Source: Parcubacteria group bacterium (GTDB taxonomy: Bacteria; Patescibacteriota; Minisyncoccia; Phycocordibacterales; Phycocordibacteraceae). Taken from it: 64,000 nucleotides of DNA. The notes beneath the pieces were generated by a model. The model saw nothing but the letters and a program-made list of their open reading frames with translations, made no database searches and was not told the DNA's origin. Location: positions 191,720-255,719 of the forward strand of contig JAQBRE010000002.1 in NCBI GenBank assembly GCA_028286605.1. The letters are read 5' to 3'. This document shows, in pieces, positions 1-64,000 of the stretch (positions within the stretch are counted from its first letter, which is position 1; every line of letters begins with the position of its first letter). The position numbers and the translations under genes were made by a program.

Positions 1-33
1 TTCTTTAAAAGTATTTGATGCTAATTATGTAAA

Positions 34-513
34 ATGATTCAGCTTATGACTGAATATAAGAAAGTTGCTAAACTAAGCTTAGTTGACGCTGCATATGTTG
101 CTGGCTTAATTGACGGCGAAGGAACAATAACTCTTACAAGAAGACAAAAGAACAAGGAGCGTTGCGTTGCCATTACTATCGCAAATACAGAACTAGATCT
201 TCTTGAATTTCCTCTCGCTATTATCAAGGCAGGAATAATTACTTCTAAGAAAACCTTTAAACCAAATCACTCTGCTTCATATGTATATCAAATATCAGGA
301 AGACAAGCTTTAGATCTTTTGGAACAGATAACACCATTTCTAAAATCTTATAAAAAGAATCGAGCTCAATTTTTGCTAAAGGACTATATTCGACTTACGC
401 CGCGTAACGGTCGCTATACAGCGGACCAGCTTCAAGAAAGAAAAGCGTTTGTGGAAGAGTTCTTTACAATTACAGCAAATGGAAACAGCCCGCATGTGCG
501 GGCTGTTTCCTAG
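34..513 (+). CDS. LAGLIDADG homing endonuclease, single-motif (I-CreI-like), 159 aa
   Basis: Contains the motif VAGLIDGEGT (LAGLIDADG signature) and is the right size for a single-motif homodimeric enzyme. The ORF begins 33 nt into the window, so its upstream context is unknown. Confidence 0.75.
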   Translation: MIQLMTEYKKVAKLSLVDAAYVAGLIDGEGTITLTRRQKNKERCVAITIANTELDLLEFPLAIIKAGIITSKKTFKPNHSASYVYQISGRQALDLLEQITPFLKSYKKNRAQFLLKDYIRLTPRNGRYTADQLQERKAFVEEFFTITANGNSPHVRAVS

Positions 514-517
514 ATTG

Positions 518-934
518 TGGAGGTGCGGGAAATCGAATCCCGGTCCGAATCCGGCCTTGAAAGCGAGTCTACGACGCGTAGCTGCTGTTGAAGTTTCAGC
601 AGGAATGTAAAAACGTCAGCGAAACCATTCCTGCCTGAGTCCTAAGTCTTAATAATCAAGCTGGACCAGCCGGACTATCGATCTCTTAGAGAATTACGCC
701 CATACACTCAGCTAAGAGAACCTGAATGTGTGAACGTCGCTAGGCGAACGTGCGGTTAGGCAGTCGCGTAGGCGAACGCAAAGTCGTTCTTCGTGAAAAA
801 CGGAGAGACGAGGCTCTTTGCGCTTGCAACGGTTTTGTTTGCAAGTATTTTTGATTGCGAGATTTAGGTGGTCTGCAATCATCCACCGCGTCGCACGTCT
901 CTCAAGGTACAGACCGTCAAAGCCGGTCACCCCC
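518..934 (-). ncRNA. ssrA: tmRNA (ssrA), one-piece
   Basis: Read on the minus strand, the 5' end is GGGGGUGACCGGCUUUGACGG. The 3' end is a T-arm CGGGA-UUCGAUU-UCCCG followed directly by CACCUCC plus a discriminator A. This gives a 7-bp acceptor stem with a G3:U70 wobble, the alanine identity element. An internal tag reading frame ends ...NDFAFAYATA then UAA. It lies immediately downstream of smpB on the same strand. Confidence 0.7.
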
Positions 935-988
935 AGTGCGGACACTATCAGGAGATGGTGTCCGGACTGCGAGCGGCCCGCATGCGCA

Positions 989-1459
989 CTACTTCTTGCC
1001 GCGCATCGCTTGCTGGATCTCGCGCTCGTCGTCTTTGCGCTTGAGGTCCTGACGCTTGTCCGCTTTGTTCTTTCCGCGGACGATCGCGATGCGCACCTTG
1101 ATGTATCGACCAGCATTATACACTTCAAAAGGCACTACTGTCAACCCTTTCTTCGATTCAGCATCGCCGATCTCTGCGATCTCATCTTTCTTGAGAAGCA
1201 GACGTCGCGTCGCGTCCGGCTGATAGCCTTCAGGCGTGTTGGCGACCTGATACGGAGAGATACTCATCCCAACCAGGAACGCTTCGCCACCGCGTACGAG
1301 CACGCGAGCACCTTCAAGAGACCCCTGTTTCTTACGCAGGGATTTCGTTTCAGCGCCACTCAGCTCGATACCGGCCTGAAAGGGCTTGAGTATCTCGAAG
1401 CGCAGATGTGCTTTCTTGTTTTCGACTAAGTTCATGAAGAAATGGTCGCCATATCGCAC
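989..1459 (-). CDS. smpB: SsrA-binding protein SmpB (probable true start at 1435, MNLVENKKAH...)
   Basis: Shows SmpB-like sequence: KKAHLRFEILKPFQAGIELSGAETKSLRKK...ISPY...LLLKKDEI...GLTVVPFEVY, with a basic C-terminal tail. Confidence 0.85.
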   Translation of the reverse strand: MRYGDHFFMNLVENKKAHLRFEILKPFQAGIELSGAETKSLRKKQGSLEGARVLVRGGEAFLVGMSISPYQVANTPEGYQPDATRRLLLKKDEIAEIGDAESKKGLTVVPFEVYNAGRYIKVRIAIVRGKNKADKRQDLKRKDDEREIQQAMRGKK

Positions 1460-3451
1460 GGCGTTCCACTATTGTATAGTGTGCTAGATATGGCACCTAA
1501 CAGCAACACCACGCCTCCGGAAGGGGGAAAGAAGAAACAGATAAAGAAGAGTTCAGGCACTGCGCCTGAAGACGGAAAGAAGAAGCTGCCAGGATCTGGC
1601 ATGCCCGGCGGATCAGGCTTCCTTATGAATCTCGGAATGACGATCATCATCTTCCTGCTCCTTATTAGCGGGTATTCAGCTATTACTGGCCTCACGAAGC
1701 AGAAGGTACAGGTGCCTCTTTCCCAGGTTGCCGCGGACGTGAAATCTGGAGCCGTGAAGGAAATCGATGTGAACGGAAACGATCTCGATCTCACGTATGC
1801 AGACGGCACGCACAAGACAGCGATGAAGGATCCGGATACGGGTCTTCCTGAAACGCTTGCGACCTATGGCGCTACGCCAGATCAGCTTTCTGCGGTTGCT
1901 ATAAAGATCCAGAATGAATCTGGCTTCAAGTTCTGGTTCCTTACGTTCGCACCGATCATCTTCCCCGTAATACTCCTCGGCATTCTGTTCCTGTTCTTGG
2001 TTCGTCAGGTAAGGGGCGCTGGCATGCAGGCATTCACGTTCGGTCAGTCGAAGGCGCGCATGACTGATCCTGCGGATCAGTCGCAGCGCGTTACGTTCGC
2101 GGACGTCGCCGGCGCGAAGGAAGCGAAGGAAGAATTAATGGAGATAGTGGATTTCTTGAAGAATCCTAAGAAATTCCTGGATATAGGTGCGCGTATTCCT
2201 AAGGGCATCCTGCTTATGGGTGCTCCCGGTACCGGAAAGACGCTGCTCGCGCGCGCAGTCGCCGGCGAAGCCGGCGTGCCATTCTTCTCGATTTCCGGTT
2301 CGGAATTCGTTGAGATGTTCGTGGGTGTCGGCGCGTCGCGTGTGCGTGATCTCTTCCAGATCGCTAAGAAAGCAGCACCTTCGATCATCTTCGTCGATGA
2401 GATCGATGCGGTTGGTCGCGTGCGCGGTTCAGGTGTCGGTGGCGGAAACGATGAACGCGAACAGACGCTCAATCAGATCCTCGTGGAAATGGACGGCTTC
2501 GATCCTACTGAAAAGGTTATCGTCATGGCGGCAACGAACCGTCCGGACGTTCTCGACCCTGCACTGATGCGCCCAGGCCGTTTCGATCGTCGTGTAACGA
2601 TCGATCTTCCTGACCGAAAGGATCGCCTCGAGATTCTTGCCGTGCATTCACGCACGAAGCCATTCGGTCCTGATGTGAATCTTGAAGTGATCGCAGAACG
2701 CACGCCAGGATTCTCGGGTGCAGAACTCTACTCGCTCATGAACGAAGGCGCGATCCTTGCCGCGCGTGAGAATCGCACGGAAGTGACGCAGTACGATCTC
2801 ATCCGCTCAATCGAGAAAGTCATGCTCGGCCCTGAACGCAAGAGCCACCTTATGAATAAGGAAGAGAAGAAGCTCACGGCATATCACGAGGCGGGTCATG
2901 CGCTCGTTACCTCCGTCCTTGAATTCGCTGATCCGGTGCACAAGATATCGATCATCAGTCGCGGACGTGCAGGCGGCTACACGCTCAAGCTTCCGTTCGA
3001 AGATCACAAGATGCAGAGCCGCAAGGAATTCCTTGATGACATCGCGGGTACGCTCGGCGGCTTCGCGGCTGAAGAGCTTATCTACGGCGACGTTACCACC
3101 GGCCCATCAAACGATCTTGCCGTGGTTACGGCGCTCGCACGCGATATGGTCTCACGCTATGGCATGAGCGACGTTATCGGTCCGGTTGCGTTCGCCACGG
3201 ATCATTCGTATCGCAACGAAACGTATTCGCAGGACATCGCTGCGAAGATCGATGCGGAAGTTTCGCGCATGATGGAAGAAGGGAAGAATCGCGCACGTCA
3301 GGTGCTTATGGATCATCGTGGCGCACTTGATGCTATCGCATTGAAGCTCGTTGAAGTCGAGACGCTTGAACGCGAAGAATTCGAGAAGATACTCATTGCT
3401 AACGGAATCACGCCGAAGAGCAAGAAGGAGGAGGACGTGCTGAAGGTGTAA
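1442..3451 (+). CDS. ftsH: ATP-dependent zinc metalloprotease FtsH (alternative start at 1490)
   Basis: Has an N-terminal TM region, Walker A GAPGTGKT, an AAA second region of homology, and the zinc-binding motif HEAGHA. Confidence 0.95.
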
Positions 3452-3472
3452 GAGATACGAGCATAAAAAGAA

Positions 3473-3504
3473 AGACGGCGGCCTCGGAGAGGTCGCCGCT
3501 TTTT
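3473..3504. terminator. Putative bidirectional rho-independent terminator
   Basis: A GC-rich hairpin GACGGCGGCC-tcggagag-GTCGCCGC is followed by TTTTT. It sits between the convergent ftsH and small-membrane-protein genes. Confidence 0.5.
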
Positions 3505-3520
3505 CGTATAGAACGAAGTC

Positions 3521-3739
3521 CTATCGAAGGTCTTCGGGTTTCGTCGGTGCGGTTGAGACGCTACCGAGATAGGTGATCGCCAGCAGCACGACTCCCAGGA
3601 GTAGAATCACTCCTGTAAACGTCATGACGCTGGCAGCTTCGGGATAATGCGGCATGGCGTGCCCGCCGCCGAATATGAGCCCGAAGCCTGCTATGAATAG
3701 CAGAAGCACGGTCCATTTACGCTTAGTCATCAATAGCAT
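3521..3739 (-). CDS. Small hypothetical membrane protein (72 aa)
   Basis: An ORF with two hydrophobic segments and no recognisable motif. Confidence 0.4.
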   Translation of the reverse strand: MLLMTKRKWTVLLLFIAGFGLIFGGGHAMPHYPEAASVMTFTGVILLLGVVLLAITYLGSVSTAPTKPEDLR

Positions 3740-3820
3740 CCCTCTGTTTCAATCCTTTCTGACCATATAAGAAAGGACGGACATGCGCAAGAAATGGAAA
3801 GCGTGTAAAGTATCTGAGAC

Positions 3821-3894
3821 GCATGCGTAGCTCAGTTGGTTAGAGCTCGGAGCTTATACCTCCGCGGTCCCTGGTTCGAGTCCAGGCGCATGCA
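3821..3894 (+). tRNA. tRNA with anticodon UAU (reads AUA; tRNA-Ile(UAU)-type)
   Basis: Folds as a cloverleaf: acceptor GCAUGCG/CGCAUGC, U8, D-stem GCUC/GAGC, anticodon stem CGGAG/CUCCG, loop CUUAUAC, T-arm CCUGG-UUCGAGU-CCAGG, discriminator A. No CCA is encoded. Confidence 0.7.
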
Positions 3895-4731
3895 CTATTT
3901 AGGGAATATATCGGTGAGCTGATTCGAGTTGTAGAAATCCAGTGCAAGACCGCCGAAACTGAAGGTTTGATTGCCTGCGGTAATCTCTGCACCGCCAACC
4001 TGCGGACTCGCATTTGGCATCGAATGCTGGAAACCGATATTGTAGAGCGTCGAGAGCACTGCGATATTGCTATCGATGGGGAAGCCGGCGTTTCGCCACT
4101 GCGCTTCGATTTCTTTTATATAGAGGCCTGCATACACATAGCTCCAGTAATGGTTGTGCTGGTCAGTCATGCGCGTGAAGCGTGCCGTGGTGATATCAGT
4201 CGTCGTCGCAGGAAAGTCGAGCAGATGCGCGTACTGGTCGCCAGGATAGTACGGAGATGTCGGATCCTTCAGATTATTTTCAACCTGTATGGCTGTCGCT
4301 TCCTTCATGCCCATGACACCCCAGCTGAACTGCGTTTGCGAGCCGAGAATCTTAAGCGGCAGGAAGAACTGTTTGTAGAGTTCGCGTTCAGTGAAGAAAA
4401 GGCGCAGCTGTTCGGCAACGAGATTCGCGGCAATTAAACGCGCAGGTACGCCGGAGGCACTCGCTGCTGTAGTAAGTGCTGTTTGATCTTTCGTGAGTGC
4501 TGCAGCGATGACGCCCCACTCTTCGGTCTGCTGCCATGGAAGATTCGAATCGTTGGAGACAGCCTGAGAAGCTGCGGGGCCAAGAAATGATTCACGCTGG
4601 AGGTCTACGACGCCTTTTTCATTCGTCAGGCCGAACTTCACGGCGAAGTAGCCGGCAACCAGAAAAATGCCGATCGCTGCGAAGATATAAATGACGATAT
4701 TGAGTCCAATCTTAAGGTGCTTTTTCTCCAT
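3895..4731 (-). CDS. Hypothetical membrane-anchored secreted protein (278 aa)
   Basis: Has an N-terminal TM helix then a large extracytoplasmic domain. No recognisable catalytic motif. Confidence 0.5.
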   Translation of the reverse strand: MEKKHLKIGLNIVIYIFAAIGIFLVAGYFAVKFGLTNEKGVVDLQRESFLGPAASQAVSNDSNLPWQQTEEWGVIAAALTKDQTALTTAASASGVPARLIAANLVAEQLRLFFTERELYKQFFLPLKILGSQTQFSWGVMGMKEATAIQVENNLKDPTSPYYPGDQYAHLLDFPATTTDITTARFTRMTDQHNHYWSYVYAGLYIKEIEAQWRNAGFPIDSNIAVLSTLYNIGFQHSMPNASPQVGGAEITAGNQTFSFGGLALDFYNSNQLTDIFPK

Positions 4732-4784
4732 AGGTGCACGTACTGTATCGTGCGGAACGTGGGAAGTAAATGAAAGGCACTATG

Positions 4785-7076
4785 TTATTCCATGTGGAGG
4801 CGTTCGTCGGAGCGGAGCGCGATAGCTTTGAGGGTGGGGTACTTGGTGAGCTCAGGGTCTTCCTTGATGAGGCGCGCAGCTTCGCTGCGCGCAGCCTCCA
4901 CCAGCCGCATATTCTTTATCGCTTCCATAGCGATATCCGAGATACCCCATTGGCGACCGCCGACGAGTTCACCTGCGCCGCGCAGCGCGAGGTCGTATTC
5001 AGCGAGCTCGAAACCGTCTTTCGCCGTCATGAGTGCTTTCAGGCGATCCTTTGTTGCGGGGCCGTATGATTCCGGCAGTGCGAAACAATACGCCTGATTA
5101 TTCGAACGGATGACACGCCCGCGCAGCTGATGCAGCTGCGCCAGTCCGAATCGCTCGGCACCTTCGATAAGTATCACCGTTGCATTCGGCACGTTCACGC
5201 CGACCTCAACCACAGAGGTTGCGACAAGGATATCAACTTCACCGTTACTGAATCGTTTCATCACGTCCTCTTTATCTTTCGGCGTCATCTTGCTATGCAG
5301 GATATCGATAATGGCGTCTGGAAATACATGCAGCTTGAGCCGCTCAGCTTCTGCCTTTACGCTCTTCGCTTGTACCGCCAGTTCTTTCGTAGGGTCGGGT
5401 TCGTCGATGCGCGGACAAATCACGTAGCCCTGGCGGCCCTTGTCCATTTCCTCTTTCAATCGCGCATATGCGAGTTGTCGTTTCTCAGGATCGAGTACTT
5501 CGGTGATGATGGGTTTACGGCCTACAGGCATTTCATCCAGCAGCGAAACGTCGAGGTCTCCGTATATGGTGAGCGCGAGCGTGCGAGGAATCGGTGTGGC
5601 GGTCATGGAAAGAAGATGGGGAGAGATATCGCCTTTGCGCGTGAGCTTCTGGCGATGCGCTTTGCCGAAGCGATGCTGCTCGTCGATAATCGCGTATGCG
5701 AGGTTCTGGAATTCAAGTGATTTGTACACGAGCGCATGCGTACCAATGACGATAGGTATCTCGCCATTCGCTACCCACTTCGTGAATTGCGCACGCGATA
5801 CTTTCGCAGACTCTTCGCCACGAATCTTGGAAGGGAATTTTCGGCACTCGCTGCCGGTCATAAGACCGATAGGAATGGGATGATCTTTGAAATAGGAAAC
5901 GAAGGTAGAGAAATGCTGCTTCGCGAGGATTTCGGTAGGACACATGTAGGCAACCTGCAGCGTGCCGGATTTTCGACCAGGCGGGTAGGAGGTGGCCACC
6001 ATATAGGCCGTTGCAGCAGCAACGGCCGTTTTTCCTGAACCCACATCGCCTTCAAGCAAACGGCGCATCGGATGAGACTGCTCGAAGTCATCAATAATGC
6101 TGTTTATAGAGCGGCGCTGCGCGCCGGTTGGCGGAAAGGGAAACGACTCGACGAATGCATCCAGGGACTTCCTATCAACCTGCACTTGCAGTGCTTTCTC
6201 CTCAAGAGTCTGTGCGCGCTCGCGCTGCATAGCGAGCTGTATCGCGAACACTTCTTCGAAGGCGAAACGCTTTCGCGCTGCTTCGCTGTCTCCTTTTTTC
6301 ATCGGTGCGTGTACCCATACCAACGCCGTCGCTAAGCTCGGTAAGTTATAGCGCTCAAGGATATCTGCAGGTATCGGATCTTGAATCGCTTCATGCACAT
6401 GCGCTTCGAACAGTTTCTTCTCTGCATGCAGGAACCACAAGCTCGAAACGCCGCGGCTTTCCGGATAAATCGCATAGAGCGCGTCCTCGATGATGGGTGC
6501 GCCTTCTTCTTTCTTGAAAAGCGTATCATGCACGTCTTCCGGCGATACAGGCGACTTGTCGATTTCCGGATTCGCGAGATACATCTTCGCTGCGGTGCCG
6601 GCGATACGCCCGGTCGCTTTCACCACCATGCCGTCTGCGACCATCTTCGCCATGTACGGCTGCGAGAACCACATCAGCTTGATGCGTCCGCTCGCGTCTT
6701 CAAGCCATGCCTCGGCCATCGGTCGCTTACTCTTCCATGATTTCTTCGCTTCGGGCTTACGTATAGTGCCGTATAGCGTAACTTCGGTGCCAGGCGTTAC
6801 AGCGGCAACGGTACCAGTCGGTCCTGCAGCCTCATAGCGCGCAGGGAAGTGGTATAGCAAATCACGTATCGTGCGGATACCGAGGCGCGTCAGCGCCGAT
6901 TTCTGGTCGGTACGAAGGCGTGTGAAGTGCTGCGTGACGAGGTCGGTCGGCTTCATACAGTCATTATACCGTTTTAAGATATACTGCACTTCTATGGACC
7001 CAAAGGCTAAAAAAATTGTTGCTGAATACAAGAAAGCAGGTGCACGCATCGAGACGAAAAGCCGTGTGAAGCTCAA
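4785..7076 (-). CDS. recG: ATP-dependent DNA helicase RecG (probable start at 6956, MKPTDLV...)
   Basis: Has a wedge/OB N-terminal region, Walker A GDVGSGKT, DEQHRFG, the SMTATPIPRTLAL helicase motif, and HQLRGRV. Confidence 0.9.
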   Translation of the reverse strand: MSFTRLFVSMRAPAFLYSATIFLAFGSIEVQYILKRYNDCMKPTDLVTQHFTRLRTDQKSALTRLGIRTIRDLLYHFPARYEAAGPTGTVAAVTPGTEVTLYGTIRKPEAKKSWKSKRPMAEAWLEDASGRIKLMWFSQPYMAKMVADGMVVKATGRIAGTAAKMYLANPEIDKSPVSPEDVHDTLFKKEEGAPIIEDALYAIYPESRGVSSLWFLHAEKKLFEAHVHEAIQDPIPADILERYNLPSLATALVWVHAPMKKGDSEAARKRFAFEEVFAIQLAMQRERAQTLEEKALQVQVDRKSLDAFVESFPFPPTGAQRRSINSIIDDFEQSHPMRRLLEGDVGSGKTAVAAATAYMVATSYPPGRKSGTLQVAYMCPTEILAKQHFSTFVSYFKDHPIPIGLMTGSECRKFPSKIRGEESAKVSRAQFTKWVANGEIPIVIGTHALVYKSLEFQNLAYAIIDEQHRFGKAHRQKLTRKGDISPHLLSMTATPIPRTLALTIYGDLDVSLLDEMPVGRKPIITEVLDPEKRQLAYARLKEEMDKGRQGYVICPRIDEPDPTKELAVQAKSVKAEAERLKLHVFPDAIIDILHSKMTPKDKEDVMKRFSNGEVDILVATSVVEVGVNVPNATVILIEGAERFGLAQLHQLRGRVIRSNNQAYCFALPESYGPATKDRLKALMTAKDGFELAEYDLALRGAGELVGGRQWGISDIAMEAIKNMRLVEAARSEAARLIKEDPELTKYPTLKAIALRSDERLHME

Positions 7077-8130
7077 AACGAAGGAGGATATTGCATTGTG
7101 GTATACGCCAGGAGTGGGTGCGGCCTCGAATCACTTGGCCGCGCATCCGGAGGATGCGCGCCTGATGAGCGTGAAGCGTAATTCAATTGCAGTTATCTCT
7201 GACGGCTCTGCAGTTCTCGGACTCGGTAACATCGGCCCGTATGGTGCGCTTCCGGTTATGGAAGGGAAGGCGCTTATTTTCCGCGAGATGGCGGGCGTCG
7301 ACGCGTGGCCTATCGTGCTTGATACGCAGGATCCTGATCGTATCGTTGAAACGGTCCTCGCTATTGCGCCTTCGTTCGGTGGCATCAACCTTGAGGACAT
7401 CAAAGCGCCGCAGTGTTTCCAGATTGAGAAGCTTCTTATTGAGAAGCTGAATATTCCCGTTATGCATGATGACCAGCACGGCACGGCAATCATCGTACTT
7501 GCGGCACTTATCAATGCCACGAAAGTGGTGGGGAAGACTATGAAGAAATTGCGCGTGGTGATAAGCGGTGCCGGTGCAGCCGGCACCGCAACTGCGAAGC
7601 TGCTACGCGCAGCAGGCATTTCAGATATTATCGTCCTCGATCGCGGCGGCGCGCTGTACGCAGGCCGTGAAGATATGAATATAGATAAGCAGGAGCTCGC
7701 TGTCATTACGAATCCACGCAGCGAAGTAGGAGACCTCATGCATGTGCTTGAAGGCGCTGATGTATTCATCGGACTTTCTGGCCCTGGCCTCCTTACGGCA
7801 GAACATATCGGACGTATGGCACCGGATTCTATTATCTTTGCGCTTTCAAACCCTGTCCCTGAAATTATGCCGGATGAAGCCAAGAAAGGCGGAGCTGCCG
7901 TAATCGGCACTGGCCGTTCAGATTTCCCGAATCAGATAAATAATGCGCTCGTGTTCCCAGGGATATTCCGTGGCGCACTTGATAAAGGCGTGACGAAGAT
8001 TACGGAAGAAACGAAGCTGCGCGCCGCAAAAGCACTCGCTGCGCTCGTGCTCAAACCAACTGCTAATAAGATCATTCCCGACATCTTCGACAAGCGCGTC
8101 GTTCCTGCCGTCGCGAAAGCAGTTCGATAG
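6994..8130 (+). CDS. NAD(P)-dependent malic enzyme (ORF opens at 6871; likely start MDPKAKK at 6994)
   Basis: Shows malic-enzyme sequence: WYTPGVG...ISDGSAVLGLGNIG...PVMEGKALIF...HDDQHGTAIIVLAALINA...ISGAGAAGTA. Confidence 0.85.
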   Translation: MDPKAKKIVAEYKKAGARIETKSRVKLKTKEDIALWYTPGVGAASNHLAAHPEDARLMSVKRNSIAVISDGSAVLGLGNIGPYGALPVMEGKALIFREMAGVDAWPIVLDTQDPDRIVETVLAIAPSFGGINLEDIKAPQCFQIEKLLIEKLNIPVMHDDQHGTAIIVLAALINATKVVGKTMKKLRVVISGAGAAGTATAKLLRAAGISDIIVLDRGGALYAGREDMNIDKQELAVITNPRSEVGDLMHVLEGADVFIGLSGPGLLTAEHIGRMAPDSIIFALSNPVPEIMPDEAKKGGAAVIGTGRSDFPNQINNALVFPGIFRGALDKGVTKITEETKLRAAKALAALVLKPTANKIIPDIFDKRVVPAVAKAVR

Positions 8131-8149
8131 TCCGCTATACTGTGCGTAT

Positions 8150-8569
8150 ATGAAGACCGCAGGAAGAATTTACAATTTCCTTGTCTGTATTCCAGACCAC
8201 TTATACCCGTTCAGTGAGATTATTGATGGAGAGACTGTCCGCTGGAAGCGGGCGTATGATCAGGCTCTTGCGCGCATGAATAATATCGGTGGGTTCGGAC
8301 ACTATGGTGCCCGGCTCATCGCATACCGAAGCCTTTTCCATGTACTCGGCTCGTTGCTGTTCATACTCTTCGCGACGCTCGTCTCACAGGATCTTTTCGG
8401 AAGTCAGATTGCAATCTATGTACTGTTCGGCATGGCAGCGTTCGCGCTCGTGTATCAGGAATTCTTCCTGCAGCCGCGCACCTTCGGTCAGATGCGCTTG
8501 CATGGCCTTGTCGACGTCCTTTCCTGGATCGTCCCGTTCATCATCTATCTGTACCTGATACTCCGTTAG
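8150..8569 (+). CDS. Hypothetical membrane protein (139 aa)
   Basis: An ORF with about three TM helices and no recognised motif. Confidence 0.4.
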   Translation: MKTAGRIYNFLVCIPDHLYPFSEIIDGETVRWKRAYDQALARMNNIGGFGHYGARLIAYRSLFHVLGSLLFILFATLVSQDLFGSQIAIYVLFGMAAFALVYQEFFLQPRTFGQMRLHGLVDVLSWIVPFIIYLYLILR

Positions 8570-9003
8570 TCACGTTGTACCGCCAGGCGGACGCGCTCGA
8601 ATACGCTTATGAACCAGGCGCGATCTTTCGTGCTTCCGATTTCCTGCGCGACGTTCTGCAACGGTACCCATTTTGCTGCTTCAATTTCCATCGTTGGCGA
8701 GAGAGTAGTGCTTGATGACGCAGAAAAGAGATACATATGTATCTCTTTCATTTCACTCAGGTCATCTCCACCTTCCTTGTCTAGACGATATCGCTTGTAG
8801 CTACCTAAATCATCGATATAGTCGAGGTCGCCAATTCCCGTCTCCTCAAGAATTTCCCGACGAGCTGCCTGCTCATCTGTTTCACCTGGTTCCACGTGAC
8901 CTTTTGGAAAGAGCCATTGCGTTCCCCGACGGTTCTGTACCATCGCTATCGTTCCATGTTCGCCAAGCACTATGCCGCCCGCGCTGCGTGTCTCCTTAGG
9001 CAT
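8566..9003 (-). CDS. NUDIX hydrolase
   Basis: Contains the Nudix box GHVEPGETDEQAARREILEETGI. Confidence 0.8.
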   Translation of the reverse strand: MPKETRSAGGIVLGEHGTIAMVQNRRGTQWLFPKGHVEPGETDEQAARREILEETGIGDLDYIDDLGSYKRYRLDKEGGDDLSEMKEIHMYLFSASSSTTLSPTMEIEAAKWVPLQNVAQEIGSTKDRAWFISVFERVRLAVQRD

Positions 9004-9367
9004 TTGTTGTCTGAGTTCGAGGAAAGAAGGCCAGCGCGAGCGCAGCGAGCGCTATCGAGACATCGCGGAACAATATCGAGAACTGCACCCAGTTGAAACC
9101 GACTATAGCGATGAGCATCAATGCTGCAATGACAGATGGAATACGGATCTTCCAGCCGGAAAGTATCCAGAGCGCGATGATTACTTCAATTATTTCGAAA
9201 CCGTGCAGCATAAGATGCGCATCAATCGGAAGTGCCGTTATGAAGCGAGGGAAGTAACCGATCCATGCGTCTGGTTCTGAAAGACCATCGAATGGCGGAT
9301 ATAGGAATGAAAGCGCGATACTGATGCGCAAGAGCCATTCGCTAAGCGATACGGATTTGAAATTCAT
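8996..9367 (-). CDS. Small membrane protein, DoxX-like (tentative)
   Basis: Has four hydrophobic helices and a size and topology typical of the DoxX family. Confidence 0.4.
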   Translation of the reverse strand: MNFKSVSLSEWLLRISIALSFLYPPFDGLSEPDAWIGYFPRFITALPIDAHLMLHGFEIIEVIIALWILSGWKIRIPSVIAALMLIAIVGFNWVQFSILFRDVSIALAALALAFFPRTQTTNA

Positions 9368-9368
9368 T

Positions 9369-9851
9369 TTACGAAGTTATCGTTACCGTCCCGCCGTCAG
9401 ATGCCTGTATATGGTTGTGGAAGGTGAACGTGCCTATCTTGTTGAACGTAAAGCTGTAGACCGTACCTGGATCAACCGCCGTACATTCGTCAAAGCTGCC
9501 ATTATTGTTCGTGCCATTCGTGCAGTGCTGCTGTTCCGTCGTACCATCATATGTGGTGTGCGTAGGATGATTACCTGCAGCGACCCACATTTTGTGCGAA
9601 GAATTGTTTACGAAGCGTACGGTCGTGCCGAGCTTTACGGTGAAGGTAGCAGGTGAGAAGCCTTTATCGGTATACGTTACGACGGTAGGGGTGGCACCGG
9701 TTGAAGAAGCGTTCGTGCTAACAGCCGGAGTAGTGGGTGTTGCTTCCACAGGCATTGGGGCTGCCGCTGAATGGCTAGCGAACAGGAAGTATCCGCCGAC
9801 TCCAAGAATGAGTACTACTATGACGGCGATAATGATGTTGGTATTGGACAT
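9369..9851 (-). CDS. Membrane-anchored secreted protein, possible cupredoxin-like fold
   Basis: Has an N-terminal TM then a Thr/Pro-rich linker. The C-terminal ~100 aa are beta-rich with His/Cys/His/Met candidates: HKMW, HPTH, two Cys, HNH. Confidence 0.45.
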   Translation of the reverse strand: MSNTNIIIAVIVVLILGVGGYFLFASHSAAAPMPVEATPTTPAVSTNASSTGATPTVVTYTDKGFSPATFTVKLGTTVRFVNNSSHKMWVAAGNHPTHTTYDGTTEQQHCTNGTNNNGSFDECTAVDPGTVYSFTFNKIGTFTFHNHIQASDGGTVTITS

Positions 9852-9959
9852 ACGTTTCAGATTAGCTAATGGATATATTCTACAGGGCGTGTCTTTACGT
9901 TCGTTTCAGTGGTCATATGAACAGTATATCCTCTAGAAGTGAGAGGAAGATTAAGACTG

Positions 9960-11927
9960 CTACTGATTATTTATTGCAGCACGGGTAATCGAACCGAAAT
10001 ACCCTGTTGCAGGCGAAATGTTATGTGCTTTCTGGAATCGCGCGAGTGCCGTCTGCGTTGCCGGACCAAATGTTGTCGTCTCTTTGCCTGGTGAACCTGC
10101 ACCCGATGCTGCAATGGCATATCCATGTACATTGAGCCACTGCTGAAGTGCACGTACATCTTCACCTGTTGAATCGATAGTGAGATCATGCATGAACGTA
10201 GCAGTTCCAGTAGCAGTTACCGCAGCTGACGGCAGAGATGATCCATTCCCCGCAATTGCTGCACGAGTAACCGCTCCGAAGTACCCAACAGCGGGAGAGA
10301 TACCGCGTGCTTTCTGGAATCGCGCGAGTGCAGCCTGCGTGAGTGCTCCAAAATATCCGGTATTATTTCCTGCTGTCAGATAGCCTCCCTGTATCAGGAA
10401 ATTCTGAAGGCTCGTAACATCGCTGCCGGTAGATTTCACATCAAGATTTCGTATGAACGGCGCCGACACCGAAACGCCAGAGCCGCCCTGCGATGAACCA
10501 CCTGGCGGACTATATGCAGGGCCACTACCGCTGAAATGACCTGGGACGATAACAATAGGAGCAACAACAGACGGTGTTACTGTGGTTGTAAATGTCTGGT
10601 CGCTCGACGTACTCGTATTGCCTGAGGCATCCGCGGAAACGACACGGAAATGGTAGATCGTCGAAGCCGTAAGAGCAGAGAGGGAACTGAGGTGCGAGCT
10701 GACTAGCGTTGCTGATGTAGAGACGCTGCCGTATCCAGCAGTAACCCCATAATCAACTATTGATGTCGCAGCTTCATCGGTCGTCCAATGAATCGTTGCT
10801 GCCTGATCAGATGGATTGGCAGAGATGCTGCTGATTGCCGGAGGGGTAGTGTCTGGCGTTGTGTTATTAACCGTGACGTTCGTTACGGTGGTTGTGGCGT
10901 AGTTATTTGAAGTGTCGCGAGCAACCGCACTGAACGCGTGTATCCCGTTACTTAGCATCGTACTATCGAAGTTCACCGTGTATGGGAATACCGTATCTTC
11001 TGTCCCTATGAGTGTCGTGTCAGCATAAAATTTCACACCAGCAACCGCAATGTTGTCTGACGCGGTTGCTGCGAAAACTACACTGCTTCCTGATACGGTG
11101 CTGCCGTTTATAGGAGCGCTTATGGTGATAGCGGGTGGCGTTGTGTCGGGTGTTACTGCTGTCGTGAATATTTGATCGCTCGAAGTCGTAACGTTATTCG
11201 AAAGGTCCGCAGATGCGACTTGAAAATGATAAGTCGTATTTGCCGCTAATCCACTAAGGAGTAACGAGTGCGAAGTGACGAAGGTTGCAGACGTTGAAGC
11301 AGCGCCATACGAAATAGTCGTGCCGTAGGAAACGCTAGAGGAAGCTGCTTCATCAGTCGTCCAAGTTATGGTTGCCGTTGCCTGGCCAGGGGTGCCAGAC
11401 GAAATCGCGGTGATAACCGGTGGCGTGGTATCTGGCACCGCTGCTGTCTTAAGCGTAAGGTCGGACGACGTCGCGGTGTTACTGAGAGCATCAGCAGACT
11501 GCACGCGGAAGTGGTAGGTCGTGTTCGCGGTAAGGCCGGTAATCGTTATGGAGTGTGATGTGGCGAGCGCTACAGACGTTGAAGCAGTGCCGTATAAAGC
11601 CGTCGTACCGATATCGATGCGTGAATTCGCGTTCTCATCGGTCGTCCACGTGATGGTCGCGCCAGTTTGAGATGTACTCGACGCAATATTCGTGAGTACC
11701 GGTGGGGTAACGTCTACGACGAGACCTCCATAATTTCCGCTTCCATACGTGCCGTTGCCATATGCGGTGTCCGCAAAACTAGTATGTGGAAAAGCAAACG
11801 ATAAAACGAAGAAGCAAGCCGCAACGAGCGCAGGTGTGAAAACGCTATTTCGCTTATGCTTGCTTGCCACCATACGTACCAGCTCCGTATCCCGCGGAAG
11901 CAATCGGGGCGGCCTTCTTTGAAGCAC
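9960..11927 (-). CDS. Cell-surface protein with four fibronectin-III-like repeats and two C-terminal peptidoglycan-binding (PG_binding_1-like) domains (probable start MVASKHK at 11873)
   Basis: Has a signal peptide. A ~95-aa unit (TITWTTDE...YG.T..YG...TSHS...GL.ANTTYHFRV.SAD.S.N) recurs four times. Two C-terminal repeats of L..FL...GY......GYFG..T..A...FQ follow. Confidence 0.7.
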   Translation of the reverse strand: MLQRRPPRLLPRDTELVRMVASKHKRNSVFTPALVAACFFVLSFAFPHTSFADTAYGNGTYGSGNYGGLVVDVTPPVLTNIASSTSQTGATITWTTDENANSRIDIGTTALYGTASTSVALATSHSITITGLTANTTYHFRVQSADALSNTATSSDLTLKTAAVPDTTPPVITAISSGTPGQATATITWTTDEAASSSVSYGTTISYGAASTSATFVTSHSLLLSGLAANTTYHFQVASADLSNNVTTSSDQIFTTAVTPDTTPPAITISAPINGSTVSGSSVVFAATASDNIAVAGVKFYADTTLIGTEDTVFPYTVNFDSTMLSNGIHAFSAVARDTSNNYATTTVTNVTVNNTTPDTTPPAISSISANPSDQAATIHWTTDEAATSIVDYGVTAGYGSVSTSATLVSSHLSSLSALTASTIYHFRVVSADASGNTSTSSDQTFTTTVTPSVVAPIVIVPGHFSGSGPAYSPPGGSSQGGSGVSVSAPFIRNLDVKSTGSDVTSLQNFLIQGGYLTAGNNTGYFGALTQAALARFQKARGISPAVGYFGAVTRAAIAGNGSSLPSAAVTATGTATFMHDLTIDSTGEDVRALQQWLNVHGYAIAASGAGSPGKETTTFGPATQTALARFQKAHNISPATGYFGSITRAAINNQ

Positions 11928-12015
11928 CTGGAATGCGAGAGAGAATCATGATACCGATAAGAGAACCGAGTATGATAAGAAATTGCTTGCGCGTAATTTT
12001 TTTATCCATAAAGTT

Positions 12016-12792
12016 TTAACCTTTGTTTCCTAAAGAGTATACAACTCTCCCCAAGAGGATACTAATCTCAAATATAATCAGAGTAGGAACGAGGAACAGC
12101 GAAAGACTGAAAAGATCAGTCGTAGGAGTGAGTATTGAAAGAACGATGATTGCGGTTATGTAGGATACTGCTCGTTTTTTAGCCAGTATCTTCGGATCGA
12201 GTATGCGTGCGAAGGCCAAGATAACCACGACGCTGGGAATTTGGAAAATAAGCGCCATAAGCACCAACTCCATGAGTACGAAATTTATGTACTGTTCAGC
12301 GGTGAAAAAATTCACCACACCTGGAACATGTATCGAGAGGAGGAAATGAACGCTGAGCGGCAAGAGCAGCAGATACGTATATACGGTCGCAGCAACGGCG
12401 AGTACCGCAGATAATACTAGGAACCAAGCTATGAATGTTGTGCTCCGTTTTCCGAATGCGGGCGCAATGAAACGAAACAGACAGAATAAAATAATCGGCA
12501 ATGCGAGCAAGAACCCGCCGAAGAAATCAATCTTAAATATGAAGAGGAGAGGGTCGAGTGGCGAAAGGAATACGAGTGTCTGTGTGCCTAGCGGTGCGAA
12601 GAGCAACTCAATAACCTGAACGTGGAAGAAATGGGTAGCGCATGCGCCAACGATGAAGGCGCCTAACGCAATGAAGAAATAGGTGCGAAGCTCTAAGAGA
12701 TGCTCCCAGATGCTTCGCGCATCATCATTTTTTCTTTCCATCCTTCGTACCTTCCTCAGAAGAGGTGCTGTCCATTTTGGTACCTTCCTCAA
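12016..12792 (-). CDS. tatC: Twin-arginine translocase subunit TatC (probable start MERKNDD at 12741)
   Basis: Has the HLLELR motif, six TM helices and a TatC-like hydrophobicity pattern. Confidence 0.85.
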   Translation of the reverse strand: MRKVPKWTAPLLRKVRRMERKNDDARSIWEHLLELRTYFFIALGAFIVGACATHFFHVQVIELLFAPLGTQTLVFLSPLDPLLFIFKIDFFGGFLLALPIILFCLFRFIAPAFGKRSTTFIAWFLVLSAVLAVAATVYTYLLLLPLSVHFLLSIHVPGVVNFFTAEQYINFVLMELVLMALIFQIPSVVVILAFARILDPKILAKKRAVSYITAIIVLSILTPTTDLFSLSLFLVPTLIIFEISILLGRVVYSLGNKG

Positions 12793-12925
12793 AACCTTTC
12801 TTCAGGTCATGGAATGAACGGCCGATGCTATTAGCAAGACCAGGTAGTTTTTCTTTACCGAAGAATAAAAGAAGAACGAAAAGGATAAGGAGGAGTTCAG
12901 GAACGCCAAGGCCGAAGATGCTCAT
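12725..12925 (-). CDS. tatA: Twin-arginine translocase subunit TatA/E
   Basis: Reads MSIFGLGVPELLLILFVLLLFFG then an amphipathic helix and an acidic tail. Sits immediately upstream of tatC. Confidence 0.8.
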   Translation of the reverse strand: MSIFGLGVPELLLILFVLLLFFGKEKLPGLANSIGRSFHDLKKGFEEGTKMDSTSSEEGTKDGKKK

Positions 12926-13013
12926 AAGATATTAGATTAAATTGACTCATCTATAGTATCTCCAGTCTTTATTGAAAATGCAATATAGAACGCCGTGCTA
13001 GAATTTCGACTAT

Positions 13014-15041
13014 ATGTGGATGCGCCCCGGAGTAATTGCAGCAGCCATGGCAGCGTTGCTGCCTGCTGCTGTTAAGAACGTTTTGAGTGTCTCTGGCGAT
13101 AGTTGGACGGCAGGTAATGAAGCTAAGCAAAGCCGTCTCGGGCAAGGGGTCTTCACGGAAAGCGATCGTTGGGATTATCAGCTTGCTGCACTGCTAGGCA
13201 TTCCTAATTACACCACCCCCGGCCAGACCGGTGTTAGCTCGGGCGTGATAAATGTTGGATATGGGGGCCAGAGCGCACAAACTATTTATACAAATCTTGA
13301 TGCCATCATCACTGCAGATCCGACACGCATGCAGGATACATGGACGTACTTTGGCGGTCGTAATAATGTGGGTGCTGATACGCAGGTCACCGCTATCACT
13401 GCTCAGCAGACTAATTTCATAAATCGCATCACTCATGATCGAAAGATCATTCTTCCCCCTTCTATGGGTGGAGGCCTGGGTGGTACTCCTGACGACTGGG
13501 TTCGTCAGCATCGCGTACAAATATATGACTGGCGAAATTTTAGAAAATACACCTTCAATCACTTCCGTTACTGGTGGGGAATTAGTCCGCATGGCGGATA
13601 TCCGGGTAATGGTGCGCCTGCTGTTGCGGTAATAGTTGGAAGCATTTCAGGTACCACACTAACGGTTGCAAGTGTCACGTCTGGCGCGCTTGCTATAAAT
13701 CAAGCCTTATTTGGCACTGGAGTCACTGCAGGTACCGTTATTACGGCAGGATCAGGTACGACATGGACCGTAAACCTATTGCAGACTGTTGCTACCGGCA
13801 CAACGATATCAACTACTCTGGATACGCGCGATGTTGGAAACCAGAGTATCCTCACTTCTTTATCTAAGAGCGCTGCGGTAGCGCAGGACCATCCGAACTA
13901 TTGGTCCAGTCCTATTATTGCAGCTGCAATGAAGCCTCTTACCCTCGCTCTATGGAATCTGGATGTTTTTGTCCTCGAACAAAGTATTCCCGATGTTGCC
14001 TACGATATGGGTGCGGGCACGACAATAGAAGTGTATTTCAAGGGATACGTAACATCTTGCTCTATTGCCAGCGATGATCCGGTAAATCCTGGTTTCTTTA
14101 CTATTGCAATGAAGCCGAGCAGTACGGATACGGCACTGCTCACTCGAACGTCTGTGTCAGCAGGGAGTATGATTTCGCCGTTGAATCTCCGTATAACGGC
14201 AAACGGTGTCGATACCGGCGGGAATGCCAAGACTCATACGAATGACGTACGAATTCTGCCGAGCGCAATAGGAGCAAGTTCGACGCTGCCTATCGGTGCA
14301 ACGTTCCCGCGAGATACCGTTAATCCGATACAACGATGGCCACGAATGGAATCAGCAGTATCTCCTTTCACGAATGATTCAAAATTCACCATCGCGATCT
14401 GCTGGAAGCCAGGCGAAGATAATTCGAACATGAATATCTGGGTCAACTCCGGTATCGTTATCAATCGTGCGGTCGGCTCGACAAACAGACTAGCAGTTGT
14501 AATCAGAGATACTGCAGCAAGTAACAGGGTAAACTGGACGAGCGTCAGTACGAATTTCAATATTGCAGGCGGTGAGACTTGGATACTTCTTTCAGTCGAC
14601 CTTGGTGCTGCTACGCCTGTGGCGAATATGTATTCGGTACGTGCTGGCTCAGTGGTGAATATCGCATCCGGCCTGACGCAGCCGACCGTGGGTACTGGAT
14701 TGGTCGGACTGGGAACCAGTACGCCGTTTATGTTCAGTTCGACCGTAGGAGGAGCCTCATCTTTTAAGGGCTCTATAAAATCTGTCTGGGCTGCGCAGGG
14801 AGTCTATTTCGATTTCTCACAGACTTCCAACGTAGACCTTTTCGTTAATCACACGACCGGTGTTCCGACTGACCTTGGCTCTAATGGTTCAACAGGTACA
14901 GGCGTTACTCCGCAGGTCTATTTTCGGGGCACTCCGGGTGACTGGATTACTGGTAAGAATTTTGGTTCAGGCACAGACTGGACTCTGCAGGACAACTGGC
15001 TTTCAGGTGAAGCGCAGTCTTCGCAACCAACTTCATATTAA
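13014..15041 (+). CDS. Large secreted protein with an SGNH/GDSL-like N-terminal region and beta-rich C-terminal region (tail-fibre/receptor-binding-like)
   Basis: Has an N-terminal hydrophobic segment then SVSGDSW (GDS block) and GGRNN (GxND-like block). The rest is Thr/Ser/Gly/Asn-rich beta-type sequence. Confidence 0.5.
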
Positions 15042-15060
15042 TTTGATATAATTTACAGAC

Positions 15061-15444
15061 ATGGCAAATCTACCAACACCAGGCTCAGACAGTGGTACAT
15101 GGGGTAATACGCTCAATACGTATCTTCTCATCGGACATGATGCGTCGGGGAATAATGTTGGCGGCCTGATCGTAGAGGCGACGAAGAGCGGATCGTATAC
15201 GCTCACGACGGCAAACAACAGTCAGCGTATCGTGGCGACATCAGCGATAACCATTACCGTTCCGACGACCGGTACCCTTGGAAACGGTTTCGAATGCGAA
15301 ATCGTAAATGATAGCGGCGGTAGCGTTATCATTGATGGACCTGGTGCTACGAATGTGACCATGGCAGACGGGGAAGTTGCCTGCTTCCTTGAGGTGAATG
15401 GCAAGCAGCGTGTGGTGAAGGGTTCAAGCACCATAATCTCGTAA
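15061..15444 (+). CDS. Small protein with a phage minor-tail/tail-fibre-like N-terminus
   Basis: Its N-terminus MANLPTPGSDSGTWGNTLNTYL resembles the conserved P.PG..D...WG..LN..L opening of actinophage minor tail proteins, recalled from memory. Confidence 0.45.
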   Translation: MANLPTPGSDSGTWGNTLNTYLLIGHDASGNNVGGLIVEATKSGSYTLTTANNSQRIVATSAITITVPTTGTLGNGFECEIVNDSGGSVIIDGPGATNVTMADGEVACFLEVNGKQRVVKGSSTIIS

Positions 15445-15467
15445 TCGAAGCTCGTTTATATGTATGA

Positions 15468-15500
15468 AAACAAGACCGCGTTCGCGGTCTTGTTTCTTAG
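15468..15500. terminator. Bidirectional rho-independent terminator
   Basis: A near-perfect hairpin AAACAAGACCGCG/CGCGGTCTTGTTT is followed by TCTT. Confidence 0.55.
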
Positions 15501-15587
15501 CGGAGACGGAGGGATTCGAACCCTCGAAGGGTTTAACCCCTTACATCGTTAGCAGTGATGCGCCTTCGACCACTCGGCCACGTCTCC
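15501..15587 (-). tRNA. tRNA-Ser (anticodon GCU), long variable arm
   Basis: Has acceptor GGAGACG/CGUCUCC, U8, a 3-bp D-stem, anticodon loop CUGCUAA, a long variable arm UAAGGGGUUAAACCCUUCG, T-arm GAGGG-UUCGAAU-CCCUC and discriminator G. Confidence 0.85.
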
Positions 15588-15603
15588 GTTCAGCTACTAT
15601 ATG

Positions 15604-16221
15604 TCACGTTGCGTATCTATTCAAATGTTTCGGATTGTGGGAGGAAATGACCCTAAAGTAGGCTTTCAAGTCCGCTTTGCTTTCTAGACGAACTCCATTA
15701 CGACTAGAAAATCTTGGACACATCCCAAGTTCTTTAAAGAACGTATATACAGTCTTACGAAGAGGTTCCGATGCACTACTAAAATCAAGCTTCTTATACG
15801 TGTATCGTTTACCTTTGGAAATATATGAATGATCGAATACGCAGCCGTCTGTATCTACCAATCCGCGAATACACGCGATAAGAAATTTAGGATTTTCTTT
15901 AATCCAGCAAGGAATATCAATTTGTGAATGTGTTTTATTTCCTTTAGGTAGTCCTGCGCTATGCAAAAAACGAACTAGTTCAATTCTGGATATTACAAGA
16001 TCATTTACAGACCGGGTAGGTCTTTTTTGAATATGCGGCTCGATAGCAAATAATTTTTGTATGAGATTACTTACGTATCTTGAGTATTCAAGGTCATTTG
16101 TGTGATGAAGACTTATCTTTACTTGATATTTGGATATGTTTCCATCGCCAATCATGATTCCTATGAATTCTGCGAGTTCAATGCTTTTTTCTGGTTGCTG
16201 TATGCGCTTAGTCCAGACCAT
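15604..16221 (-). CDS. LAGLIDADG homing endonuclease, two-motif (205 aa)
   Basis: Has two LAGLIDADG-type motifs, IGIMIGDGNIS and IRGLVDTDGCV. Lies 16 nt upstream of tRNA-Ser on the same strand. Confidence 0.75.
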   Translation of the reverse strand: MVWTKRIQQPEKSIELAEFIGIMIGDGNISKYQVKISLHHTNDLEYSRYVSNLIQKLFAIEPHIQKRPTRSVNDLVISRIELVRFLHSAGLPKGNKTHSQIDIPCWIKENPKFLIACIRGLVDTDGCVFDHSYISKGKRYTYKKLDFSSASEPLRKTVYTFFKELGMCPRFSSRNGVRLESKADLKAYFRVISSHNPKHLNRYAT

Positions 16222-16223
16222 AC

Positions 16224-16850
16224 TTATGGGGAGTGAGCCAAGGCGACGGGTGCGATGCGTACGGCACCGGCGGCCTGAAGTGCTTGTATACAGGCGGAAA
16301 GAGCGGCTCCGGTGGTGGTAACATCGTCTACGACTATATATAAGGTATGCGGATCAGGCGTTCGGATCAGTGTGAAGGCACCTTCCAAATTAGCTCGGCG
16401 GCCTTGGCCGCCGAGCCCGGTTTGTGGCGGCGTGTCGCGAATGCGCTGCAGCAGGCCCGTATCGATTGTGGTGTTGGATTTTAATGTACGTAGCGCAGCT
16501 CTACATATGAGTTCGGCCTGGTTATAGCCGCGCTCGCGAAGACGCTTGCGCGAAAGTGGCACAGGAAGCAGTACACACGGCCGCTCGCCCATACTAGATC
16601 CAAGATAATCTGCAAGAATCCCACCGAGCGCTTCTTGTGCCTGGCGCGCATTATGAAACTTCGCTTCAGTAATAGCGGCCTGTACGAGCAAATTACGATA
16701 GGGGAGTAGTGAGGTGACCTGCGGGGTTGTGGACGCGATGCGTATGGGATGCACGAGCACGGCGAGCGCTTCATGGGAAACAGAGCGGGCGCGAAGCGCC
16801 CGTTGTTTCGGTGGAAACAATATATCAAGCATTGCCGTGAGTAATCGCAT
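16224..16850 (-). CDS. comFC: ComF-family phosphoribosyltransferase-domain protein (ComFC-like)
   Basis: Has YNQAELI and the PRTase motif IVVDDVTTTGAA. Divergent from the pilus operon. Confidence 0.75.
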   Translation of the reverse strand: MRLLTAMLDILFPPKQRALRARSVSHEALAVLVHPIRIASTTPQVTSLLPYRNLLVQAAITEAKFHNARQAQEALGGILADYLGSSMGERPCVLLPVPLSRKRLRERGYNQAELICRAALRTLKSNTTIDTGLLQRIRDTPPQTGLGGQGRRANLEGAFTLIRTPDPHTLYIVVDDVTTTGAALSACIQALQAAGAVRIAPVALAHSP

Positions 16851-16986
16851 CTATTCATGCTATCCAGTTCCTTATCCACAGTCTTCATATAGCAGCTGCA
16901 TAGCGTGAATAGATTTTCAGATTTTCACTATGCTAATTTCATTTTTTCTTGAAGTTGGAAAAGCGAGCAGATGATACAATGCCTGC

Positions 16987-18075
16987 ATGACATTGTTCGG
17001 AAACTTATTCGGCGGCAGCAAGAAAAGCAAGAGCGTCATCGGTCTTGATATCGGTTCTTCTTCGTTGAAGGTGGTACAACTACGTCGTGACGGAGAGACA
17101 GCCGTACTTGAAACCTATGGAGAGCTTGCGCTCGGCCCCTATGCTGGCGGCGAAGCGGGGCAGGCAACGAACCTTCCTGCAGACAAGATCGCAGAGACAC
17201 TGAAGGATCTTCTGCGTGAATCAAGCGTAACGACGACGGATTCAGGCATTTCAATTCCGTTTTCTCGTTCACTCCTTACGCTCGTTGAACTTCCGTACCG
17301 CGAAGACCCGAACGAACAGAAGACGATGATCGAACTTGAGGCTCGTAAATACATTCCGGTGCCGGTCTCAGAAGTGCAACTGGACTGGTTCATCGTTCCA
17401 GAACCGCCGACGGCTAATGGCGAGAAACCGACAAAGATGAAGGTGCTTATCGTTGCAGTTCATAACGACCAGCTTGCGCTCCTGCAGACGGTTATTGCGG
17501 GTGCGGGTCTCACGGCAAGCTTTTACGAGATAGAAATATTCAGCACGATACGTTCAGTGGTGGATGAGCCCCTGTTACCAGTGCTCGTGCTTGATATCGG
17601 CGCGTCCGCGACGAAAGTGTACGTGGTCGAGCATGGTGTGGTGGCTCTTTCGCACAATATTCCTCAGGGCGGGCAGGATGTGACGCGCACGATAGCCACA
17701 GCGAATGGCTATTCGGTTTCCCAGGCAGAAGCGCTTAAGAAGGAGCACGGGTTTGCAGACGGAAAAGGTGTCTACGAGCGAAAGACGATCGAACTTATCT
17801 TCTCCCGCATCTTCGAAGAGACGAAACGCGTACTTACGCAATATGAAACGACGCATCAAAAGACTATTTCCGTTATCGTCCTTACCGGCGGCGGCGGCGT
17901 TACCAAGGATCTTGCCGTATATGCGAAGGAATTCTTCTCACTAGATGTAAAGCTTGCGGATCCGTTCGGAAAAACGCAGGCGCCTGCATTCATGCGTCCG
18001 GTACTTGAAGAGATTGGCCCTGAATTCGCAGTCGCAGTCGGTGTTGCACTACGAAAACTCGAAGAGACGGGTTAG
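16987..18075 (+). CDS. pilM: Type IV pilus assembly protein PilM (actin-like ATPase)
   Basis: Has IGLDIGSSSLKVVQL and an actin/FtsA-like fold pattern. First gene of the pilus cluster. Confidence 0.85.
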   Translation: MTLFGNLFGGSKKSKSVIGLDIGSSSLKVVQLRRDGETAVLETYGELALGPYAGGEAGQATNLPADKIAETLKDLLRESSVTTTDSGISIPFSRSLLTLVELPYREDPNEQKTMIELEARKYIPVPVSEVQLDWFIVPEPPTANGEKPTKMKVLIVAVHNDQLALLQTVIAGAGLTASFYEIEIFSTIRSVVDEPLLPVLVLDIGASATKVYVVEHGVVALSHNIPQGGQDVTRTIATANGYSVSQAEALKKEHGFADGKGVYERKTIELIFSRIFEETKRVLTQYETTHQKTISVIVLTGGGGVTKDLAVYAKEFFSLDVKLADPFGKTQAPAFMRPVLEEIGPEFAVAVGVALRKLEETG

Positions 18076-18097
18076 ATGTGCATAACCACGTACGCCT

Positions 18098-18799
18098 GTG
18101 CGCAAGTTATGTCGTATACTGCAATCTGTGGCACTCTCTCCCGGTATCCCGACATCATTCGTTCCGAAGCAGCCTGTACAGACACCTAAGCGAAAGGTGA
18201 GTCCAGGCAGTAATGTGTTCCTGCTCGCGTCACTGGCTATTGCGGGAATCTCTATCCTTGCCGCTGGCGCTGTCTTCGGATACGGGCAATATCTTTCTCA
18301 TCTTGAAACAGCGAAAGCTGCGGAACTGAAGCAGGAACAGGACTCCGTCAATGCGGATACGCTGAAAGACTATCTTCGCCTTAAGGACCGCTTCCAGTCC
18401 GGCGAATCACTGCTCGATAATCACATCATCCTTTCTGGATTCTTCAATGAGCTAGAGCAGCTTACGTTGCAGAACGTACAATTCACGACGCTCACTATAG
18501 CGGTTGCAGGAGATGGAACGGCTAAAGTAAGCATGGATGGAACGGCCAAGAATTTTAATGCACTTGCCGTTCAGTCGAACTCGGTCGCCGCGGACCCTCT
18601 GTTCAAGAGCGCTATCTTCTCAGGCATCGCATTTGATACGAATAATCGAATCAAATTCGTCCTTACGGCGAATATCGATCCCACGTTGATTCATGTAACT
18701 CAAAAACAGGCTCTTGCTGCGCCGGCAGTACCGGTTCAGCAGGTGGCGCCAGCTCCCGTAACCCCTGCAGCAACAAGCACCGCAACAACAACGCTATGA
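18098..18799 (+). CDS. pilN: PilN-like pilus assembly protein
   Basis: Single TM then a coiled-coil/periplasmic domain, positioned after pilM. Confidence 0.6.
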   Translation: MRKLCRILQSVALSPGIPTSFVPKQPVQTPKRKVSPGSNVFLLASLAIAGISILAAGAVFGYGQYLSHLETAKAAELKQEQDSVNADTLKDYLRLKDRFQSGESLLDNHIILSGFFNELEQLTLQNVQFTTLTIAVAGDGTAKVSMDGTAKNFNALAVQSNSVAADPLFKSAIFSGIAFDTNNRIKFVLTANIDPTLIHVTQKQALAAPAVPVQQVAPAPVTPAATSTATTTL

Positions 18800-19362
18800 T
18801 TACCCGTATCCTTCCATTCGCCGCCCTTGCACTCGCTGCCGCTCTTATATTCGGATACATAGTACCTGCCTATAAGAATTCGATCGTCGGTGCACAGGCA
18901 AGTATTAAAAGCTATGAGAATGCGCTCACCGCAGCCAAAGGATTCAATCAGAAAGAAACTGACTTGGCACAGCAGCGCGCAGCAATCTCGTCTGATAACC
19001 TCGCACGCCTCGCATCATTCCTACCGGATGGCGTGAATAATGTGCAGCTCATTCTTGATCTCGATGGTCTTGCGGCACGTTCCGGAATGGTGCTTTCGAA
19101 TTTCAATATCGATACGAGCACCGTAACGAACGGCAGCGGCTCGGGCGACCCTACTGCGATCGCCCTTGAATCCAGCAATCCGGTCGATTCTGTGCAGCTT
19201 ACTGTGGAGACGAATGGCACGTACGCGCAATTCCGTTCATTCCTTGCTGGTATCGAGCAGAGTCTGCGCCCGCTTGATGTGGTGAATCTTACGGTTGCCG
19301 CGGGCAGTTCGAGTACCACCTATAAGTATGATCTGACGATACGTATCTATTGGCTTCATTAG
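18796..19362 (+). CDS. pilO: PilO-like pilus assembly protein
   Basis: N-terminal TM then a periplasmic domain, positioned after pilN and overlapping its stop. Confidence 0.6.
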   Translation: MITRILPFAALALAAALIFGYIVPAYKNSIVGAQASIKSYENALTAAKGFNQKETDLAQQRAAISSDNLARLASFLPDGVNNVQLILDLDGLAARSGMVLSNFNIDTSTVTNGSGSGDPTAIALESSNPVDSVQLTVETNGTYAQFRSFLAGIEQSLRPLDVVNLTVAAGSSSTTYKYDLTIRIYWLH

Positions 19363-19371
19363 TCTTTCTTT

Positions 19372-19683
19372 ATGCACCTCACCAAAAGCAATATCATACT
19401 CGCCGTCGTCGCAGGTCTCACCCTCATCGCGGCAGTCTATTATTATTTCTTCTATAACAAGGACACCGGCTCGGCAGTCGTTGCGACAGCGCCAGCAAGC
19501 GCTGCTGAACTTGATTTCGTGAATCTGACGGGCCAGATCAGTACGATTTCTTTCGACACGCGCATCTTCTCTGATCCGCGCTTCACGCGCCTCGTTGACA
19601 TACATACGGTCGTCGTACCAGAAACGGCCGGCCGCCGTGACCCATTCGCTCCGCTAACCGGCACTGCTACGACCGGAAAGTAA
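19372..19683 (+). CDS. Small membrane-anchored protein, possible PilP-like
   Basis: A 103-aa protein with one TM, positioned between pilO and pilB. Confidence 0.35.
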   Translation: MHLTKSNIILAVVAGLTLIAAVYYYFFYNKDTGSAVVATAPASAAELDFVNLTGQISTISFDTRIFSDPRFTRLVDIHTVVVPETAGRRDPFAPLTGTATTGK

Positions 19684-19698
19684 TAGTGATTCACATGC

Positions 19699-21459
19699 AT
19701 GAACGTACTTACCATTCTTACGGATGCGGGCGTATTGAAGCCGGAAGACGCGAAAGCGATTGAGGCGGAGGCGCTTGCGAAGCAAACGCCGATAGAAACT
19801 CTTCTTGAGAAGCGTGGCATAACCTCGCAGCAGGTGCTCGCTAAGGAAAGCGAAAAGTATGGAATCCCCATGCGCGTGGTGCCAGCCACGGCGCGCGGCA
19901 GGGAAGCGCTCGATCACATTCCGGAAGAATCTGCGCGCCATTACGGCTTCGTTCCGCTGGCCGTTGCCGACGGTGCGCTCGAGGTTGGTATCGTAGACCC
20001 GGATAATATCGAGGCGCTCGATGCATTGCAGTTCATTTCCAGCCGCGTCGGCCTTCCGTATAAGCTTTTTCTGATTAGCAAGAACGATTTCAATAGAGTG
20101 ATCGAAGAATACGGCAGCCTCTCCGACGAAGTCGGCACGGCGCTTTCTGAACTCGAGCCGGCAGCAGAGGGTACCTTAGGCGAAGGCGGCACGATAGAGA
20201 CCGTCATCAAGGAAGATGCGCCAGTGACTAAGATCGTCGCGACGATTCTGCGCTATGCGGTGGAAGGCGGCGCATCCGATATTCACATCGAGCCAGGTAC
20301 CGACAAGACACACGTACGATTCCGTATGGATGGCGACCTGCACACCTCGCTTGAGCTTCCGGTGAAAGTGCACCCGGCGGTCGTCGCGCGTATCAAGATC
20401 CTTTCGCAGATGCGTCTCGATGAGAAGCGAAAACCGCAGGACGGTCGCTTCTCGGCGCAAGTGGAAGGACGCCGTATCGACTTCCGTGTTTCTACCTTCC
20501 CGACACAAGGCGGTGAGAAAGTCGTTATGCGTATTCTGGACCGCGCGAAGTCCGTCGCGACCATGGAAAGCCTCGGCTTTTCGCCGAAAGATTTTGAAAC
20601 TATAAAGCTCGCGCTTGATCGCCCGTACGGCATCATCCTCATTTCCGGTCCGACGGGTTCTGGTAAATCAACGACGCTCTTCGCCATGCTTTCCTCTATC
20701 GATCGCGAAACGCAGAACGTCGTTACGCTCGAGGATCCGGTGGAGTATGAAGTGCCCGGCGTGTCGCAATCGCAGGTGCATCCGGAAATCGGCTACACCT
20801 TCGCATCAGGCCTCCGTTCCATCCTTCGTCAGGACCCTGACGTGATCATGGTGGGAGAGATTCGCGATAAGGAGACGGCGCAGCTCGCTATTCAGGCTGC
20901 GCTTACAGGCCACCTCGTGTTCTCTACGATTCACACCAATACGGCGGCCGGCGTGATTCCGCGCTTGGTAGATATGGGCGTGGATCCATACCTGATCGCA
21001 CCGACGCTTATCGCTGCAGTGGGTCAGCGCCTCGTGCGCAAGCTGTGCCCCGGTGCCGGCGTACCCACGCCGATGAGTCCAAGCATCAAGCTGCTACTTG
21101 AAAAAGAATTCGCAGATCTGCCCGCTGAATTCCATAAGGATCTGCCCGCATTCGATACTTATTATGAAGCGACCACCACGCCAGATTGTCCGAATGGAAC
21201 GCGTGGCCGTCTTGCGGTGTTTGAAATCCTTCAGATGGACAAGGATCTCGAGAGCGTCGTGCTTAAGGATCCTGTGGAAGAGAAAGTGTATGCAGCTGCG
21301 CGCGCGAAAGGCATGATTACCATGCGCGAGGATGCTATCATGAAAGCACTCGCCGGCCTGATTCCGTTCGAGGAAGTGAATACGCTCGGTGGAACCTTGC
21401 TTGCAGATGATGAGCCTGAAGAAGTCGAGTCAGAACCCGTAGCAGAAGTCGTCGCCTAG
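19699..21459 (+). CDS. pilB: Type IV pilus assembly ATPase PilB/GspE
   Basis: Has an N-terminal GSPII_E_N-like region, Walker A GPTGSGKSTT, Asp/His boxes and a tetracysteine-like C-terminal region. Confidence 0.9.
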   Translation: MNVLTILTDAGVLKPEDAKAIEAEALAKQTPIETLLEKRGITSQQVLAKESEKYGIPMRVVPATARGREALDHIPEESARHYGFVPLAVADGALEVGIVDPDNIEALDALQFISSRVGLPYKLFLISKNDFNRVIEEYGSLSDEVGTALSELEPAAEGTLGEGGTIETVIKEDAPVTKIVATILRYAVEGGASDIHIEPGTDKTHVRFRMDGDLHTSLELPVKVHPAVVARIKILSQMRLDEKRKPQDGRFSAQVEGRRIDFRVSTFPTQGGEKVVMRILDRAKSVATMESLGFSPKDFETIKLALDRPYGIILISGPTGSGKSTTLFAMLSSIDRETQNVVTLEDPVEYEVPGVSQSQVHPEIGYTFASGLRSILRQDPDVIMVGEIRDKETAQLAIQAALTGHLVFSTIHTNTAAGVIPRLVDMGVDPYLIAPTLIAAVGQRLVRKLCPGAGVPTPMSPSIKLLLEKEFADLPAEFHKDLPAFDTYYEATTTPDCPNGTRGRLAVFEILQMDKDLESVVLKDPVEEKVYAAARAKGMITMREDAIMKALAGLIPFEEVNTLGGTLLADDEPEEVESEPVAEVVA

Positions 21460-21481
21460 CAAAACCTTTTCATATCTATTT

Positions 21482-21871
21482 ATGTCCGCACTCTATCGCA
21501 TCTATCTCGTTGACGACGACCGCTTCCTGCTCGACATGTATGCAGTGAAATTCAAGGCAGCAGGTCATGAAGTGACTGCATTTCAAGGTGGCACGCTTGT
21601 GCTCGACGCATTGCGTTCAGGCGCTGCGGCACCGGACGCACTGCTTCTTGATATCGTTATGCCAGAGATAGATGGCTTCGGCGTACTTGAGGCAATACGC
21701 AAGGAAAATCTTATCCCGACGACGAAGATCATCGTGCTTTCTAATCAGGGTCAGGAGTCCGATATCGAGCACGCTACGAAGCTTGGCGTCGCGGGCTATA
21801 TTATCAAGGCATCTGCGATACCGTCTGAAGTATTCTCTGAGACGATTCGTATTATAGAAAAGAAAGCATGA
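21482..21871 (+). CDS. Single-domain response regulator (CheY-like receiver)
   Basis: Has YLVDDD, a phospho-acceptor Asp within LLLDIVMP, and a conserved K in the C-terminal region. Confidence 0.8.
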   Translation: MSALYRIYLVDDDRFLLDMYAVKFKAAGHEVTAFQGGTLVLDALRSGAAAPDALLLDIVMPEIDGFGVLEAIRKENLIPTTKIIVLSNQGQESDIEHATKLGVAGYIIKASAIPSEVFSETIRIIEKKA

Positions 21872-22935
21872 GCACAGGTACCGCAAAGAAAATAAGTCCG
21901 CTTCTCGACACAGTGATAAGTGAAGGCGGTTCAGACCTGCACCTTTCTGCAGGCGTGCATCCTATCATCCGTGTCTCCGGCTCGCTCGTTCCGTTGCTGC
22001 AGTATCCGGTGCTCACCCAGGAAGACACGATGGAGATGCTCAAGAGCATGGTGCCTACGGAACGGCTCCCTACATTCGAAAGCAATCAGTCCGTGGACTT
22101 TTCGTATTCGCATAACGAACAGTCACGTTTCCGTGTAAACGGCTACGTAGTGCAAGGAAAGGTTGCGATGGCGATGCGTCTCATTCCGCACGAGACCTTC
22201 ACGTTCGCAAACCTGAATCTCCCGCCAATTTTGGAAGTTTTCACGCAGCGCACACAAGGCTTCTTTCTTATTGTTGGACCAGTGGGGCAGGGAAAGTCTA
22301 CGACGATGGCAGCAATCATCGACCGTATCAACGAAACCCGTGCTGAACACATCCTTACGATTGAAGATCCTGTAGAGTATCTCTTCGAGCAGAAGAAGTC
22401 GCTCATCCATCAGCGTGAAGTGCATGTTGATGCGCCGGATTTCGCAAGCGCACTGCAAGCTGCCTTCCGTGAGGACATGAACGTGATCATGGTGGGCGAG
22501 ATGCGCGATCAGGAAACTATCTCTGCTGCGGTTACTGCTGCTGAAACCGGTCACCTTGTTCTTTCGACGCTGCACACCAATAATGCCGCGCAGACCATCG
22601 ACCGTATCATCGACATGTTCCCTTCGACACAGCAGGATCAGGTGCGCGTGCAGCTTGCCGGCTCGCTTGCGGGTATCTTCTCGCAGCGTCTCGTGCCGCG
22701 TATCCAGGGCGGTTTGATTCCTGCGTACGAGCTGCTCATCAACAACAACGCCGTCGCGAATCTTATCCGCGAAGGACGTACGCATGAAATCACGACCGTC
22801 GTGCAGACTAGCTCGCAGGAAGGAATGGTTGATCTTGACCGCTCGCTCGCCGAGCTCGTTCGTCGCGGGGAAGTGACTATAGAACACGCGTATGAACGTT
22901 CACTCGACCCTAAGACCTTCGAACGCTACCTCTAA
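21868..22935 (+). CDS. pilT: Twitching-motility (retraction) ATPase PilT
   Basis: Has Walker A GPVGQGKSTT and MVGEMRD...HLVLSTLHTN. Confidence 0.9.
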   Translation: MSTGTAKKISPLLDTVISEGGSDLHLSAGVHPIIRVSGSLVPLLQYPVLTQEDTMEMLKSMVPTERLPTFESNQSVDFSYSHNEQSRFRVNGYVVQGKVAMAMRLIPHETFTFANLNLPPILEVFTQRTQGFFLIVGPVGQGKSTTMAAIIDRINETRAEHILTIEDPVEYLFEQKKSLIHQREVHVDAPDFASALQAAFREDMNVIMVGEMRDQETISAAVTAAETGHLVLSTLHTNNAAQTIDRIIDMFPSTQQDQVRVQLAGSLAGIFSQRLVPRIQGGLIPAYELLINNNAVANLIREGRTHEITTVVQTSSQEGMVDLDRSLAELVRRGEVTIEHAYERSLDPKTFERYL

Positions 22936-22938
22936 TCT

Positions 22939-24147
22939 ATGCTTTTTGCTTACCGCGCCCTTGATGCAGACGGACATGAACGCTCAGGAAGCGTGGAGGC
23001 TCTTTCGCAGGATGTCGCCGTTGCGACGCTTCAGCGCCGCAACCTGATCGTCTCGTCCATTGAGCCGCTCGTTGCCAATAAAGGACTTACGGCGAATCTC
23101 GACCTTTTCAAGCATGTTTCTAACAAAGAGATCGTTATCCTTTCACGTCAGATAGCAACGCTCTTCGAGGCACAGGTTTCTGCGCTTCGCATTTTCCGCC
23201 TGCTCGCTTCAGAAGTCGATAACAAGTATCTCGGAGAAATCATGGGACAGGTCGCGGACGACCTGCAGGGCGGAAGTCCTATTTCAAAGGCGCTTGCGCG
23301 CCACCCGAAGGTCTTCACTCCTTTTTATGTAAACATGGTGCGTTCCGGCGAAGAGTCTGGAAAGCTCTCAGAGACCTTCGGCTATCTGGCTGACTATCTC
23401 GACCGCACCTATGAAGTAATGAGCAAGGCGCAGAATGCGCTCATCTATCCGGCGTTCGTTATCGGCGTGTTCTTCGTCGTGATGGCACTGATGATGACGG
23501 TCGTGATTCCGAAGATCAGTGTGATCCTTCTGGATTCCGGAGAAGCGATACCGATGTACACACAGGTGGTGATTTGGATATCGCAATTCCTTGTGAAATT
23601 CGGCTTTCTTATCATCATCGCTATGATCGTAGGAGCATTCGTTGCGTATCGCATGATGCAGACTGAGCAGGGGAAGCTTTTCTTCGACAGCTTCAAGCTT
23701 GATATCCCCTATGTAGGCGATCTCTATTCGAAGCTTTATCTTTCACGCATCGCGGATAACTTCGCAACGATGCTCGTTTCCGGCGTGCCACCGGTCGAAG
23801 CTGTTGAAATAACGGCATCGGTGGTGGGGAGCAAGACATTCGAGGACTTGCTGCGCGAAGCAGCCGAAGAAGTGAAGGGCGGCGTCCCTATTTCAGACGC
23901 ACTTGGCAAGCATCCGGAAATTCCTGGCATCATGGTTGCCATGATCCGTGTGGGTGAAGAGACCGGAGAGCTCGGTAATATCCTCAATACGCTCGGCAAG
24001 TTCTATCGTCGTGAAGTATCGAACTCAGTCGACACGCTGGTCGGTCTTATCGAGCCTCTCATGATCGTCTTTCTCGGACTTGGTGTCGGTACGTTGCTCG
24101 CATCGGTTATGATTCCGATCTACAACCTCGCTGGCGCGATCAACTAG
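22939..24147 (+). CDS. pilC: Type IV pilus platform protein PilC (GspF family)
   Basis: Contains two T2SSF repeats and three TM helices. Confidence 0.9.
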   Translation: MLFAYRALDADGHERSGSVEALSQDVAVATLQRRNLIVSSIEPLVANKGLTANLDLFKHVSNKEIVILSRQIATLFEAQVSALRIFRLLASEVDNKYLGEIMGQVADDLQGGSPISKALARHPKVFTPFYVNMVRSGEESGKLSETFGYLADYLDRTYEVMSKAQNALIYPAFVIGVFFVVMALMMTVVIPKISVILLDSGEAIPMYTQVVIWISQFLVKFGFLIIIAMIVGAFVAYRMMQTEQGKLFFDSFKLDIPYVGDLYSKLYLSRIADNFATMLVSGVPPVEAVEITASVVGSKTFEDLLREAAEEVKGGVPISDALGKHPEIPGIMVAMIRVGEETGELGNILNTLGKFYRREVSNSVDTLVGLIEPLMIVFLGLGVGTLLASVMIPIYNLAGAIN

Positions 24148-24259
24148 CCCGCACGTTTTATATTCTTATCCACAGAGTAAACCGTTCGTGCGTAATCTTC
24201 ACGTACAATACATGTAGCGGAACATTACTCGTAACCCGCATTACCTTACTTAAAAAAAT

Positions 24260-24760
24260 ATGACATCTGTATCTTCTGCGGCGCGACGTGGTTTCACTCT
24301 CATCGAGCTCCTCGTCGTTATCGCTATCATCGGCATTCTCTCCTCCGTCGTGCTCGCCTCTTTGAATACGGCACGTAACAAGGGAGCGGACGCGGCAGTC
24401 AAGTCGAACCTTGAGCAGGCTCGTACTCAGGGCGAACTCTTCTACGACGCGAACAGCAACAATTACCTCCAAGGTGCGGCAGGATCAGGCAATACTGCTG
24501 ATGCGTGTTCTCCTGCAGGTTCCATTGGAACTTTGACTGGTGTATACAAGTCGGTTCTTGCAGCAGCTCAGGCGGTCGGCATTAGCACCGTGAGCGAAAA
24601 TACGCTTGGTGCTGCTGGTGTTGCAAACTGCAATATCATCACAACAGCATGGGCAGCTTCAGTGCCGCTTAAGTCAACGACTGGTTACTTCTGTGTAGAC
24701 AGCACTGGTGTCGCAACCACAACAGCAACGGCACTCGCTGCCGGACTACAGCACTGTTAA
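24260..24760 (+). CDS. pilA: Type IV major pilin (prepilin), paralog 1
   Basis: Leader MTSVSSAARRG then a cleavage site before FTLIELLVVIAIIGILSSVVLASL. Four Cys in the C-terminal region would give two disulfides. Confidence 0.85.
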   Translation: MTSVSSAARRGFTLIELLVVIAIIGILSSVVLASLNTARNKGADAAVKSNLEQARTQGELFYDANSNNYLQGAAGSGNTADACSPAGSIGTLTGVYKSVLAAAQAVGISTVSENTLGAAGVANCNIITTAWAASVPLKSTTGYFCVDSTGVATTTATALAAGLQHC

Positions 24761-24782
24761 TCCAGCGTTCTTGTGTGCAACA

Positions 24783-24805
24783 AAAGGCCCCTTCGGGGCC
24801 TTTTG
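24783..24805 (+). terminator. Strong rho-independent terminator after pilin paralog 1
   Basis: Perfect hairpin AAAAGGCCCCTTCGGGGCCTTTTGTATTT. Confidence 0.8.
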
Positions 24806-24872
24806 TATTTCTATCTTGGACTTGTCCTTGGACGAAAATATTTAAACCGAAATGTCCCGTATACTGAATGGA

Positions 24873-25358
24873 ATGAGCTTTCCCCGGCGCGGCTTCACGC
24901 TCATAGAGCTCCTCGTTGTTGTTGCTATCATTGGTGTTCTTTCTTCTGTCGTTCTTGCGTCGCTCACTACGGCGCGTAACAAGGGAGTGGACGCGGCAGT
25001 CAAGTCAAACCTCGAACAGGCTCGCACACAGGGCGAACTCTTCTATAGCGCGAATAACAATTCGTATGACGGCGGCACCGCACCAACCAGCGTTTGTAAC
25101 CCGCTCGCTTCAGCTGGCGGCCTTATTGGCGCCAACAGATCAATTCTTGCCGCAGCGCAGGCAATCGGTCAGAATACCGTTACTCTTCTTGGTACAGGCG
25201 CCACGTCGGTATGCAATAGCAATGCCGGCGCATGGGTGGCACAGGTGCCGCTCAAGTCTGTGGCTGGTTTTTTCTGTATCGATAGTACTGGTGTAGCAAC
25301 AACTACACTCCTTGCTTCTCCGGGCCTTGTTAGCGGGGCTGGCGATTTCGCTTGCTAA
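24873..25358 (+). CDS. Type IV major pilin paralog 2 (ORF opens at 24852; likely start MSFPRRG)
   Basis: Reads RRGFTLIELLVVVAIIGVLSSVVLASLTTARNKGVDAAVKSNLEQARTQGELFY, nearly identical to paralog 1 over the N-terminal ~55 aa. Confidence 0.8.
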   Translation: MSFPRRGFTLIELLVVVAIIGVLSSVVLASLTTARNKGVDAAVKSNLEQARTQGELFYSANNNSYDGGTAPTSVCNPLASAGGLIGANRSILAAAQAIGQNTVTLLGTGATSVCNSNAGAWVAQVPLKSVAGFFCIDSTGVATTTLLASPGLVSGAGDFAC

Positions 25359-25406
25359 TCCACACTGCGTACGATAGTGAAGGAAGTATCACGTATAATA
25401 AAAACA

Positions 25407-25931
25407 ATGCGTTCTCCTCGCCTCGGCTTCACTCTCATCGAGCTCCTCGTCGTTATCGCTATCATCGGCATTCTCTCGAGCATCGTGCTTTCATCGCTTA
25501 ATACAGCGCGCAATAAAGGTAATGATGCAGCGATTAAATCGAATCTTGATCAGGCGCGCACGGGAGCGGAATTATTTTATGATTCAAATAACAATCACTA
25601 TGTGACGGCGGCTGGAGCAGCGACGGATGTGTGCTCTTCAACTGGCACGGCAGGTGGAATAAACAGCATATACAAATCAGTACTTGCTGCTGCACAGGCA
25701 GCTGGTTTGAGTAGCGTGGACACGACCCTTCTAGTCTTATCACCAATTGGTAACGCCGTATGTCACTCATGCTATCCAGGTGAAGCGGGTTCGGATTGCG
25801 GAACAGCCGATCGTTGGGCTGCTCAGGTACCACTAAAGTCCGCCCCCGGAGTTGTGTGGTGCGAGGATTCATCTGGATCGGTAGGTACCAGTACTAATAC
25901 GCTCGCGAGCGGCGATACGCATTGCAACTAA
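25407..25931 (+). CDS. Type IV major pilin paralog 3 (ORF opens at 25377; likely start MRSPRLG)
   Basis: Reads RLGFTLIELLVVIAIIGILSSIVLSSLNTARNKGNDAAIKSNLDQARTGAELFY. Confidence 0.8.
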   Translation: MRSPRLGFTLIELLVVIAIIGILSSIVLSSLNTARNKGNDAAIKSNLDQARTGAELFYDSNNNHYVTAAGAATDVCSSTGTAGGINSIYKSVLAAAQAAGLSSVDTTLLVLSPIGNAVCHSCYPGEAGSDCGTADRWAAQVPLKSAPGVVWCEDSSGSVGTSTNTLASGDTHCN

Positions 25932-25934
25932 TTC

Positions 25935-26696
25935 GTGATTGAGTCCTGGTTCATTCTGGCTGCTTTCTTTATACTCGGCGCATTGTGCGCGAGCTTTACC
26001 GGCGTGGTTGCAGAGCGATTGCATACAGGGCAGTCATGGGTGAGCGGACGCTCGCGCTGTAATTCCTGCAGTGCATATCTGGATGGGCGCGATTTAATTC
26101 CGATACTTTCCTGGTTGCTGTGGACGGGGAAGTGTCGACAATGTCGCGCCCGGGTACCGGGCGCATACGCGCTTTCGGAGCTTTCGCTCGCTATTGCGTT
26201 TGCTGCGGCATATCATCTGTTCGGCTTTTCTTTGGTTCTCCCGTTCTTCCTTGTGGCACTTATCGTCCTTCTTTTCATAGTCCTGTACGACTTACGTCAT
26301 ATGATCGTGCCGACCGGAAGCTCGACGTTGCTACTGGTGCTTTCGGTGATCGTTGCGGTGCTCAGAGCGCCTGCCCTGCAGGCGCTCGGCCTCGTATTCC
26401 TGGTCGCCGGCGCCATCGCGATCTTCTTCTTCCTACTGCATGTATGCTCGCGCGGCCGTGCCATGGGATTGGGTGATGCGCCCGTAGCTCTCGCCCTATC
26501 GCTGCTGGTAGGCACGCAGGCGATCGCTGGACTCATGTTTTCATTCTGGGTGGGGGCGTTGTACGGCATCGTCGTATTGAGTACACGGCGCGGAGGGCCT
26601 AGAATGGGTATTGAGGTACCGTTCGTGCCATTCTTGGCTATCGGCTTTCTCCTCGCCCTTTTTACTGCATGGAACCCATTCGCACTCGTCCTCTGA
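25935..26696 (+). CDS. pilD: Prepilin peptidase PilD (A24 family)
   Basis: Has an N-terminal Cys tetrad (CNSC...CRQC), polytopic membrane topology, and catalytic Asp contexts LYDLRH and GLGDAPV. Confidence 0.85.
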   Translation: MIESWFILAAFFILGALCASFTGVVAERLHTGQSWVSGRSRCNSCSAYLDGRDLIPILSWLLWTGKCRQCRARVPGAYALSELSLAIAFAAAYHLFGFSLVLPFFLVALIVLLFIVLYDLRHMIVPTGSSTLLLVLSVIVAVLRAPALQALGLVFLVAGAIAIFFFLLHVCSRGRAMGLGDAPVALALSLLVGTQAIAGLMFSFWVGALYGIVVLSTRRGGPRMGIEVPFVPFLAIGFLLALFTAWNPFALVL

Positions 26697-27349
26697 TAGC
26701 GCGCAGGCTAGACGCTTCGCGCGGCTTCACATTGATCGAGATGCTCGTTACGCTTTCGATACTCGCTATCATTACTGCAGTGGCTGTTACTGGGCAATCC
26801 ACCTTCAATCATTCGATCCTGCTGAATGATACGAGCTATACGATCGCGCTCTCTGCACGCGAAGCGCAATCGCTCGGCCTCTCGAGCCGTAAATTCGCAA
26901 ACGTACAGAACGGCGGGTATGGCGTTGATTTCAAGAGCGCTACGCCTTCAAAATATACTGTCTTCGCTGACATTCAGAGCATCGCCTCAGAACCGGCGTG
27001 GTGTCCGGCCATAGCCACCAGTACTCCGGAAAACAAATCTGGAAACTGCTTATATGACGGGGCGGGGGAGACATTCCAAACGTATGATCTTACGCGCGGG
27101 TATACGATAAGTAATTTCTGCGGAAAGGCGGGAGCAACGCTTACGTGTTCGAGCGGGGGTGGTCTGCAATCTTTGGATGTGCTGTATCTGCGTCCCAATA
27201 CTACAGCAATCATCACAGGCATCACCACGGGGGGTACGGTCCAATTTACTTGCGCACAGATATATGTGAAATCGCCAACAGATACCGCGACGCAGACGGT
27301 GCGAATGTCCTCGCTGGGTGAAGTATCGGTCGGCCAAACTTGTCCATGA
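26669..27349 (+). CDS. Minor pilin / pseudopilin 1
   Basis: Class III signal: SRGFTLIEMLVTLSILAIITAVAV. Confidence 0.65.
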   Translation: MEPIRTRPLIARRLDASRGFTLIEMLVTLSILAIITAVAVTGQSTFNHSILLNDTSYTIALSAREAQSLGLSSRKFANVQNGGYGVDFKSATPSKYTVFADIQSIASEPAWCPAIATSTPENKSGNCLYDGAGETFQTYDLTRGYTISNFCGKAGATLTCSSGGGLQSLDVLYLRPNTTAIITGITTGGTVQFTCAQIYVKSPTDTATQTVRMSSLGEVSVGQTCP

Positions 27350-27912
27350 GTATGCGCACTTCACGCCCCGGCTTCACTCTTATTGAAATGATCGTGTCGG
27401 TCGGCCTTTTTGCGATCGTGATGCTGGTCTCGACAGGCGCATATCTCTCGCTCATAAGTCTGGACCGTAAGGCACGTGCGACGAATGACCTCGTGACGAA
27501 TCTTTCATTCGTCATCGACACGATGGAGCGTAGTATGCGCTCGGGATCTAATTTCCAATCCGGTGGAATCGGAGGCACGAACTCACCGCCTACCGGCGAC
27601 ACTAGCCTTGCCTTCGTTAATGATCAGGGTCAGACGGTTACCTATATTTTTGATGCGACGAATCATTCAATTGGGGAGTGCGTTGGTGCTGTAACCTGTA
27701 CATCATCGAATGATCAGACCCTTACGGACCCGCGTGTCATTATTACGAGCATGAAATTCTATGTACGCGGTGTCGGTACCGCTACACCGAATGATATCGT
27801 CCAGCCATGGGCCACCTTCGTGACAACCGGCTCGATTACGCCAGATTCAACGTCGCAACCGATTACGTTCACGATACAAAGTACTGCCTCTGCACGCGCC
27901 CCTGAACTATGA
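27340..27912 (+). CDS. Minor pilin / pseudopilin 2
   Basis: Class III signal: RPGFTLIEMIVSVGLFAIVML. Confidence 0.7.
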   Translation: MSMSMRTSRPGFTLIEMIVSVGLFAIVMLVSTGAYLSLISLDRKARATNDLVTNLSFVIDTMERSMRSGSNFQSGGIGGTNSPPTGDTSLAFVNDQGQTVTYIFDATNHSIGECVGAVTCTSSNDQTLTDPRVIITSMKFYVRGVGTATPNDIVQPWATFVTTGSITPDSTSQPITFTIQSTASARAPEL

Positions 27913-28439
27913 TAAAACTACGCACAAAGAAGGGATTTACGCTTGTTGAAACGCTGGTAGCGATTTCGATACTCATGGTTAGTATCGTGGGCCCCATGTA
28001 TAGCGTATTTCAGGCTGTACAGACAACGTACATCGCGCGCGACCAGCTTATTGCAACGGCATTGGCACAGGAGGGGATAGAATACGTGCGTCATCATCGC
28101 GATAATAATTCCCTCTACAACCTCAAGAACCCTGGAAGCCCCGTATCATGGATGAATGGGCTCAGTGCATGTACCGGACAGAATTGTATGGTAGATGTTA
28201 TTGCTTCTGATAGCGTTCCGCCGGTTACATGTAGTGGTACGTGTTCGCCCCTCGACAATGCTACTGTTGCTCCCTTTTATTATAACTATATAAGTGGTAC
28301 GCCAAGCCGCTTTACTCGCACGGTCAGAATCAACACGGTAAGCGCAAATGAAGTAGTCGTAACCTCGACGGTGAGCTGGATTAATTCGAAGATTCCATTT
28401 TCTGTTACCGTTACGGAACACTTGTATAATTGGCTATGA
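27909..28439 (+). CDS. Minor pilin / pseudopilin 3
   Basis: Class III signal: KKGFTLVETLVAISILMVSIVGP. Confidence 0.7.
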   Translation: MIKLRTKKGFTLVETLVAISILMVSIVGPMYSVFQAVQTTYIARDQLIATALAQEGIEYVRHHRDNNSLYNLKNPGSPVSWMNGLSACTGQNCMVDVIASDSVPPVTCSGTCSPLDNATVAPFYYNYISGTPSRFTRTVRINTVSANEVVVTSTVSWINSKIPFSVTVTEHLYNWL

Positions 28440-29743
28440 TTTATACCCCCTCATCACCGCGCGGCTTCACGCTCCTTATCGCCGTCATACTTTCAACCGT
28501 CGTCCTTACGGTGGGTCTTTCGCTGCTCGATGTCGCATACAAGCAGACCATTCTTTCTTCCACAGCGAAACAATCGCAGGCGGCGTTTTATAATGCGGAT
28601 TCCGCGCTTGAATGCGCGTTGTATTACGATCAGAAACTCGATGCCTTCGATTTCGCGACGCCTTTAGCTGCTTCATCGCTTACCTGCAGCAGTACGCCCG
28701 TAACGAATTATTCTACGGTTGTAAACCCTGCAATGACAATGCGTACGACCATCTTCACAACCCCGTGCCCAGGGAGCGGCATTTCTGCAACGACGACCAT
28801 ATATAAATATGCAGGCGGTGCAACGAGCTTGTATGCAGACGGCTTTAATACATGTACTGCGACTGATCCACGTCGTGTCGAGCGCGGTTTGAAGGCTACC
28901 TATGGTGACCCTTCGGCTCCGGTTATTCCTTCAGGCCCTTCGCTTACGTATTTGATAGTTGCAGGCGGCGGCGGCGGCGCTGCCTGGGCAGGTGGCGGTG
29001 GCGGTGGCGGTGGCGTTATAACCGGAAGCGCAGCAGCGACATCAGGAAGCTATTCGATAGTGGTTGGCAGTGGAGGCGCTTCGGGCTTTACTGGTAGCCC
29101 CACACCTTCTGATTATCAAGGAAAGAATGGAACTAATTCTTCGTTCAATGGAATGAGCGCGATAGGCGGTGGCGGTGGCGGCGCGTCTACGCCGGTTGCA
29201 GCGCCTGGCAGTGCCGGAGGTTCGGGCGGTGGCGCTGGATACCCTAGTTCAGGAACAAATGCCGGAGGCGCAGGTACGGCAGGTCAGGGAAATAGCGGTG
29301 CTTCTGAAGCATCTGTACCGGGAACTTGGGCAGGCGGCGGCGGCGGTGCGAGCGCTGCAGGTACTTCAGGAAGTGCCGCAGCAGCGGGTGCAGGTGGCGC
29401 AGGACTGAGCAGTGCTATAAGCGGTTCGTCAGTTGTGTACGGTTCAGGCGGCGGTGGTGGCGACTGGACCGCGACGGCATTTGGTCCGGGCGGATCTGGC
29501 GCAGGAAGCGGTGGCGGCATAGGAAATCCAGCTCTCGCCAATAGAGGCGGTGGCGGTGGCGGTGGCGGTTTCTTCCCCGGCCCCGGCGGAGAACCAGGAG
29601 GCGTGGGTGGATCTGGTGTCGTAATAATTAGTATTCCTACGTCTTCGGCTGCGGGTATTACTACGACGGGCGCCACGCTCACCACTTCTGGCGGCAACAA
29701 TATATATACATTCACCGGAAACGGCACGTTCGTTGTACCGTAA
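28430..29743 (+). CDS. Large minor pilin (PilX-like N-terminus) with a ~250-aa glycine-rich low-complexity C-terminal region
   Basis: Has PRGFTLLIAVILSTVVLTV at the N-terminus, a globular middle, and long Gly/Ala/Ser runs such as GGGGGAAWAGGGGGGGGV. Confidence 0.65.
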   Translation: MAMIYTPSSPRGFTLLIAVILSTVVLTVGLSLLDVAYKQTILSSTAKQSQAAFYNADSALECALYYDQKLDAFDFATPLAASSLTCSSTPVTNYSTVVNPAMTMRTTIFTTPCPGSGISATTTIYKYAGGATSLYADGFNTCTATDPRRVERGLKATYGDPSAPVIPSGPSLTYLIVAGGGGGAAWAGGGGGGGGVITGSAAATSGSYSIVVGSGGASGFTGSPTPSDYQGKNGTNSSFNGMSAIGGGGGGASTPVAAPGSAGGSGGGAGYPSSGTNAGGAGTAGQGNSGASEASVPGTWAGGGGGASAAGTSGSAAAAGAGGAGLSSAISGSSVVYGSGGGGGDWTATAFGPGGSGAGSGGGIGNPALANRGGGGGGGGFFPGPGGEPGGVGGSGVVIISIPTSSAAGITTTGATLTTSGGNNIYTFTGNGTFVVP

Positions 29744-29753
29744 TTTCCTGTAG

Positions 29754-31778
<2,025 letters not shown>

Positions 31779-31790
31779 TAGAGTACCCGC

Positions 31791-32093
31791 ATGACCGCGC
31801 ACGCAACGCCCGACGATGTTAAGAAACTGGCCGCCCTCGCGCGCCTTTCCGTTTCTGAAAAAGACCTGCCGAAGCTAGCTGCGGAATTCGACAGTATCCT
31901 TGCGTATATCGGTCAGCTCGATGAGCTCGCTCTTCCGAAAGCGGAGGGGCCACGCGTAACGGATGTCGTGAATTCATTCCGTGCCGATGGTGCGCCGCAC
32001 GAGAAAGGCGAGTTCACCAAAAAGATCGTCGATGCATTCCCGCAGAAGGAAGGGAACGCCCTTTCAGTGAAGCAGATCATCGTCAACGATTAA
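31791..32093 (+). CDS. gatC: Asp/Glu-tRNA amidotransferase subunit C
   Basis: A 100-aa GatC-like protein: DVKKLAALARLSVSEKDLPKLAAEFDSILAYIGQLDEL. Sits immediately upstream of gatA. Confidence 0.85.
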   Translation: MTAHATPDDVKKLAALARLSVSEKDLPKLAAEFDSILAYIGQLDELALPKAEGPRVTDVVNSFRADGAPHEKGEFTKKIVDAFPQKEGNALSVKQIIVND

Positions 32094-32094
32094 T

Positions 32095-33531
32095 ATGACC
32101 AATCTTAAAAATAGTCTCGCAGAACTCACGATAACTGAAGCCGCACGCATGCTCCGCACGAAGGAGTGTACCGTGCGTGAACTTTGGGATGCGTGTGCCG
32201 CAGCGGCGAGTGCACAGAACGAAAAGCTTAATGCATACCTCGAGCTATTCGTTGCAGACGATGCTGCTATCGACGCTGCACAGGCACGTATCGGTAGCGG
32301 CGATGCGCCGCTTCTTTGCGGCATTCCGCTCGCAATCAAAGACAATATTTTAATAGAAGGACATATCGCGAGCGCAGCGAGCAAGATGCTTGAGAACTAC
32401 AAGGCCACGTATGATGCGACGGTTATCACGAAGCTGCGCGCCGCAGGCGCGCTCTTCCTCGGCCGTACGAATATGGACGAGTTTGCCATGGGAAGCTCCA
32501 CTGAACATTCCGCATTCGGTCGCGTAAAGAATCCGTATGATCATGCGCGCGTGCCCGGCGGTTCTTCCGGCGGTTCGGCTGCGGCAGTCGCCGCTCACAT
32601 GGCCATCGCGTCGCTCGGCACTGATACGGGCGGTTCCATTCGTCAGCCTGCTGCACACACCGGCCTTGTCGGACTCAAGCCAACTTATGGTGCAGTCTCG
32701 CGCTCTGGGGCTATAGCGCTCGGTTCTTCCCTGGATCAGATCGGTCCGTTCGGAAAGAGCGTCGCTGACACCAAAGCACTCTTCGATACTATTAAAGGTG
32801 CGGATACGCTCGACGCTACCACCACGCCGCCAGACACCTATATCGTTCGTGATGCGAAGAAGTCGCTTCGTATTGGAATTCCGATGCGTCTCCTCGAAGA
32901 GGGAATCGATGCGGATGTACGCGCTGCCTTTGACGCGACCATAGAGAAACTCAAGAGCGAAGGCCATACGGTGGTGGATATTTCACTTCCAACCAGCAAG
33001 TATGCGCTCCCGGTGTACTACGTGATCATGCCGGCTGAAGCGTCGACGAATCTTTCCCGTTATGACGGTATCCGTTATGGTCTCGCTGAACGCAGCGCAA
33101 CGTTGCTTGATGACTACATCGATTCCCGTACGAAGGGATTCGGTGCAGAGACGCAGCGCCGCATTCTGCTCGGCACCTTCGTGCTTTCTTCGGGATACAT
33201 CGATGCCTATTACCGAAAAGCAGACGCCGCACGCGGCGTCCTTACGGCAGAATATGATACGGCGTTCGAATCCTGCGATGTCATCGCATTTCCAACGACG
33301 CCCTCGCCGGCCTTCAAGGCCGGCGAGAAGTCCGATCCTGTCTCCATGTATCTTGAAGATGTCTTCACCGTAACGGCGAATCTCACCGGCATGCCTGCAC
33401 TTTCCGTCCCTATGGGTACGGTCGTACGCGAAGAGTCCACCCTTCCGATAGGCATCCATTTCACCGCTCCGAAAGGCAATGAAGAGATACTGTTTAAAAT
33501 CGGTGCGTCTGTGACCGGCGAGCAGCTATAA
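32095..33531 (+). CDS. gatA: Asp/Glu-tRNA amidotransferase subunit A (amidase family)
   Basis: Has the amidase signature GGSSGGSAAAVAA with Ser-cisSer-Lys triad context. Confidence 0.95.
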   Translation: MTNLKNSLAELTITEAARMLRTKECTVRELWDACAAAASAQNEKLNAYLELFVADDAAIDAAQARIGSGDAPLLCGIPLAIKDNILIEGHIASAASKMLENYKATYDATVITKLRAAGALFLGRTNMDEFAMGSSTEHSAFGRVKNPYDHARVPGGSSGGSAAAVAAHMAIASLGTDTGGSIRQPAAHTGLVGLKPTYGAVSRSGAIALGSSLDQIGPFGKSVADTKALFDTIKGADTLDATTTPPDTYIVRDAKKSLRIGIPMRLLEEGIDADVRAAFDATIEKLKSEGHTVVDISLPTSKYALPVYYVIMPAEASTNLSRYDGIRYGLAERSATLLDDYIDSRTKGFGAETQRRILLGTFVLSSGYIDAYYRKADAARGVLTAEYDTAFESCDVIAFPTTPSPAFKAGEKSDPVSMYLEDVFTVTANLTGMPALSVPMGTVVREESTLPIGIHFTAPKGNEEILFKIGASVTGEQL

Positions 33532-33538
33532 TAAGCTG

Positions 33539-34162
33539 ATGGGAACCACTACGGTTACAACGACCGGTCCGGCCGTACATTTCATTAATGTCGAGTATTT
33601 TTTCCGACTCCTGTACGACCTCATCTTCGGCCTGCACATTGGTTCGGTGAACGTCGGCATCGGCAACACATCTGGTCTCGTTACGCTTGCCGGACAGATC
33701 TGGCTTTTCATAAGCGTCATCGCGTGGATCGTCGCGCTCGGTGCATGCTGGGCGCTCGTCTATTACACGACACGGTACTGGCAGTTGCTTGAACAGGAGA
33801 ATGAACGATACACGACTATCTCTGAACCGGAGGCACATGTACAGGTGGAACATTCACGCTGGGCGTACATAAAACAGCTTATCGAGAGTCCGCAGGAAAG
33901 CGATTGGCGCCAGGCGATCATCGAAGCAGATATCATGCTGGACGAAGTGCTTACGCGTTCGGGATATCAGGGCAATACGATTGGCGATAAGCTGAAGACC
34001 GCGAATCCAGATCGCTTCACGACCATTCGCAATGCATGGGACGCGCATACTGTGCGCAATGAAATTGCGCACTCGGGCTCTGCATATCAGCTCACGAACC
34101 ACGCTGCATTCCGCACGATTCAGAATTACGAAGCGGTGTTCCGCCAGTTCAACGAGATTTGA
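33539..34162 (+). CDS. Membrane-anchored protein with a C-terminal HEPN-like domain (tentative)
   Basis: Has two N-terminal TM helices. The C-terminal ~100 aa are helical and contain RNEIAH, which is Rx4H, the HEPN catalytic motif pattern. Confidence 0.5.
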   Translation: MGTTTVTTTGPAVHFINVEYFFRLLYDLIFGLHIGSVNVGIGNTSGLVTLAGQIWLFISVIAWIVALGACWALVYYTTRYWQLLEQENERYTTISEPEAHVQVEHSRWAYIKQLIESPQESDWRQAIIEADIMLDEVLTRSGYQGNTIGDKLKTANPDRFTTIRNAWDAHTVRNEIAHSGSAYQLTNHAAFRTIQNYEAVFRQFNEI

Positions 34163-34827
34163 TTCGGTATTTCAGCAATACTTGCGAGTATTCTTCTTCG
34201 AAGCGAGGTGCTGTTTCGTACTTTTATGCGAATCGTGCCGATATAGGTTTTTGAATCACGATCTACGTTTCCATACCCGCTTATATATGTTGGTTTTGAA
34301 AATTGTTCTCTGGGAATATTTGTCTCTTTAGACCAGAAAGAAGTAATTCTCTCGGTTTCGTCATTGTATAAATTATTAATTGTTATTCGAGCATGAATAT
34401 CTTTTAGTGGAATTTGATAACACATATCGAGCCATTGAATTGCGGTATTTATAATCTTTGGGTCTGAATTCGTAAATCCAAACTCCTGACTTCCTCTTTT
34501 GTATCCTTCACCCCAATACAAACCAATTCCAAGCATAAAAAGATCACGGATTTGTAACATGTCTATATCTTCTTTCCCTTGCTTTGTCTGAGCCAAGATG
34601 TCATGAATTTTTCGAGTCTTGTTTTTCTCAATCCACGGAGCAAGTGCTGCTAGTGACGCAGTGCGATGTCGTTCAGACAAGTACTCCTTCTGCTTAGTCG
34701 TTAGAGAAACGTTTTTACACCATCTACTTACAGTGCTGCTGCTTACTCTTAGGTTGTCGGCAATTTCCTTAATACTCATTCCGCTCGCGCGGAGTTCCAA
34801 AGCCCTCCCATGAAGTTCATTTTTCAT
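34126..34827 (-). CDS. HTH-LAGLIDADG homing endonuclease (single-motif) with N-terminal helix-turn-helix
   Basis: Has the HTH MSIKEIADNLRVSSSTVSRW and the LAGLIDADG-type motif LFMLGIGLYWGEGYK. Divergent from the intron-containing tRNA(CAU). Confidence 0.65.
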   Translation of the reverse strand: MKNELHGRALELRASGMSIKEIADNLRVSSSTVSRWCKNVSLTTKQKEYLSERHRTASLAALAPWIEKNKTRKIHDILAQTKQGKEDIDMLQIRDLFMLGIGLYWGEGYKRGSQEFGFTNSDPKIINTAIQWLDMCYQIPLKDIHARITINNLYNDETERITSFWSKETNIPREQFSKPTYISGYGNVDRDSKTYIGTIRIKVRNSTSLRRRILASIAEIPNQISLNWRNTAS

Positions 34828-34884
34828 ACTTTAATGCTAAGCATATATCGGTAAATATTCTCTATATTTTGAGTGAATATAGCA

Positions 34885-34913
34885 TTGCGTTCTTCATATT
34901 TTCCCTATATAAT
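34885..34913 (+). promoter_or_regulatory. Putative sigma70-like promoter for the tRNA(CAU) precursor
   Basis: TTGCGT, a 17-nt spacer, then TATAAT within TATATAAT, ending 8 nt before the tRNA 5' end. Confidence 0.4.
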
Positions 34914-34921
34914 CGCCGGAT

Positions 34922-35210
34922 AGCGGGGTAGAGGAGAGGTACCTCGGGAGGATTGAATTATAAGGGCGTCCGCAGGAGCAATCATGTGGAAGATCAACTG
35001 CCAAATTCGGTGAAACCCTCACGTCCGAAAGGACGAAAGGCAATGCCGAGCCAAGCCTGTCGAAAGACAGGAAGGTGTAGAGACTAGACGGTAGACACCC
35101 CTCGTGGGTGAAGGCATAGTCCAGACCACAAATTCGTCTTCGGACGAAGCAACGAAAGTTGTAGCGGCAAGCATAACCTCCAGACGCCGGTTCGATTCCG
35201 GCCCCCGCAA
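34922..35210 (+). tRNA. tRNA(CAU) (Met/Ile2-type) interrupted by a group I intron; exons 34922-34953 and 35172-35210
   Basis: Exon 1 reads AGCGGGG-U8-A-GAGG-AGAGGUA-CCUC-G-GGAGG-AU. Exon 2 reads CAUAA-CCUCC-AGAC-GCCGG-UUCGAUU-CCGGC-CCCCGC-A. The spliced anticodon loop is AUCAUAA, with U8, A14, G18G19 and the T-loop conserved. Confidence 0.8.
34954..35171 (+). ncRNA. Group I self-splicing intron (IC3-like) in the tRNA anticodon loop, about 218 nt, no internal ORF
   Basis: The 5' splice site follows U33 and the 3' splice site follows a G. Core segments CCAAAUUCGGUGAAACC, GGCAAUGCCGAGCCAAGC and GAAGGUGUAGAGACUAGACGG match the Azoarcus tRNA-Ile(CAU) intron P4-P7 core as recalled from memory. Confidence 0.8.
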
Positions 35211-35287
35211 CACGATTGTGACATCAGGAACCAATACCGGCCCCTGTCAAAGTTGGTATTGTACCGGTTCGGGTGTTCAACAGAAAA

Positions 35288-35318
35288 AGTCTGCAAATAT
35301 CATGCAGGCTTTTTCTGT
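35288..35318 (+). terminator. Rho-independent terminator downstream of tRNA(CAU)
   Basis: Hairpin AGTCTGCA-aatatca-TGCAGGCT followed by TTTTTCTGTG. Confidence 0.6.
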
Positions 35319-35392
35319 GTGTATGCTGGGTGGCGCCCATCTACAGCTCAGGATAGTATGTATCTATTCAAATTACTTAAGAACAATATCGT

Positions 35393-35986
35393 ATGAAGAC
35401 ATCTAACACTCTTTGGATTGCAGTAGCATTAGTAGTCATTATCGTAGGAGGGTACTGGTACTGGAGCACGACTCAGTCTTCAAGCACATCACCCGCGGCA
35501 GTTTCCACCGGTACGCAAACGGCTCCGATAGCGTCAACAGTAAATGTAGGTTCGAACGCGCAGCTCCCTAGCTACCTAACTGCAGCAAACGGAATGGCAC
35601 TGTATACCTATAATGCTGATACGTCAGGGGTAAGCAACTGCACTGGTTCATGTGCTGGATTCTGGCCTCCGTATACAGTTTCGAGCACAGCCAATATCTC
35701 TGCGGGATCAGACATCTCAGGAACCATCGGAACGATAAAGCGTGCAGATGGAAGCATGCAGGTTACCTATAACGGCATGCCTCTCTATTTCTTCGTTCAG
35801 GACAAGAATTCTGGACAGGTAACAGGGAACGGAGTACAAAACTTCTCAATCGCTACGCCAACCACGGTGTCGGCACAAAAAGCGGCTGCTGCACCAAAGA
35901 CCGTGGCACCCGCTGCGCCTGTAGTAGCTCCGGTTAAAACAACGCCTGCGCCTACGACACCTGCCCCGTACAACTACAATTATTAA
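35393..35986 (+). CDS. Secreted protein of the 'secreted repeat of unknown function' family (COG4315-like)
   Basis: Has a signal/TM and a twice-repeated motif GMALYTYNAD...CTGSCAGFWPP / GMPLYFFVQD. The tail is Pro/Ala/Thr-rich. Confidence 0.7.
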   Translation: MKTSNTLWIAVALVVIIVGGYWYWSTTQSSSTSPAAVSTGTQTAPIASTVNVGSNAQLPSYLTAANGMALYTYNADTSGVSNCTGSCAGFWPPYTVSSTANISAGSDISGTIGTIKRADGSMQVTYNGMPLYFFVQDKNSGQVTGNGVQNFSIATPTTVSAQKAAAAPKTVAPAAPVVAPVKTTPAPTTPAPYNYNY

Positions 35987-36026
35987 TCGCATCTGAGCTG
36001 GGAACTCCGGTTTCTATACTCAAAAG

Positions 36027-36060
36027 AAAAAGCTCGCACGGTACGCGCGAGCTTTTTCTT
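36027..36060. terminator. Bidirectional rho-independent terminator
   Basis: An A-run, the hairpin GCTCGCAC-ggtac-GCGCGAGC, then TTTTTCTTTC. Sits between convergent genes. Confidence 0.6.
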
Positions 36061-36072
36061 TCATCGTACTTC

Positions 36073-36624
36073 TTACTTCGCGATACCTTTCACGTAGGCA
36101 AGCATCGTCTCTGCATCTGATACTTCGAATGGGTCTTCAGGATAATCGTCGGAAAGTCCTGGTTCAATGAAGAGCTTCTGTATGACGCCGTCTTTGACGA
36201 GCATCGAGTAGCGCCAGCTACGGTTACCGAATCCGAGATTCTCTTTCTTTACGAGCATTCCCATCTTCTCAGTGAATTCGCCGTTTCCATCGGGAAGCAC
36301 TTGTACGTGCTTCAGTCCGAGCTTGTCTGCCCATTGCTTCATCACGAATGCGTCGTTGACCGAAAGGCAGTAGATCGCATCTATGCCCGCTGCTTTGAAC
36401 TCGTCATACTTCGCTTCGTAGCCGGGGGCATGGGTTGTAGAGCAGGTAGGAGTAAATGCACCCGGAAGGCCGAATACGACTACATTCTTTCCGTCAAAAA
36501 TCTCTGCAGATGAAACATCTTGCCAGCGATAGGGGTTTTCACCGCCGACAGATTCATCGCGCACACGGGTCTTGAATATAGCCTCAGGGATATGTTCTTT
36601 TTCTTTTAGTGGTTGAGGGCTCAT
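36073..36624 (-). CDS. Peroxiredoxin, Prx5 subfamily, copy 1
   Basis: Has VVFGLPGAFTPTCS (peroxidatic Cys context) and an AhpC/TSA fold. Confidence 0.9.
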   Translation of the reverse strand: MSPQPLKEKEHIPEAIFKTRVRDESVGGENPYRWQDVSSAEIFDGKNVVVFGLPGAFTPTCSTTHAPGYEAKYDEFKAAGIDAIYCLSVNDAFVMKQWADKLGLKHVQVLPDGNGEFTEKMGMLVKKENLGFGNRSWRYSMLVKDGVIQKLFIEPGLSDDYPEDPFEVSDAETMLAYVKGIAK

Positions 36625-36686
36625 CGTGGTTTTGTTACTAGAAAATTAATCTTAAATATAGCACGAATCAGTGGTAGTATGAATGA

Positions 36687-37097
36687 ATGAAACGGTTTCG
36701 GCACATAGTAGCCTTTTCGTTAGGCCTATTCCTGCTTGTCGGGGTCTCTGTCTGCGCAAGCATGATGCTTATGTCGCAGCCGCACGCAAGCCTGAATGCG
36801 CCTGTGTCGTATCACCAGCTTTGCGCACCCCTCGGAAATTTTCCCTGTTTGCCTCTGGGTCATCTTGTGGTCTGGCAGGTGATATTTAGCGGCATTCCAA
36901 GGCTGATTACGTTCCTGGCGCTTCTCATCTCCATAGGCATCTCGTGCGCTTTTTCAATTTTCTTTACGCGGAGACGTGTGATGCGAGATGTGCGAGCACA
37001 CACCGCGCAAGCTGCTCGTTCCAGACTCCTACCGAGTACGCCCCTGCAGGAAGCTTTTTCGAACGGCATCCTTCACTCGAAGCGGTTTTCATACTAG
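36687..37097 (+). CDS. Hypothetical membrane protein (uncertain ORF)
   Basis: Has hydrophobic segments and no recognisable motif. It may not be a real gene. Confidence 0.3.
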   Translation: MKRFRHIVAFSLGLFLLVGVSVCASMMLMSQPHASLNAPVSYHQLCAPLGNFPCLPLGHLVVWQVIFSGIPRLITFLALLISIGISCAFSIFFTRRRVMRDVRAHTAQAARSRLLPSTPLQEAFSNGILHSKRFSY

Positions 37098-37156
37098 ATC
37101 ATCGGTCTAACTGATGTGGTAGCGCCGCTGCGCTTATTCCATCGGTATTATTCACT

Positions 37157-37885
37157 ATGACTATTCGTATGAAATTAGAATTCAAATTAAACACACTCAT
37201 CTTACCCGTTGCAGTGCTTGTCGCAGCTATCCTCATCTCAGGTTCTCTGTTGTGGAGCAGTAATCGCGCATCGGCGGCGGCGATTGCGGCGAACACGCCG
37301 CCTGGAGCGCAAGCGCCATCGATACCAGTCGATTCAAACAAGGTAGTCACGGACAATGAACCGTATGTCGGAGACCAAAACGCCCCTATTACTATCGCGT
37401 ACTGGTTCGATTACCAGTGCCCATTCTGCCACCAGGACGAAGAGACCGTGATACCGACACTCATTCAACAGTATGTAGATACTGGGAAAGTGAAAATCGT
37501 ATTCAAGGATTTCCAGTTTCTTGGCGCTGATTCGACGACACTCGGAGAAGTAGCACGTGCTGTATGGGAAGTATCGCCTAACCAGTTCTATGCATGGCAC
37601 AAGGCAATGTTCGATGCGCAGGGGACTGAGAACACCGGATGGGCAACTCCAGAGAAGATCAAATCAGTGACGACAAACATTCTGGGAGCTGCTACGGCAG
37701 ATAAGGTGCTCGCGCTCTCCGTAAGCAAGGCGGCTACCTACCAGCAAGAGATGCAGGCAGACCAGACTGAAGCAGAGAACTTCGGCGTAAATGGAACCCC
37801 GTCTATGATTATTGGCAAGCAGATTATTGTCGGTGCACAGCCTATCGCGCAGTTTGAGGCAGCGATTGCGGCAGCAAGCAAATAA
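37157..37885 (+). CDS. DsbA-family thiol:disulfide oxidoreductase 1
   Basis: Has an N-terminal TM anchor and a thioredoxin-fold active site CPFC within YWFDYQCPFCHQ. Confidence 0.85.
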   Translation: MTIRMKLEFKLNTLILPVAVLVAAILISGSLLWSSNRASAAAIAANTPPGAQAPSIPVDSNKVVTDNEPYVGDQNAPITIAYWFDYQCPFCHQDEETVIPTLIQQYVDTGKVKIVFKDFQFLGADSTTLGEVARAVWEVSPNQFYAWHKAMFDAQGTENTGWATPEKIKSVTTNILGAATADKVLALSVSKAATYQQEMQADQTEAENFGVNGTPSMIIGKQIIVGAQPIAQFEAAIAAASK

Positions 37886-37892
37886 GAGAGAT

Positions 37893-38660
37893 ATGGATCA
37901 GAAACGCATGCTGCTCTGGGTGTTCTTTCTCGTCGCCATATCTGGTATCGTGGTCGCTGTCTTAGCTGTCTCAGGAAAGGGGGGTACGCCTGCACCAACG
38001 CAGGCCGTACAACTAACTGCGCCGGTTACTGCGGCGGATCATACCATTGGTTCTAGCAGTGCTCCGGTCACTGTCGTCGAGTACGCTGACTTCCAGTGCC
38101 CTGCATGTCAGGAGTACTCGCCGATTATTACGCAGCTGGTCAAAGACGAAGGACCGAAGGTGTATTTCGCCTATAGGTATTTCCCTTTGACGCAGCACAT
38201 GAACGCGCTTCCTTCTGCCAAAGCAGCAGAAGCAGCAGGGCTACAGGGAAAGTTCTGGGAGATGCATGACCTTCTCTTCGCTAACAATGCGGACTGGGAG
38301 AACCTACAGGACCCAACCCTGGTCTTCGTGGGATATGCGAAAACGCTTGGGCTTGATACGACGCAGTTCGCACAGGATATGAAATCGGCCAAGGTGGCTG
38401 GAGTAGTGAATACTGATCTTGCTTTTGCGGATGCCAACCAGCTTACGTATACTCCGAGCATCTTCGTGAATGGCGTGCTCATCAATAATCCGTCTAGCTA
38501 TGCGGACTTCAAGAAGCTCATCGATGACGCAGCAGGGACTCCCGTTCCGCAGACTGCGTCAGCGCCAAGCTCTGCAGGATCCGCGACGATCGCAGCGACC
38601 TCTACTGCCGCCGCACCCGCTGCATCCGCGCCGGCGGCACCGAAACCGTATGCTTGGTAA
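37893..38660 (+). CDS. DsbA-family thiol:disulfide oxidoreductase 2 (ORF opens at 37812; likely start MDQKRM)
   Basis: Has a TM anchor and active site CPAC within EYADFQCPACQEY. Confidence 0.85.
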   Translation: MDQKRMLLWVFFLVAISGIVVAVLAVSGKGGTPAPTQAVQLTAPVTAADHTIGSSSAPVTVVEYADFQCPACQEYSPIITQLVKDEGPKVYFAYRYFPLTQHMNALPSAKAAEAAGLQGKFWEMHDLLFANNADWENLQDPTLVFVGYAKTLGLDTTQFAQDMKSAKVAGVVNTDLAFADANQLTYTPSIFVNGVLINNPSSYADFKKLIDDAAGTPVPQTASAPSSAGSATIAATSTAAAPAASAPAAPKPYAW

Positions 38661-39135
38661 GTTGCTTAACGGAATCCTCCAGAAACTGTCGATAAGCCCG
38701 ATACTGCTTTGGTTGTTCAGCTTGCTCGCGACGCTCGGCTTCATCGATTCGGTCTATCTGACGATCGATCACTATACGCATGGCATCGTGCCGTGTTATG
38801 TAGGAAGTTGCGAAACAGTGCTCACGAGCTCATATGCGAATGGTCTCTTCGGTATCCCGATACCGGTTGCCGTGCTGGGTGTCATATTCTATTTTTCAGT
38901 CCTAGTACTCCTCATGGTGTATTTCGATTCAAAGAATAAAATCGCGCTCTTGCTCGCATTGCTTGCGACATCAATAGGGGTTCTTGCCTCCGGATATTTC
39001 ATCTATCTCCAGGCAGATGTCATTGGTGCATGGTGTCAGTATTGTCTCTTCTCGGCGTTCACGTCGACGACGATGTTTGTAATCGCATTACTGGTAACAA
39101 CTAAAATATGGATGAATTCTTCTTCCACCTCGTAA
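38650..39135 (+). CDS. Vitamin K epoxide reductase (VKOR) homolog (ORF opens at 38470; likely start MLGKLL at 38650)
   Basis: Has TM helices, a Cys pair in the loop (CYVGSC) and the active-site CQYC. Its start overlaps the stop of the upstream DsbA gene. Confidence 0.85.
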   Translation: MLGKLLNGILQKLSISPILLWLFSLLATLGFIDSVYLTIDHYTHGIVPCYVGSCETVLTSSYANGLFGIPIPVAVLGVIFYFSVLVLLMVYFDSKNKIALLLALLATSIGVLASGYFIYLQADVIGAWCQYCLFSAFTSTTMFVIALLVTTKIWMNSSSTS

Positions 39136-39704
39136 ACAATCTTGCCGGGCAATCGGCAAGCGTGGATACAGTAGTGAAGTATCTCTCCACTAATGATCAG
39201 CCGATCATGGAGTGGGTAGGGGTGCTGTGCATTGGGTTTGCAGGAGGCAGACTCCTCAAGCCAAAGGTCAGGATGGGAATCGTGGTCGTGATCTCTGGAC
39301 TCATCACCGGATATATCGCGCTCATGACGAACTTCTTCTTGTGGTTCCATCGTGCACGGCCGTACACGGTGCTGACCGGGAATGATATACATCTCTTGAC
39401 CAAGGTAAGCGCCGCACAAGCATACACTTCGTTCCCTTCGGGGCATGCGATGTTCTTCTTCTCAATTGCAACTGCTGTGTTCCTCACGGACAAGTGCAAA
39501 TGCAAGAAGTTGGGCTGGCTCGCATATGCTGTTGCAACGGTGTTAAGTCTGAGCAAGCTCTACGTGGGAGCGCATTGGCCAAGCGATCTTATTGTCGGCG
39601 GCCTGCTCGGTTCTGCCATCGCATGGATCGTGTGGCGTATTGTGAAGTGCGTGTGCAAGCGGATACAGTCTCGAAAGACCGTTCCTGAAATAGTGAAAGT
39701 GTAG
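39108..39704 (+). CDS. PAP2-family phosphatase (undecaprenyl-diphosphatase-like)
   Basis: Has PAP2 motifs PSGHAMFFFSIATA and HWPSDLIVGG. Confidence 0.8.
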   Translation: MDEFFFHLVNNLAGQSASVDTVVKYLSTNDQPIMEWVGVLCIGFAGGRLLKPKVRMGIVVVISGLITGYIALMTNFFLWFHRARPYTVLTGNDIHLLTKVSAAQAYTSFPSGHAMFFFSIATAVFLTDKCKCKKLGWLAYAVATVLSLSKLYVGAHWPSDLIVGGLLGSAIAWIVWRIVKCVCKRIQSRKTVPEIVKV

Positions 39705-39740
39705 GAGTGCGTGTCAATCCGCGTTCTGCGGAACATGAGT

Positions 39741-39780
39741 AAGACGAACGGCGCGAGAAATCGCGCCGTTCGTCTTGTAT
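39741..39780 (+). terminator. Rho-independent terminator
   Basis: Perfect 16-bp hairpin AGACGAACGGCGCGA-gaaa-TCGCGCCGTTCGTCT followed by TGTATT. Confidence 0.55.
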
Positions 39781-39827
39781 TGCTTGGTACCGTACCCGTG
39801 CTGGCAATACGTTAAATGCACTGATTC

Positions 39828-40379
39828 TTATGCGGCGCTCCCTTTCACATACGCAAGCATCGTCTCTGCATCCGATACTTCGAAGGGGTCCTCGGGGTAA
39901 TCATCAGAGAGGCCGGGCTCAATAAAGAGTTTCTGTATGACGCCGTCTTTTACGAGCATGGAATAGCGCCAGCTACGATTACCGAACCCAAGATTCTCTT
40001 TCTTCACGAGCATGCCCATCTTTTCGGTGAACGCGCCGTTCCCGTCCGGAAGCATTTTTACGTTCTCAAGTCCGAGCTTGTCTGCCCACTGCTTCATGAC
40101 GAACGCGTCGTTCACTGAGAGACAATAGATCTCATCGATCCCGAGCGCTTTGAATTCATCGTACTTCGCTTCGTACCCCGGAGCATGCGTCGTAGAGCAG
40201 GTAGGTGTGAACGCGCCCGGAAGACCGAACACCACTACATTCTTTCCATCAAAAATCTCTGCGGACGGTACATCCTGCCAACGGTACGGGTTCTCACCGC
40301 CGATAGATTCATCGCGCACGCGAGTCTTGAAAACTGTTGCAGGAACACATTCTTCTTCTTTCAGGGGTTGGTGTGACAT
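39828..40379 (-). CDS. Peroxiredoxin, Prx5 subfamily, copy 2 (paralog of 36073..36624)
   Basis: Identical in length (183 aa) and almost identical in sequence to copy 1, with the same PGAFTPTCS motif. Confidence 0.9.
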   Translation of the reverse strand: MSHQPLKEEECVPATVFKTRVRDESIGGENPYRWQDVPSAEIFDGKNVVVFGLPGAFTPTCSTTHAPGYEAKYDEFKALGIDEIYCLSVNDAFVMKQWADKLGLENVKMLPDGNGAFTEKMGMLVKKENLGFGNRSWRYSMLVKDGVIQKLFIEPGLSDDYPEDPFEVSDAETMLAYVKGSAA

Positions 40380-40464
40380 GATGTTTTGTTAGTAGAAAAT
40401 CAGGCATACGATACCACGATCCGGTTGTAGCGTGAATGAAGTGTGCCGAGAGCTACGGCAACGA

Positions 40465-40968
40465 TTACGCCGATTCGCGTTTTCGAACGACCGCATATTC
40501 GCGATAGATGAAATACAGCACGACGAGGTCGAACGCTGTTATCGCAACAACAAGTATCGAGTGCAGGGTTACGATCTGATATATCTGATACAGAACGAAC
40601 AGTCCAAGCACGACGAGTGAAGCAGGATAGGCCCACAGCTTATTACGGAGCAGAGCGACGATAAGAAAAAGCTTTATGACGCCTCGACTGAGCAGATAGA
40701 ATGCTAAGAAAATCTCGAGCGACGTAGAGAATGAATGTGCAAGGTGCAGTATCTGGTTCGCGATGAAATCATTCGGTTCTTCCATGAGTTCGCCGCGCGT
40801 AAAGAACATCGCAAGCTGGTTCACGAGCGTAGGCCGTGCGAAGAGCATGAGTGCCCCCGCGATAATCTCTAGTATGGACACCGCTCCCTTAAGAAGGATG
40901 CCGATGCGGAAATATTCATATATATTCTTTTCAGTTTCCATACTTATAGAACTATACCTCTCCACCAT
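40465..40968 (-). CDS. Membrane protein, DUF2127-like, paralog A
   Basis: Has four TM helices. Shares the LLRNKLWAYP...VLYQIYQI motif with 52531..53112. Confidence 0.5.
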   Translation of the reverse strand: MVERYSSISMETEKNIYEYFRIGILLKGAVSILEIIAGALMLFARPTLVNQLAMFFTRGELMEEPNDFIANQILHLAHSFSTSLEIFLAFYLLSRGVIKLFLIVALLRNKLWAYPASLVVLGLFVLYQIYQIVTLHSILVVAITAFDLVVLYFIYREYAVVRKRESA

Positions 40969-41507
40969 ACGCTGCGTTCAATGGCAGGGCTTACATACTG
41001 TGCAACGAACCAGCCGCACGCGATACCAAGCACTGCGCCCGCAATGATGTCAGAAGGGTAATGTATCCCAGCGGCAACACGTGCAAGGACGACGAACGTG
41101 CTAAGAACGTAGAAGAGAACCCCAAGCTTCTTATTCATGAAATACACGCCCGTTGAGAACGCGAAGAAAAAGAGCGCGTGGCCGGAAGGGAAGGAAGGCG
41201 CGTGCTCCTGAATAAGCTGATGCACCTGATAACTAAGGAAGGGTCGAGGTCGCGGAAAGAAATAACGTATCGGGCTTCCGATACCGATACGAGCGATGAG
41301 CGCGCCAAGTAACACCGAGCTGAACGCAAAGAGCTTCTGCTTAATTGAGAGCAGCTGCTGCGAAAGCAGATACAGTGCGAAGCCAGCCACGAGCATGTAT
41401 GGCAGGTACGACGCGATCCCTACGATCACTGCATTGGTAAGCGGATTGTGCCCAGCAAGACTGTTGAGCGCAAAGAAAAGAGTTATGTCCCAGGATCCGA
41501 AATTCAT
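40944..41507 (-). CDS. PAP2-family phosphatase, second copy
   Basis: Has PSGHALFFFAFSTG and HYPSDIIAGA. Confidence 0.75.
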   Translation of the reverse strand: MNFGSWDITLFFALNSLAGHNPLTNAVIVGIASYLPYMLVAGFALYLLSQQLLSIKQKLFAFSSVLLGALIARIGIGSPIRYFFPRPRPFLSYQVHQLIQEHAPSFPSGHALFFFAFSTGVYFMNKKLGVLFYVLSTFVVLARVAAGIHYPSDIIAGAVLGIACGWFVAQYVSPAIERSVWWRGIVL

Positions 41508-42331
41508 TTTTTAATGATACCGGTATCTCGCTTCGTAATACTAAGATAGATCACCAGAACAAGAATAGCGGCAAGGAAGATAAAACTGGTCACTGTTGTA
41601 CCAAGCCCGAGGCCGCCACTGCTTATATCTTGAGAGAGATAATCGCCGATAGACGCTCCGAGCGGTCGCGTAAGAATATATGCGACCCAGAACGCAGCAA
41701 CGGCATTAGCAGATTCAGGCAGGTGTTTGGATTCATTCATGGCTTTTCCTGTGTAGTGGAATGTAGCGACGATGCCTATCAGTGCCGCAAAGATAAGAGC
41801 GGAAATAAGATATCCGAAGTTAAGTCCCTCAGCCATCCAGTCTCCTGCAGAAGTGCCGAGTGCGAATGTGAATAGGATTGCGAGCCAATAAAAGGCTTCA
41901 CGCTTCGTAGTAAAGATGGAGTGGATGGAAAGCGTATGCTCAACGCGATACCAGATCCAGAACACGGCGGCCAAGATGAGACTGAACACCAGTGTCGTAA
42001 CCGGAAGAGCTACGCCAAGATTATCGGTCAGATTATCCGTAATCTGCGTGCCGACGACGCTGATAAGCACCACGGAAAGCCAATAAATCCAGGGAACATA
42101 TTTTCGCGACCGGAACTGCATAAAAAGAACGACCGCAAGAACTGCGGCAGTAATGAGGGTCGTGATAGTAAGGCCAAGATTGACGGTAGATTGTAGGAAA
42201 TCGGAAGCAGTCTCGCCGACGGTCGTGCAAAGCACCTTGATAATCCAGAAATATACGGTAATTTCCGGTACTTTGCTTAGCATTTTCCCTACTTTATCAT
42301 TCTGAATAACAGGAGCTTCTGTTGGCGGCAT
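41504..42331 (-). CDS. Polytopic membrane protein with internal two-fold repeat (COG4705-like)
   Basis: Two halves each carry ...SDFL/GDYLSQ plus a TM bundle. Confidence 0.5.
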   Translation of the reverse strand: MPPTEAPVIQNDKVGKMLSKVPEITVYFWIIKVLCTTVGETASDFLQSTVNLGLTITTLITAAVLAVVLFMQFRSRKYVPWIYWLSVVLISVVGTQITDNLTDNLGVALPVTTLVFSLILAAVFWIWYRVEHTLSIHSIFTTKREAFYWLAILFTFALGTSAGDWMAEGLNFGYLISALIFAALIGIVATFHYTGKAMNESKHLPESANAVAAFWVAYILTRPLGASIGDYLSQDISSGGLGLGTTVTSFIFLAAILVLVIYLSITKRDTGIIKK

Positions 42332-42425
42332 GGATACGTGGCTATGAGTAAATAAATGGGCAGCAGCCCTCCCTCATAGTACGCGTTTCATGCCGTTTTA
42401 TTTCATATGGAATATACTCAGATGA

Positions 42426-43001
42426 ATGGACCCCTCAGACTCGACCGACGAAGCGCTTGCGCAGCGCCTGCAGGCAGGAGACGAAGAGTCACTCTCGCTT
42501 CTTATGCAGCGCTTCGAGCCGAAGCTGATGCGCTATGGCCGGCGCTTCCTTGAAGGGCAGCGCGAGGACGTGTTGCGCCAGGCCGTACAAGACATTTTCA
42601 TTTCTGCGTATCAGAATATCGAATCCTTCGACCCGCGTCAGAGATTCTCGCCCTGGATATATCGCATAGCGCATAACGCATTCGTTGATATCTTGCGGCG
42701 AAGAACGAAGCAGCCGCTCTATGGAATCGATTTCGACCAGCTGATTTCACATCCGATACATGAGGACTCATTCGCTGCAGAGAAAGAACAAGAGGAAATC
42801 CGCGTACTAGTAGAGAAGGGTCTTGGTGAACTCGCTCCTGCCCAGCGCGAAATAATAGTCCTATACTATTTCGAAGAGCTGAGCTACAAGGAAATAGCTG
42901 ATGTGCTTCATGTGCCGGTGAGCACCGTAGGAGTTCGGCTCGCTCGCGCACGCACGACCCTGAAGCGCACGCTGCCGAACTCCTCCGAACTACCCCTATG
43001 A
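42426..43001 (+). CDS. RNA polymerase sigma factor, ECF subfamily
   Basis: Region 2 reads FSPWIYRIAHNAFVDILRRR. The region 4 HTH reads LSYKEIADVLHVPVSTVGVRLARAR. Confidence 0.85.
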   Translation: MDPSDSTDEALAQRLQAGDEESLSLLMQRFEPKLMRYGRRFLEGQREDVLRQAVQDIFISAYQNIESFDPRQRFSPWIYRIAHNAFVDILRRRTKQPLYGIDFDQLISHPIHEDSFAAEKEQEEIRVLVEKGLGELAPAQREIIVLYYFEELSYKEIADVLHVPVSTVGVRLARARTTLKRTLPNSSELPL

Positions 43002-43723
43002 ACGAGAATAACCCAGATTCCATACAGCAGGCCGTACTCGACAAAGTTCGGGCAGGAACAGTACGTCGTCGTCCGCGCTGGCAATTCATCCTGCGCGTAG
43101 CAGGAACTATCGTGGTTATATCGCTGCTACTCGTTATCGCTGCCTTCCTCATAAGTTTCATCCTGTACAGCTTGAATGAAAGCGGCGAGCAATTCCTGCT
43201 CGGTTTCGGACTTCGCGGCATACAAGTATTCCTGACGCTGTTCCCGTGGCTATTCGGCCTCGTTGCGCTTGGCCTTATCGTGCTGCTCGAATGGCTCATT
43301 CGCGGATTCAGATTCGGCTACCGCATACCGCTTCTGAATATATTCCTAGGCGTTGTCGGCGTGAGCATCGTGCTCGGTATAGTAATAAGCGTTACGCCGC
43401 TTCACACGACCCTGCAAGGATTCGCCGCTAAGGACCAGCTTCCGATACTCGGGCAGCCCTATAAGCACGTCCTGGATCATCATGAAGATGAGGGACTTTC
43501 GCGCGGAAAAGTCATAACCGTTGGTGCGAATGAATTCATCATTCAGCACGATGATCACGACCGCGATACGGACGACGGGACCTTTTCCATACACGTAGCC
43601 CCTGATGCGTCTATCGTGCTTCCGCATGTCGGTGATGAAGTCCTCGTATTCGGCGAACCGGAACAAGGGTATATAGACGCTAGTAACGTACTAGTGCTAT
43701 CTCCGCTTTTACCGGTGAAATAA
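42998..43723 (+). CDS. Membrane protein downstream of the ECF sigma (putative anti-sigma factor)
   Basis: Overlaps the sigma-factor stop. Has multiple TM helices and a C-terminal soluble domain. No RsiW zinc motif was recognised. Confidence 0.45.
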   Translation: MNENNPDSIQQAVLDKVRAGTVRRRPRWQFILRVAGTIVVISLLLVIAAFLISFILYSLNESGEQFLLGFGLRGIQVFLTLFPWLFGLVALGLIVLLEWLIRGFRFGYRIPLLNIFLGVVGVSIVLGIVISVTPLHTTLQGFAAKDQLPILGQPYKHVLDHHEDEGLSRGKVITVGANEFIIQHDDHDRDTDDGTFSIHVAPDASIVLPHVGDEVLVFGEPEQGYIDASNVLVLSPLLPVK

Positions 43724-43769
43724 AAAGAGGCGAATGTGCGTACTAAGGCTATACACCCGAGAATAGTCT

Positions 43770-44285
43770 ATGAAAAAATTCCTCGCATCATTCATCTTTA
43801 TCGTCGGATTCATCGGGTACGCCGTGTATGCGAATAGTTCAGCTTCGAGTGCTAACGCACAGACCGTTACGGTATCTAATCCTTCCGCTAGCACGGCGGC
43901 CGATACGGCCGCCTCTGTACCAACGCAGACATCCGCAGGATCGGCACCGCCGACACAACCGGTAACGCCTGTGACGGTAGTGAAGAAGCCGGCCGCTGCG
44001 GCCGGCAAATATGCCGATGGCACCTACACTGGCATCGCCGCGGATGCGTACTACGGAAACATTCAGGTGAAAGCAACAATCTCCGGAGGAAAGCTTACAG
44101 ATGTGGCCTTCCTGCAATATCCCTCGGATCGAAATACATCCGTCTATATAAATCAGCAGGCGATGCCCGTGCTTCGTTCGGAAGCTATCCAAGCGCAGAG
44201 CGCGAATGTAAATGGGGTCTCCGGGGCATCAGATTCGAGCGCGGCATTCAAGCAGTCTCTTGCAAGCGCGCTTGCCAAGGCATAA
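43770..44285 (+). CDS. Secreted FMN-binding domain protein (NqrC/RnfG/PplA-like)
   Basis: Has a signal peptide, then KYADGTYTG...G.IQVKATISGGKLTDV (FMN_bind pattern) and VNGVSGASDSS. The latter fits the [ST]GA[ST] motif flavinylated by ApbE. Confidence 0.75.
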   Translation: MKKFLASFIFIVGFIGYAVYANSSASSANAQTVTVSNPSASTAADTAASVPTQTSAGSAPPTQPVTPVTVVKKPAAAAGKYADGTYTGIAADAYYGNIQVKATISGGKLTDVAFLQYPSDRNTSVYINQQAMPVLRSEAIQAQSANVNGVSGASDSSAAFKQSLASALAKA

Positions 44286-44287
44286 CT

Positions 44288-45034
44288 ATGAGACAGCAGC
44301 GAATTATCATGGGCATGCCCGTGCAACTTGAAATTACAGACGAACACGCACCGCTCGAGCTATACGAACGAGTATTCGATTATTTAAAAAGTATCGATAC
44401 ACGTTTCAGTACGTATATACAAGAGAGTGAAGTATCGAGAATCAATCGCCATGAACTGAAAGAAGCAGAGTACAGTGCTGAGATGCAGGAAGTGCTTTCG
44501 CTTTCAGAAGAAACGAAGAACCAGACCGGAGGATATTTCGATATACGTACTCCTGAAGGACTTCTTGATCCGTCAGGTCTCGTGAAAGGGTGGGCGATCA
44601 ATGCCGCGGCATCAATAGTTTCTGAAGCAGGATTCAAGGATTTCTACATTGAGATCGCCGGTGACATTCAGACGAACGGCATGAATGCTGAAGGGAAGGA
44701 GTGGAGTATCGGCATTCGTAATCCGCTTTCGCGCGACGAAGTGGTGAAAGTCCTGTATCCACGAGGCGCAGGAATCGCGACTTCCGGAACTTCTGAGCGC
44801 GGAAATCATATATACGATCCCCATGCGCCAGGCGTACATCCCGATTCGTATGCGAGCATAACGGTTATCGGACCGAACGTGTACGAAGCTGATCGCTTCG
44901 CCACCGCTGCGTTCGCCATGGGCGAATCGGGCATCCGTTTCATTGAGGCGCTGCCCGGCTTCGAGGCATATGCGATCAATCATAAAGGAATCGCGACCAT
45001 GACGAGCGGCTTCGATTCATACACGAACATATGA
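44288..45034 (+). CDS. apbE: FAD:protein FMN transferase ApbE
   Basis: ApbE family pattern: GGYFDIR...GLVKGWAI...IEIAGDI...ATSGTSERG. Confidence 0.85.
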   Translation: MRQQRIIMGMPVQLEITDEHAPLELYERVFDYLKSIDTRFSTYIQESEVSRINRHELKEAEYSAEMQEVLSLSEETKNQTGGYFDIRTPEGLLDPSGLVKGWAINAAASIVSEAGFKDFYIEIAGDIQTNGMNAEGKEWSIGIRNPLSRDEVVKVLYPRGAGIATSGTSERGNHIYDPHAPGVHPDSYASITVIGPNVYEADRFATAAFAMGESGIRFIEALPGFEAYAINHKGIATMTSGFDSYTNI

Positions 45035-46551
45035 TGCGCTTCATCGACTCATTGCTGAATAAAATAACGATGTATCGTGTCGTGTTGTATGAACTCCTGT
45101 TCCTGCTTGCTGCCGCTGCAGTGCTTGGTGTGTTTCATCTGATTCCGTACAGTCCTTTATATATAGGGTATTCAACGCTCGTTATTCTTGCGGTCTGTTG
45201 GATATCGAACAAAGCCTTCGCCTATTTCTTTGATGCTCCGAGCAATCCGGAATCTGCATATATCACTGCGTTCATTCTTGCGCTCATCATTGCGCCGCCA
45301 CAGGCATTCGGCGACGCACACTTTTTAATACTTGCAGGCTGGGCTTCTGCATGGGCGATGGCTTCTAAATATATCTTCGCAATACAGCGGAAACATCTCT
45401 TCAATCCCGCCGCCTTCGGCGTCGTGATGACTGCGCTTTTTTTGAATCAAGGCGCAACGTGGTGGGTGGGAACGTTATGGATGCTGCCATTCGTTGTGGT
45501 GGGAGGCTTCTTCGTTGCGCGAAAGATACGCCGGTTCGATATGGTGGTCACCTTCGGAATTGCGCTTGTCGCTACGATTCTAATTCTCGGTACCGGAGGC
45601 GGTTCGCTGCATGTCGTACAGCAGGCGCTCTTATATGCGCCCGCGGTATTCTTCGGCACCGTCATGCTGACAGAACCACTCACCGCCCCGACCGACCGGT
45701 ATTGGCGTATTCTCTTCGCGGTGCTCGTCGGCTTCTTGTTCGCTCCTGAAGTGCACATCGGTACGTTCTATCTAACGCCGGAGCTGGTGCTTCTAGCAGG
45801 AAATCTATTCGCATATGTAGTGAGTTCGAAACAGAAGCTCGTGCTTACGCTTAAGGAGCGCATTCCGATAGCGACAGATGCCTATGAGTTCGTTTTCTCA
45901 TCCGATCGTGCGCTTACCTTCAAGCCAGGCCAGTATCTTGAATGGACGCAGGCACATTCGCACAGCGACTCGCGCGGCATACGTCGTTACTTCACTATCG
46001 CTTCTTCGCCGACCGAGAAAGACTTACGTATCGGTGTTAAATTCTACAAGCCTTCAAGCAGTTACAAGAAGGCGTTGTTCGCACTGCGCCCAGGCGATAC
46101 CATCGTCGCCTCGCAGCTTGCGGGTGACTTCACTCTACCTAAAGACAAGAAGAAAAAGCTCGTATTCATTGCGGGCGGCATAGGTGTCACGCCATTCCGC
46201 AGCATGATCCAGTATCTTATAGACAAGAAAGAGCGGCGCGACATCACCCTCATATATTCAAATCGATCGCTGGAGGATACTGCGTATGTCGAGCTGCTTG
46301 GCCAAGCAGAAAGGGAACTGGGTATTGAAACGCTTCCTATATTCAATACGCCGCCTCCGAATGCAGCTCCGGGTGAATTCCCATCGCTCCTAACGCCTGA
46401 AGTGCTCGCCACGGAAGTACCTGATTATCGGGAACGGGAATTTTATCTGTCAGGACCGAACAGCATGGTCAACGCATTCAGCGATATGCTTGCTAGCATG
46501 GGCGTACCGAAGCGACACATCAAGAAGGATTTTTTCCCTGGCTTCGCGTAG
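45031..46551 (+). CDS. Membrane oxidoreductase: NqrB/RnfD-like polytopic domain fused to an FNR-type FAD/NAD(P)-binding domain (tentative)
   Basis: The N-terminal ~280 aa have multiple TMs and HLFNPAAFG. The C-terminal region has RRYFTIAS (RxY[ST] FAD motif), GGIGVTPF (NAD-binding) and a C-terminal aromatic. No 2Fe-2S Cys cluster was seen. Confidence 0.6.
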   Translation: MMRFIDSLLNKITMYRVVLYELLFLLAAAAVLGVFHLIPYSPLYIGYSTLVILAVCWISNKAFAYFFDAPSNPESAYITAFILALIIAPPQAFGDAHFLILAGWASAWAMASKYIFAIQRKHLFNPAAFGVVMTALFLNQGATWWVGTLWMLPFVVVGGFFVARKIRRFDMVVTFGIALVATILILGTGGGSLHVVQQALLYAPAVFFGTVMLTEPLTAPTDRYWRILFAVLVGFLFAPEVHIGTFYLTPELVLLAGNLFAYVVSSKQKLVLTLKERIPIATDAYEFVFSSDRALTFKPGQYLEWTQAHSHSDSRGIRRYFTIASSPTEKDLRIGVKFYKPSSSYKKALFALRPGDTIVASQLAGDFTLPKDKKKKLVFIAGGIGVTPFRSMIQYLIDKKERRDITLIYSNRSLEDTAYVELLGQAERELGIETLPIFNTPPPNAAPGEFPSLLTPEVLATEVPDYREREFYLSGPNSMVNAFSDMLASMGVPKRHIKKDFFPGFA

Positions 46552-46566
46552 CTGCGTTGCTCAAAG

Positions 46567-47700
46567 TTATCGAACGGATTCGTAACCGTTCTTCACGCCG
46601 TTCGGTGAGAGAACGAATTGATAGAGCTGCGTTGTGCGGCCCCGGACCGTCCCCGCACAACTGCCAAGATAGTACCGCCACATGCGGTAGAACCGATCAT
46701 TAAAACGTGCTTCAGTGCCTTTTATTTTTGGCCATGCGGCGACGAAGTTCGCATCCCATGCACAGAGCGTCTTGTCGTAATCCGTACCGAAGTTATGCAG
46801 GTCTTCGATGATAAAATTTCCGTTCACGGCGCTCGTGATTTCCTTCAGAGAGGGAATCCATCCTCCGGGGAAGATGTACCGCTCAATCCATGGCTCGGAA
46901 CCTCCATGGTCATTGCCGCCGATAGTGTGAAGCAGGAACAGGCCTTCAGGCTTTAGGAGCGGGGAAAGAACACGCATGTATTCTGCGTGGTTCTTCGGTC
47001 CTACGTGCTCGAACATACCGATCGAAACGATGTGATCGAAGTGTCCAGCCTTGAAGTGCTTCGGCAAATCACGGTAATCCATGAGACGCAGATCAACCGG
47101 CAATCCTTCACAGAGTTTCGTACCATGTACGAGCTGTTCTTCAGAAAGAGTAATGCCGACGACCGTAGCGCCATATTTTTCTGCTGCGAACTTCGCGAAT
47201 GAGCCGTAGCCGCAACCGACATCAAGAATTATCTGACCTGCGTTGAGTCCGATCTTCCGGCAGATTAGATCGAGTTTTGCTTCCTGTGCCTCGGCGAGCG
47301 TCGTTGCGTTTGCCCAGTATCCGCACGTATAGACCATTCTTGGATCAAGCATGTTCGCATAGAACTGAGCGGGAAGATCGTAGTGCTGTTTCGCAACCCG
47401 AACGGATCGCGTAATGCTCTGTTGATTCCATAGCTTTTGCGCGAATAAGAAAAGAGTGCCCGTAAGTCCGGAACTGCCTCTGTCTGCACCGGTGCGAAGC
47501 AGACGGTTGAAGAATTCGGGGAGGTCATCACAATCCCAATCACCATCCATATAGCTCTCGCCAAGGCCAAGCGAACCCTCTAGGGCTACGCGTGAATAGA
47601 TACGGTCGTTATGAATCTGGATATCGAACGGCCGGTCGCCGTTGATATCGATGCCTGCCTTTTCAAGAGGGGACGTAACCATCCGTTGCAGCATTTTCAT
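46567..47700 (-). CDS. cfa: Cyclopropane-fatty-acyl-phospholipid synthase
   Basis: Has the SAM-binding motif ILDVGCGYGSFAKFAAEKYGA and CFA-synthase-like N- and C-terminal regions. Confidence 0.9.
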   Translation of the reverse strand: MKMLQRMVTSPLEKAGIDINGDRPFDIQIHNDRIYSRVALEGSLGLGESYMDGDWDCDDLPEFFNRLLRTGADRGSSGLTGTLFLFAQKLWNQQSITRSVRVAKQHYDLPAQFYANMLDPRMVYTCGYWANATTLAEAQEAKLDLICRKIGLNAGQIILDVGCGYGSFAKFAAEKYGATVVGITLSEEQLVHGTKLCEGLPVDLRLMDYRDLPKHFKAGHFDHIVSIGMFEHVGPKNHAEYMRVLSPLLKPEGLFLLHTIGGNDHGGSEPWIERYIFPGGWIPSLKEITSAVNGNFIIEDLHNFGTDYDKTLCAWDANFVAAWPKIKGTEARFNDRFYRMWRYYLGSCAGTVRGRTTQLYQFVLSPNGVKNGYESVR

Positions 47701-47807
47701 AGTGATATCTATACCACTTTATTCTAAACTTACAATGAGGATATTCTCTTGGTGCAGCCACACATGATTCACCCCTTTCTAACTCAAAAGGTCTATACTT
47801 TATTCAT

Positions 47808-48569
47808 ATGGAACTACTTATCACCCTCGTCGCTATTATCGTCATCTTGGCCGGACTTTCATTACGTGTCGTGAAGGAATACGATCGCGGCGTCATCTTC
47901 TTTCTGGGGAAGGTAACCGGTGTGCGCGGCCCTGGGCTCATCATCCTTATTCCCATCCTTGAACGAATGACGAAGGTGACGCTCCGCACCATCACGATGA
48001 ACATCCCTTCGCAAAAGATAATCACGAAGGATAACGTCTCAATCGATATCGCTGCAGTGGCATACTTTCACATCGTTGATCCGACGAAGTCAGTCGTCGC
48101 TATCGAGAACGTATACGACGCAGTGAATCAGATCAGCCAGACGACGGTACGAAATGTCGTGGGGCAATTCCAGCTGGACCAGCTGCTTTCGCAGACGAGC
48201 GATATCAACACGCAGATCAAGGAAGTCATCGATACGCACACCGAACCCTGGGGCGTCGAAGTAACGGCAGTAGAAATTAAAGACATTACGCTTCCTGATA
48301 ACATGCAGCGCGCGATGGCGAAGGAGGCAGAAGCAGAACGCGAACGCCGTGCGAAGATCGTCGCTGCAGAAGGCGAATTCCAGGCAGCAGTAAAGCTGGG
48401 CGAGGCCGCAGACATCATGGCGCTTCATCCGGTTGCTCTTCAGCTTCGTACGCTTCAGACCATGGCAGAAATAAGCGTGGAGAAGAATTCAACCATTATC
48501 TTTCCCGCGCAATTCATGACCACCGTGCAGGAAGCGATGAAGATGATGGGTGCGGATGCGCACAAGTAA
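47808..48569 (+). CDS. SPFH/band-7 (stomatin/prohibitin-like) protein
   Basis: Has an N-terminal TM, then [12 protein letters not shown]...[30 protein letters not shown], and a coiled-coil Ala/Glu-rich C-terminus. Confidence 0.85.
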
Positions 48570-48589
48570 AGATAAAGCAAAGCAAAACA

Positions 48590-48624
48590 AAAGAGGGATG
48601 CGCGAAGCGCATCCCTCTTTTGTT
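48590..48624. terminator. Bidirectional rho-independent terminator
   Basis: Hairpin AAGAGGGATGCGCG-aa-GCGCATCCCTCTT flanked by an A-run and a T-run. Confidence 0.6.
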
Positions 48625-48663
48625 ACTCGTCGTGCCCGCTGCCTTACCAGCGCTCTCTTTAAA

Positions 48664-49458
48664 TTAGAAGAATGAGAATATCTTTTTGAAGAAACCGCCG
48701 ATGCCACCAAGAATGCCACTCATACCCGTATCACTGGTGTTCGTTGCTCCTTGTGTCTTCTGGCCCTGATCAATAACGGCAGTCGCCGTTACGTTCTGTC
48801 CGCTGACGGTTCCTTGTACAAGAACGCTGTCGCCGGAAAGAACCGCGCTAATGGTTGACGTTGCACTCTTCACCATGACCGTCGCATTCGTCGCGTCGAT
48901 CGTGTAGGGATTACCGCCACTGTTCGTGACCGTGAGCGTGGAACCGCTTACTGTAGAGACCGTCCCGCCGATAACCGGCTTGCCGTCTCCTTTGAATGCG
49001 CCCATACCAGCCATGCCTGCACCGCCCTTGCCCATCGTGCCGCCGGCTGGGATGCCGTCCATGATGGCTGTTGCTGTAACATTCGAGCCGCTGACCGTTC
49101 CTTGAACGGAAACGCGATCACCAACAGTAATCACGCCGATCGATGACGCTGCGCCTGTCTTCGTTACAGTCGCGCCGCTTGCGTCAACCGTGTAGGTTGT
49201 TGAGGTGCTTGCGGTTGCCGTTCCGCCTGTGGTGGAAGGCTTGCCGCGCATCATGCTCGTAACCGTAATGGTTGAGCCGCTGATGCTTGCGACCGTTCCG
49301 AAGACCCCGGGGCGCGTCATGTGCTGGCCGTTCTGGCCACTCCATGCGCCCGTTGCTGCGCTCGTGCTTGTGGTGGCAGCTAGCGCAGGAAGTGCGGCTA
49401 CCGAACCAGCTAGCATCGTCGCTGCGACGACGAAAGTTATATAAGATATTCGTTGCAT
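48664..49458 (-). CDS. Secreted Gly/Thr/Ser/Val-rich repeat protein
   Basis: Has a signal peptide and repeats of the type G.TVS.VSGST.TVT... and VSVQGTVSG.NVTATA. Confidence 0.5.
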   Translation of the reverse strand: MQRISYITFVVAATMLAGSVAALPALAATTSTSAATGAWSGQNGQHMTRPGVFGTVASISGSTITVTSMMRGKPSTTGGTATASTSTTYTVDASGATVTKTGAASSIGVITVGDRVSVQGTVSGSNVTATAIMDGIPAGGTMGKGGAGMAGMGAFKGDGKPVIGGTVSTVSGSTLTVTNSGGNPYTIDATNATVMVKSATSTISAVLSGDSVLVQGTVSGQNVTATAVIDQGQKTQGATNTSDTGMSGILGGIGGFFKKIFSFF

Positions 49459-49563
49459 AAGTAGGAATGTATGTGACTAACGAGGCACCGCCTCTGTACA
49501 GACTACGTGCGTACGGCGGGTACTGTTGCAAATCTTCATGAATATATAGTTGAATAGGATTTC

Positions 49564-49788
49564 ATGGCGTATCCTTATGGGGTGAAAGACACTGTCCGTA
49601 ACACGGTATATGAGCTGCGCACGAACCAGGCAATTACTCAGGAAGCGCTTGCTGAAGCGCTTAGCGTGAGCCGTCAGACGGTTATCGCTATCGAACGCGG
49701 CAACTATGCTCCGTCTATACTGCTTGCGCTAAAAATCAGTGCATTTTTCAAGCTGCCTGTAGAAAAAATATTCACCATCCATGACTAA
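49564..49788 (+). CDS. XRE-family HTH transcriptional regulator
   Basis: HTH reads TQEALAEALSVSRQTVIAIERGNYAPS. Confidence 0.8.
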   Translation: MAYPYGVKDTVRNTVYELRTNQAITQEALAEALSVSRQTVIAIERGNYAPSILLALKISAFFKLPVEKIFTIHD

Positions 49789-50143
49789 GACTTTCATATC
49801 ACTCCTGTGCGCGTTCGTCATTATCGCGTTAGTGTTGCTTCTTCTGAATCCTTTGCATATGTGGATGCCGGATATGGTTCACATGACCGTTGAAGTTTCA
49901 TTGCTGGCCGTGTTCGGGATCTTCGCCGCATTCGTACTGGGCGAACAGGGTGGCGATGAACGAGAACAGGCGCACCGCATGTTCTCAGGAAGAACTGCAT
50001 TCCTTTCCGGCGCGCTCATACTGGTTGCTGGCATTGCCTATGAAGGATATCGGGGTTCAGTTGATCCGTGGCTGGTGCTTGCTTTGGCAATAATGCTCGT
50101 GATGAAAATCCTCGCGCACAGCTACAGCGATTGGCGTCGATAG
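49781..50143 (+). CDS. Small membrane protein co-transcribed with the XRE regulator
   Basis: Overlaps the XRE stop and has three or four TM helices. Confidence 0.45.
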   Translation: MTKTFISLLCAFVIIALVLLLLNPLHMWMPDMVHMTVEVSLLAVFGIFAAFVLGEQGGDEREQAHRMFSGRTAFLSGALILVAGIAYEGYRGSVDPWLVLALAIMLVMKILAHSYSDWRR

Positions 50144-50207
50144 ATGGTGGGGATAAGTATGTAAAGTACACTTTACATTCGTTCATAACCCGCTACCATA
50201 CCTATAT

Positions 50208-51992
50208 ATGACACTCCTACTCATTTCCTTTATTGCTGGCCTGCTTACCGTTCTTGCGCCCTGCGTGCTGCCGTTGCTACCAGTGATAGTGGGGGAATCA
50301 GTAACCGGAAAGCCGAGCATGAAGCGTGCGATCGTCACGATCCTTTCGCTCGCCGTCTCGCTCTTCGCCTTCACGTTCATACTGAAAGTTTCTACCGCAT
50401 TCATAAACGTGCCGCCGCAGGTGTGGTCATACATATCAGGCGGATTGCTCATCGCGTTCGGTATCATTTCTCTCTTTCCGAATCTGTGGGACAATCTTCT
50501 GTTCGTGAACAAGATGAATCGCGATGCGAATAAGGCGATAGGGCAGGGATATCTGAAGAAAAGCATCTGGGGGGACATCATCGTAGGTGCGGCGCTCGGC
50601 CCGGTGTTCTCTAGCTGCAGTCCGACGTACTTTTTAATATTGGCGACCGTGCTTCCGGTGAGCCTTGCGCTCGGCGCCGTGTATCTGACGGTGTACATCG
50701 TTGGGCTTTGCTTGTCGCTTCTTGCTATCGCGCTGCTTGGCCAGAAGCTCGTTACGAAACTCGGCGTCGCATCTGATCCGAACGGCTGGTTCAAGCGCGG
50801 CATCGGCATCATCTTCCTTATAATAGGTATCGCTATCGTGTTCGGCATCGATAAGACCGTTGAAGCGGATCTGCTTGCACATGCCGGCGCTCTTGATGTG
50901 ACGCAGATAGAGCAGAAGCTTCTTATCGACCGTGCGGCGCAAAGCGATGCGAATGCAACCGGCACGCTCGGCATGGGAAGTACCACCGGCATCACCGCAA
51001 CCTCAACGGCTTCAGCGATAACGGAAGCGTTGAAAGCGGCGCGGTATAAGAAAGCGCCTGAGCTCGCTCATCCGGACGCATATCTCAACACGGGTGGCCT
51101 TCCTATAACGCTTGCGCAATATCGCGGGAAGGATGTCGTGCTCGTAGACTTCTGGACGTACAGCTGCATAAACTGTCAGCGCACGCTGCCGTATCTCACG
51201 ACATGGTATGGAAAGTATAAGGATCAGGGTCTCGTCATCATCGGCGTGCACACGCCGGAGTTCGCGTTCGAGCATTTGCAGTCGAATGTCGCAGACGCGC
51301 TCAAGCGCTTCGGCATCACGTATCCCGTCGTGCTCGATAACGAATACGCAACATGGAATGCCTTCGGGAATCAGTTCTGGCCGCGCGATTACCTGATAGA
51401 TATCGATGGCTACATCGTGTATGACCACTCAGGAGAAGGGGATTATGCGGCAACGGAAACGGCAATTCAGAAAGCGCTCGCGGAGCGAGCGCAGCGCCTG
51501 AAGACCGGTGCGATGATTCCAACCACAACCAGCAGCGTGGCAGCAGCGACTGCTACGGGTGTCGGCAGTCCAGAAACATACTTCGGTGCATCGCGTAATC
51601 AATATCTTGCGAACGGCGAACCTTCTAATCCAGACACTCAGACGCTTACACTTCCCGCAGACTTCCTTCCGAACGCGCTCTACCTGGGTGGCGTATGGGA
51701 CTTCGCTCTTGAATATGCGACTGCGCACGACGGCGACGATATCGTGTATCGCTATAGTTCGAAAGAAGTATATGTCGTGGCGAGCGCTAACAGTCCGGTA
51801 ACCGTTGATGTTATGCAGGACGGAAAGCCGATAGGCGCTGCCGCAGGCAGCGACGTATCTGCACAAGGGATCCTCACCATCGGCTCAAGCCGTCTGTATA
51901 AGATCGTTAGCAACCCTGCTCCGGGTGACCACGTTCTTGAACTGAAGGTGCACGGAAACGGTGCACAGTTCTATACCTTCACCTTCGGGTAG
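50208..51992 (+). CDS. Fusion thiol:disulfide oxidoreductase: CcdA/DsbD-type membrane domain plus TlpA/ResA-like thioredoxin domain plus C-terminal domain of unknown function
   Basis: The N-terminal polytopic domain has Cys in TM1 (LAPCVLP). The periplasmic part has WTYSCINCQ (CxxC) and a redoxin pattern. Confidence 0.75.
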   Translation: MTLLLISFIAGLLTVLAPCVLPLLPVIVGESVTGKPSMKRAIVTILSLAVSLFAFTFILKVSTAFINVPPQVWSYISGGLLIAFGIISLFPNLWDNLLFVNKMNRDANKAIGQGYLKKSIWGDIIVGAALGPVFSSCSPTYFLILATVLPVSLALGAVYLTVYIVGLCLSLLAIALLGQKLVTKLGVASDPNGWFKRGIGIIFLIIGIAIVFGIDKTVEADLLAHAGALDVTQIEQKLLIDRAAQSDANATGTLGMGSTTGITATSTASAITEALKAARYKKAPELAHPDAYLNTGGLPITLAQYRGKDVVLVDFWTYSCINCQRTLPYLTTWYGKYKDQGLVIIGVHTPEFAFEHLQSNVADALKRFGITYPVVLDNEYATWNAFGNQFWPRDYLIDIDGYIVYDHSGEGDYAATETAIQKALAERAQRLKTGAMIPTTTSSVAAATATGVGSPETYFGASRNQYLANGEPSNPDTQTLTLPADFLPNALYLGGVWDFALEYATAHDGDDIVYRYSSKEVYVVASANSPVTVDVMQDGKPIGAAAGSDVSAQGILTIGSSRLYKIVSNPAPGDHVLELKVHGNGAQFYTFTFG

Positions 51993-52017
51993 CGTGACCG
52001 TAGACTATACTGAATAG

Positions 52018-52560
52018 ATGATTTCCCAGAAAGGGTTCACTCTTATCGAGCTTCTCGTCGTTATCGCGATCATCGGCATACTTTCCAGCATCGTGCTTTC
52101 TTCGCTGAATACCGCTCGCACGAAAGGGACTGACGCAGCAGTGAAATCGAATCTCGATCAGGCGCGTACGCAGGCAGAGCTGTTCTATTCGACGAATGGA
52201 GATTCTTATAACAATGGCACGAATGATGTTTGTGCCGTGGGTGCGCTCGCGCTTCGTGATGCATGGATACCTCAAGAAGCTGGAAAATTACTTGCCTTCG
52301 TCGGGTTACCTCCCGGCACGGTGAAGGGAATCAACAGCTTCGTTCTTGCTGCTGCACAATCCGCGGGGCTAGCAACTGTTTCGTTAAATGCTGCAGGCGG
52401 GCCTGGTGTCGCGCTCTGTAATAGTTCAGCGACCGCGTGGGCAGCGGAAGTTCCCCTCAAGACCGCAGGTGCAGGATTCTTCTGTGTCGATAACACCGGT
52501 ATCGCGAGTACTTCGCCGACGACCAAGATCTCAACCGCTGCGGACCGTTCCTGCTTGTAA
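52018..52560 (+). CDS. Type IV major pilin paralog 4 (orphan, outside the main locus)
   Basis: Reads KGFTLIELLVVIAIIGILSSIVLSSLNTARTKGTDAAVKSNLDQARTQAELFY and has four C-terminal Cys. Confidence 0.8.
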   Translation: MISQKGFTLIELLVVIAIIGILSSIVLSSLNTARTKGTDAAVKSNLDQARTQAELFYSTNGDSYNNGTNDVCAVGALALRDAWIPQEAGKLLAFVGLPPGTVKGINSFVLAAAQSAGLATVSLNAAGGPGVALCNSSATAWAAEVPLKTAGAGFFCVDNTGIASTSPTTKISTAADRSCL

Positions 52561-53112
52561 GCGCTTCAGCACGATCTGGTATTCACGCCAGACGAAATAC
52601 ATCACGATGAGATCGAACACAGTTATGCCGATTACGATGATCGAGTCGCCGTTGAGTATCTGGTAAATCTGATACAGCACGAATCCACCCATTACTAGGA
52701 GCAGCGATGGATATGCCCAGAGCTTGTTCAGGAGGAGCGCACTGATAAGCACGGCCTTCACGATACCTCGTATGAAAAGATATCCTGCGACGAAAAGTAG
52801 GGTGTCTGGAGTATAGCTCCCAACCTGGTCGAGCAGCTCTGCTCCGATGGAACCGAGTGGAAGGTTTGTTATGAGCGCAGATGCCAGCTCGTAGATTTTC
52901 GCAGACGGGACAAAGAGAATCGCGATGCCGGAGAGAACTTCGATGATCGAGATAGCGCCCTTAAGAAGGATCGTGATGAGGAATCCTTCGTATATCATTT
53001 TTTCTTCTTGCATAGAGGACAGTATACTGTACGTAATGCTACTTCCGGAACGCGCTCGCAGCCCACGTCCGTTTTTCTGGTCTTTTGCAGCTATTATCGC
53101 GGTCGCAGGCAT
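52531..53112 (-). CDS. Membrane protein, DUF2127-like, paralog B
   Basis: Paralog of 40465..40968. Convergent with the orphan pilin and overlapping it. Confidence 0.5.
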   Translation of the reverse strand: MPATAIIAAKDQKNGRGLRARSGSSITYSILSSMQEEKMIYEGFLITILLKGAISIIEVLSGIAILFVPSAKIYELASALITNLPLGSIGAELLDQVGSYTPDTLLFVAGYLFIRGIVKAVLISALLLNKLWAYPSLLLVMGGFVLYQIYQILNGDSIIVIGITVFDLIVMYFVWREYQIVLKRLQAGTVRSG

Positions 53113-54382
53113 CGCAGGATCTATATATGTATACGTGCAGGTTGATCAGTCGGGCCGCCAGGACATAATCGATCGTGCAGCGACGCTTGCGCAAGTGATT
53201 CCCGCAAACGATGTGTTGGCACTTTCTGGTAGTTCGGCAGACCTCTCTTCGCCCACATATCAAGAATTAAAAACGCTTATGGAGCGCGAACGCGCGGTGA
53301 ATCACGACATACGTTTCATATATCTAGTGGGCAACGAACCGGACGGTACGCTCTTTTTCTACGGTGATTCTGAAGACCCTGCATCGCCGGATTATTCGCC
53401 GCCTGGCCAGGAGTATCCTGAAGCATCGCCTGCGATGCACACGTTCTTTGCGGATGGAGGGAAGAGCCTTGCGGAAGGACCCGATCGCGATCGCTGGGGA
53501 TTGTGGATTTCAGCATACGCGCCCGTTCGCGATGTGAATGGGAACCTTATCGCTATGCTCGGCATGGATGTGCCTGCAGGACCGTATCTTTTGGATCTTA
53601 TTACGTATGCATCACTGCCGCTTCTGCTTGCGCTCCTCCTCCTTGTTCTTTTGCTGGTAGACGGCATATGGCGTGCGCGCAAGGAAGCACTCCTTTCGCA
53701 GAAAGCGGAATTCCTTTCCATCGCCTCACATCAGATTCGTACGCCGCTCATCGGCATACGTTGGGCCATCGAGCAGGTGCTTTCTTCGAATGGCTCTACC
53801 TTGAGTGATCGGGATCGCAACACGCTTTCGCTTACGCATGAAAGCAGCCTCGGCCTTATCGGCCGCGTGAATAATTTGCTAGATGTCACGTCGCTGGAAC
53901 AGCAGGGCGCGCTTCGCGCGCCCAACCAATCTGTCCTAATGCAGCCGCTTCTTAAAGAAATCGCAGACAGTCTCGAGCTTTCCGCCAAGCGCAAGCAGGT
54001 TAGTATCGTTCTCGACGAAAGCATCCCTTCGGATCTTGAAGTGACGAGCGACCGTCAGACGCTCCAGCATATCTTCTTTAATCTTTTAGGTAACGCGGTG
54101 AAGTACACGCGTTCAGAAACGACCATCACCGTCGCGTACGGCTGGACTCCTGATGGCCATCAATTCACCATCACGGATCATGGCCTCGGCATTGCCGCCT
54201 CAGAACAGGAACTTATCTTTGCGGGCTATCATCGCACGCAGCAGGCTATGGAAAGCGGGGAAGCAGGCAGCGGTCTCGGCCTCTATCTTACGAAGAAACT
54301 CGTTCAGCTATTAAAAGGGACGATAGAAGTACACTCGGTCGTGGGCGAAGGCTCGATCTTCACCGTAACGATTCCGGACTAA
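53039..54382 (+). CDS. Sensor histidine kinase with periplasmic sensor domain (ORF opens at 52925; likely start near 53039)
   Basis: Has TM1, a periplasmic domain, TM2, HisKA with H in SIASHQIRTPL, and HATPase_c with G boxes GLGLYL. Confidence 0.8.
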   Translation, partial: LLPERARSPRPFFWSFAAIIAVAGIAGSIYVYVQVDQSGRQDIIDRAATLAQVIPANDVLALSGSSADLSSPTYQELKTLMERERAVNHDIRFIYLVGNEPDGTLFFYGDSEDPASPDYSPPGQEYPEASPAMHTFFADGGKSLAEGPDRDRWGLWISAYAPVRDVNGNLIAMLGMDVPAGPYLLDLITYASLPLLLALLLLVLLLVDGIWRARKEALLSQKAEFLSIASHQIRTPLIGIRWAIEQVLSSNGSTLSDRDRNTLSLTHESSLGLIGRVNNLLDVTSLEQQGALRAPNQSVLMQPLLKEIADSLELSAKRKQVSIVLDESIPSDLEVTSDRQTLQHIFFNLLGNAVKYTRSETTITVAYGWTPDGHQFTITDHGLGIAASEQELIFAGYHRTQQAMESGEAGSGLGLYLTKKLVQLLKGTIEVHSVVGEGSIFTVTIPD

Positions 54383-54750
54383 TCGGGCGGAAGATGTTCG
54401 CGAATGAGATTCACCACTGCAGTGATCTGCGGATCTGATTTTATGAGATAGGCGATAACGCCATCGTCTGCAGCGCGAGCAACATGCTCAAGCTCATTCG
54501 AATTACTGAGTATGACGAACGGCGTCTTAGCGAGCGGGGCCATGGTACGGATCTGCTCGAGCATCTCGAGGCCGCTCATCTTCGGCATCATCACATCCAG
54601 CACGACGGCATCCGGCTTCTCCTTGAAATAGAGCTCGACGCCTTCGGCACCATCCTGCGCAGTCACGACCTCGAAACCCGACATGGCGAACTGGTTGGCG
54701 AGTACGGTGCGGAGCAGCGAATCGTCTTCGGCGATGAGTACTTTCTTCAT
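54379..54750 (-). CDS. Single-domain response regulator (receiver), likely start MKKVLIAEDD
   Basis: Reads LIAEDD...DAVVLDVMMPKMSG...K. Convergent with the HK and overlapping it by 4 nt. Confidence 0.8.
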   Translation of the reverse strand: MKKVLIAEDDSLLRTVLANQFAMSGFEVVTAQDGAEGVELYFKEKPDAVVLDVMMPKMSGLEMLEQIRTMAPLAKTPFVILSNSNELEHVARAADDGVIAYLIKSDPQITAVVNLIREHLPPD

Positions 54751-54808
54751 TGGAAAAAGTATAACACCGGTTTTGAGCCCGTCAGTATCACTGATACGAT
54801 GAATATTC

Positions 54809-56596
54809 ATGCACGATCCTAAGAAAAAGACTCGAATAATGCCCGTTTTACGCCTTTATACGAAGGCGGCATTGAAATACCCATGGCTTCTGGTCCTGAT
54901 CGTGGTCGGGGGAGTAATCATCGAAGGAGCGAGCGTCGCGAGTTCGCTCGTCGTACGAAACATCATCAACCTGCTCTCGGAAAATAAGCCGAACGCGGCA
55001 GTGGTAACGATGCTTTTTATCACTCTTGGTTTCTTTGCCCTGACGGCCATAGGCGGGTGGGTCGGGCAGCGCTTGCGCCAGATCGGACTCACGTACATCG
55101 AACCGAAGGCGATGAACGATCTCACCTCTTCTGCGTTCGCGTATATGCTCGGGCACTCGCACGATTTTTTCATATCTAATTTCTCAGGCTCACTCACGCG
55201 TCGCGTGACGCGTTTCGGACGCAGTTTCGAGAACGTTCTTGATAATCTCTCCTTTAACTTCTTCTCGACAGCTGTCTATACGTCGAGTATCCTTGTTATT
55301 CTTTCACTGCGTAATCTTCTTCTCGGCATTATCGTATTTGCGTGGACCGTCCTATTCATCTATATACAAGTCGCAATGGCACGCTGGCGTCAGCCGTTAC
55401 GCGTCGCGCGTGCTGCCGAAGACAGTAACGTTACGGGAGTTCTTTCTGATGCTATTGGAAACTATTCTGCTATCAGCCTGTTTGCTGCTGATACGCACGA
55501 ACGCTCTATATTCGACGGTGCGCTGGAGAAGTGGCGCGTCGCAACACTGAAGTCATGGGTGGCTGATAACTGGATATGGGGCGTGCAAGGCATTTTCGTG
55601 ATGATCATGGAAATCGGCTTGCTTGCGGTGGGTATCCTGCTTTGGGAACGCGGCATCTTTTCAGTAGGTGATTTCGTTCTCATTCAGCTGTATCTTATCG
55701 GTCTTATCGATCGCATCTGGAATATCGGGAATGCGATGCGCCAGCTGTACGATGCATTCGCTGATGCGTATGAGATGGTGGAGATATTCGAGCAACCGCA
55801 TGCGGTTCAGGACGCACCGAATGCAACGGAACTTTCAATTACGGATGGTTCTATCGACCTCGATGACGTCGGATTCCATTTCATCGAAGGACGCGATGTC
55901 TTCAAGAATTTCACGCTCTCCATAAAAGGAGGAGAGAAGATCGCGTTTGTGGGTCCTTCAGGCGCAGGGAAGTCTACGGTTATTCGTTTGCTTCTACGTT
56001 TGTATGACGTAACGGCTGGGTCTGTATGCGTAGACGGAAAAGATATTCGTTCTATCACGCAGGGAAGTTTGCGTCGGGCTATTTCGTTCGTGCCACAGGA
56101 GCCGGTGCTGTTCCATCGCACGCTGCGCGAGAATATCGCGTATGCGAAGCCGGATGCTTCGCTCGAAGAAGTCATCGACGCAGCGAAGAAAGCACACTGC
56201 CATGAGTTCATCGATATGCTTCCTGAAAAGTATGAGACGCTCGTGGGCGAGCGCGGGGTTAAGCTGTCGGGCGGCGAGCGTCAGCGAGTCGCCATAGCGC
56301 GTGCCATCCTTAAGAATGCGCCGATACTTATTCTCGACGAAGCGACCTCAAGCTTGGACTCTGAATCAGAGGCGCTCATCCAGGATGCGCTGCGCATTCT
56401 CATGGAAGGGAAGACAGTCGTGGTTGTTGCGCATCGTCTTTCCACTATCATGCGCATGGATCGCATCATGGTTATCGAAGGCGGCACCATAGTCGCTCAG
56501 GGCACGCACGACGAGCTGCTTAATCACAAGGGTAGCCTGTATCACAAGCTCTGGAGCATCCAGGCAGGTGGGTTTATCGCAGATGTTGAGGAATAG
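54809..56596 (+). CDS. ABC transporter, fused permease/ATPase (MsbA-like exporter)
   Basis: Has six TM helices, Walker A GPSGAGKST, the signature LSGGERQRVAIARA, and Walker B ILILDEATS. Confidence 0.9.
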   Translation: MHDPKKKTRIMPVLRLYTKAALKYPWLLVLIVVGGVIIEGASVASSLVVRNIINLLSENKPNAAVVTMLFITLGFFALTAIGGWVGQRLRQIGLTYIEPKAMNDLTSSAFAYMLGHSHDFFISNFSGSLTRRVTRFGRSFENVLDNLSFNFFSTAVYTSSILVILSLRNLLLGIIVFAWTVLFIYIQVAMARWRQPLRVARAAEDSNVTGVLSDAIGNYSAISLFAADTHERSIFDGALEKWRVATLKSWVADNWIWGVQGIFVMIMEIGLLAVGILLWERGIFSVGDFVLIQLYLIGLIDRIWNIGNAMRQLYDAFADAYEMVEIFEQPHAVQDAPNATELSITDGSIDLDDVGFHFIEGRDVFKNFTLSIKGGEKIAFVGPSGAGKSTVIRLLLRLYDVTAGSVCVDGKDIRSITQGSLRRAISFVPQEPVLFHRTLRENIAYAKPDASLEEVIDAAKKAHCHEFIDMLPEKYETLVGERGVKLSGGERQRVAIARAILKNAPILILDEATSSLDSESEALIQDALRILMEGKTVVVVAHRLSTIMRMDRIMVIEGGTIVAQGTHDELLNHKGSLYHKLWSIQAGGFIADVEE

Positions 56597-56618
56597 GTTA
56601 TAGCAACATGAACATAGT

Positions 56619-56646
56619 CAATAAAGAATCCAAATATTCTTTATTG
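56619..56646. repeat. Perfect 11-bp inverted repeat (hairpin) just after the ABC transporter stop
   Basis: CAATAAAGAAT-ccaaat-ATTCTTTATTG, overlapping a TTGACA hexamer. Confidence 0.35.
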
Positions 56647-56663
56647 ACATAATCTTAATTTTT

Positions 56664-57278
56664 ATGGAGACTGAAAGCGGATTACTACAGGAGATGGTTA
56701 TGAATCCTATTAAAACAGTTCTGCTGCACGGAAAGCCTGGTGCTGGGAAAGGCACTCAAGCAAAATTACTGATTGATGGCTTAGGCTGGCGTTACTGCGG
56801 TACCGGCGATTTTTTTCGAGATCAAGCCAAACACGATAATGAGCTAGGCAGGCGGATACGAATTGCCTACGAGACTGGGACGTTCCTTCCGCAATGGTTA
56901 ATTACGCGCCTTTTTGTGAACGAGACTATGTGTCTTAATCTTTCACAAGGAATTGTTTTTGATGGCTTTGCCCGTACAAGTCTTCAGGCAAGCGAGATTC
57001 ATAGTATTTTATCCTGGTTCGAACGCCCATATCTTGTCATTAATCTTGAAGTGAGTGATTCGATAGCTCTTCAGCGTATTGCTCAGCGAAATTTGATAGA
57101 AGATAGAACAGACGGAGATTCACTAGAAAAATTACAGAAGCGTTTCTCAGTTCATCGAAACCTCAGTGAACCAGCACTTACAATTTTCGAGAATGCCAAT
57201 GGATTAAAACGCATTGATGGCGAGCGTCCAATTGAGGTAGTTCATCAAGACATACTCGATCTGCTTCAATCTTACTGA
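56664..57278 (+). CDS. Adenylate-kinase-family nucleoside monophosphate kinase (divergent, short LID)
   Basis: Has the P-loop GKPGAGKGTQA and NMP-binding GTGDFFRD. Confidence 0.7.
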   Translation: METESGLLQEMVMNPIKTVLLHGKPGAGKGTQAKLLIDGLGWRYCGTGDFFRDQAKHDNELGRRIRIAYETGTFLPQWLITRLFVNETMCLNLSQGIVFDGFARTSLQASEIHSILSWFERPYLVINLEVSDSIALQRIAQRNLIEDRTDGDSLEKLQKRFSVHRNLSEPALTIFENANGLKRIDGERPIEVVHQDILDLLQSY

Positions 57279-57279
57279 G

Positions 57280-57312
57280 CGCCCGCCCTAGTGTGGGCGC
57301 TTTTTGTTATTG
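57280..57312 (+). terminator. Putative rho-independent terminator
   Basis: Hairpin GCGCCC-gccctagtgt-GGGCGC followed by TTTTTG. Confidence 0.5.
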
Positions 57313-57372
57313 ACTTATATATCCGTTAAGTTAGCGTTTGTACGCGTACCATTTCTATGAAATAATTGTTGC

Positions 57373-57990
57373 ATGACCAGCATCTTAGGAAAGGGCTTTG
57401 TTTTACTCACCTCGACAGGTTTTTCCAATACAAAAGTTGCTGATACTTTAATATCAAATCTGACGAATATTCCGCAGAAACGTGCTGCCGTAGTGACAAC
57501 TGCAGCCGAAGACAAAGCTGAGAATCGTTATTCAATCTTAGCCAAAGAGCAACTTGAGGGAATGGGATTTGGCCAAGTTGATTTTCTGGATTTAGAAATA
57601 GACGGTTCAGAAGGTGTTCCGTCTTACGATCTCATCTATGTCTGTGGAGGTAATACCTTCAAGCTTCTCTTTTTCGCTAGATCTACAGATTTCAAAGAAA
57701 AAATACTTGAGGTACTTTCACGCGGAGGTTGTTATGTGGGGGTTAGTGCTGGCAGCCTTATTGCTGGACCTTCAATACAGATAGCGAATGAAGTAGCACC
57801 TGACAAAAACGATGTAAGTTTGAAAGATTTCACTGGTTTATCAATTGTTTCTTCTATAGTTTTTCCACATTATACGGTAGAGCATGAGTTAGAAATAATA
57901 TCCTTTGAATCAAGGAATTCAGTTAAGATTACTCGTCTGACGAATGATCAGGCACTCTTGATTATGCAAGATTCACAAATATTAATATGA
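57373..57990 (+). CDS. Peptidase S51 (PepE/cyanophycinase-like) family protein
   Basis: Has the Ser nucleophile context VGVSAGSLIAG and an S51-like layout. Confidence 0.65.
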   Translation: MTSILGKGFVLLTSTGFSNTKVADTLISNLTNIPQKRAAVVTTAAEDKAENRYSILAKEQLEGMGFGQVDFLDLEIDGSEGVPSYDLIYVCGGNTFKLLFFARSTDFKEKILEVLSRGGCYVGVSAGSLIAGPSIQIANEVAPDKNDVSLKDFTGLSIVSSIVFPHYTVEHELEIISFESRNSVKITRLTNDQALLIMQDSQILI

Positions 57991-58748
57991 TGAAGCATAT
58001 TGTTTTTATAACTGATTGCAGTGATATTGCATACAGCGAACTACGTGGTACAGCATTGAGCGAATTAGCTAAACTAACAGCACAAGACAATATCTCTATT
58101 GAGCCTGTTGTGAGCGTTAAACCATTTTCAATTCTAAATGGAAACTTCGTTCTCCGTCTTATGGCCGAATCGTATCCGGAAGGTACCGTCTTTTCTGTAA
58201 TTCTTAACCCTTCAAAGAATCGTCCAGAACGCCTTTTAGGACGAACTAAGAAAAATAACTTTCTATTTGTCGGCGCTAACACCGGAGTGTTTGAATGGTT
58301 CCTTAGAGATTTTGGTGTCGCCGAACTGTATGAACTTAAGGATCCAGGTTTTCTGCCATTTGGTGGAAAATACGTACATGCTCCCGCTGTGGCTAAATTA
58401 GCTAGCGGTATTCCACCTGCTGAACTCGGAAATCCATTTCAAGTGAGTGGTTTGCGTAAACTAGAAATACTTCCTGGAACTATCGTGCATGTTGATAATT
58501 TTGGACTAATGAAATTTAATACCGTTTTACCGAAATTTGAAGAAGGGGCCCGACTGCGTATAACCGTTAAGGGACTTTCTATCCCGGCTGTGTATTCAAC
58601 ACGAATGATGAATCGAGAAACAGGAGAATGGGTTATCTATCCAGGCAGTTCTCTTGGATTACCGGAGCTAGGGAAAGTTCGTCAAAACGGAGCATTAGAG
58701 CTGGGAGTTGCGGAAGGTGATCAAATTTTCATCGAGATCGAAAAATAA
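57987..58748 (+). CDS. DUF62 / SAM hydroxide adenosyltransferase (fluorinase/chlorinase superfamily)
   Basis: The N-terminus IVFITDCSDIAYSELRG is ITDFG-like. The IVHVDNFGLMKFN region matches the DxFGN motif. Confidence 0.65.
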   Translation: MMKHIVFITDCSDIAYSELRGTALSELAKLTAQDNISIEPVVSVKPFSILNGNFVLRLMAESYPEGTVFSVILNPSKNRPERLLGRTKKNNFLFVGANTGVFEWFLRDFGVAELYELKDPGFLPFGGKYVHAPAVAKLASGIPPAELGNPFQVSGLRKLEILPGTIVHVDNFGLMKFNTVLPKFEEGARLRITVKGLSIPAVYSTRMMNRETGEWVIYPGSSLGLPELGKVRQNGALELGVAEGDQIFIEIEK

Positions 58749-58749
58749 A

Positions 58750-58784
58750 GACCCCTGCGGTGTTGTGCAGGGGTCAGTTTTGTT
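58750..58784. terminator. Bidirectional rho-independent terminator
   Basis: Hairpin GACCCCTGC-ggtgttgt-GCAGGGGTC followed by AGTTTTGTTG. Confidence 0.6.
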
Positions 58785-58792
58785 GCAAGCTC

Positions 58793-59356
58793 TCACGTTG
58801 TGCTCAGGAAAAAGACACTGAAGGGTGGAAGTGCTTGCCGAGCAGCCAGGTAGAAGTACTCAGACCGGATGCCCGCAAGAAATCCATTCAAGCCGAATTT
58901 TTCCATCGCTACGCGAATTACGTGCAGATGCCACAGAAATCCGATTATCTCGGATGATCGGAGATCGTCTATAGTCCCCTTGCTTTTAGGTAACAGTTTC
59001 AGAAACTGGGAAGTACTAAATTTTAAGCTGTACTGTAAGTACTCCCAGTACTCTGATACATCAACGAACGTCGACACTAGATATACTTCATCGAATTGTA
59101 GCTGTGGCAAATTAGTCAGATATTCTTGACTGATTTGCGACTGCTCTTCATCAGTGCGCGAGTACAATATCAAGGGCCAAATATCGTCTACCAATCCCAC
59201 AACTTTGACTTCAGTGATAGCATTTTCACCGATTAGTGATTTTGCTGCTTGTGGATAGGTAGCCAAATAAGGCTTTGGTGCACCACGAGCCCAGACACTG
59301 AAACCTAGGCGTTGTAATGGTACGATTGGTACTGTGTATATCGAGGAGGTAATCAT
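58793..59356 (-). CDS. Hypothetical protein (ORF opens at 59449; likely start MITSSIY)
   Basis: ORF with no recognised motif, convergent with DUF62 and downstream of tyrS. Confidence 0.4.
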   Translation of the reverse strand: MITSSIYTVPIVPLQRLGFSVWARGAPKPYLATYPQAAKSLIGENAITEVKVVGLVDDIWPLILYSRTDEEQSQISQEYLTNLPQLQFDEVYLVSTFVDVSEYWEYLQYSLKFSTSQFLKLLPKSKGTIDDLRSSEIIGFLWHLHVIRVAMEKFGLNGFLAGIRSEYFYLAARQALPPFSVFFLSTT

Positions 59357-59369
59357 GACGATAACCCAC

Positions 59370-60617
59370 TCACAGGATCGAATGGTCGATTTTAAAGAAC
59401 ATACGTCGACCGACACGAACTCGCCATCCACCTTCAGGCACCTGATCATCCTGCTTAATTAGCACGGAATCAGTGACAGATCGAACAGCGTTTTGCTCGA
59501 AAAGGCGCCGTAGTGCTGCCTTGCTTTGGAATTTACCGCTTGCATAGAGCGCAACGAGCGCTGTTGCTCCCGGCTCAACATTTAGTTGAACGTAATCATC
59601 ATCGTGGATAACTTGCTGAGAAAAGAGACGCTCGAAAGTATCGCGTTCCCGCAAGCCATCGTCAGGGTTTTTCGTTTCGAGGCTTGCGACAACGGTTGCA
59701 AGTTGCTTTTTAGCCTCAAACGGGTTCGCCTCAACGAAAATTCTGAGTTCATCAAGCTCACGCTGATGGACATCGGCAAAGCTTAAAAAATATTGGAAAA
59801 TGAGACGATCGGGGATCGACATGATCTTTCCAAATTTATCAGCTTGGCTTGAATTTACCGCGATATAGTTGTTGTAGCTTTTGCTCATCTTTCTGCCATC
59901 ACCACTAGTACCTTCGATGATGGGGGTCATAAGAATGACCTCTTCCTCTAACCCAGCATTCCGCATAATAGTCCGGCACTGCTGGAAATTAAGAAGCTGA
60001 TCTATGCCCCCGACTTCTACGTCGGTTTGCAGATGAAGCGAATCGATTCCCATTAGAACGCCATAGCAAACCTCAGCCAAGGACACTCCTTGTCCTTTTC
60101 TGCCTCGTTCCCGGAAATCCTCCCGCTGGAGGGCCTCTGCGAGGTTTAGTGACTGAAAGATGCCGAAAACATCACTGAGTGACATGGGATTTAGCCACGT
60201 CGTGTTGTGATGAATGGACACTTTTTCGACAGAAAGGTACTTCCCAATCTGGGACACATAAGTCGTCTTGTTTTCCGCGATCTTTTCAGGAGACAGCGGG
60301 ACTCGACCGGTGTCACGCTCAGTCGGATCGCCAACTCGAGCGGTAAAATCACCGATGATAAGGTCGACATGGTTACCGGTTCTCGCAAAAATATTCAACA
60401 CGAGAATTGGCACTACGTGCCCCAAATGAACATCTGTGGCAGTTGGATCAATACCGAATTTGACGCGCAACTTTCGTTGGTCGAGCAAGTGCCGCAAGCG
60501 CTCTTCAGTGATTATCTGTTGACACTTTGGCTGAAGAAAACCGACAATCTCATCAGCTATCATTCCTTCCCAGTTCTCAATGGCCCGGGCAAGGAATTTC
60601 TGGTCAAAACGAATCAT
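59370..60617 (-). CDS. tyrS: Tyrosyl-tRNA synthetase
   Basis: Has class I HIGH (TATDVHLGH), KMSKS, and a C-terminal S4-like domain. Confidence 0.85.
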   Translation of the reverse strand: MIRFDQKFLARAIENWEGMIADEIVGFLQPKCQQIITEERLRHLLDQRKLRVKFGIDPTATDVHLGHVVPILVLNIFARTGNHVDLIIGDFTARVGDPTERDTGRVPLSPEKIAENKTTYVSQIGKYLSVEKVSIHHNTTWLNPMSLSDVFGIFQSLNLAEALQREDFRERGRKGQGVSLAEVCYGVLMGIDSLHLQTDVEVGGIDQLLNFQQCRTIMRNAGLEEEVILMTPIIEGTSGDGRKMSKSYNNYIAVNSSQADKFGKIMSIPDRLIFQYFLSFADVHQRELDELRIFVEANPFEAKKQLATVVASLETKNPDDGLRERDTFERLFSQQVIHDDDYVQLNVEPGATALVALYASGKFQSKAALRRLFEQNAVRSVTDSVLIKQDDQVPEGGWRVRVGRRMFFKIDHSIL

Positions 60618-60840
60618 TTGTTTGCACCTTTCGTGCTGGGTTGCTGGTTAGAAGCCTAATGACTTGTACATACTTCTAAGCACCAGAAAAGCACAAATTA
60701 ACATTTCTGTCAAAATTCACATAATTATTTAATCGTTTGAAATACTAACATTTTCACTTTGTTTTCGTGTCAACTGGCTATATCAGTGTATTTTCATAAG
60801 ACAGCTATTCTTTTAATTTTTCTAGTTTAGAATTAAAGAA

Positions 60841-61008
60841 ATGGCTTGGGATAACTATTTAAAAGCAATGAGTAATAGGAAGTGCCGACTTCTCTTGAAA
60901 GAAACACTTCTGTATGTTTATAAAAGTGACAGATTGCTTGCCTTAGATTTAGACACGGAAGTAAGCTTCTGGAGCATCCAGGCAGGCGGGTTCATCGCGG
61001 ACGAGTAA
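60841..61008 (+). pseudogene. Chimeric gene remnant: methyltransferase N-terminus fragment fused to ABC-transporter C-terminus fragment
   Basis: The 55-aa ORF MAWDNYLKAMSNRKCRLLLKE...ALDLD parallels the N-terminus of the methyltransferase at 62107. Its end VSFWSIQAGGFIADE parallels the last 15 aa of the ABC transporter (LWSIQAGGFIADVEE, nt 56546-56596). Confidence 0.55.
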
Positions 61009-61017
61009 AATAATCCT

Positions 61018-61494
61018 ATGCCAAAGAAATACACGGATGAGGAATACCAGCGAATCCTGCCTAGAAAGCAGGTCGGTACAGCAGTGTTGTTCTTCAATAC
61101 AAAAGGCGAGCTACTTATCGTCAAACCAGATTATAAGGATAACTGGCTCGTGCCAGGCGGTTCTGCTGATGAGAACGAGTCTCCGTTAGAGTGTGCAATT
61201 CGAGAAACAAAAGAGGAGATCGGATTTGAGTTTCAAGAACTTCCATTAATCGGCATCTACTATGTGCATGCGAAAGGATCGCATGCAGACCATATAAAGT
61301 TTCTCTTTCACGGAGGAGTGCTGAGTGACGTTCAGATTTCCTCGATCGTCTTGCAAGCAGACGAACTCGAAGAATTTACATTCCTTTCAGTACAGGATGC
61401 GTTGCCGCTTTTATCCGGAAGCTTGCAAGCAAGTATTCCGATGTCTCTGGACGCATTTCAAAACAAAAGGATCGGATATAAGGAAGCGAATTAA
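61018..61494 (+). CDS. NUDIX hydrolase
   Basis: Has the Nudix box GGSADENESPLECAIRETKEEIG. Confidence 0.8.
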   Translation: MPKKYTDEEYQRILPRKQVGTAVLFFNTKGELLIVKPDYKDNWLVPGGSADENESPLECAIRETKEEIGFEFQELPLIGIYYVHAKGSHADHIKFLFHGGVLSDVQISSIVLQADELEEFTFLSVQDALPLLSGSLQASIPMSLDAFQNKRIGYKEAN

Positions 61495-61499
61495 TCCTT

Positions 61500-62096
61500 A
61501 TGGATACGAGCAATGCAGCTTTTTTCATCATTCCTGGATTTAAGGATCAAGTGAAGGATACTCAATACAAGTGGCTCGTTTCACACCTTAAAGACAAAGG
61601 CGTAACTGTTATGCAGACTCCTGTGGAATGGAATAATAAGACGCTATCGCAAAACGCTGCTGAATTCGTAACGTATTTCAACACCAATCAGAAAAAGGAA
61701 AATTACATACTTGGTTTTTCACTCGGGGCAGTACTAGCTCTCATGACCGCAAACCTGCTGCTTCCCAAGAAGATATTCCTTTGCTCGCTGAGCGCGGTCT
61801 TTGCTGAAGACCTGAAAGCCATTGATGCATCTTTTGCGGATTATGCAGGAAAGAGACGACAAGCAGACTTCGCGACTCTAAACGGAAGAATGCTTGCAAA
61901 GAATCTTAAGGTACCGGCAGTCGTATTCTATGGCGAGAAAGAAATAGAGGAATTTCCTAAGCTAAAGAATAGGTGCGAGGAAACAGTACGTCTCGCGAAA
62001 GATGCAAAGCTGGTTATGGTGAAAGATGCACCGCACCAGATAGATTTCCTTGCATACAAAGAGGCAATTAAAAAAGTTCTAAATGGAATAGTTTAG
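61500..62096 (+). CDS. Alpha/beta-hydrolase fold protein
   Basis: Has the nucleophile elbow GFSLG and a C-terminal His context DAPHQ. Confidence 0.65.
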   Translation: MDTSNAAFFIIPGFKDQVKDTQYKWLVSHLKDKGVTVMQTPVEWNNKTLSQNAAEFVTYFNTNQKKENYILGFSLGAVLALMTANLLLPKKIFLCSLSAVFAEDLKAIDASFADYAGKRRQADFATLNGRMLAKNLKVPAVVFYGEKEIEEFPKLKNRCEETVRLAKDAKLVMVKDAPHQIDFLAYKEAIKKVLNGIV

Positions 62097-62106
62097 AATC
62101 AAATGA

Positions 62107-62676
62107 ATGTCTTGGGATGATTACCTAAAAGCAACGAGCAATAGTAAGTGTCGACCTCTTCTTAGAGAGGCTTTTCAGTATCTTAAAAAGACTGACAGAG
62201 GAAATGCTTTAGATTTGGGAGCTGGGGCACTGGGAGACACCAGCTTCCTTTTGAAGGCAGGATTTACGGTGATCGCCGTAGACAGTAATCCTAAAATTCT
62301 GGAATACTCCAAACCGCATGAGAATCTCTCAGTGGAGATTAGTTCCTTTGAGAACTATTCTTTTCCTGAGAATTCATTTGATTTAATAAATGCTCAGTAT
62401 GCTTTGCCTTTCAATAAGCCAGAAACATTCGAATCAGTTTTTCAAAAGATGATTCTTTCCATGAAAGACAGCGCTATTTTTACGGGTCAGCTATTCGGTA
62501 CCGAAGACGGGTGGGCAGAGAAGAAAACTATGACATTCCTTTCTGCAGAGCAAGTAAATAAATTAATGGAGAACTTTAAGAAAGTACACGTTTTACGTGA
62601 AGAAAAGAAATTAGGTCCTACGGCAACAGGAATAGACAAGTTTTGGCACGTATTTCATATAATTGCAGAGAAATAG
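62107..62676 (+). CDS. Class I SAM-dependent methyltransferase
   Basis: Has motif I ALDLGAGALGDTS and motif II-like VIAVDSN. Confidence 0.75.
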   Translation: MSWDDYLKATSNSKCRPLLREAFQYLKKTDRGNALDLGAGALGDTSFLLKAGFTVIAVDSNPKILEYSKPHENLSVEISSFENYSFPENSFDLINAQYALPFNKPETFESVFQKMILSMKDSAIFTGQLFGTEDGWAEKKTMTFLSAEQVNKLMENFKKVHVLREEKKLGPTATGIDKFWHVFHIIAEK

Positions 62677-62760
62677 TTATTTTGTGAAGAATACTTTCAT
62701 CAGTTGTGCGAATGACACATTTTACAAAACAGGCTGGCAAGTACGTTATTATTAGGAGGT

Positions 62761-63774
62761 ATGATTCCTCTCGACAGGAACGAGAACTATTGGCTCCTTG
62801 ATGACGAGCTCTTATCTGCGTGCAAACAATACGGAACAGATGCACTGGCTACCTATCCGCACTATGACCAGTTGCGATCGGCACTCGCTTCATATGCAGG
62901 CGTTGATGCGTCCTCAATCATTCTTACTCCTGGTTCCGATGCGGCCATTCAAGAATTAGCGCGTGCGTACGCTGGGGGAGGGAAGAAAGCTCTTTTACCT
63001 GTGCCGACCTTCTATGGATATGAATCAGTACTAGAACGCGTGGGCGCTCATGTCATTCCCGTAGCCTATGGTGAAGAGGAGGGAGTTTTTCGTTTCCCGA
63101 TAGAGGAGACATGCCGACTGCTTACGGCCGAACGTCCTGACGTCTTGTTCCTGTGCAATCCGAACAATCCGCTCGGATCCCCGATCCCCGATGCCGATCT
63201 TGAACGTTTACGCGTCGCCACGCTGGAATCAGAAACCTTGCTAGTAGTGGATGAAGCCTATTACGAATATTCGGGACGAACGCTCATTGATACTTTTAAT
63301 GATTCTCCGAATTTGGTGATACTGCGCACCATGTCCAAAGGGTTCGGTATACCGGGCGCACGCATTGGTTATTGCATCGCGCACGCCGAGGTAAAAGAGA
63401 TATTAGGGAAGCTCATGCTTCCGTGGCCCGTCGCTCATACGAGCGTGTTTGCTGCACTTGCACTACTCGAGCGTGTTGCTGCTGTATCAGCGCGGCGCGA
63501 AGAGACTATTCGCGAGCGAGAACATTTCAGCGATGAACTAAAGAAGCTGCCAGGATTTGTCGTGCATCCATCCGAGACGAACTTCTTACTTATACATGTC
63601 GATGATGCCGCTCAAATTGCTGCGAAGCTGGCTTCGCATGGGGTGGCAGTCGCAACCGGCGACTGGATGAGTCGCTATCCCGAAGCAAAGAAACTCCTTG
63701 ATTCCACATTGCGTATCGCCACCCCCTCGCCAACCGATAGGGAGCAGGTACTTGACATATTACGTAATATATAG
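62761..63774 (+). CDS. PLP-dependent aminotransferase, class I/II (HisC/CobD-like)
   Basis: Has the PLP-lysine context MSKGFGIPGARIGY and NPNNPLG. Confidence 0.8.
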   Translation: MIPLDRNENYWLLDDELLSACKQYGTDALATYPHYDQLRSALASYAGVDASSIILTPGSDAAIQELARAYAGGGKKALLPVPTFYGYESVLERVGAHVIPVAYGEEEGVFRFPIEETCRLLTAERPDVLFLCNPNNPLGSPIPDADLERLRVATLESETLLVVDEAYYEYSGRTLIDTFNDSPNLVILRTMSKGFGIPGARIGYCIAHAEVKEILGKLMLPWPVAHTSVFAALALLERVAAVSARREETIREREHFSDELKKLPGFVVHPSETNFLLIHVDDAAQIAAKLASHGVAVATGDWMSRYPEAKKLLDSTLRIATPSPTDREQVLDILRNI

Positions 63775-63786
63775 TATGTTATTCGA

Positions 63787-64000
63787 CATGAATACAGAAC
63801 CCGAAGAGAGCGTCTCAGAACCAAGCGCATCAGCGCGCCTTTTCAGCTTCACTCCGTTCGCCTCTGCGACAGTGCTTGAACGATTCCGTAAAATAAAGAG
63901 CGCTCGCTGGGGCGCCCTACAAGCGGAAACTCTCTTGAAACTTTTTACGCGTGCAGCAAAGCATGTGCCTGCGTATACCCGCTTCCTGAAGGAAGCGGGT
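63787..64000 (+). CDS. 5' part of an ORF running off the window (possibly an adenylate-forming/phenylacetate-CoA-ligase-like enzyme; weak)
   Basis: Open frame from the ATG at 63787 to the window end. Its N-terminal sequence ...KHVPAYTRFL is the only hint to function. Confidence 0.35.

Follow-up and report, generated by a model that had tools for sequence, protein, structure and literature searches.

The open reading frame (ORF) at the left end of the window (the whole 64,000-nt stretch of DNA analysed here) is, with a probability of roughly 0.7, a mobile, free-standing homing endonuclease gene (HEG) of a lineage that would have the 3' region of ssrA, the tmRNA gene, as its homing locus, the cleavage target being read from position only. 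Under this reading, the enzyme would act as a homodimer on ssrA alleles that have no HEG, with its cut falling within or close to the T-arm/acceptor DNA, an inverted repeat and thus suited to a homodimeric enzyme. The break would then be repaired from a HEG-carrying copy, bringing in both the HEG and the adjoining ssrA 3' end, i.e., co-conversion.

That the ORF is a LAGLIDADG gene, as the original prediction held, is borne out by the motif AGLIDGEGT at residues 23-31 of its product, with the catalytic acid E29 lying within GLIDGEG, and by a match to the Pfam family LAGLIDADG_3 (PF14528) at 24.7 bits, above the cut-off of 22.5; the score against LAGLIDADG_1 (PF00961), 22.2 bits, is just below the cut-off of 23.1. 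Translation likely starts at the ATG at position 46, since the homologues have their first residue aligned with M5 and the structure model assigns low confidence to residues 1-5. All 30 invariant columns of a 24-sequence alignment, including D27 and E29, are kept. The comparison with the I-CreI family that the original prediction had suggested led, in a PDB profile search, to I-MsoI and I-CreI, with the acidic catalytic motif residue aligned, and also to the bI3 maturase. Foldseek likewise matched the AlphaFold (AF2) model (pLDDT 87.6) to I-CreI, I-MsoI and I-CvuI (TM 0.65-0.70, probability 1.00). The elements of this model (H16-29, E30-35, E44-51, H54-64, E68-71, E83-88, H89-102) describe an alpha-beta-beta-alpha-beta-beta-alpha core fold, and a disordered tail is predicted for residues 151-159. 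Judged by sequence and model, the product is apparently an intact I-CreI-type single-domain LAGLIDADG enzyme, and its length of 159 aa with a single motif is consistent with a homodimer. The likeness to I-CreI, I-MsoI and I-CvuI (one LAGLIDADG motif, ~150 aa, same predicted fold, aligned acidic residue) comes, however, with only ~20% identity, and those enzymes are encoded in algal chloroplast 23S rRNA introns and cut rDNA. In annotations, endonuclease genes of this kind carry the label "hypothetical."

The gene is foreign by composition, with a GC content of 36.5% versus 51% for the window and a GC3 of 29% versus 61% for the neighbouring ftsH, and it lies outside any intron or intein, in agreement with its predicted free-standing status. 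It converges on an uninterrupted tmRNA gene (Table 1), and its stop codon was rightly placed directly at the tmRNA 3' end: the gap to the discriminator base is only 4 nt (514..517). The tmRNA gene was called by ARAGORN at 517..934 with the tag ANKTVASAKSLVSPFFTKNDFAFAYATA*, and Rfam RF00023 covers it over the full model (1-374) at 114 bits; CCA is not encoded. Its T-arm reads CGGGA-TTCGATT-TCCCG (plus-strand 526..542), a variant with an A53:U61 pair. The hairpin beyond the discriminator acts as the ssrA terminator, and the final ~10 codons of the endonuclease ORF fall within it; one bidirectional terminator hairpin is thereby common to the two genes, and the same layout of hairpin and ORF end recurs in six related loci (L167, L007, L017, L024, L040 and L068). 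On the other side of the ORF, the AT-rich spacer presumably contains the HEG promoter.

Table 1. Features at the left end of the window, in window coordinates
Feature	Position	Strand	Remarks
AT-rich spacer	1..33	+	18% GC; upstream of the endonuclease ORF
Zero-difference tract versus strain L001	1..593		HEG and final 76 nt of ssrA (518..593)
Free-standing single-domain LAGLIDADG homing endonuclease gene (HEG)	34..513	+	159 aa
Hairpin	481..510		13-bp stem, 9 G-C pairs; 7 nt beyond discriminator 518 on the tmRNA strand
Uninterrupted tmRNA (ssrA) gene	518..934	-	ARAGORN, Rfam, sequence reading
tmRNA discriminator A	518
tmRNA acceptor 3' strand	519..525 (plus-strand)		CACCTCC
tmRNA T-stem	526..530 and 538..542 (plus-strand)
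tmRNA T-loop	531..537 (plus-strand)
smpB	989..1459	-	upstream of ssrA; conserved in lineage
ftsH	1442..3451	+	next after smpB

The position beside ssrA was predicted to be meaningful rather than incidental, and the homologues speak for this: a tmRNA gene adjoins the endonuclease gene in 71 of the 73 homologue loci with sufficient flank, a frequency that chance would not produce. The 80 genome loci were classed as 62 type A, 2 type B, 5 type C, 1 type D and 1 type E, with 9 lacking a tmRNA match; in 7 of these 9, the contig breaks off beside the HEG. Five layouts occur, with the HEG downstream of an intron-bearing ssrA, inside the intron, convergent on an intron-bearing ssrA, or co-directional with or convergent on an intronless one. 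In type A, the HEG follows some 45-100 nt downstream of an ssrA gene with a T-loop group I intron, outside that intron; a single homologue lies within a tmRNA intron (L066), and Patescibacteria relatives share with the window a HEG converging on an intronless tmRNA gene. An intron is present in 64 of the 71 ssrA genes (types A, D and E), and the endonuclease gene sits just outside the tmRNA gene in 63 of these 64. All 64 introns interrupt the gene at TTCGAT|T and obey the boundary rule of a -1 U and a terminal G; this, together with the published insertion site and sub-threshold Rfam Intron_gpI matches (26-34 bits against a gathering score of 50), identifies them as group I introns. Among the related loci, 62 of the 71 tmRNA genes with an intron or an odd T-loop escaped ARAGORN.

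The ssrA-adjacent homologues, at 46-73% identity, span at least 8 bacterial phyla, and one relative (L167) is syntenic with the window (HEG, tmRNA, smpB, ftsH). The closest homologue of the protein, P0002, is 73% identical. Another relative (L058) lacks the tmRNA body but has the intron with exon 2, the terminator, the HEG and the leftover copy of the ssrA 3' end. A further locus (L005) was examined for a decayed remnant of ssrA; the match is limited to TGTGGAG (p=0.22), and we regard the locus as a true negative. More distant homologues (30-41% identity) adjoin phage-borne tmRNA genes (viral relatives L169-L172, L178, L179, L183 and L185); those from IMG/VR reach at most 41% identity, several of them beside phage tmRNA genes. 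A known phage as vector was rejected, GenBank phages reaching at most 34% identity, and a search for a plasmid vector gave no plasmid match. On these sequence comparisons, the window ORF belongs to a LAGLIDADG clade tied to ssrA, a link for which we found no description in any paper.

Comparison with a second contig of the same species (L001) would be compatible with recent movement. The window and L001 show 0 differences over the tract given in Table 1 and 13 in the next 592 nt (594..1185), a split with P ~6e-4 under a uniform model and for this single strain pair, in which L001 is a 1.3-kb metagenome contig. Six of the differences from L001 fall in smpB and are synonymous, because the SmpB protein is 100% identical. 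The tract is a candidate co-conversion tract, as judged from these two sequences. A HEG-free "empty site" was not found within the same species, nor was an empty-site partner for L167 found among the 80 control loci via its left-hand AIRS-domain gene.

How the carrier's own ssrA would be spared may differ between lineages. In most, the T-loop intron would split the site, as in "collaborative homing"; after splicing, the core GGG-TTCGATT-CCC is found in 64/64 HEG-linked ssrA genes that carry the intron (types A, D and E), and the exact GGGTTCGATTCCC core is absent from 9/9 HEG-linked ones that are intronless. In the window, a variant T-arm would have to do the protecting ("intronless homing"). 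Immunity through this particular T-arm is not supported: A53:T61 stems and odd T-loops, the same and others, occur in HEG-free Parcubacteria too. For the phylum, immunity by sequence variation is unsupported, since only ~12% of HEG-free Parcubacteria controls have the exact "target" core and ~88% are without it.

It is rather unlikely, in our estimate, that the gene is a decaying or domesticated one, i.e., an old homing arrival now inherited vertically and either inactive or of use to the host, for instance by binding DNA or RNA at ssrA or, in the intron-bearing relatives, perhaps as a tmRNA-intron maturase. The HEG clades largely track host taxonomy, with CPR clades and a Nitrospira clade, and much of the inheritance is therefore vertical, which also counts against the mobile reading; some copies may be inactive or domesticated. 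LAGLIDADG maturases are also an established class, with the bI3 maturase among the PDB matches, and the HEG is packed tightly against ssrA with a terminator common to both. For the window, however, there is no intron to mature, the catalytic residues are invariant, GC3 is strongly foreign, and a tract identical between strains lies beside differing flanks. Moreover, in 80 related Parcubacteria smpB-ssrA loci, retrieved with smpB as the query for endonuclease-free controls, the HEG is missing from every one.

The mobile, ssrA-homing gene that we favour may in addition have carried a piece of its target with it. At 11 loci (L008, L025, L034, L048, L054, L062, L065, L071, L072, L082 and L040), the HEG lies between the working ssrA 3' end and a leftover duplicate of that end without the intron, each copy being significant against shuffles (p<=0.005) and that of L072 matching at 28/28 bases. 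We tentatively propose, without calling it probable, that a cross-phylum LAGLIDADG lineage, which phages carry as well, homes to ssrA as a cassette with its own replacement 3' end, whether or not this contains a T-loop group I intron, and that the resident 3' end is displaced downstream as the leftover copy. The perfect intronless T-arm copy beside the L072 HEG is awkward, posing a problem if a 22-bp site lies wholly within those 28 nt. Leftward of the HEG, an ssrA 3' repeat was seen neither for the window, where 116 nt of flank could be searched, nor in the syntenic L167.

Direct ssrA 3' repeats flanking the HEG in 11 relatives would also be expected of an integrase-mediated genomic island, of which the HEG would be leftover cargo between attL and attR, and ssrA 3' ends are classic sites of island integration (PMC11915505; PMC3146451). 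We nevertheless consider this very improbable. Where relatives have complete flanks, the repeats enclose only ~0.5 kb, with the HEG as the sole content; in L167, the list of genes called within 3 kb includes no integrase family; and one member of the family sits inside a tmRNA intron (L066). A family found beside ssrA in 71/73 loci across phyla is, furthermore, not what the cargo of unrelated islands would look like, the cargo family here being itself ssrA-specific. Of the predicted mobile-element remnant at ssrA, the direct repeat of the ssrA 3' end was thus recovered in related loci, whereas its identity as a classical integrase-borne island was not upheld.

The other origin put forward in the original prediction, an ORF from a group I intron (or an intein-like insert) in an rRNA, tRNA or other gene beginning left of the window, has a precedent in Patescibacteria, where group I introns with LAGLIDADG ORFs are frequent in rRNA and tRNA genes (PMC13011429), but we give it almost no credence: L001 extends the left flank by 83 nt of AT-rich spacer followed by a bidirectional terminator hairpin (aaaagcccgctcc-aaa-ggagcgggctttt) with no RNA gene seen, Rfam Intron_gpI has no match in 1..4000 at E<=1, the tmRNA gene shows no interruption, the end of the ORF overlaps the ssrA terminator, and the left neighbour in L167 is a divergent protein gene.

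A free-standing endonuclease gene homing to ssrA would stand close to several known systems, matching none of them fully. Group I introns that interrupt the tmRNA T-loop, a small number of them containing LAGLIDADG HEGs, were reportedly described by Williams in 2002. A 2025 census counted 883 intron-bearing forms in 21 phyla among 97,179 catalogued tmRNA genes, with TTCGAT|T ("position 7") as the main intron site and HEGs inside 4.1% of the introns, having looked only within introns (PMC11915505). The host gene is the same, LAGLIDADG enzymes occur in both settings, the 64 intron-bearing relatives use the published main site, and the L066 HEG is intronic; the window, however, is intronless, with the HEG outside the RNA gene and on the opposite strand, and the layout of the 62 relatives with the HEG downstream of exon 2 goes unmentioned in that census.

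In collaborative, or trans, homing, as proposed for the cyanophage psbA intron with F-CphI (PMC6083498) and for T4 mobE with the I-TevIII intron (PMC2790892), a free-standing HEG lies beside a gene whose intron is HEG-less, and the intron probably shields the carrier. The type A relatives fit this exactly, although F-CphI and mobE concern phage protein-coding genes and EndoVII-like or HNH enzymes, and here a LAGLIDADG enzyme is paired with an RNA gene on a bacterial chromosome; in the window, moreover, the HEG has no intron partner. Intronless homing is exemplified by the seg genes of phage T4, e.g., SegF. In these systems (reviewed in PMC2988022), a free-standing intergenic HEG is thought to cut a nearby site in HEG-free genomes and to co-convert the flanks, with which the tract of Table 1 is compatible, but the seg products belong to the GIY-YIG enzymes and are encoded by phages. 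Integrase-borne islands, in turn, share the occupied and duplicated ssrA 3' end and differ in their integrase, none being seen here beside a cargo of ~0.5 kb.

The low rate of internal HEGs (4.1%) leaves the spread of tmRNA introns across 21 phyla unexplained, and it is on this question that flanking HEGs bear. If the endonuclease does travel as a cassette with its own ssrA 3' end, most tmRNA introns would be mobilised by an endonuclease gene sitting outside the intron, which would explain why an endonuclease is found in only 4% of them, and the same endonuclease would persist at ssrA in Patescibacteria in the absence of any intron. Free-standing LAGLIDADG genes have, to our knowledge, rarely been reported from bacterial chromosomes. 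The family offers a natural series of layouts (in the intron, beside the intron, intronless) for studying how HEGs and introns associate and separate, and its ssrA-linked endonucleases would be new meganucleases against a near-universal bacterial gene.

The ORF lying beside the tmRNA gene (ssrA) is best read as a free-standing I-CreI-type LAGLIDADG homing endonuclease gene (HEG) of an ssrA-homing lineage, the gene itself having probably moved recently, a reading to which we assign a probability of roughly 0.7. The original prediction that a LAGLIDADG ORF abuts the 3' end of the convergent tmRNA gene is correct as written: since the HEG stop codon ends at 513, only 4 nt separate the two genes. 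The tmRNA gene matches the whole of Rfam model RF00023 (114 bits), its discriminator base was read from the sequence at 518, its CCA is not encoded, and its T-arm (CGGGA-TTCGATT-TCCCG) is uninterrupted. Given that the final HEG codons run through a hairpin which, on the tmRNA strand, sits 7 nt beyond the discriminator and scores there as a terminator, this one hairpin is common to both convergent genes.

Coordinates of features in the window and in numbered relative loci (L numbers)
Locus	Feature	Position	Strand	Remarks
Window	AT-rich stretch	1..33		33 nt, opens the window
Window	LAGLIDADG ORF (HEG)	34..513	+	159 aa; motif AGLIDGEGT
Window	Hairpin	481..510		13-bp stem; last ~10 HEG codons pass through it
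Window	tmRNA gene (ssrA)	517..934	-	ARAGORN
Window	smpB	989..1459	-	
Window	ftsH	1442..3451	+	
Window	tRNA-Ile, anticodon UAU	3821..3895	+	
Window	tRNA-Ser(GCU)	15500..15587	-	
Window	Second free-standing LAGLIDADG ORF	15604..16221	-	205 aa; motifs GIMIGDGN, GLVDTDGC; low-GC island
Window	HTH ORF	34126..34827	-	233 aa; N-terminal HTH_23; LAGLIDADG-like motif GIGLYWGEGY; low-GC island
Window	Islands below 42% GC (window 51%)	about 56600..58100, 60350..60800, 61850..62450		
L058	Intron, exon 2, terminator, HEG, leftover T-loop-to-CCA copy	2678..3540		
L167	T-loop ATCGTTC in place of TTCGATT	3445..3478 (T-arm)		T54/A58 to A54/T58
L068	T-loop ATCGTTC in place of TTCGATT	3474..3506 (T-arm)		T54/A58 to A54/T58
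L006	5' tmRNA fragment near HEG	1677..1968		partial extra copy
L048	3' tmRNA fragment near HEG	4977..5116		partial extra copy
L083	Second "intron end + exon 2" near HEG	about 2839		

The HEG product, labelled by NCBI as [quoted passage not shown], scores 24.7 bits against Pfam LAGLIDADG_3, whose cut-off is 22.5, and 22.2 bits against LAGLIDADG_1, slightly below that model's cut-off. Compared with 23 homologues, it retains all invariant columns, including D27 and E29 of GLIDGEG. A profile search of PDB sequences returned I-MsoI, a LAGLIDADG maturase, and I-CreI. The AlphaFold model (mean pLDDT 87.6; low confidence at residues 1-5 and 151-159) has the LAGLIDADG core topology, with the homodimeric enzymes I-CreI, I-MsoI, and I-CvuI as top structural matches (TM 0.65-0.70, ~20% identity). 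The true start is probably the ATG at 46, because family members begin at the aligned M5. The composition of the gene is foreign to the window (GC 36.5% vs 51%; GC3 29% vs 61% for ftsH).

A protein search returned 702 homologues, mostly of ~145 aa, across many phyla. At L002-L004, the homologue lies directly downstream of a tmRNA gene whose T-loop is interrupted by a group I intron of ~280 nt (boundaries ...GGGTTCGAT|CAAC...CTG|TCCCGCCGCCTCCACCA). Layouts were typed at 80 homologue loci from species-representative genomes, with tmRNA genes annotated by ARAGORN, Rfam, an nhmmer profile, and explicit T-arm/acceptor matching. An intron-bearing tmRNA gene (intron 251-453 nt, median 276) followed by a same-strand HEG ~45-100 nt past CCA (type A) accounts for 62 of the 80. 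The remainder comprise (i) an intronless tmRNA gene followed by a same-strand HEG (type B; L014, L071), (ii) a HEG convergent on an intronless tmRNA gene, as in the window (type C; L007, L017, L024, L040, L068), with hosts that are all Patescibacteria or unclassified "bacterium" MAGs, (iii) a HEG convergent on an intron-bearing gene (type D; L055), (iv) a HEG within the intron (type E; L066), and (v) nine loci with no tmRNA match, seven of them with a contig end no more than ~250 nt from the HEG. That leaves two true exceptions: at L005 there is nothing but the HEG, a hairpin, and the heptamer TGTGGAG (not significant as an ssrA remnant), and at L058 no tmRNA body is present across the 6.4 kb. 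The L058 cassette, which has a minus-strand protein gene upstream, has either relocated or inserted by homing at an ssrA 3' fragment that had itself been displaced. L167 (59% identity) has exactly the window's synteny (HEG, tmRNA, smpB, ftsH) and a divergent AIRS-domain gene to the left of the HEG; its tmRNA gene was missed by ARAGORN. Hosts include Nitrospirota, Gamma- and Betaproteobacteria, Anaerolineae, Planctomycetota, Verrucomicrobiota, Fraserbacteria, and Patescibacteria; as the cultured isolates Thiocapsa marina, Methylophaga sulfidovorans, and Thioalkalivibrio sulfidiphilus are among them, the pattern is not a metagenome-binning artefact.

More distant relatives on IMG/VR contigs (30-41% identity) also adjoin phage-borne tmRNA genes, some of the permuted two-piece form; among these contigs are L169-L172, L183, and L185 (8-275 kb, some with tRNA arrays), in which the LAGLIDADG gene is immediately adjacent. 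The extra partial tmRNA copies in L006, L048, and L083 may be marks of other mobile elements at ssrA. Contigs end in or beside the tmRNA/HEG junction at L003, L004, L016, L020, L025, L028, L036, L050, L052, L059, L064, L069, L080, L165, and L166, and strain heterogeneity in intron/HEG presence could have broken these assemblies.

The original prediction offered a mobile-element remnant at ssrA or an intron of a left-hand gene, of which the mobile, ssrA-tied character stands. The duplicate ssrA 3' end that it proposed looking for occurs in 11 relatives as an intronless T-arm, acceptor, and CCA beyond the HEG (each p<=0.005 vs shuffles), starting 5-155 nt past the HEG stop codon in ten type A/B loci and 138 nt beyond the HEG start in L040; no such repeat was found in the 116 nt extant of the window species' far flank, nor at L167. 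At L071, the working tmRNA has a GCGAG/CTCGC T-stem and the leftover copy the canonical GCGGG...CC(T)GC; this mismatch points to joint arrival of the HEG and the working 3' end. An integrase island does not fit, as what these relatives have between the copies is just the ~0.5-kb HEG, together with the intron and exon 2 in type A. The intron-ORF reading is rejected because L001, a conspecific metagenome contig of 1,268 nt encoding an identical protein, extends 83 nt further left into an AT-rich spacer and bidirectional terminator hairpin with no RNA gene (sub-threshold, terminator-like Rfam matches only), and Rfam detected no group I intron in window positions 1..4000 (E<=1).

Recent movement of the HEG would fit the comparison with L001: there are no differences in 1..593 (HEG and terminal 76 nt of ssrA) and 13 in 594..1185 (P ~6e-4 under a uniform model, for a single pair). 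Six of these 13 fall in smpB, where the protein is identical and every change is therefore synonymous. In this one pair, such a pattern is the expected trace of a recent homing or gene-conversion event in which the ssrA 3' end was co-converted. Among 80 related Parcubacteria smpB-ssrA loci drawn from metagenomes via smpB, none carries the HEG; about 55 have complete tmRNA genes, nearly all with a terminator hairpin within a few tens of nt. In a neighbour-joining tree, type C HEGs fall in two adjacent clades, Nitrospira HEGs form a separate clade, and a few odd-phylum members sit within the proteobacterial clade; inheritance thus seems to have stayed largely inside lineages, interrupted now and then by long jumps.

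The enzyme may recognise the T-arm DNA of ssrA, an inverted repeat that suits a homodimer, and the T-arm cores of HEG-linked genes fit this reading. All 64 intron-bearing HEG-linked genes have the spliced core GGG-TTCGATT-CCC, split in the DNA at TTCGAT|T, the published "position 7" tmRNA intron site (PMC11915505). The exact core is found in 0/9 intronless HEG-linked genes: GGA-TTCGATT-TCC (window, L007), GGG-TCCGATA-CCC (L017, L024), GGA-ATCGTTC-TCC (L068), GGG-ATCGTTC-CCC (L167), a TTCGAA loop (L040), GAG-TTCAACT-CTC (L014), and GAG-TTCGATT-CTC (L071). Since no more than about 12% of the Parcubacteria controls, which lack a HEG, have the exact core, and A53:T61 stems also occur without a HEG, this argument has no statistical force for their phylum. 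The leftover copy at L072 is perfect (28/28 bases), which is hard to square with a target site confined to those 28 nt. The ATCGTTC T-loop, in which the reverse-Hoogsteen pair would be retained, was seen in HEG-linked genes only (none among about 55 controls lacking a HEG). In several Parcubacteria (L099, L136, L158, L017), the ssrA terminator hairpin is extended into a long inverted repeat with a far arm that is the acceptor 3' strand reversed (e.g., CACCTCCACAAAT...ATTTGTGGAGGTG), such that the precursor trailer could pair with the acceptor end.

Elsewhere in the window, the second LAGLIDADG ORF (Pfam LAGLIDADG_3, 43 bits) has a stop codon that precedes the 5' end of tRNA-Ser by 16 nt, and shows no tBLASTn similarity to the ssrA-linked HEG; two endonuclease genes are therefore present in the window, both directly adjoining a tRNA-like gene. 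Pfam finds only the HTH in the 233-aa ORF, and ORFs in the three islands below 42% GC look like ordinary metabolic genes.

Group I introns in the tmRNA T-loop comprise 883 unique forms from 21 phyla, of which 36 (4.1%) contain a LAGLIDADG HEG, a proportion the authors set against 54% for archaeal rRNA group I introns; that study makes no mention of HEGs outside the tmRNA gene (PMC11915505). The closest mechanistic precedents would be phage collaborative/trans homing, i.e., F-CphI with the psbA intron (PMC6083498) and mobE with I-TevIII (PMC2790892), and intronless homing by seg genes (reviewed in PMC2988022). The window HEG would work in the same way; unlike these precedents, it belongs to another enzyme family, resides on a bacterial chromosome, has an RNA gene as target, and, in this window, lacks an intron partner. 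As a full-text literature search found no description of a free-standing ssrA-flanking HEG, the family-wide HEG-ssrA pattern appears to be undescribed, and it bears on the spread of tmRNA introns.

What the first reader, a model, noticed from the sequence alone, without database searches (positions are those of the whole stretch)
34..35210. Recurrent pattern: every LAGLIDADG ORF in the window is attached to a stable-RNA gene
Three LAGLIDADG genes (34-513, 15604-16221, 34126-34827) lie respectively beside tmRNA, tRNA-Ser and an intron-containing tRNA(CAU). None is inside an intron. This systematic juxtaposition looks like a lineage-specific way of parking or propagating homing endonucleases at RNA genes. 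Each may alternatively be the remains of an intron whose RNA part was lost.
Basis: seen in the sequence. Interest (0 to 1): 0.5.

Follow-up and report, generated by a model that had tools for sequence, protein, structure and literature searches.

The report
Endonuclease genes stationed beside RNA genes
Three unrelated homing-endonuclease-type genes in this ultra-small (CPR) bacterium each sit beside one particular RNA gene, and their relatives elsewhere do the same, so the pairing is an inherited property of each gene family and may explain how gene-less introns in bacterial tRNA and tmRNA genes are kept or spread.

Summary
The window comes from a Parcubacteria/Paceibacteria MAG.

- **ORF1 (34-513):** abuts the 3' end of tmRNA.
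- **ORF2 (15604-16221):** ends 16 nt before tRNA-Ser(GCU).
- **ORF3 (34126-34827):** diverges from an initiator-like tRNA(CAU) split at position 33/34 by a 218-nt ORF-less group I intron.

Each pairing is family-wide:
- **fam3 (ORF3):** 79 of 79 testable relatives lie beside the same intron-containing tRNA(CAU).
- **fam2 (ORF2):** 73 metagenome relatives, almost every locus with enough downstream sequence, are followed within 6-48 nt by tRNA-Ser(GCU). The tRNA's -35 box lies inside the last codons of the ORF.
- **fam1 (ORF1):** 10 of 10 contexts lie at the 3' end of ssrA. Outside CPR, that tmRNA carries an ORF-less T-loop intron.

Catalytic acidic residues are kept in at least 94% of members.

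The best reading is free-standing LAGLIDADG homing endonucleases, or their descendants, whose targets lie in the adjacent RNA gene. For fam1 and fam3 this would be "collaborative homing" with an ORF-less intron. Domestication as a maturase or regulator is a serious rival. No cleavage, splicing or unbiased presence/absence data exist. I rate it a new variant of a known kind.

The parts
34..513 (+). ORF1 (fam1): single-motif LAGLIDADG protein of 159 aa with motif VAGLIDGEG. It is free-standing and convergent on the tmRNA gene.
   Evidence: Pfam LAGLIDADG_3 24.7 bits (cut-off 22.5), LAGLIDADG_1 22.2 bits. 702 homologue clusters at 50-73% identity, with source names that include Nitrospirae and Gammaproteobacteria. 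Weak PDB sequence match to I-MsoI.
481..510 (.). Hairpin GGAAACAGCCCGC-ACAT-GCGGGCTGTTTCC immediately 3' of the tmRNA gene. It looks like a terminator and also encodes the last 10 codons of ORF1.
   Evidence: Read directly from the sequence. It probably explains the C-terminal extension of ORF1 (159 aa against a family median of about 147).
515..934 (-). tmRNA (ssrA), standard form with no intron. The T-arm CGGGA-TTCGATT-TCCCG is intact.
   Evidence: Rfam RF00023 114 bits, ARAGORN, 3' end read. SmpB (989-1459, -) and FtsH (1442-3451, +) follow, the same gene order as relative L172.
15500..15587 (-). tRNA-Ser(GCU), uninterrupted.
   Evidence: ARAGORN; Rfam tRNA 57 bits.
15596..15624 (-). Sigma-70-like promoter of tRNA-Ser. 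The -35 TTGAAT (15624-15619) lies inside the ORF2 codons His-Leu-Asn. The -10 TATAGT (15601-15596) lies just after the ORF2 stop, and its last base is 8 nt before the tRNA 5' end.
   Evidence: Consensus scan. TTGAnn-(16-18 nt)-TAnnnT occurs in 55 of 69 unique relatives against 1.6 expected in shuffles. The Leu codon at this position is TTG in 67 of 70 genes against 19% of all Leu codons in these ORFs.
15604..16221 (-). ORF2 (fam2): compact double-motif LAGLIDADG protein of 205 aa (LAEFIGIMIGDGN and IRGLVDTDGC). This copy lacks the roughly 130-aa HTH-like N-terminal domain found in most relatives.
   Evidence: Pfam LAGLIDADG_3 43.1 bits with two stretches. Alignment A2. Profile hits to I-Tsp061I (2dch) and VMA inteins. 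ComF-like gene directly upstream (16224-16850) and PilM-like gene beyond it, a conserved synteny.
34126..34827 (-). ORF3 (fam3): N-terminal HTH, a long linker helix and a single divergent LAGLIDADG-like domain (GIGLYWGEGYK), 233 aa.
34828..34921 (.). 94-nt divergent intergenic region between ORF3 and tRNA(CAU). TATAAT at 34908-34913 lies 8 nt before the tRNA 5' end.
   Evidence: Sequence reading. No conserved operator or inverted repeat was found across relatives.
34922..34953 (+). tRNA(CAU) exon 1 (positions 1-33). Initiator-like features: A1xA72 mismatch, A11:U24, and acceptor positions 2-7 GCGGGG.
   Evidence: Assigning it as initiator is an inference from the established identity rules for bacterial tRNA-fMet.
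34954..35171 (+). ORF-less group I intron of 218 nt, inserted between positions 33 and 34 of the anticodon loop. The preceding base is U and the last intron base is G.
   Evidence: Rfam Intron_gpI 43.1 bits, E=1.5e-9. Homologous introns score 50.6-82 bits in relatives. A nhmmer profile finds it in 79 of 80 fam3 loci.
35172..35209 (+). tRNA(CAU) exon 2 (CAUAA...CCCCCGCA). CCA is not encoded.
3821..3895 (+). tRNA-Ile(UAU): the one stable-RNA gene in the window with no LAGLIDADG neighbour. It serves as an internal contrast and is not part of the system.

Best explanation
The three ORFs are free-standing LAGLIDADG homing-endonuclease-type genes from three distinct families. Each family has a fixed genomic address next to one stable-RNA gene. 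The most likely reason is that the enzyme's recognition site lies in that highly conserved RNA gene.

[quoted passage not shown] For fam3 this is the anticodon loop of initiator tRNA at 33/34. For fam1 it is the T-loop of tmRNA. I infer a two-part arrangement like the 'collaborative (trans) homing' described in phages. The external endonuclease would cut intron-less alleles at the intron insertion site. The intron would interrupt that site and protect its own genome. Because the two elements lie within about 30-130 nt of each other, they would be co-converted together.

fam2 (ORF2): no intron is involved. The ORF and tRNA-Ser(GCU) form a 1.1-kb cassette that is inherited and duplicated as a unit. 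The last codons of the ORF contain the tRNA's -35 box, which physically locks the pair together.

What is shown: the pairings, the introns, the promoter overlap, retention of the catalytic residues, and the synteny.

What is inferred: DNA cleavage, the location of the target sites, immunity conferred by the intron, and present-day mobility. fam3 is now inherited largely in step with its neighbouring gene.
For: fam3:
- 79 of 80 loci from GTDB genomes have the intron-split tRNA(CAU) directly upstream. 76 are divergent and 3 are on the same strand. The one exception is truncated.
- The introns pass the Rfam gathering score.
- The ORF and tRNA invert as a unit within the conserved LigA-GatA-p207 synteny.

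fam2:
- 73 of 80 metagenome loci show tRNA-Ser(GCU) 6-48 nt downstream on the same strand. Five of the remaining seven have under 100 nt of downstream sequence, L155 has tRNA-Ser(UGA) instead, and L082 has 21 nt left. The window copy is at 16 nt.
- Two further copies (L177, L178) lie on one 54-kb contig. Their DNA similarity runs exactly from 19 nt before the ORF start to the tRNA 3' end.
- The -35 box lies inside the ORF.
- Pairwise identity is nearly flat at 45-80% while flanking PilM ranges from 29% to 76%, with rho 0.30. This is what allele replacement would give.

fam1:
- 10 of 10 contexts lie at the ssrA 3' end.
- Seven distinct non-CPR loci (L163, L165, L166, L167, L174 and, cut by the contig end, L164 and L171) show the T-loop intron or its 3' exon. 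Where complete it is 258-289 nt, with the ORF starting 29-89 nt after the tmRNA end.
- Three CPR loci plus the window have an intron-less tmRNA with the ORF convergent, 1-25 nt away.
- Source names for homologues span several phyla at 50-66% identity.

All three families:
- The acidic LAGLIDADG residue is kept in 115/120 (fam3), 113/120 (fam1), and 113 and 119 of 120 (fam2). From established knowledge, it is lost in WhiA.
- Degenerate copies exist.
- Extra paralogues sit before tRNA-Thr(GGU), tRNA-Gln(UUG), tRNA-Ser(UGA) and intron-split tRNA-Asp.
- All 9 distant fam3-like genes on large phage contigs lie inside tRNA gene clusters.
- The single-motif families (fam1, fam3) would act as homodimers. 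They pair with hairpin-loop sites whose DNA is naturally palindromic (my inference).
Against: - No cleavage, splicing or expression data exist.
- No unbiased sample of genomes lacking these genes could be obtained, so presence/absence polymorphism at the three main sites is untested.
- fam3 identity rises with GatA identity at close range, from about 55% when GatA is 65-70% identical to about 72% when GatA is 80-90% identical, in conserved synteny. That is not what an actively invading element does, and a fixed homing endonuclease with no empty sites should decay.
- fam2 is more conserved than flanking ComF and PilM at long range, which also fits an essential host function.
- The window's tmRNA has a canonical, uninterrupted T-loop next to ORF1. 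If ORF1 cut that site it would cut its own genome.
- fam2 has no intron partner.
- Two fam3 members have Gly at the catalytic position yet are otherwise well conserved.
- ORF3 has no Pfam LAGLIDADG match.
- One of the two peptide patterns used to fetch fam2 loci lies at the C-terminus next to the tRNA. This could bias the sample towards canonical members.
Confidence: 0.55

Rival explanations
1. Domesticated LAGLIDADG proteins serve the neighbouring RNA gene. fam3 and fam1 would be trans-acting maturases or splicing cofactors for the ORF-less intron in an essential RNA. Alternatively, the HTH-LAGLIDADG proteins would regulate transcription of the adjacent tRNA gene or genes, like a WhiA built the other way round.
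For: - fam3 largely tracks the neighbouring gatA and sits in a fixed syntenic slot, always with the intron.
- fam2 is more conserved than flanking ComF and PilM across distant genomes.
- N-terminal HTH domains are present.
- Two fam3 members carry Gly at the catalytic position.
- Long persistence with no empty target sites is hard to explain for a purely selfish endonuclease. The review PMC3984707 states this expectation and names a maturase role as a way to escape loss.
Against: - The metal-binding acidic residues are kept in at least 94% of members of all three families, unlike WhiA and pure maturases (established knowledge).
- fam1 occurs in several phyla at 50-66% identity.
- fam2 identity is decoupled from host divergence, and the cassette occurs twice on one contig.
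- Phage relatives sit in tRNA clusters, where selfish endonucleases are the norm.
- fam2 and the window's ORF1 have no intron to assist.
- No conserved operator was found between ORF3 and the tRNA.
- Other Patescibacteria tRNA introns self-splice in vitro without protein (abstract of PMC13011429).
Confidence: 0.3
2. The linkage is only a structural lock. Each ORF became entangled with the regulatory signals of an essential single-copy RNA gene: a -35 box inside the ORF end, a shared divergent promoter region, a shared terminator. Rearrangements are then lethal, and the protein's function has nothing to do with the RNA gene.
For: - The -35 box of tRNA-Ser lies in ORF2's last codons (TTG 67 of 70).
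- ORF1's last 10 codons are the tmRNA terminator hairpin.
- ORF3 and tRNA-fMet share a 94-nt divergent region and invert together.
Against: - It does not explain why three unrelated LAGLIDADG families, plus paralogues at Thr, Gln, Asp and Ser(UGA) tRNAs and phage relatives in tRNA clusters, all ended up at RNA genes.
- It does not explain why two families pair specifically with ORF-less introns.
- In fam1, orientation and spacing differ between CPR and other phyla, yet the ssrA address is kept.
Confidence: 0.08
3. The ORFs are relics of intron-encoded endonuclease genes whose ribozyme was lost, or cargo of integrative islands that target tRNA and tmRNA 3' ends.
For: - Non-CPR fam1 relatives flank an intron-containing tmRNA while the window's tmRNA has none.
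- ssrA is a known hotspot for genomic-island integration, and a minority of tmRNA introns (23 of 844) carry LAGLIDADG genes (PMC11915505).
- Some fam1 and fam2 flanks carry mobile-element genes such as Peptidase_S24, a methylase and a serine recombinase.
Against: - All three ORFs lie outside intact mature RNA coding sequences.
- ORF3's intron is present and too short (218 nt) to have lost only an ORF remnant at this position.
- ORF2 lies 5' of its tRNA, not at the 3' integration side.
- No integrase lies next to fam1 in the CPR loci L172 and L173, whose flanks are housekeeping genes in conserved order.
- The spacing is 1-48 nt, with shared signals.
Confidence: 0.05

Closest known systems
Collaborative (trans) homing in phages: F-CphI with the ORF-less psbA intron of cyanophage S-PM2, and MobE with the nrdB intron carrying defunct I-TevIII in T4 (PMC3984707, PMC2790892, PMC6083498)
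   Same: A free-standing endonuclease gene lies next to a gene interrupted by a group I intron that has no working endonuclease of its own. The proposed logic is that the endonuclease site equals the intron insertion site, the intron gives immunity, and both elements are co-converted.
   Different: Here the setting is bacterial chromosomes, not phages. The partner genes encode stable RNAs (initiator tRNA, tmRNA), not proteins. The enzymes are LAGLIDADG, not HNH or EndoVII-like. For fam3 the pair is conserved, in fixed synteny, across all 79 testable sampled genomes. Target sites and cleavage are untested here.
Intron-encoded endonucleases of bacterial tRNA and tmRNA introns: PD-(D/E)XK genes in cyanobacterial tRNA-fMet introns at 33/34 (PMC13011429) and LAGLIDADG genes in 23 of 844 tmRNA T-loop introns (PMC11915505)
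   Same: The same host genes and the same insertion sites (tRNA-fMet 33/34, and the tmRNA T-loop after the sixth loop base). For tmRNA, the same enzyme superfamily.
   Different: Here the endonuclease gene lies outside the intron and outside the RNA gene, 29-130 nt away. Both papers counted these introns as endonuclease-less, and one concluded that mobility is limited. Flanking free-standing genes were not examined in the passages I read.
Free-standing endonuclease genes in phage tRNA gene regions, such as T4/T6 SegB (GIY-YIG). PMC13096335 is listed. The detail that SegB cuts within the tRNA gene region comes from my own knowledge.
   Same: A free-standing endonuclease gene embedded among tRNA genes, with the conserved tRNA DNA as the likely target. 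The 9 phage fam3-like genes found here sit in the same kind of place.
   Different: A different enzyme family. SegB is a phage element with clear presence/absence polymorphism. fam2 and fam3 are chromosomal, each tied to one specific tRNA, and long conserved.
LAGLIDADG endonucleases in insertion sequences and introns of CPR rRNA genes, such as I-ShaI (PMC11270868)
   Same: The same bacterial radiation and enzyme superfamily, with stable-RNA genes as the home. Activity has been shown for one such enzyme.
   Different: Those genes are encoded inside the rRNA insertions. That paper's main text contains no occurrence of 'tRNA' or 'free-standing'.
WhiA/DUF199, a domesticated LAGLIDADG plus HTH transcription factor
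   Different: The domain order is reversed: the HTH is N-terminal here. fam3 has a single LAGLIDADG domain rather than two. The catalytic acidic residue is retained in 115 of 120 members, whereas WhiA lacks it (established knowledge). No sequence similarity was detected.

Membership tests
LAGLIDADG endonuclease superfamily | LAGLIDADG-type helix motif ending in a conserved acidic residue (one per domain) | tested here: met
   ORF1 has VAGLIDGEG. ORF2 has IGIMIGDGN and RGLVDTDGC. ORF3 has GIGLYWGEG. The acidic residue is kept in 113-119 of 120 homologues per family.
LAGLIDADG endonuclease superfamily | Match to a curated LAGLIDADG profile above its cut-off (ORF1 and ORF2) | tested here: met
   PF14528: ORF1 24.7 bits and ORF2 43.1 bits, against a cut-off of 22.5. 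The fam2 profile also hits I-Tsp061I (2dch) and VMA inteins.
LAGLIDADG endonuclease superfamily | Match to a curated LAGLIDADG profile above its cut-off (ORF3) | tested here: not met
   LAGLIDADG is absent from the listed Pfam matches (the best 25 families per query) for ORF3 and for the 32 members of alignment A1, even at E<=1. hhalign against fam1 and fam2 is uninformative, since it also fails to link fam1 with fam2. One phage relative (L187) gives LAGLIDADG_3 at E=5e-4, below the cut-off.
LAGLIDADG endonuclease superfamily | Alpha-beta-beta-alpha-beta-beta-alpha core fold (ORF3 C-terminal domain) | tested here: met
LAGLIDADG endonuclease superfamily | Mg2+-dependent site-specific double-strand DNA cleavage | not testable with these tools
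   Needs purified protein and substrate DNA.
Free-standing homing endonuclease gene (mobile element) | The gene lies outside any intron or intein, next to a conserved host gene | tested here: met
   Coordinates. In non-CPR fam1 loci, a terminator-like hairpin lies between the tmRNA end and the ORF in four of the five gap sequences read, not in L167.
Free-standing homing endonuclease gene (mobile element) | Presence/absence polymorphism at the site among related genomes | tested here: inconclusive
   All loci were fetched through the proteins, so no empty sites at ssrA, tRNA-Ser(GCU) or tRNA-fMet could be sampled. Paralogues before tRNA-Thr(GGU) occur at 1 of 9 such tRNAs, and one precedes tRNA-Gln(UUG), so these are sporadic. 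A second ORF-plus-tRNA-Ser cassette lies on one contig.
Free-standing homing endonuclease gene (mobile element) | Gene history decoupled from host history (horizontal spread), with degenerate copies | tested here: inconclusive
   fam1 occurs in several phyla. fam2 identity is nearly independent of PilM identity, rho 0.30. fam3 largely tracks GatA at close range. Frameshifted or stop-containing copies occur in L036, L046 and L078.
Collaborative / trans homing pair | [quoted passage not shown] | tested here: met
   Window ORF3 with the 218-nt intron. 79 of 80 fam3 loci, with Rfam above the gathering score in 16 of 17. Non-CPR fam1 loci carry a 258-289-nt T-loop intron. Not met for the window's own tmRNA (no intron) or for fam2.
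Collaborative / trans homing pair | The endonuclease cuts the intron-less allele at the intron insertion site, and the intron confers immunity | not testable with these tools
   Requires cleavage assays on intron-less and intron-containing substrates.
Group I intron (Rfam RF00028) | Covariance-model score at or above the gathering score; U before the 5' splice site and G at the intron's 3' end | tested here: met
   The window copy scores 43.1 bits, below 50, at E=1.5e-9. Homologous copies score 50.6-82 bits. Boundaries ...GGAU^ and ...CAAG^ restore a 7-nt anticodon loop AUCAUAA and a cloverleaf. Self-splicing itself was not tested.
WhiA-like domesticated LAGLIDADG regulator | Loss of the catalytic acidic residues together with a DNA-binding HTH | tested here: not met
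   An HTH is present, but the acidic residue is retained in 115 of 120 fam3 members, with Gly in only 2.
Integrative island at a tRNA/tmRNA 3' end | An integrase gene bounding the insert (a companion feature, a direct repeat of the RNA gene's 3' end, was not searched for) | tested here: not met
   No integrase lies next to fam1 in the CPR loci L172 and L173, where the flanks are PurM-like and NAD-binding genes and SmpB-FtsH. ORF2 lies 5' of its tRNA. The window ends 33 nt beyond ORF1, so that side is unseen.

The most novel reading that the evidence does not exclude
In Paceibacteria these LAGLIDADG proteins may no longer be selfish passengers. They may have become dedicated partners of essential RNA genes. 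fam3 would be an obligatory trans-acting factor, acting as guardian endonuclease, maturase or both, that keeps the ORF-less intron in the initiator tRNA gene. fam2 would be a protein whose gene supplies the promoter of tRNA-Ser(GCU), and perhaps controls it, so that the cell cannot lose it (addiction by promoter capture). More broadly, many bacterial tRNA and tmRNA introns counted as endonuclease-less would in fact be serviced in trans by a neighbouring free-standing gene.
Probability: 0.25. Interest if true: 0.85.

Novelty: new variant of a known kind. Interest (0 to 1): 0.68.

Why it matters
Recent surveys of bacterial tRNA introns (PMC13011429) and tmRNA introns (PMC11915505) found that most introns carry no endonuclease gene. 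The tRNA survey concluded that their mobility is limited.

The data here show that, for two such introns, a LAGLIDADG gene sits just outside the RNA gene in every relative examined. These are tRNA-fMet 33/34 in Paceibacteria and the tmRNA T-loop in several phyla. If these enzymes cut the intron-less alleles, three things follow:
- These would be, as far as my literature searches show, the first chromosomal, stable-RNA examples of collaborative homing.
- They would be natural intermediates in the proposed pathway by which mobile introns form.
- The endonuclease-less status of many bacterial introns would need revisiting.

The ORF2 and tRNA-Ser(GCU) cassette, with the tRNA promoter built into the end of the ORF, is an unusual interlock between a selfish-type gene and an essential gene. 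It can be tested directly.

All predicted target sites are short and known, so cleavage and splicing assays are simple to design. The proteins could also add compact enzymes to the LAGLIDADG toolbox.

Tried and rejected
- **ARAGORN alone misled at first.** It showed a second, uninterrupted tRNA-Met(CAU) downstream of many fam3 genes and no tRNA at all in the closest relatives. BLAST and nhmmer with the window's exons and intron showed that the invariant partner is the intron-split tRNA upstream.
- **Rfam's tmRNA hit hid the T-loop intron in non-CPR fam1 loci.** The model alignment was forced to end at the 5' exon. Reading the 'gap' sequence revealed the intron and the 3' exon.
- **hhalign comparisons gave negligible probabilities.** This covered A1 against A2, and the trimmed fam3 domain against fam1 and fam2. 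The test is uninformative because fam1 against fam2 also fails.
- **A search for a group I core motif (AAGGnATAGTCC) found none in the 81 fam2 loci.** An overlooked intron next to ORF2 is therefore unlikely, though the motif search is crude.
- **I looked for an operator or a copy of the intron-less tRNA site between ORF3 and the tRNA.** This was prompted by I-TevI-style autorepression. Nothing conserved was found.
- **Viral contigs.** There were no close relatives of any family, only distant fam3-like genes. The fam2-like hits had no tRNA nearby.
- **The window's own genome could not be retrieved beyond a 1.5-kb contig.** No genome-wide census was possible.
- **NCBIfam has no model for these families.** The hits were only to intein-containing proteins or HTH transposases.

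Full report
**What is in the window**

The window comes from a Parcubacteria-group (CPR) metagenome-assembled genome. ORF2 and ORF1 are identical to proteins JWM39_258 and JWM39_240 of a 532-kb contig.

It holds four stable-RNA genes:
- tmRNA at 515-934(-).
- tRNA-Ile(UAU) at 3821-3895(+).
- tRNA-Ser(GCU) at 15500-15587(-).
- A tRNA(CAU) that ARAGORN misses, because a 218-nt group I intron splits its anticodon loop between positions 33 and 34. Exon 1 is 34922-34953, the intron is 34954-35171 and exon 2 is 35172-35209.

The joined exons fold into a cloverleaf. The A1xA72 mismatch, the A11:U24 pair and the GCGGGG acceptor make it initiator-like. That assignment is an inference from the known identity rules for tRNA-fMet.

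- **ORF1 (34-513, +)** passes Pfam LAGLIDADG_3.
- **ORF2 (15604-16221, -)** also passes Pfam LAGLIDADG_3.

No other ORF of at least 120 aa in the window hits a LAGLIDADG model. Each of the three ORFs lies within 1-94 nt of an RNA gene, and none lies inside the intron.

**The pairings belong to the protein families, not to this genome**

*fam3 (ORF3).* This family averages about 233 aa with 54% mean column identity, and was found almost only in Parcubacteria/Paceibacteria-group contigs. I fetched 80 loci from GTDB genomes.
- A profile built from the window's exon-intron-exon sequence finds the same intron-split tRNA(CAU) directly upstream in 79 of them. In 76 it is divergent, with its 5' end about 95-140 nt from the ORF start, exactly as in the window. 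In three it is on the same strand. The one miss has only 183 nt of upstream sequence.
- Rfam calls these elements group I introns above its gathering score in 16 of 17 loci tested.
- The pair sits in a conserved LigA-GatA-p207 neighbourhood and is inverted as a unit in some lineages.
- fam3 identity rises with GatA identity at close range, from about 55% when GatA is 65-70% identical to about 72% when GatA is 80-90% identical. Inheritance therefore looks mostly vertical.

*fam2 (ORF2).* This is a compact double-motif enzyme. Both catalytic Asp residues are invariant in alignment A2. Most members have 333 aa, with an extra HTH-like N-terminal domain that the window's copy lacks. Its profile matches the archaeal intron endonuclease I-Tsp061I and VMA inteins.
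- In 73 of 80 metagenome loci, tRNA-Ser(GCU) follows on the same strand after 6-48 nt. Of the other seven, five have under 100 nt of downstream sequence, L155 carries tRNA-Ser(UGA) instead, and L082 has 21 nt left.
- The tRNA's promoter overlaps the ORF. The -35 hexamer TTGAAx is formed by the Leu and Lys/Asn codons of the conserved C-terminal KHL(K/N)RY. A -10 box follows the stop codon, with its last base a median of 11 nt before the tRNA.
- That Leu codon is TTG in 67 of 70 genes, against 19% of all Leu codons in the same ORFs. This shows selection at the DNA level.
- Two paralogues (67% identical) lie on one 54-kb contig, each with its own tRNA-Ser(GCU). DNA similarity between the two places runs exactly from 19 nt before the ORF to the tRNA 3' end, so ORF plus tRNA behaves as one 1.1-kb unit.
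- PilM-ComF-fam2-tRNA-Ser synteny is common. Yet fam2 pairwise identity (45-80%) is nearly independent of PilM identity (29-76%), with rho 0.30. fam2 is better conserved than its neighbours between distant genomes and worse between close ones.

*fam1 (ORF1).* This is a single-motif enzyme of about 145 aa. Its homologues include records named Nitrospirae/Nitrospirales, Gammaproteobacteria and Parcubacteria, at 50-73% identity. All ten contexts examined lie at the 3' end of ssrA.
- In non-CPR loci the tmRNA gene is the 'intron form'. An ORF-less intron of 258-289 nt interrupts the T-loop (GGTTCGAT^...^TCCCGCC...CCACCA), and the ORF starts 29-89 nt after the tmRNA end on the same strand.
- In CPR loci (the window, L162, L172, L173) the tmRNA has no intron. 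The ORF converges on it, with its stop codon 1-25 nt from the tmRNA end. L172 shares the window's ORF-tmRNA-SmpB-FtsH order.

**The pattern extends further**
- fam3-like paralogues abut tRNA-Thr(GGU) in L066 and tRNA-Gln(UUG) in L099.
- A fam2 member precedes tRNA-Ser(UGA) in L155.
- A weakly fam2-like ORF abuts an intron-split tRNA-Asp(GUC) in L046 and L050.
- All nine distant fam3-like genes found on large phage contigs (98-497 kb) lie inside tRNA gene clusters, within about 40-250 nt of a tRNA.

**Interpretation**

The acidic LAGLIDADG residues are retained in at least 94% of members of each family. A few copies are degenerate. fam1 crosses phyla, and phage relatives occupy tRNA clusters. 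All of this points to homing-endonuclease biology, with the conserved RNA gene as the target.

[quoted passage not shown] This is the layout of 'collaborative' or trans homing, described so far in two phage systems (PMC3984707, PMC2790892, PMC6083498). Both families are single-motif enzymes that would act as homodimers. Both introns sit in hairpin loops whose DNA is naturally palindromic, which fits, though this is only an inference.

For fam2 no intron is involved. The ORF-tRNA cassette with the embedded promoter both explains the invariance of the linkage and suggests a unit of gene conversion.

Several observations argue against a purely selfish reading:
- fam3 largely tracks the neighbouring gatA in a fixed syntenic slot.
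- fam2 is highly conserved over long distances.
- The window's tmRNA T-loop next to ORF1 is intact.
- Two fam3 members have lost the catalytic residue.

Domestication as a maturase, guardian or regulator is therefore a serious rival. Cleavage, splicing and expression are all untested. Because every locus was fetched through the protein, empty sites could not be sampled.

**Relation to the literature**

Introns in Patescibacteria tRNA genes and in tmRNA genes have been surveyed recently. Most were reported to lack endonuclease genes, and the tRNA survey inferred limited mobility (PMC13011429; PMC11915505). CPR LAGLIDADG enzymes have been described inside rRNA insertions (PMC11270868).

My full-text searches found no description of free-standing LAGLIDADG genes paired with tRNA or tmRNA genes in bacteria. 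The library is limited, so this is not proof of absence.

I classify the finding as a new variant of a known kind: collaborative or free-standing homing, transposed to chromosomal stable-RNA genes and long conserved.

Noticed in passing
window 3821-3895 (+): A tRNA-Ile with anticodon UAU (ARAGORN; Rfam tRNA 68 bits). This is an unusual way for a bacterium to read AUA and would make a lysidine-modified tRNA-Ile2(CAU) unnecessary. It bears on the identity of the intron-containing tRNA(CAU), making initiator more likely than Ile2.
   Followed up: no
window 481-513: The last 10 codons of ORF1 (GNSPHVRAVS) are encoded by the perfect hairpin GGAAACAGCCCGC-ACAT-GCGGGCTGTTTCC, which lies directly 3' of the tmRNA gene. 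A terminator-like element therefore doubles as coding sequence. ORF1 is about 12-14 aa longer than most relatives.
   Followed up: partly
L185-L193 (IMG/VR phage contigs of 98-497 kb), ORFs at about 3001-3600 in each locus: All nine distant HTH plus LAGLIDADG-like relatives of ORF3 on large phage contigs lie inside phage tRNA gene clusters. For example, the L185 ORF lies between tRNA-Asn 2867-2944 and tRNA-Glu 3646-3719.
   Followed up: partly
L046 841-1557(-) with intron 558-761; L050 2494-3189(-) with intron 2223-2415; L075 intron 2315-2642: In L046 and L050 a further LAGLIDADG-like ORF (weak fam2 HMM hit) abuts exon 1 of a tRNA-Asp(GUC) split by a group I intron. In L075 only the intron-split tRNA-Asp was seen (82.5 bits in Rfam). 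The ORF-plus-intron pairs look like a fourth endonuclease/intron-tRNA pairing.
   Followed up: partly
L108 464-949/953-1516; L112 3551-3946/3950-4600; L135 83-373/377-1072: In several fam2 genes a single in-frame stop codon separates the N-terminal HTH-like domain from the LAGLIDADG domain. This could reflect a split into two proteins, recoding or early decay. The window's ORF2 lacks the N-terminal domain altogether, as do P0002 and P0003.
   Followed up: no
L172 3444-3849(-), L162 contig end, L173 1051-1453(-): CPR tmRNA genes next to fam1 ORFs have non-canonical T-loops (GGGATCGTTCCCC, GGGATCGTACCCC, GGGTCCGATACCC instead of GGTTCGAxTCC). The window's tmRNA is canonical. This could be target-site immunity or simply a CPR peculiarity.
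   Followed up: no
L177 and L178 (one 54-kb Parcubacteria contig): The two fam2 plus tRNA-Ser(GCU) cassettes on this contig lie near mobile-element-type genes: a large serine recombinase in L178, and a zeta toxin and a LexA-like HTH-Peptidase_S24 gene in L177.
   Followed up: no
window about 16224-29743: ORF2 lies next to a competence / type IV pilus region: a ComF-like gene at 16224-16850, a PilM-like gene at 16987-18075, two T2SSE ATPases and seven N_methyl pilin-like ORFs in the Pfam scan. This DNA-uptake machinery would give homing endonucleases access to foreign alleles.
   Followed up: no
L031, L056, L067 (GTDB records): Contigs carrying the Paceibacteria-type fam3 gene, intron tRNA and GatA synteny are labelled Azotimanducaceae, Burkholderiales and Nitrospira in their record titles. 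This is probably mis-binning of CPR contigs.
   Followed up: no
P0315, P0323 (fam3 homologues): Two otherwise well-conserved fam3 proteins have Gly instead of Glu at the catalytic LAGLIDADG position (YWGGGYK). This hints that the family may have a function that does not need catalysis.
   Followed up: no

Follow-up and report, generated by a model that had tools for sequence, protein, structure and literature searches.

A membrane-anchored protein with a probable HEPN domain in a fixed slot behind gatA in Paceibacteria

The gene directly behind gatA in a Parcubacteria group bacterium (GenBank assembly GCA_028286605.1), which we refer to as ORF X, probably encodes a core HEPN endoribonuclease that is tethered to the membrane, faces the cytoplasm and is catalytically active. 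We hold with moderate confidence that the protein works in the way described below. ORF X lies in a stretch of 64,000 nucleotides (contig JAQBRE010000002.1, positions 191,720 to 255,719), which we call the window (Table 1). In NCBI, an identical protein on a 532-kb contig goes by the name 'protein of unknown function with transmembrane region [Parcubacteria group bacterium]'. The family to which it belongs is large, unannotated and CPR-specific, and has neither a Pfam nor an NCBIfam model.

Table 1 Features of the window, numbered from its first nucleotide
Feature	Position	Strand	Remarks
tmRNA	517-934	-	ARAGORN
tRNA-Ile(TAT)	3821-3895	+	ARAGORN
tRNA-Ser(GCT)	15500-15587	-	ARAGORN
T2SSE ATPase	19699-21459	+	
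T2SSF	22939-24147	+	
Gly_rich_2 protein	28430-29743	+	
ligA	29763-31778	+	Upstream of ORF X; tblastn and gene calls in related loci
gatC	31791-32093	+	Upstream of ORF X; tblastn and gene calls in related loci
gatA	32095-33531	+	Stop 7 nt before ORF X start; tblastn and gene calls
ORF X, membrane-anchored protein with probable HEPN domain	33539-34162	+	207 aa, ATG start; ORF list and sequence
ORF X residues ~14-42, conserved N-terminal segment HFxNxEYFFRLLY	33578-33664	+	Marginally hydrophobic helix
ORF X residues ~47-76, strong transmembrane helix	33677-33766	+	KD19 up to 2.47
ORF X residues ~77-95, charged juxtamembrane helix/linker, predicted cytoplasmic side	33767-33823	+	AF2 helix continuing from TM to residue 91
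ORF X residues 96-207, HEPN-like four-helix domain	33824-34159	+	AF2 helices
ORF X E129-A130-D131, conserved acidic residues in helix 2	33923-33931	+	Conservation
ORF X RNEIAH (R173-H178), Rx4H with N after R, C-terminal half of helix 3	34055-34072	+	
HTH + LAGLIDADG-like ORF	34126-34827	-	233 aa; convergent with ORF X, overlaps its last 37 nt; outside intron
tRNA-Met(CAU) split by group I intron	34922-35211	+	Exon 1 34922-34953, intron 34954-35171, exon 2 35172-~35211

Invariant residues in a large CPR family

An Rx4H motif arises easily by chance: it was present in 32% of 20,000 composition-preserving shuffles of the ORF X protein, and in the same set Rx4-6H was present in 69% and R[NDH]x3H in 4%. 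The bare motif in ORF X, taken alone, is not above chance and is therefore uninformative, so that the case for the protein rests on conservation and fold. Conservation across 269 family members was almost complete, both in the motif (R173 in 269, N174 in 268 and H178 in 268) and in the acidic residues of the second helix of the C-terminal domain (E129 in 261, D131 in 267). These key residues, together with H170 and W123, stayed invariant in a set of 40 sequences that are only 30-53% identical to ORF X. Because it is conserved across the family in this way, the Rx4H motif of ORF X can be regarded as meaningful.

Further positions were also strongly conserved, namely H170 (269/269), W123 (267/269), W167 (265/269) and G180 (258/269). 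Just upstream of the Rx4H motif, W167 and H170 (residues 167-170, nucleotides 34037-34048) are as conserved as the catalytic residues, and the extended signature W-x-A-H-x-V-R-N-x-I-A-H-x-G exceeds the generic description of HEPN proteins. A second candidate motif of the Rx5H kind, R164-x5-H170, was rejected as the active motif because R164 is not conserved.

The family proved to be extensive. A word-indexed search returned 831 homologues, none with a Pfam domain, and their source names were all Parcubacteria, Paceibacterota, Patescibacteria or unspecific and uninformative. A profile search of a library of representatives at 50% identity gave 2,739 clusters with a cutoff of E<=1e-3, of which 699 also passed E<=1e-30. 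GTDB species genomes contained at least 578 confirmed stretches that match ORF X, and the best 80 of these all came from CPR metagenome-assembled genomes (Paceibacterota, Kaiserbacteria, Nomurabacteria, Adlerbacteria or generically labelled).

A predicted HEPN-like fold with conserved residues in the expected helices

An AlphaFold2 model of ORF X, built on an alignment of 40 sequences, had a mean pLDDT of 82, with values above 90 over most of residues 110-207. Its C-terminal part is predicted to form four helices, at residues 96-116 (helix 1), 120-140 (helix 2), 163-182 (helix 3) and 187-203 (helix 4), with a short additional helix (148-154) within the insert between helices 2 and 3. In the published description of HEPN proteins, helix 3 ends with the Rx4-6H motif, in which a polar residue (N, D or H) after the arginine contributes to catalysis; HEPN RNases also have a conserved acidic residue in helix 2, and an insert of variable nature separates helix 2 from helix 3 (PMC3710099). 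In the predicted model, the Rx4H motif falls in the C-terminal half of helix 163-182 with the polar N174 directly after R173, and E129 and D131 lie within helix 120-140. By helix assignment, all three published features are present in the model.

Comparisons with databases remained below the level of formal assignment, which weighs against this placement. Foldseek against the PDB returned no significant match for ORF X; the best was a HEPN protein (1wwp_A, E 0.17, probability 0.95), and the list mixed HEPN proteins with generic four-helix bundles (Psb27, cytochrome b562). The ORF X sequence gave nothing above threshold against Pfam, NCBIfam, PADLOC, PHROGs and PDB sequences, and a profile search of PDB sequences found no HEPN protein. 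Against Pfam, the family consensus matched DUF4145 over the full profile (E 0.0027, 18.2 bits, below the cutoff of 23.1) and HEPN_Swt1 (E 0.0083, 16.8 bits, below the cutoff of 27.5), its top matches within the HEPN clan, and its best single match overall was CTD11 of ABC-3C systems (E 2.8e-4, below cutoff). Individual family members had sub-threshold Pfam matches to RiboL-PSP-HEPN, HEPN_Swt1 and pEK499_p136. The sole NCBIfam match was Cas13e (0.0026) and the sole PADLOC match of the family consensus was Cas13a (0.0079), both below threshold. At the level of sequence profiles, the best sub-threshold matches in the three libraries are almost all to HEPN families, and this convergence weighs in favour of the placement.

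Because fold and active-site anatomy fit, we file ORF X under the HEPN superfamily, and we consider it very probable that its C-terminal domain is a genuine member (Pfam clan KNTase_C, CL0291). The domain is closest to the DUF4145-like and Swt1-like groups and is a member of no existing Pfam family. A sequence-only reading of this DNA had proposed a HEPN-type domain from the RNEIAH motif and its context, and had named structure prediction and conservation of the R...H pair as the ways to check it. Both checks bear it out, in that the predicted C-terminal fold is HEPN-like and the pair is invariant in homologues (269/269 and 268/269).

Predicted membrane anchoring with a variable outside loop

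The same reading had tethered the domain to two transmembrane helices. One of these stands, the segment at residues ~47-76, with a Kyte-Doolittle mean over 19 residues of up to 2.47; the other, at residues ~21-42, reaches just 1.2-1.4 and is modelled with low confidence (AlphaFold2 helix 18-34, pLDDT ~50-66), and it is possibly a first transmembrane helix or possibly an interfacial helix. From the strong transmembrane segment through the juxtamembrane region the model has one continuous helix (44-91, pLDDT 88-95), in which R79 of the juxtamembrane segment is nearly invariant. In the N-terminal segment, 40 close homologues all share F15, N17, Y20, F21, F22 and Y26.

The orientation in the membrane can be read from the family. 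Throughout, the 15 residues after the last transmembrane helix usually contain two to four lysines or arginines and the 15 residues before it mostly none. The retrieved members include around 20 long forms, with lengths of 260-453 aa; the majority have a short N-terminus, a strong transmembrane helix, a repeat-containing loop of 90-250 aa, a second transmembrane helix and the HEPN domain, and a few show just one strong transmembrane helix. The strong first helix of the long forms sits at the place equivalent to the N-terminal helix of ORF X. Their repeats are of an SH3b-like type, 'G..IDGP....G..WW.V.F...PDGWV': Pfam SH3_3 matches two long forms (E 1e-4), and some homologues of ORF X carry precomputed SH3-type Pfam annotations. 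Examples are P0204, P0240, P0157, P0186, P0265, P0391, P0490 and P0498 (loci L086-L088), which have one to three SH3b-like repeats between two transmembrane helices.

On account of the positive-inside pattern and the SH3b-like loops of the long forms, we infer that the HEPN domain is cytoplasmic and that ORF X would adopt an N-in, loop-out, C-in hairpin, in which the outside loop has only about ten residues. Within one orthologous family, gains and losses of the ectodomain leave the HEPN domain and the chromosomal slot unchanged, which suggests that the outside loop is a variable and possibly sensory module.

A fixed chromosomal slot behind gatA

To place the gene in its genomic context, we used tblastn and gene calls in 88 related loci. 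In all 83 non-redundant loci, fetched by protein identity or from GTDB genomes, gatA lies immediately upstream of ORF X, over a range of 35-80% identity in the ORF X protein, and is itself preceded by gatC and usually by ligA. The median gap between the gatA stop and the ORF X start is 19 nt, with at most 80 nt in 81 of the 83 loci and 7 nt in the window. The slot behind gatA is also where three long-form orthologues are found. Downstream, on the same strand, a tRNA-Met(CAU) gene follows in 71 of the 76 loci with enough sequence; where it is uninterrupted, the median distance from the end of the ORF X alignment to the start of the tRNA is 72 nt. This tRNA resembles the initiator in three respects: a mismatch at 1x72, the pair A11:U24, and an acceptor stem, GCGGGG/CCCCGC, like that of tRNA-fMet in E. 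coli.

ORF X is the last protein-coding gene of a ligA-gatC-gatA-X cluster and is probably co-transcribed with gatCA. A scan between gatA and ORF X found no promoter- or terminator-like site, with counts no higher than in shuffled sequence, and so says nothing firm about operon boundaries. Because the same slot behind gatA was found in every locus examined, ORF X appears to be a vertically inherited core gene of Paceibacteria, with a fixed chromosomal position and no patchy distribution. Synteny in small genomes with stable gene order is no proof of a functional link between ORF X and gatCA or the tRNA.

In the window, ligA-gatC-gatA is followed by ORF X, which sits where many bacteria have gatB. 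No gatB was present among the ten large ORFs scanned in the window, and we therefore dropped the idea that ORF X lies inside a complete gatCAB operon; nor was there evidence in support of ORF X as a replacement for GatB. Directly upstream of ligA, a type IV pilus-like cluster (19699-29743, + strand) includes several small ORFs besides the genes in Table 1, and pilin-like or Gly_rich_2 genes precede ligA in two other loci too (L002 and L004).

A split tRNA gene and endonuclease-like genes beside the slot

The tRNA-Met(CAU) gene of the window is interrupted between tRNA nucleotides 33 and 34 by a group I intron of 218 nt that contains no ORF. Its Rfam match (RF00028, 43.1 bits, E 2.5e-9) is below the gathering score of 50, and the intron was seen at the E-value threshold only, as nothing in positions 31000-38000 reached the gathering threshold; ARAGORN gave no call for the split gene. 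When joined, the exons match the uninterrupted tRNA-Met(CAT) found at the same place in 48 other loci, with up to 98.6% identity over 73 nt, and 14 other loci have an intron insertion at the same 33/34 position.

Homologues of the convergent HTH-LAGLIDADG ORF were found only in loci with the 33/34 intron, in 7 of 14 (L010, L017, L021, L023, L035, L044 and L083) versus 0 of 57 others (Fisher p 2.6e-6). This ORF is associated with the intron and is not part of a system with ORF X. A second, different group I intron, with insertions of 245-340 nt near nucleotides 35/36 of the same tRNA-Met, was present in nine loci (L002, L007, L009, L015, L016, L026, L029, L041 and L057); the copy in L016 scores 67.4 bits against RF00028. 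Four of these nine loci have, on the opposite strand between ORF X and the tRNA, an ORF of 122 aa that resembles an HNH endonuclease (p 1.3e-4), and the same 122-aa HNH ORF occurs in L036, the sequence of which ends before the tRNA.

Judged from sequence, an intron without an ORF seems to have been paired twice, independently, with a putative homing endonuclease encoded outside it. Collaborative homing of this kind has been described for phages (PMC3984707). Such pairing would explain the variable region beside ORF X without ORF X itself. The mobile-element-like region that the earlier reading had placed next to ORF X is therefore real, as a group I intron with an endonuclease-like gene, but separate from the gene that it adjoins. 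We found no relevant literature on tRNA group I introns in CPR. Serine-recombinase-like ORFs were also seen in five loci (L017 and four others), downstream of the tRNA and ~2.4 kb from ORF X, consistent with the tRNA gene being an integration hotspot.

Proposed function

In the mechanism that we propose, ORF X would be a small protein of the inner membrane. From the marginal helix at its N-terminus, the chain would pass through a very short loop on the outside and the strong transmembrane helix into the charged juxtamembrane helix, and would end in the cytoplasm with the HEPN domain, which would cut RNA at the cytoplasmic face of the membrane as a metal-independent endoribonuclease. Cleavage would be carried out by H178 and R173, together with N174 and D131/E129, and should leave 2',3'-cyclic phosphate ends, as expected from the HEPN family. 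If ORF X behaves as other HEPN RNases do, its Rx4H motif would have to meet that of a second protomer. The transmembrane and juxtamembrane helix (44-91) could control this pairing and, in the long forms, so could the SH3b-like extracytoplasmic loop, whose presence suggests that some lineages may follow an Ire1-like logic of sensor, transmembrane segment and RNase. The flanking gatCA and tRNA-Met(CAU) genes make tRNA or membrane-proximal mRNA reasonable guesses for the substrate, which synteny by itself does not demonstrate.

Given that ORF X appears to be a vertically inherited core gene next to gatCA and a tRNA gene, routine or regulated RNA processing, RNA decay or control of translation would be likelier for it than a toxin-antitoxin role or suicide in defence against phages. 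Argued from distribution, we give a housekeeping or regulatory role, as opposed to a defensive one, an even chance. A more specific version is tentative and, in our judgement, rather unlikely: that ORF X is a HEPN ribonuclease domesticated as an essential, class-wide housekeeping enzyme of Paceibacteria and co-expressed with GatCA and the presumed initiator tRNA, which would either start mRNA decay at the membrane, in the role that RNase Y or RNase E have elsewhere, or cleave tRNA or mRNA so as to link translation to signals from the envelope, the SH3b ectodomains being the sensors of the long forms.

Alternative explanations

The most serious rival is that ORF X is a membrane pore or scaffold similar to Csx28, in which the arginine and histidine would form contacts between subunits or bind a ligand instead of acting in catalysis, with membrane permeabilisation or the anchoring of proteins as the result. 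Csx28, an accessory protein of type VI-B2 CRISPR systems, is similar in size and layout: with 177 aa, it has an N-terminal transmembrane helix and a cytoplasmic four-helix bundle, an arrangement also predicted for ORF X, and its bundle carries an Rx4-6H-like, divergent HEPN motif. Eight copies of Csx28 assemble into a pore, with the motif residues engaged in a salt bridge and in contacts between protomers, and this pore can act without nuclease activity. By contrast, the motif of ORF X is canonical, the best structural matches of ORF X are HEPN proteins of the HepT type, and no Cas13 was seen with it. We therefore consider a Csx28-like function improbable, and prefer an active, membrane-tethered endoribonuclease.

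A role in defence would place ORF X with the HEPN-TM or Abi effectors and toxins, which respond to phage attack or stress by killing the cell or arresting its growth. Among the prokaryotic HEPN proteins that have been characterised, toxins and defence effectors form the majority (PMC3710099), and an antiphage system reported from phage-inducible chromosomal islands, HEPN-TM, consists of a single protein that combines a HEPN domain with a transmembrane region, as ORF X is predicted to do (PMC12948488). A variable region with homing-endonuclease-like genes also lies just downstream, as do the serine-recombinase-like ORFs in five loci. HEPN-TM, however, is mobile and defensive, whereas ORF X is chromosomal, syntenic and class-wide and has no PADLOC match; the two are set apart on the basis of the published description of HEPN-TM.

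Other aspects of the context also stand against a defence role. Behind gatA, ORF X keeps its one slot at 35-80% identity in every locus examined, and the mobile genes downstream track the tRNA intron and not ORF X. No relatives of ORF X were found in phage genomes, plasmids or IMG/VR contigs. In PADLOC, the ORF X sequence had no match at E<=0.05, its sole match being Hydrolase-TM (E 0.094) over the transmembrane region, and there was no match in PHROG. No antitoxin or other partner gene accompanies it either: downstream of ORF X no protein partner recurs, with no ORF family in more than 6 of the 83 loci, and an MNT antitoxin is absent from its neighbourhood, since the upstream neighbour is gatA in 83 of 83 loci and the downstream neighbour is the tRNA gene or one of the variable genes. 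In its context, ORF X does not resemble a mobile toxin or a defence gene. The abortive-infection-type effector that the sequence-only reading had entertained does not fit this distribution, and we regard a defence or toxin role as quite improbable; the suggested search for co-occurring partner genes came back empty.

The same reading had set ORF X apart from classical HepT toxins, and this distinction holds, given the membrane tether and the missing MNT neighbour. HepT toxins, of ~130 aa, carry an Rx4HxY motif, the tyrosine of which is the AMPylation site. In ORF X the motif continues as H178-x-G180, with S/Q/E-G after the histidine, and not with the H-x-Y of HepT. HepT, of the type VII toxin-antitoxin system HepT/MntA, is soluble and paired with an AMPylating MNT nucleotidyltransferase (entry titles of 8xdj and 7ae2), whereas ORF X is membrane-anchored.

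That the domain is a generic four-helix bundle outside the HEPN superfamily, with a lineage-specific motif and belonging for instance to a membrane sensor or assembly factor, is highly unlikely in our judgement, even though four-helix bundles match each other easily, Foldseek returned nothing significant and listed HEPN proteins together with Psb27 and cytochrome b562, and no curated HMM threshold was reached.

Relation to known membrane-associated HEPN proteins

Our preferred reading, a membrane-tethered HEPN endoribonuclease, has precedents. [quoted passage not shown] The claim that ORF X may be a novel membrane-associated RNase is accordingly narrowed: the protein is membrane-tethered and HEPN-like, but this kind was already known because of the groups described in 2013 (PMC3710099) and, later, Csx28 and the HEPN-TM protein of phage-inducible chromosomal islands. 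What is new is the unannotated and very large CPR family, its core-gene behaviour in ligA-gatCA-X-tRNA-Met, as opposed to a conflict system, and the predicted hairpin with an expanding and contracting ectodomain.

The membrane-associated HEPN proteins of the DUF4145-like and Swt1-like groups resemble ORF X in having one or more transmembrane segments and a cytoplasmic HEPN domain with Rx4-6H (PMC3710099), and the DUF4145 fusions with TM and SH3 have the layout of the long-form orthologues (transmembrane helix, SH3b-like repeats, transmembrane helix, HEPN). ORF X differs from these groups in that its match to them is below Pfam thresholds, its transmembrane segment lacks the WP signature and its lineage is Paceibacteria. 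It is also fixed and class-wide in the ligA-gatCA cluster, and is not a sporadic or conflict-system gene.

Among eukaryotic proteins, Ire1 and RNase L are activated by oligomerisation. The Ire1/RNase L KEN domain proteins and C6orf70 (ERMARD) combine a sensor on the far side, a transmembrane segment and a cytoplasmic HEPN-type RNase (PMC3710099), and we use them as a working analogy for the long forms with SH3b-like ectodomains. ORF X differs from them in that it lacks a kinase domain and its HEPN fold is not circularly permuted, and its sequence relation to them is at the superfamily level only. The short form in the window, moreover, is almost without an ectodomain.

Implications

We found no relevant literature on HEPN proteins or on RNase Y in Patescibacteria. 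To our knowledge, characterised bacterial HEPN proteins are all components of conflict systems, as toxins, Abi proteins, CRISPR accessories or add-ons to restriction-modification. ORF X has a canonical catalytic signature and yet behaves like part of the core genome, and it occurs in hundreds of species belonging to a CPR class whose genomes are very small. Should the domesticated-housekeeping version be true, bacteria would have a counterpart of Ire1 in ORF X, and it would be the first HEPN RNase assigned to a bacterial core genome. If ORF X is an active RNase, it would point to membrane-localised RNA cleavage of a kind unseen in model bacteria, and to domestication of a HEPN domain in bacteria, as has happened in eukaryotes (Las1, Ire1). 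A large family of hypothetical proteins also gains a concrete name and a testable hypothesis.
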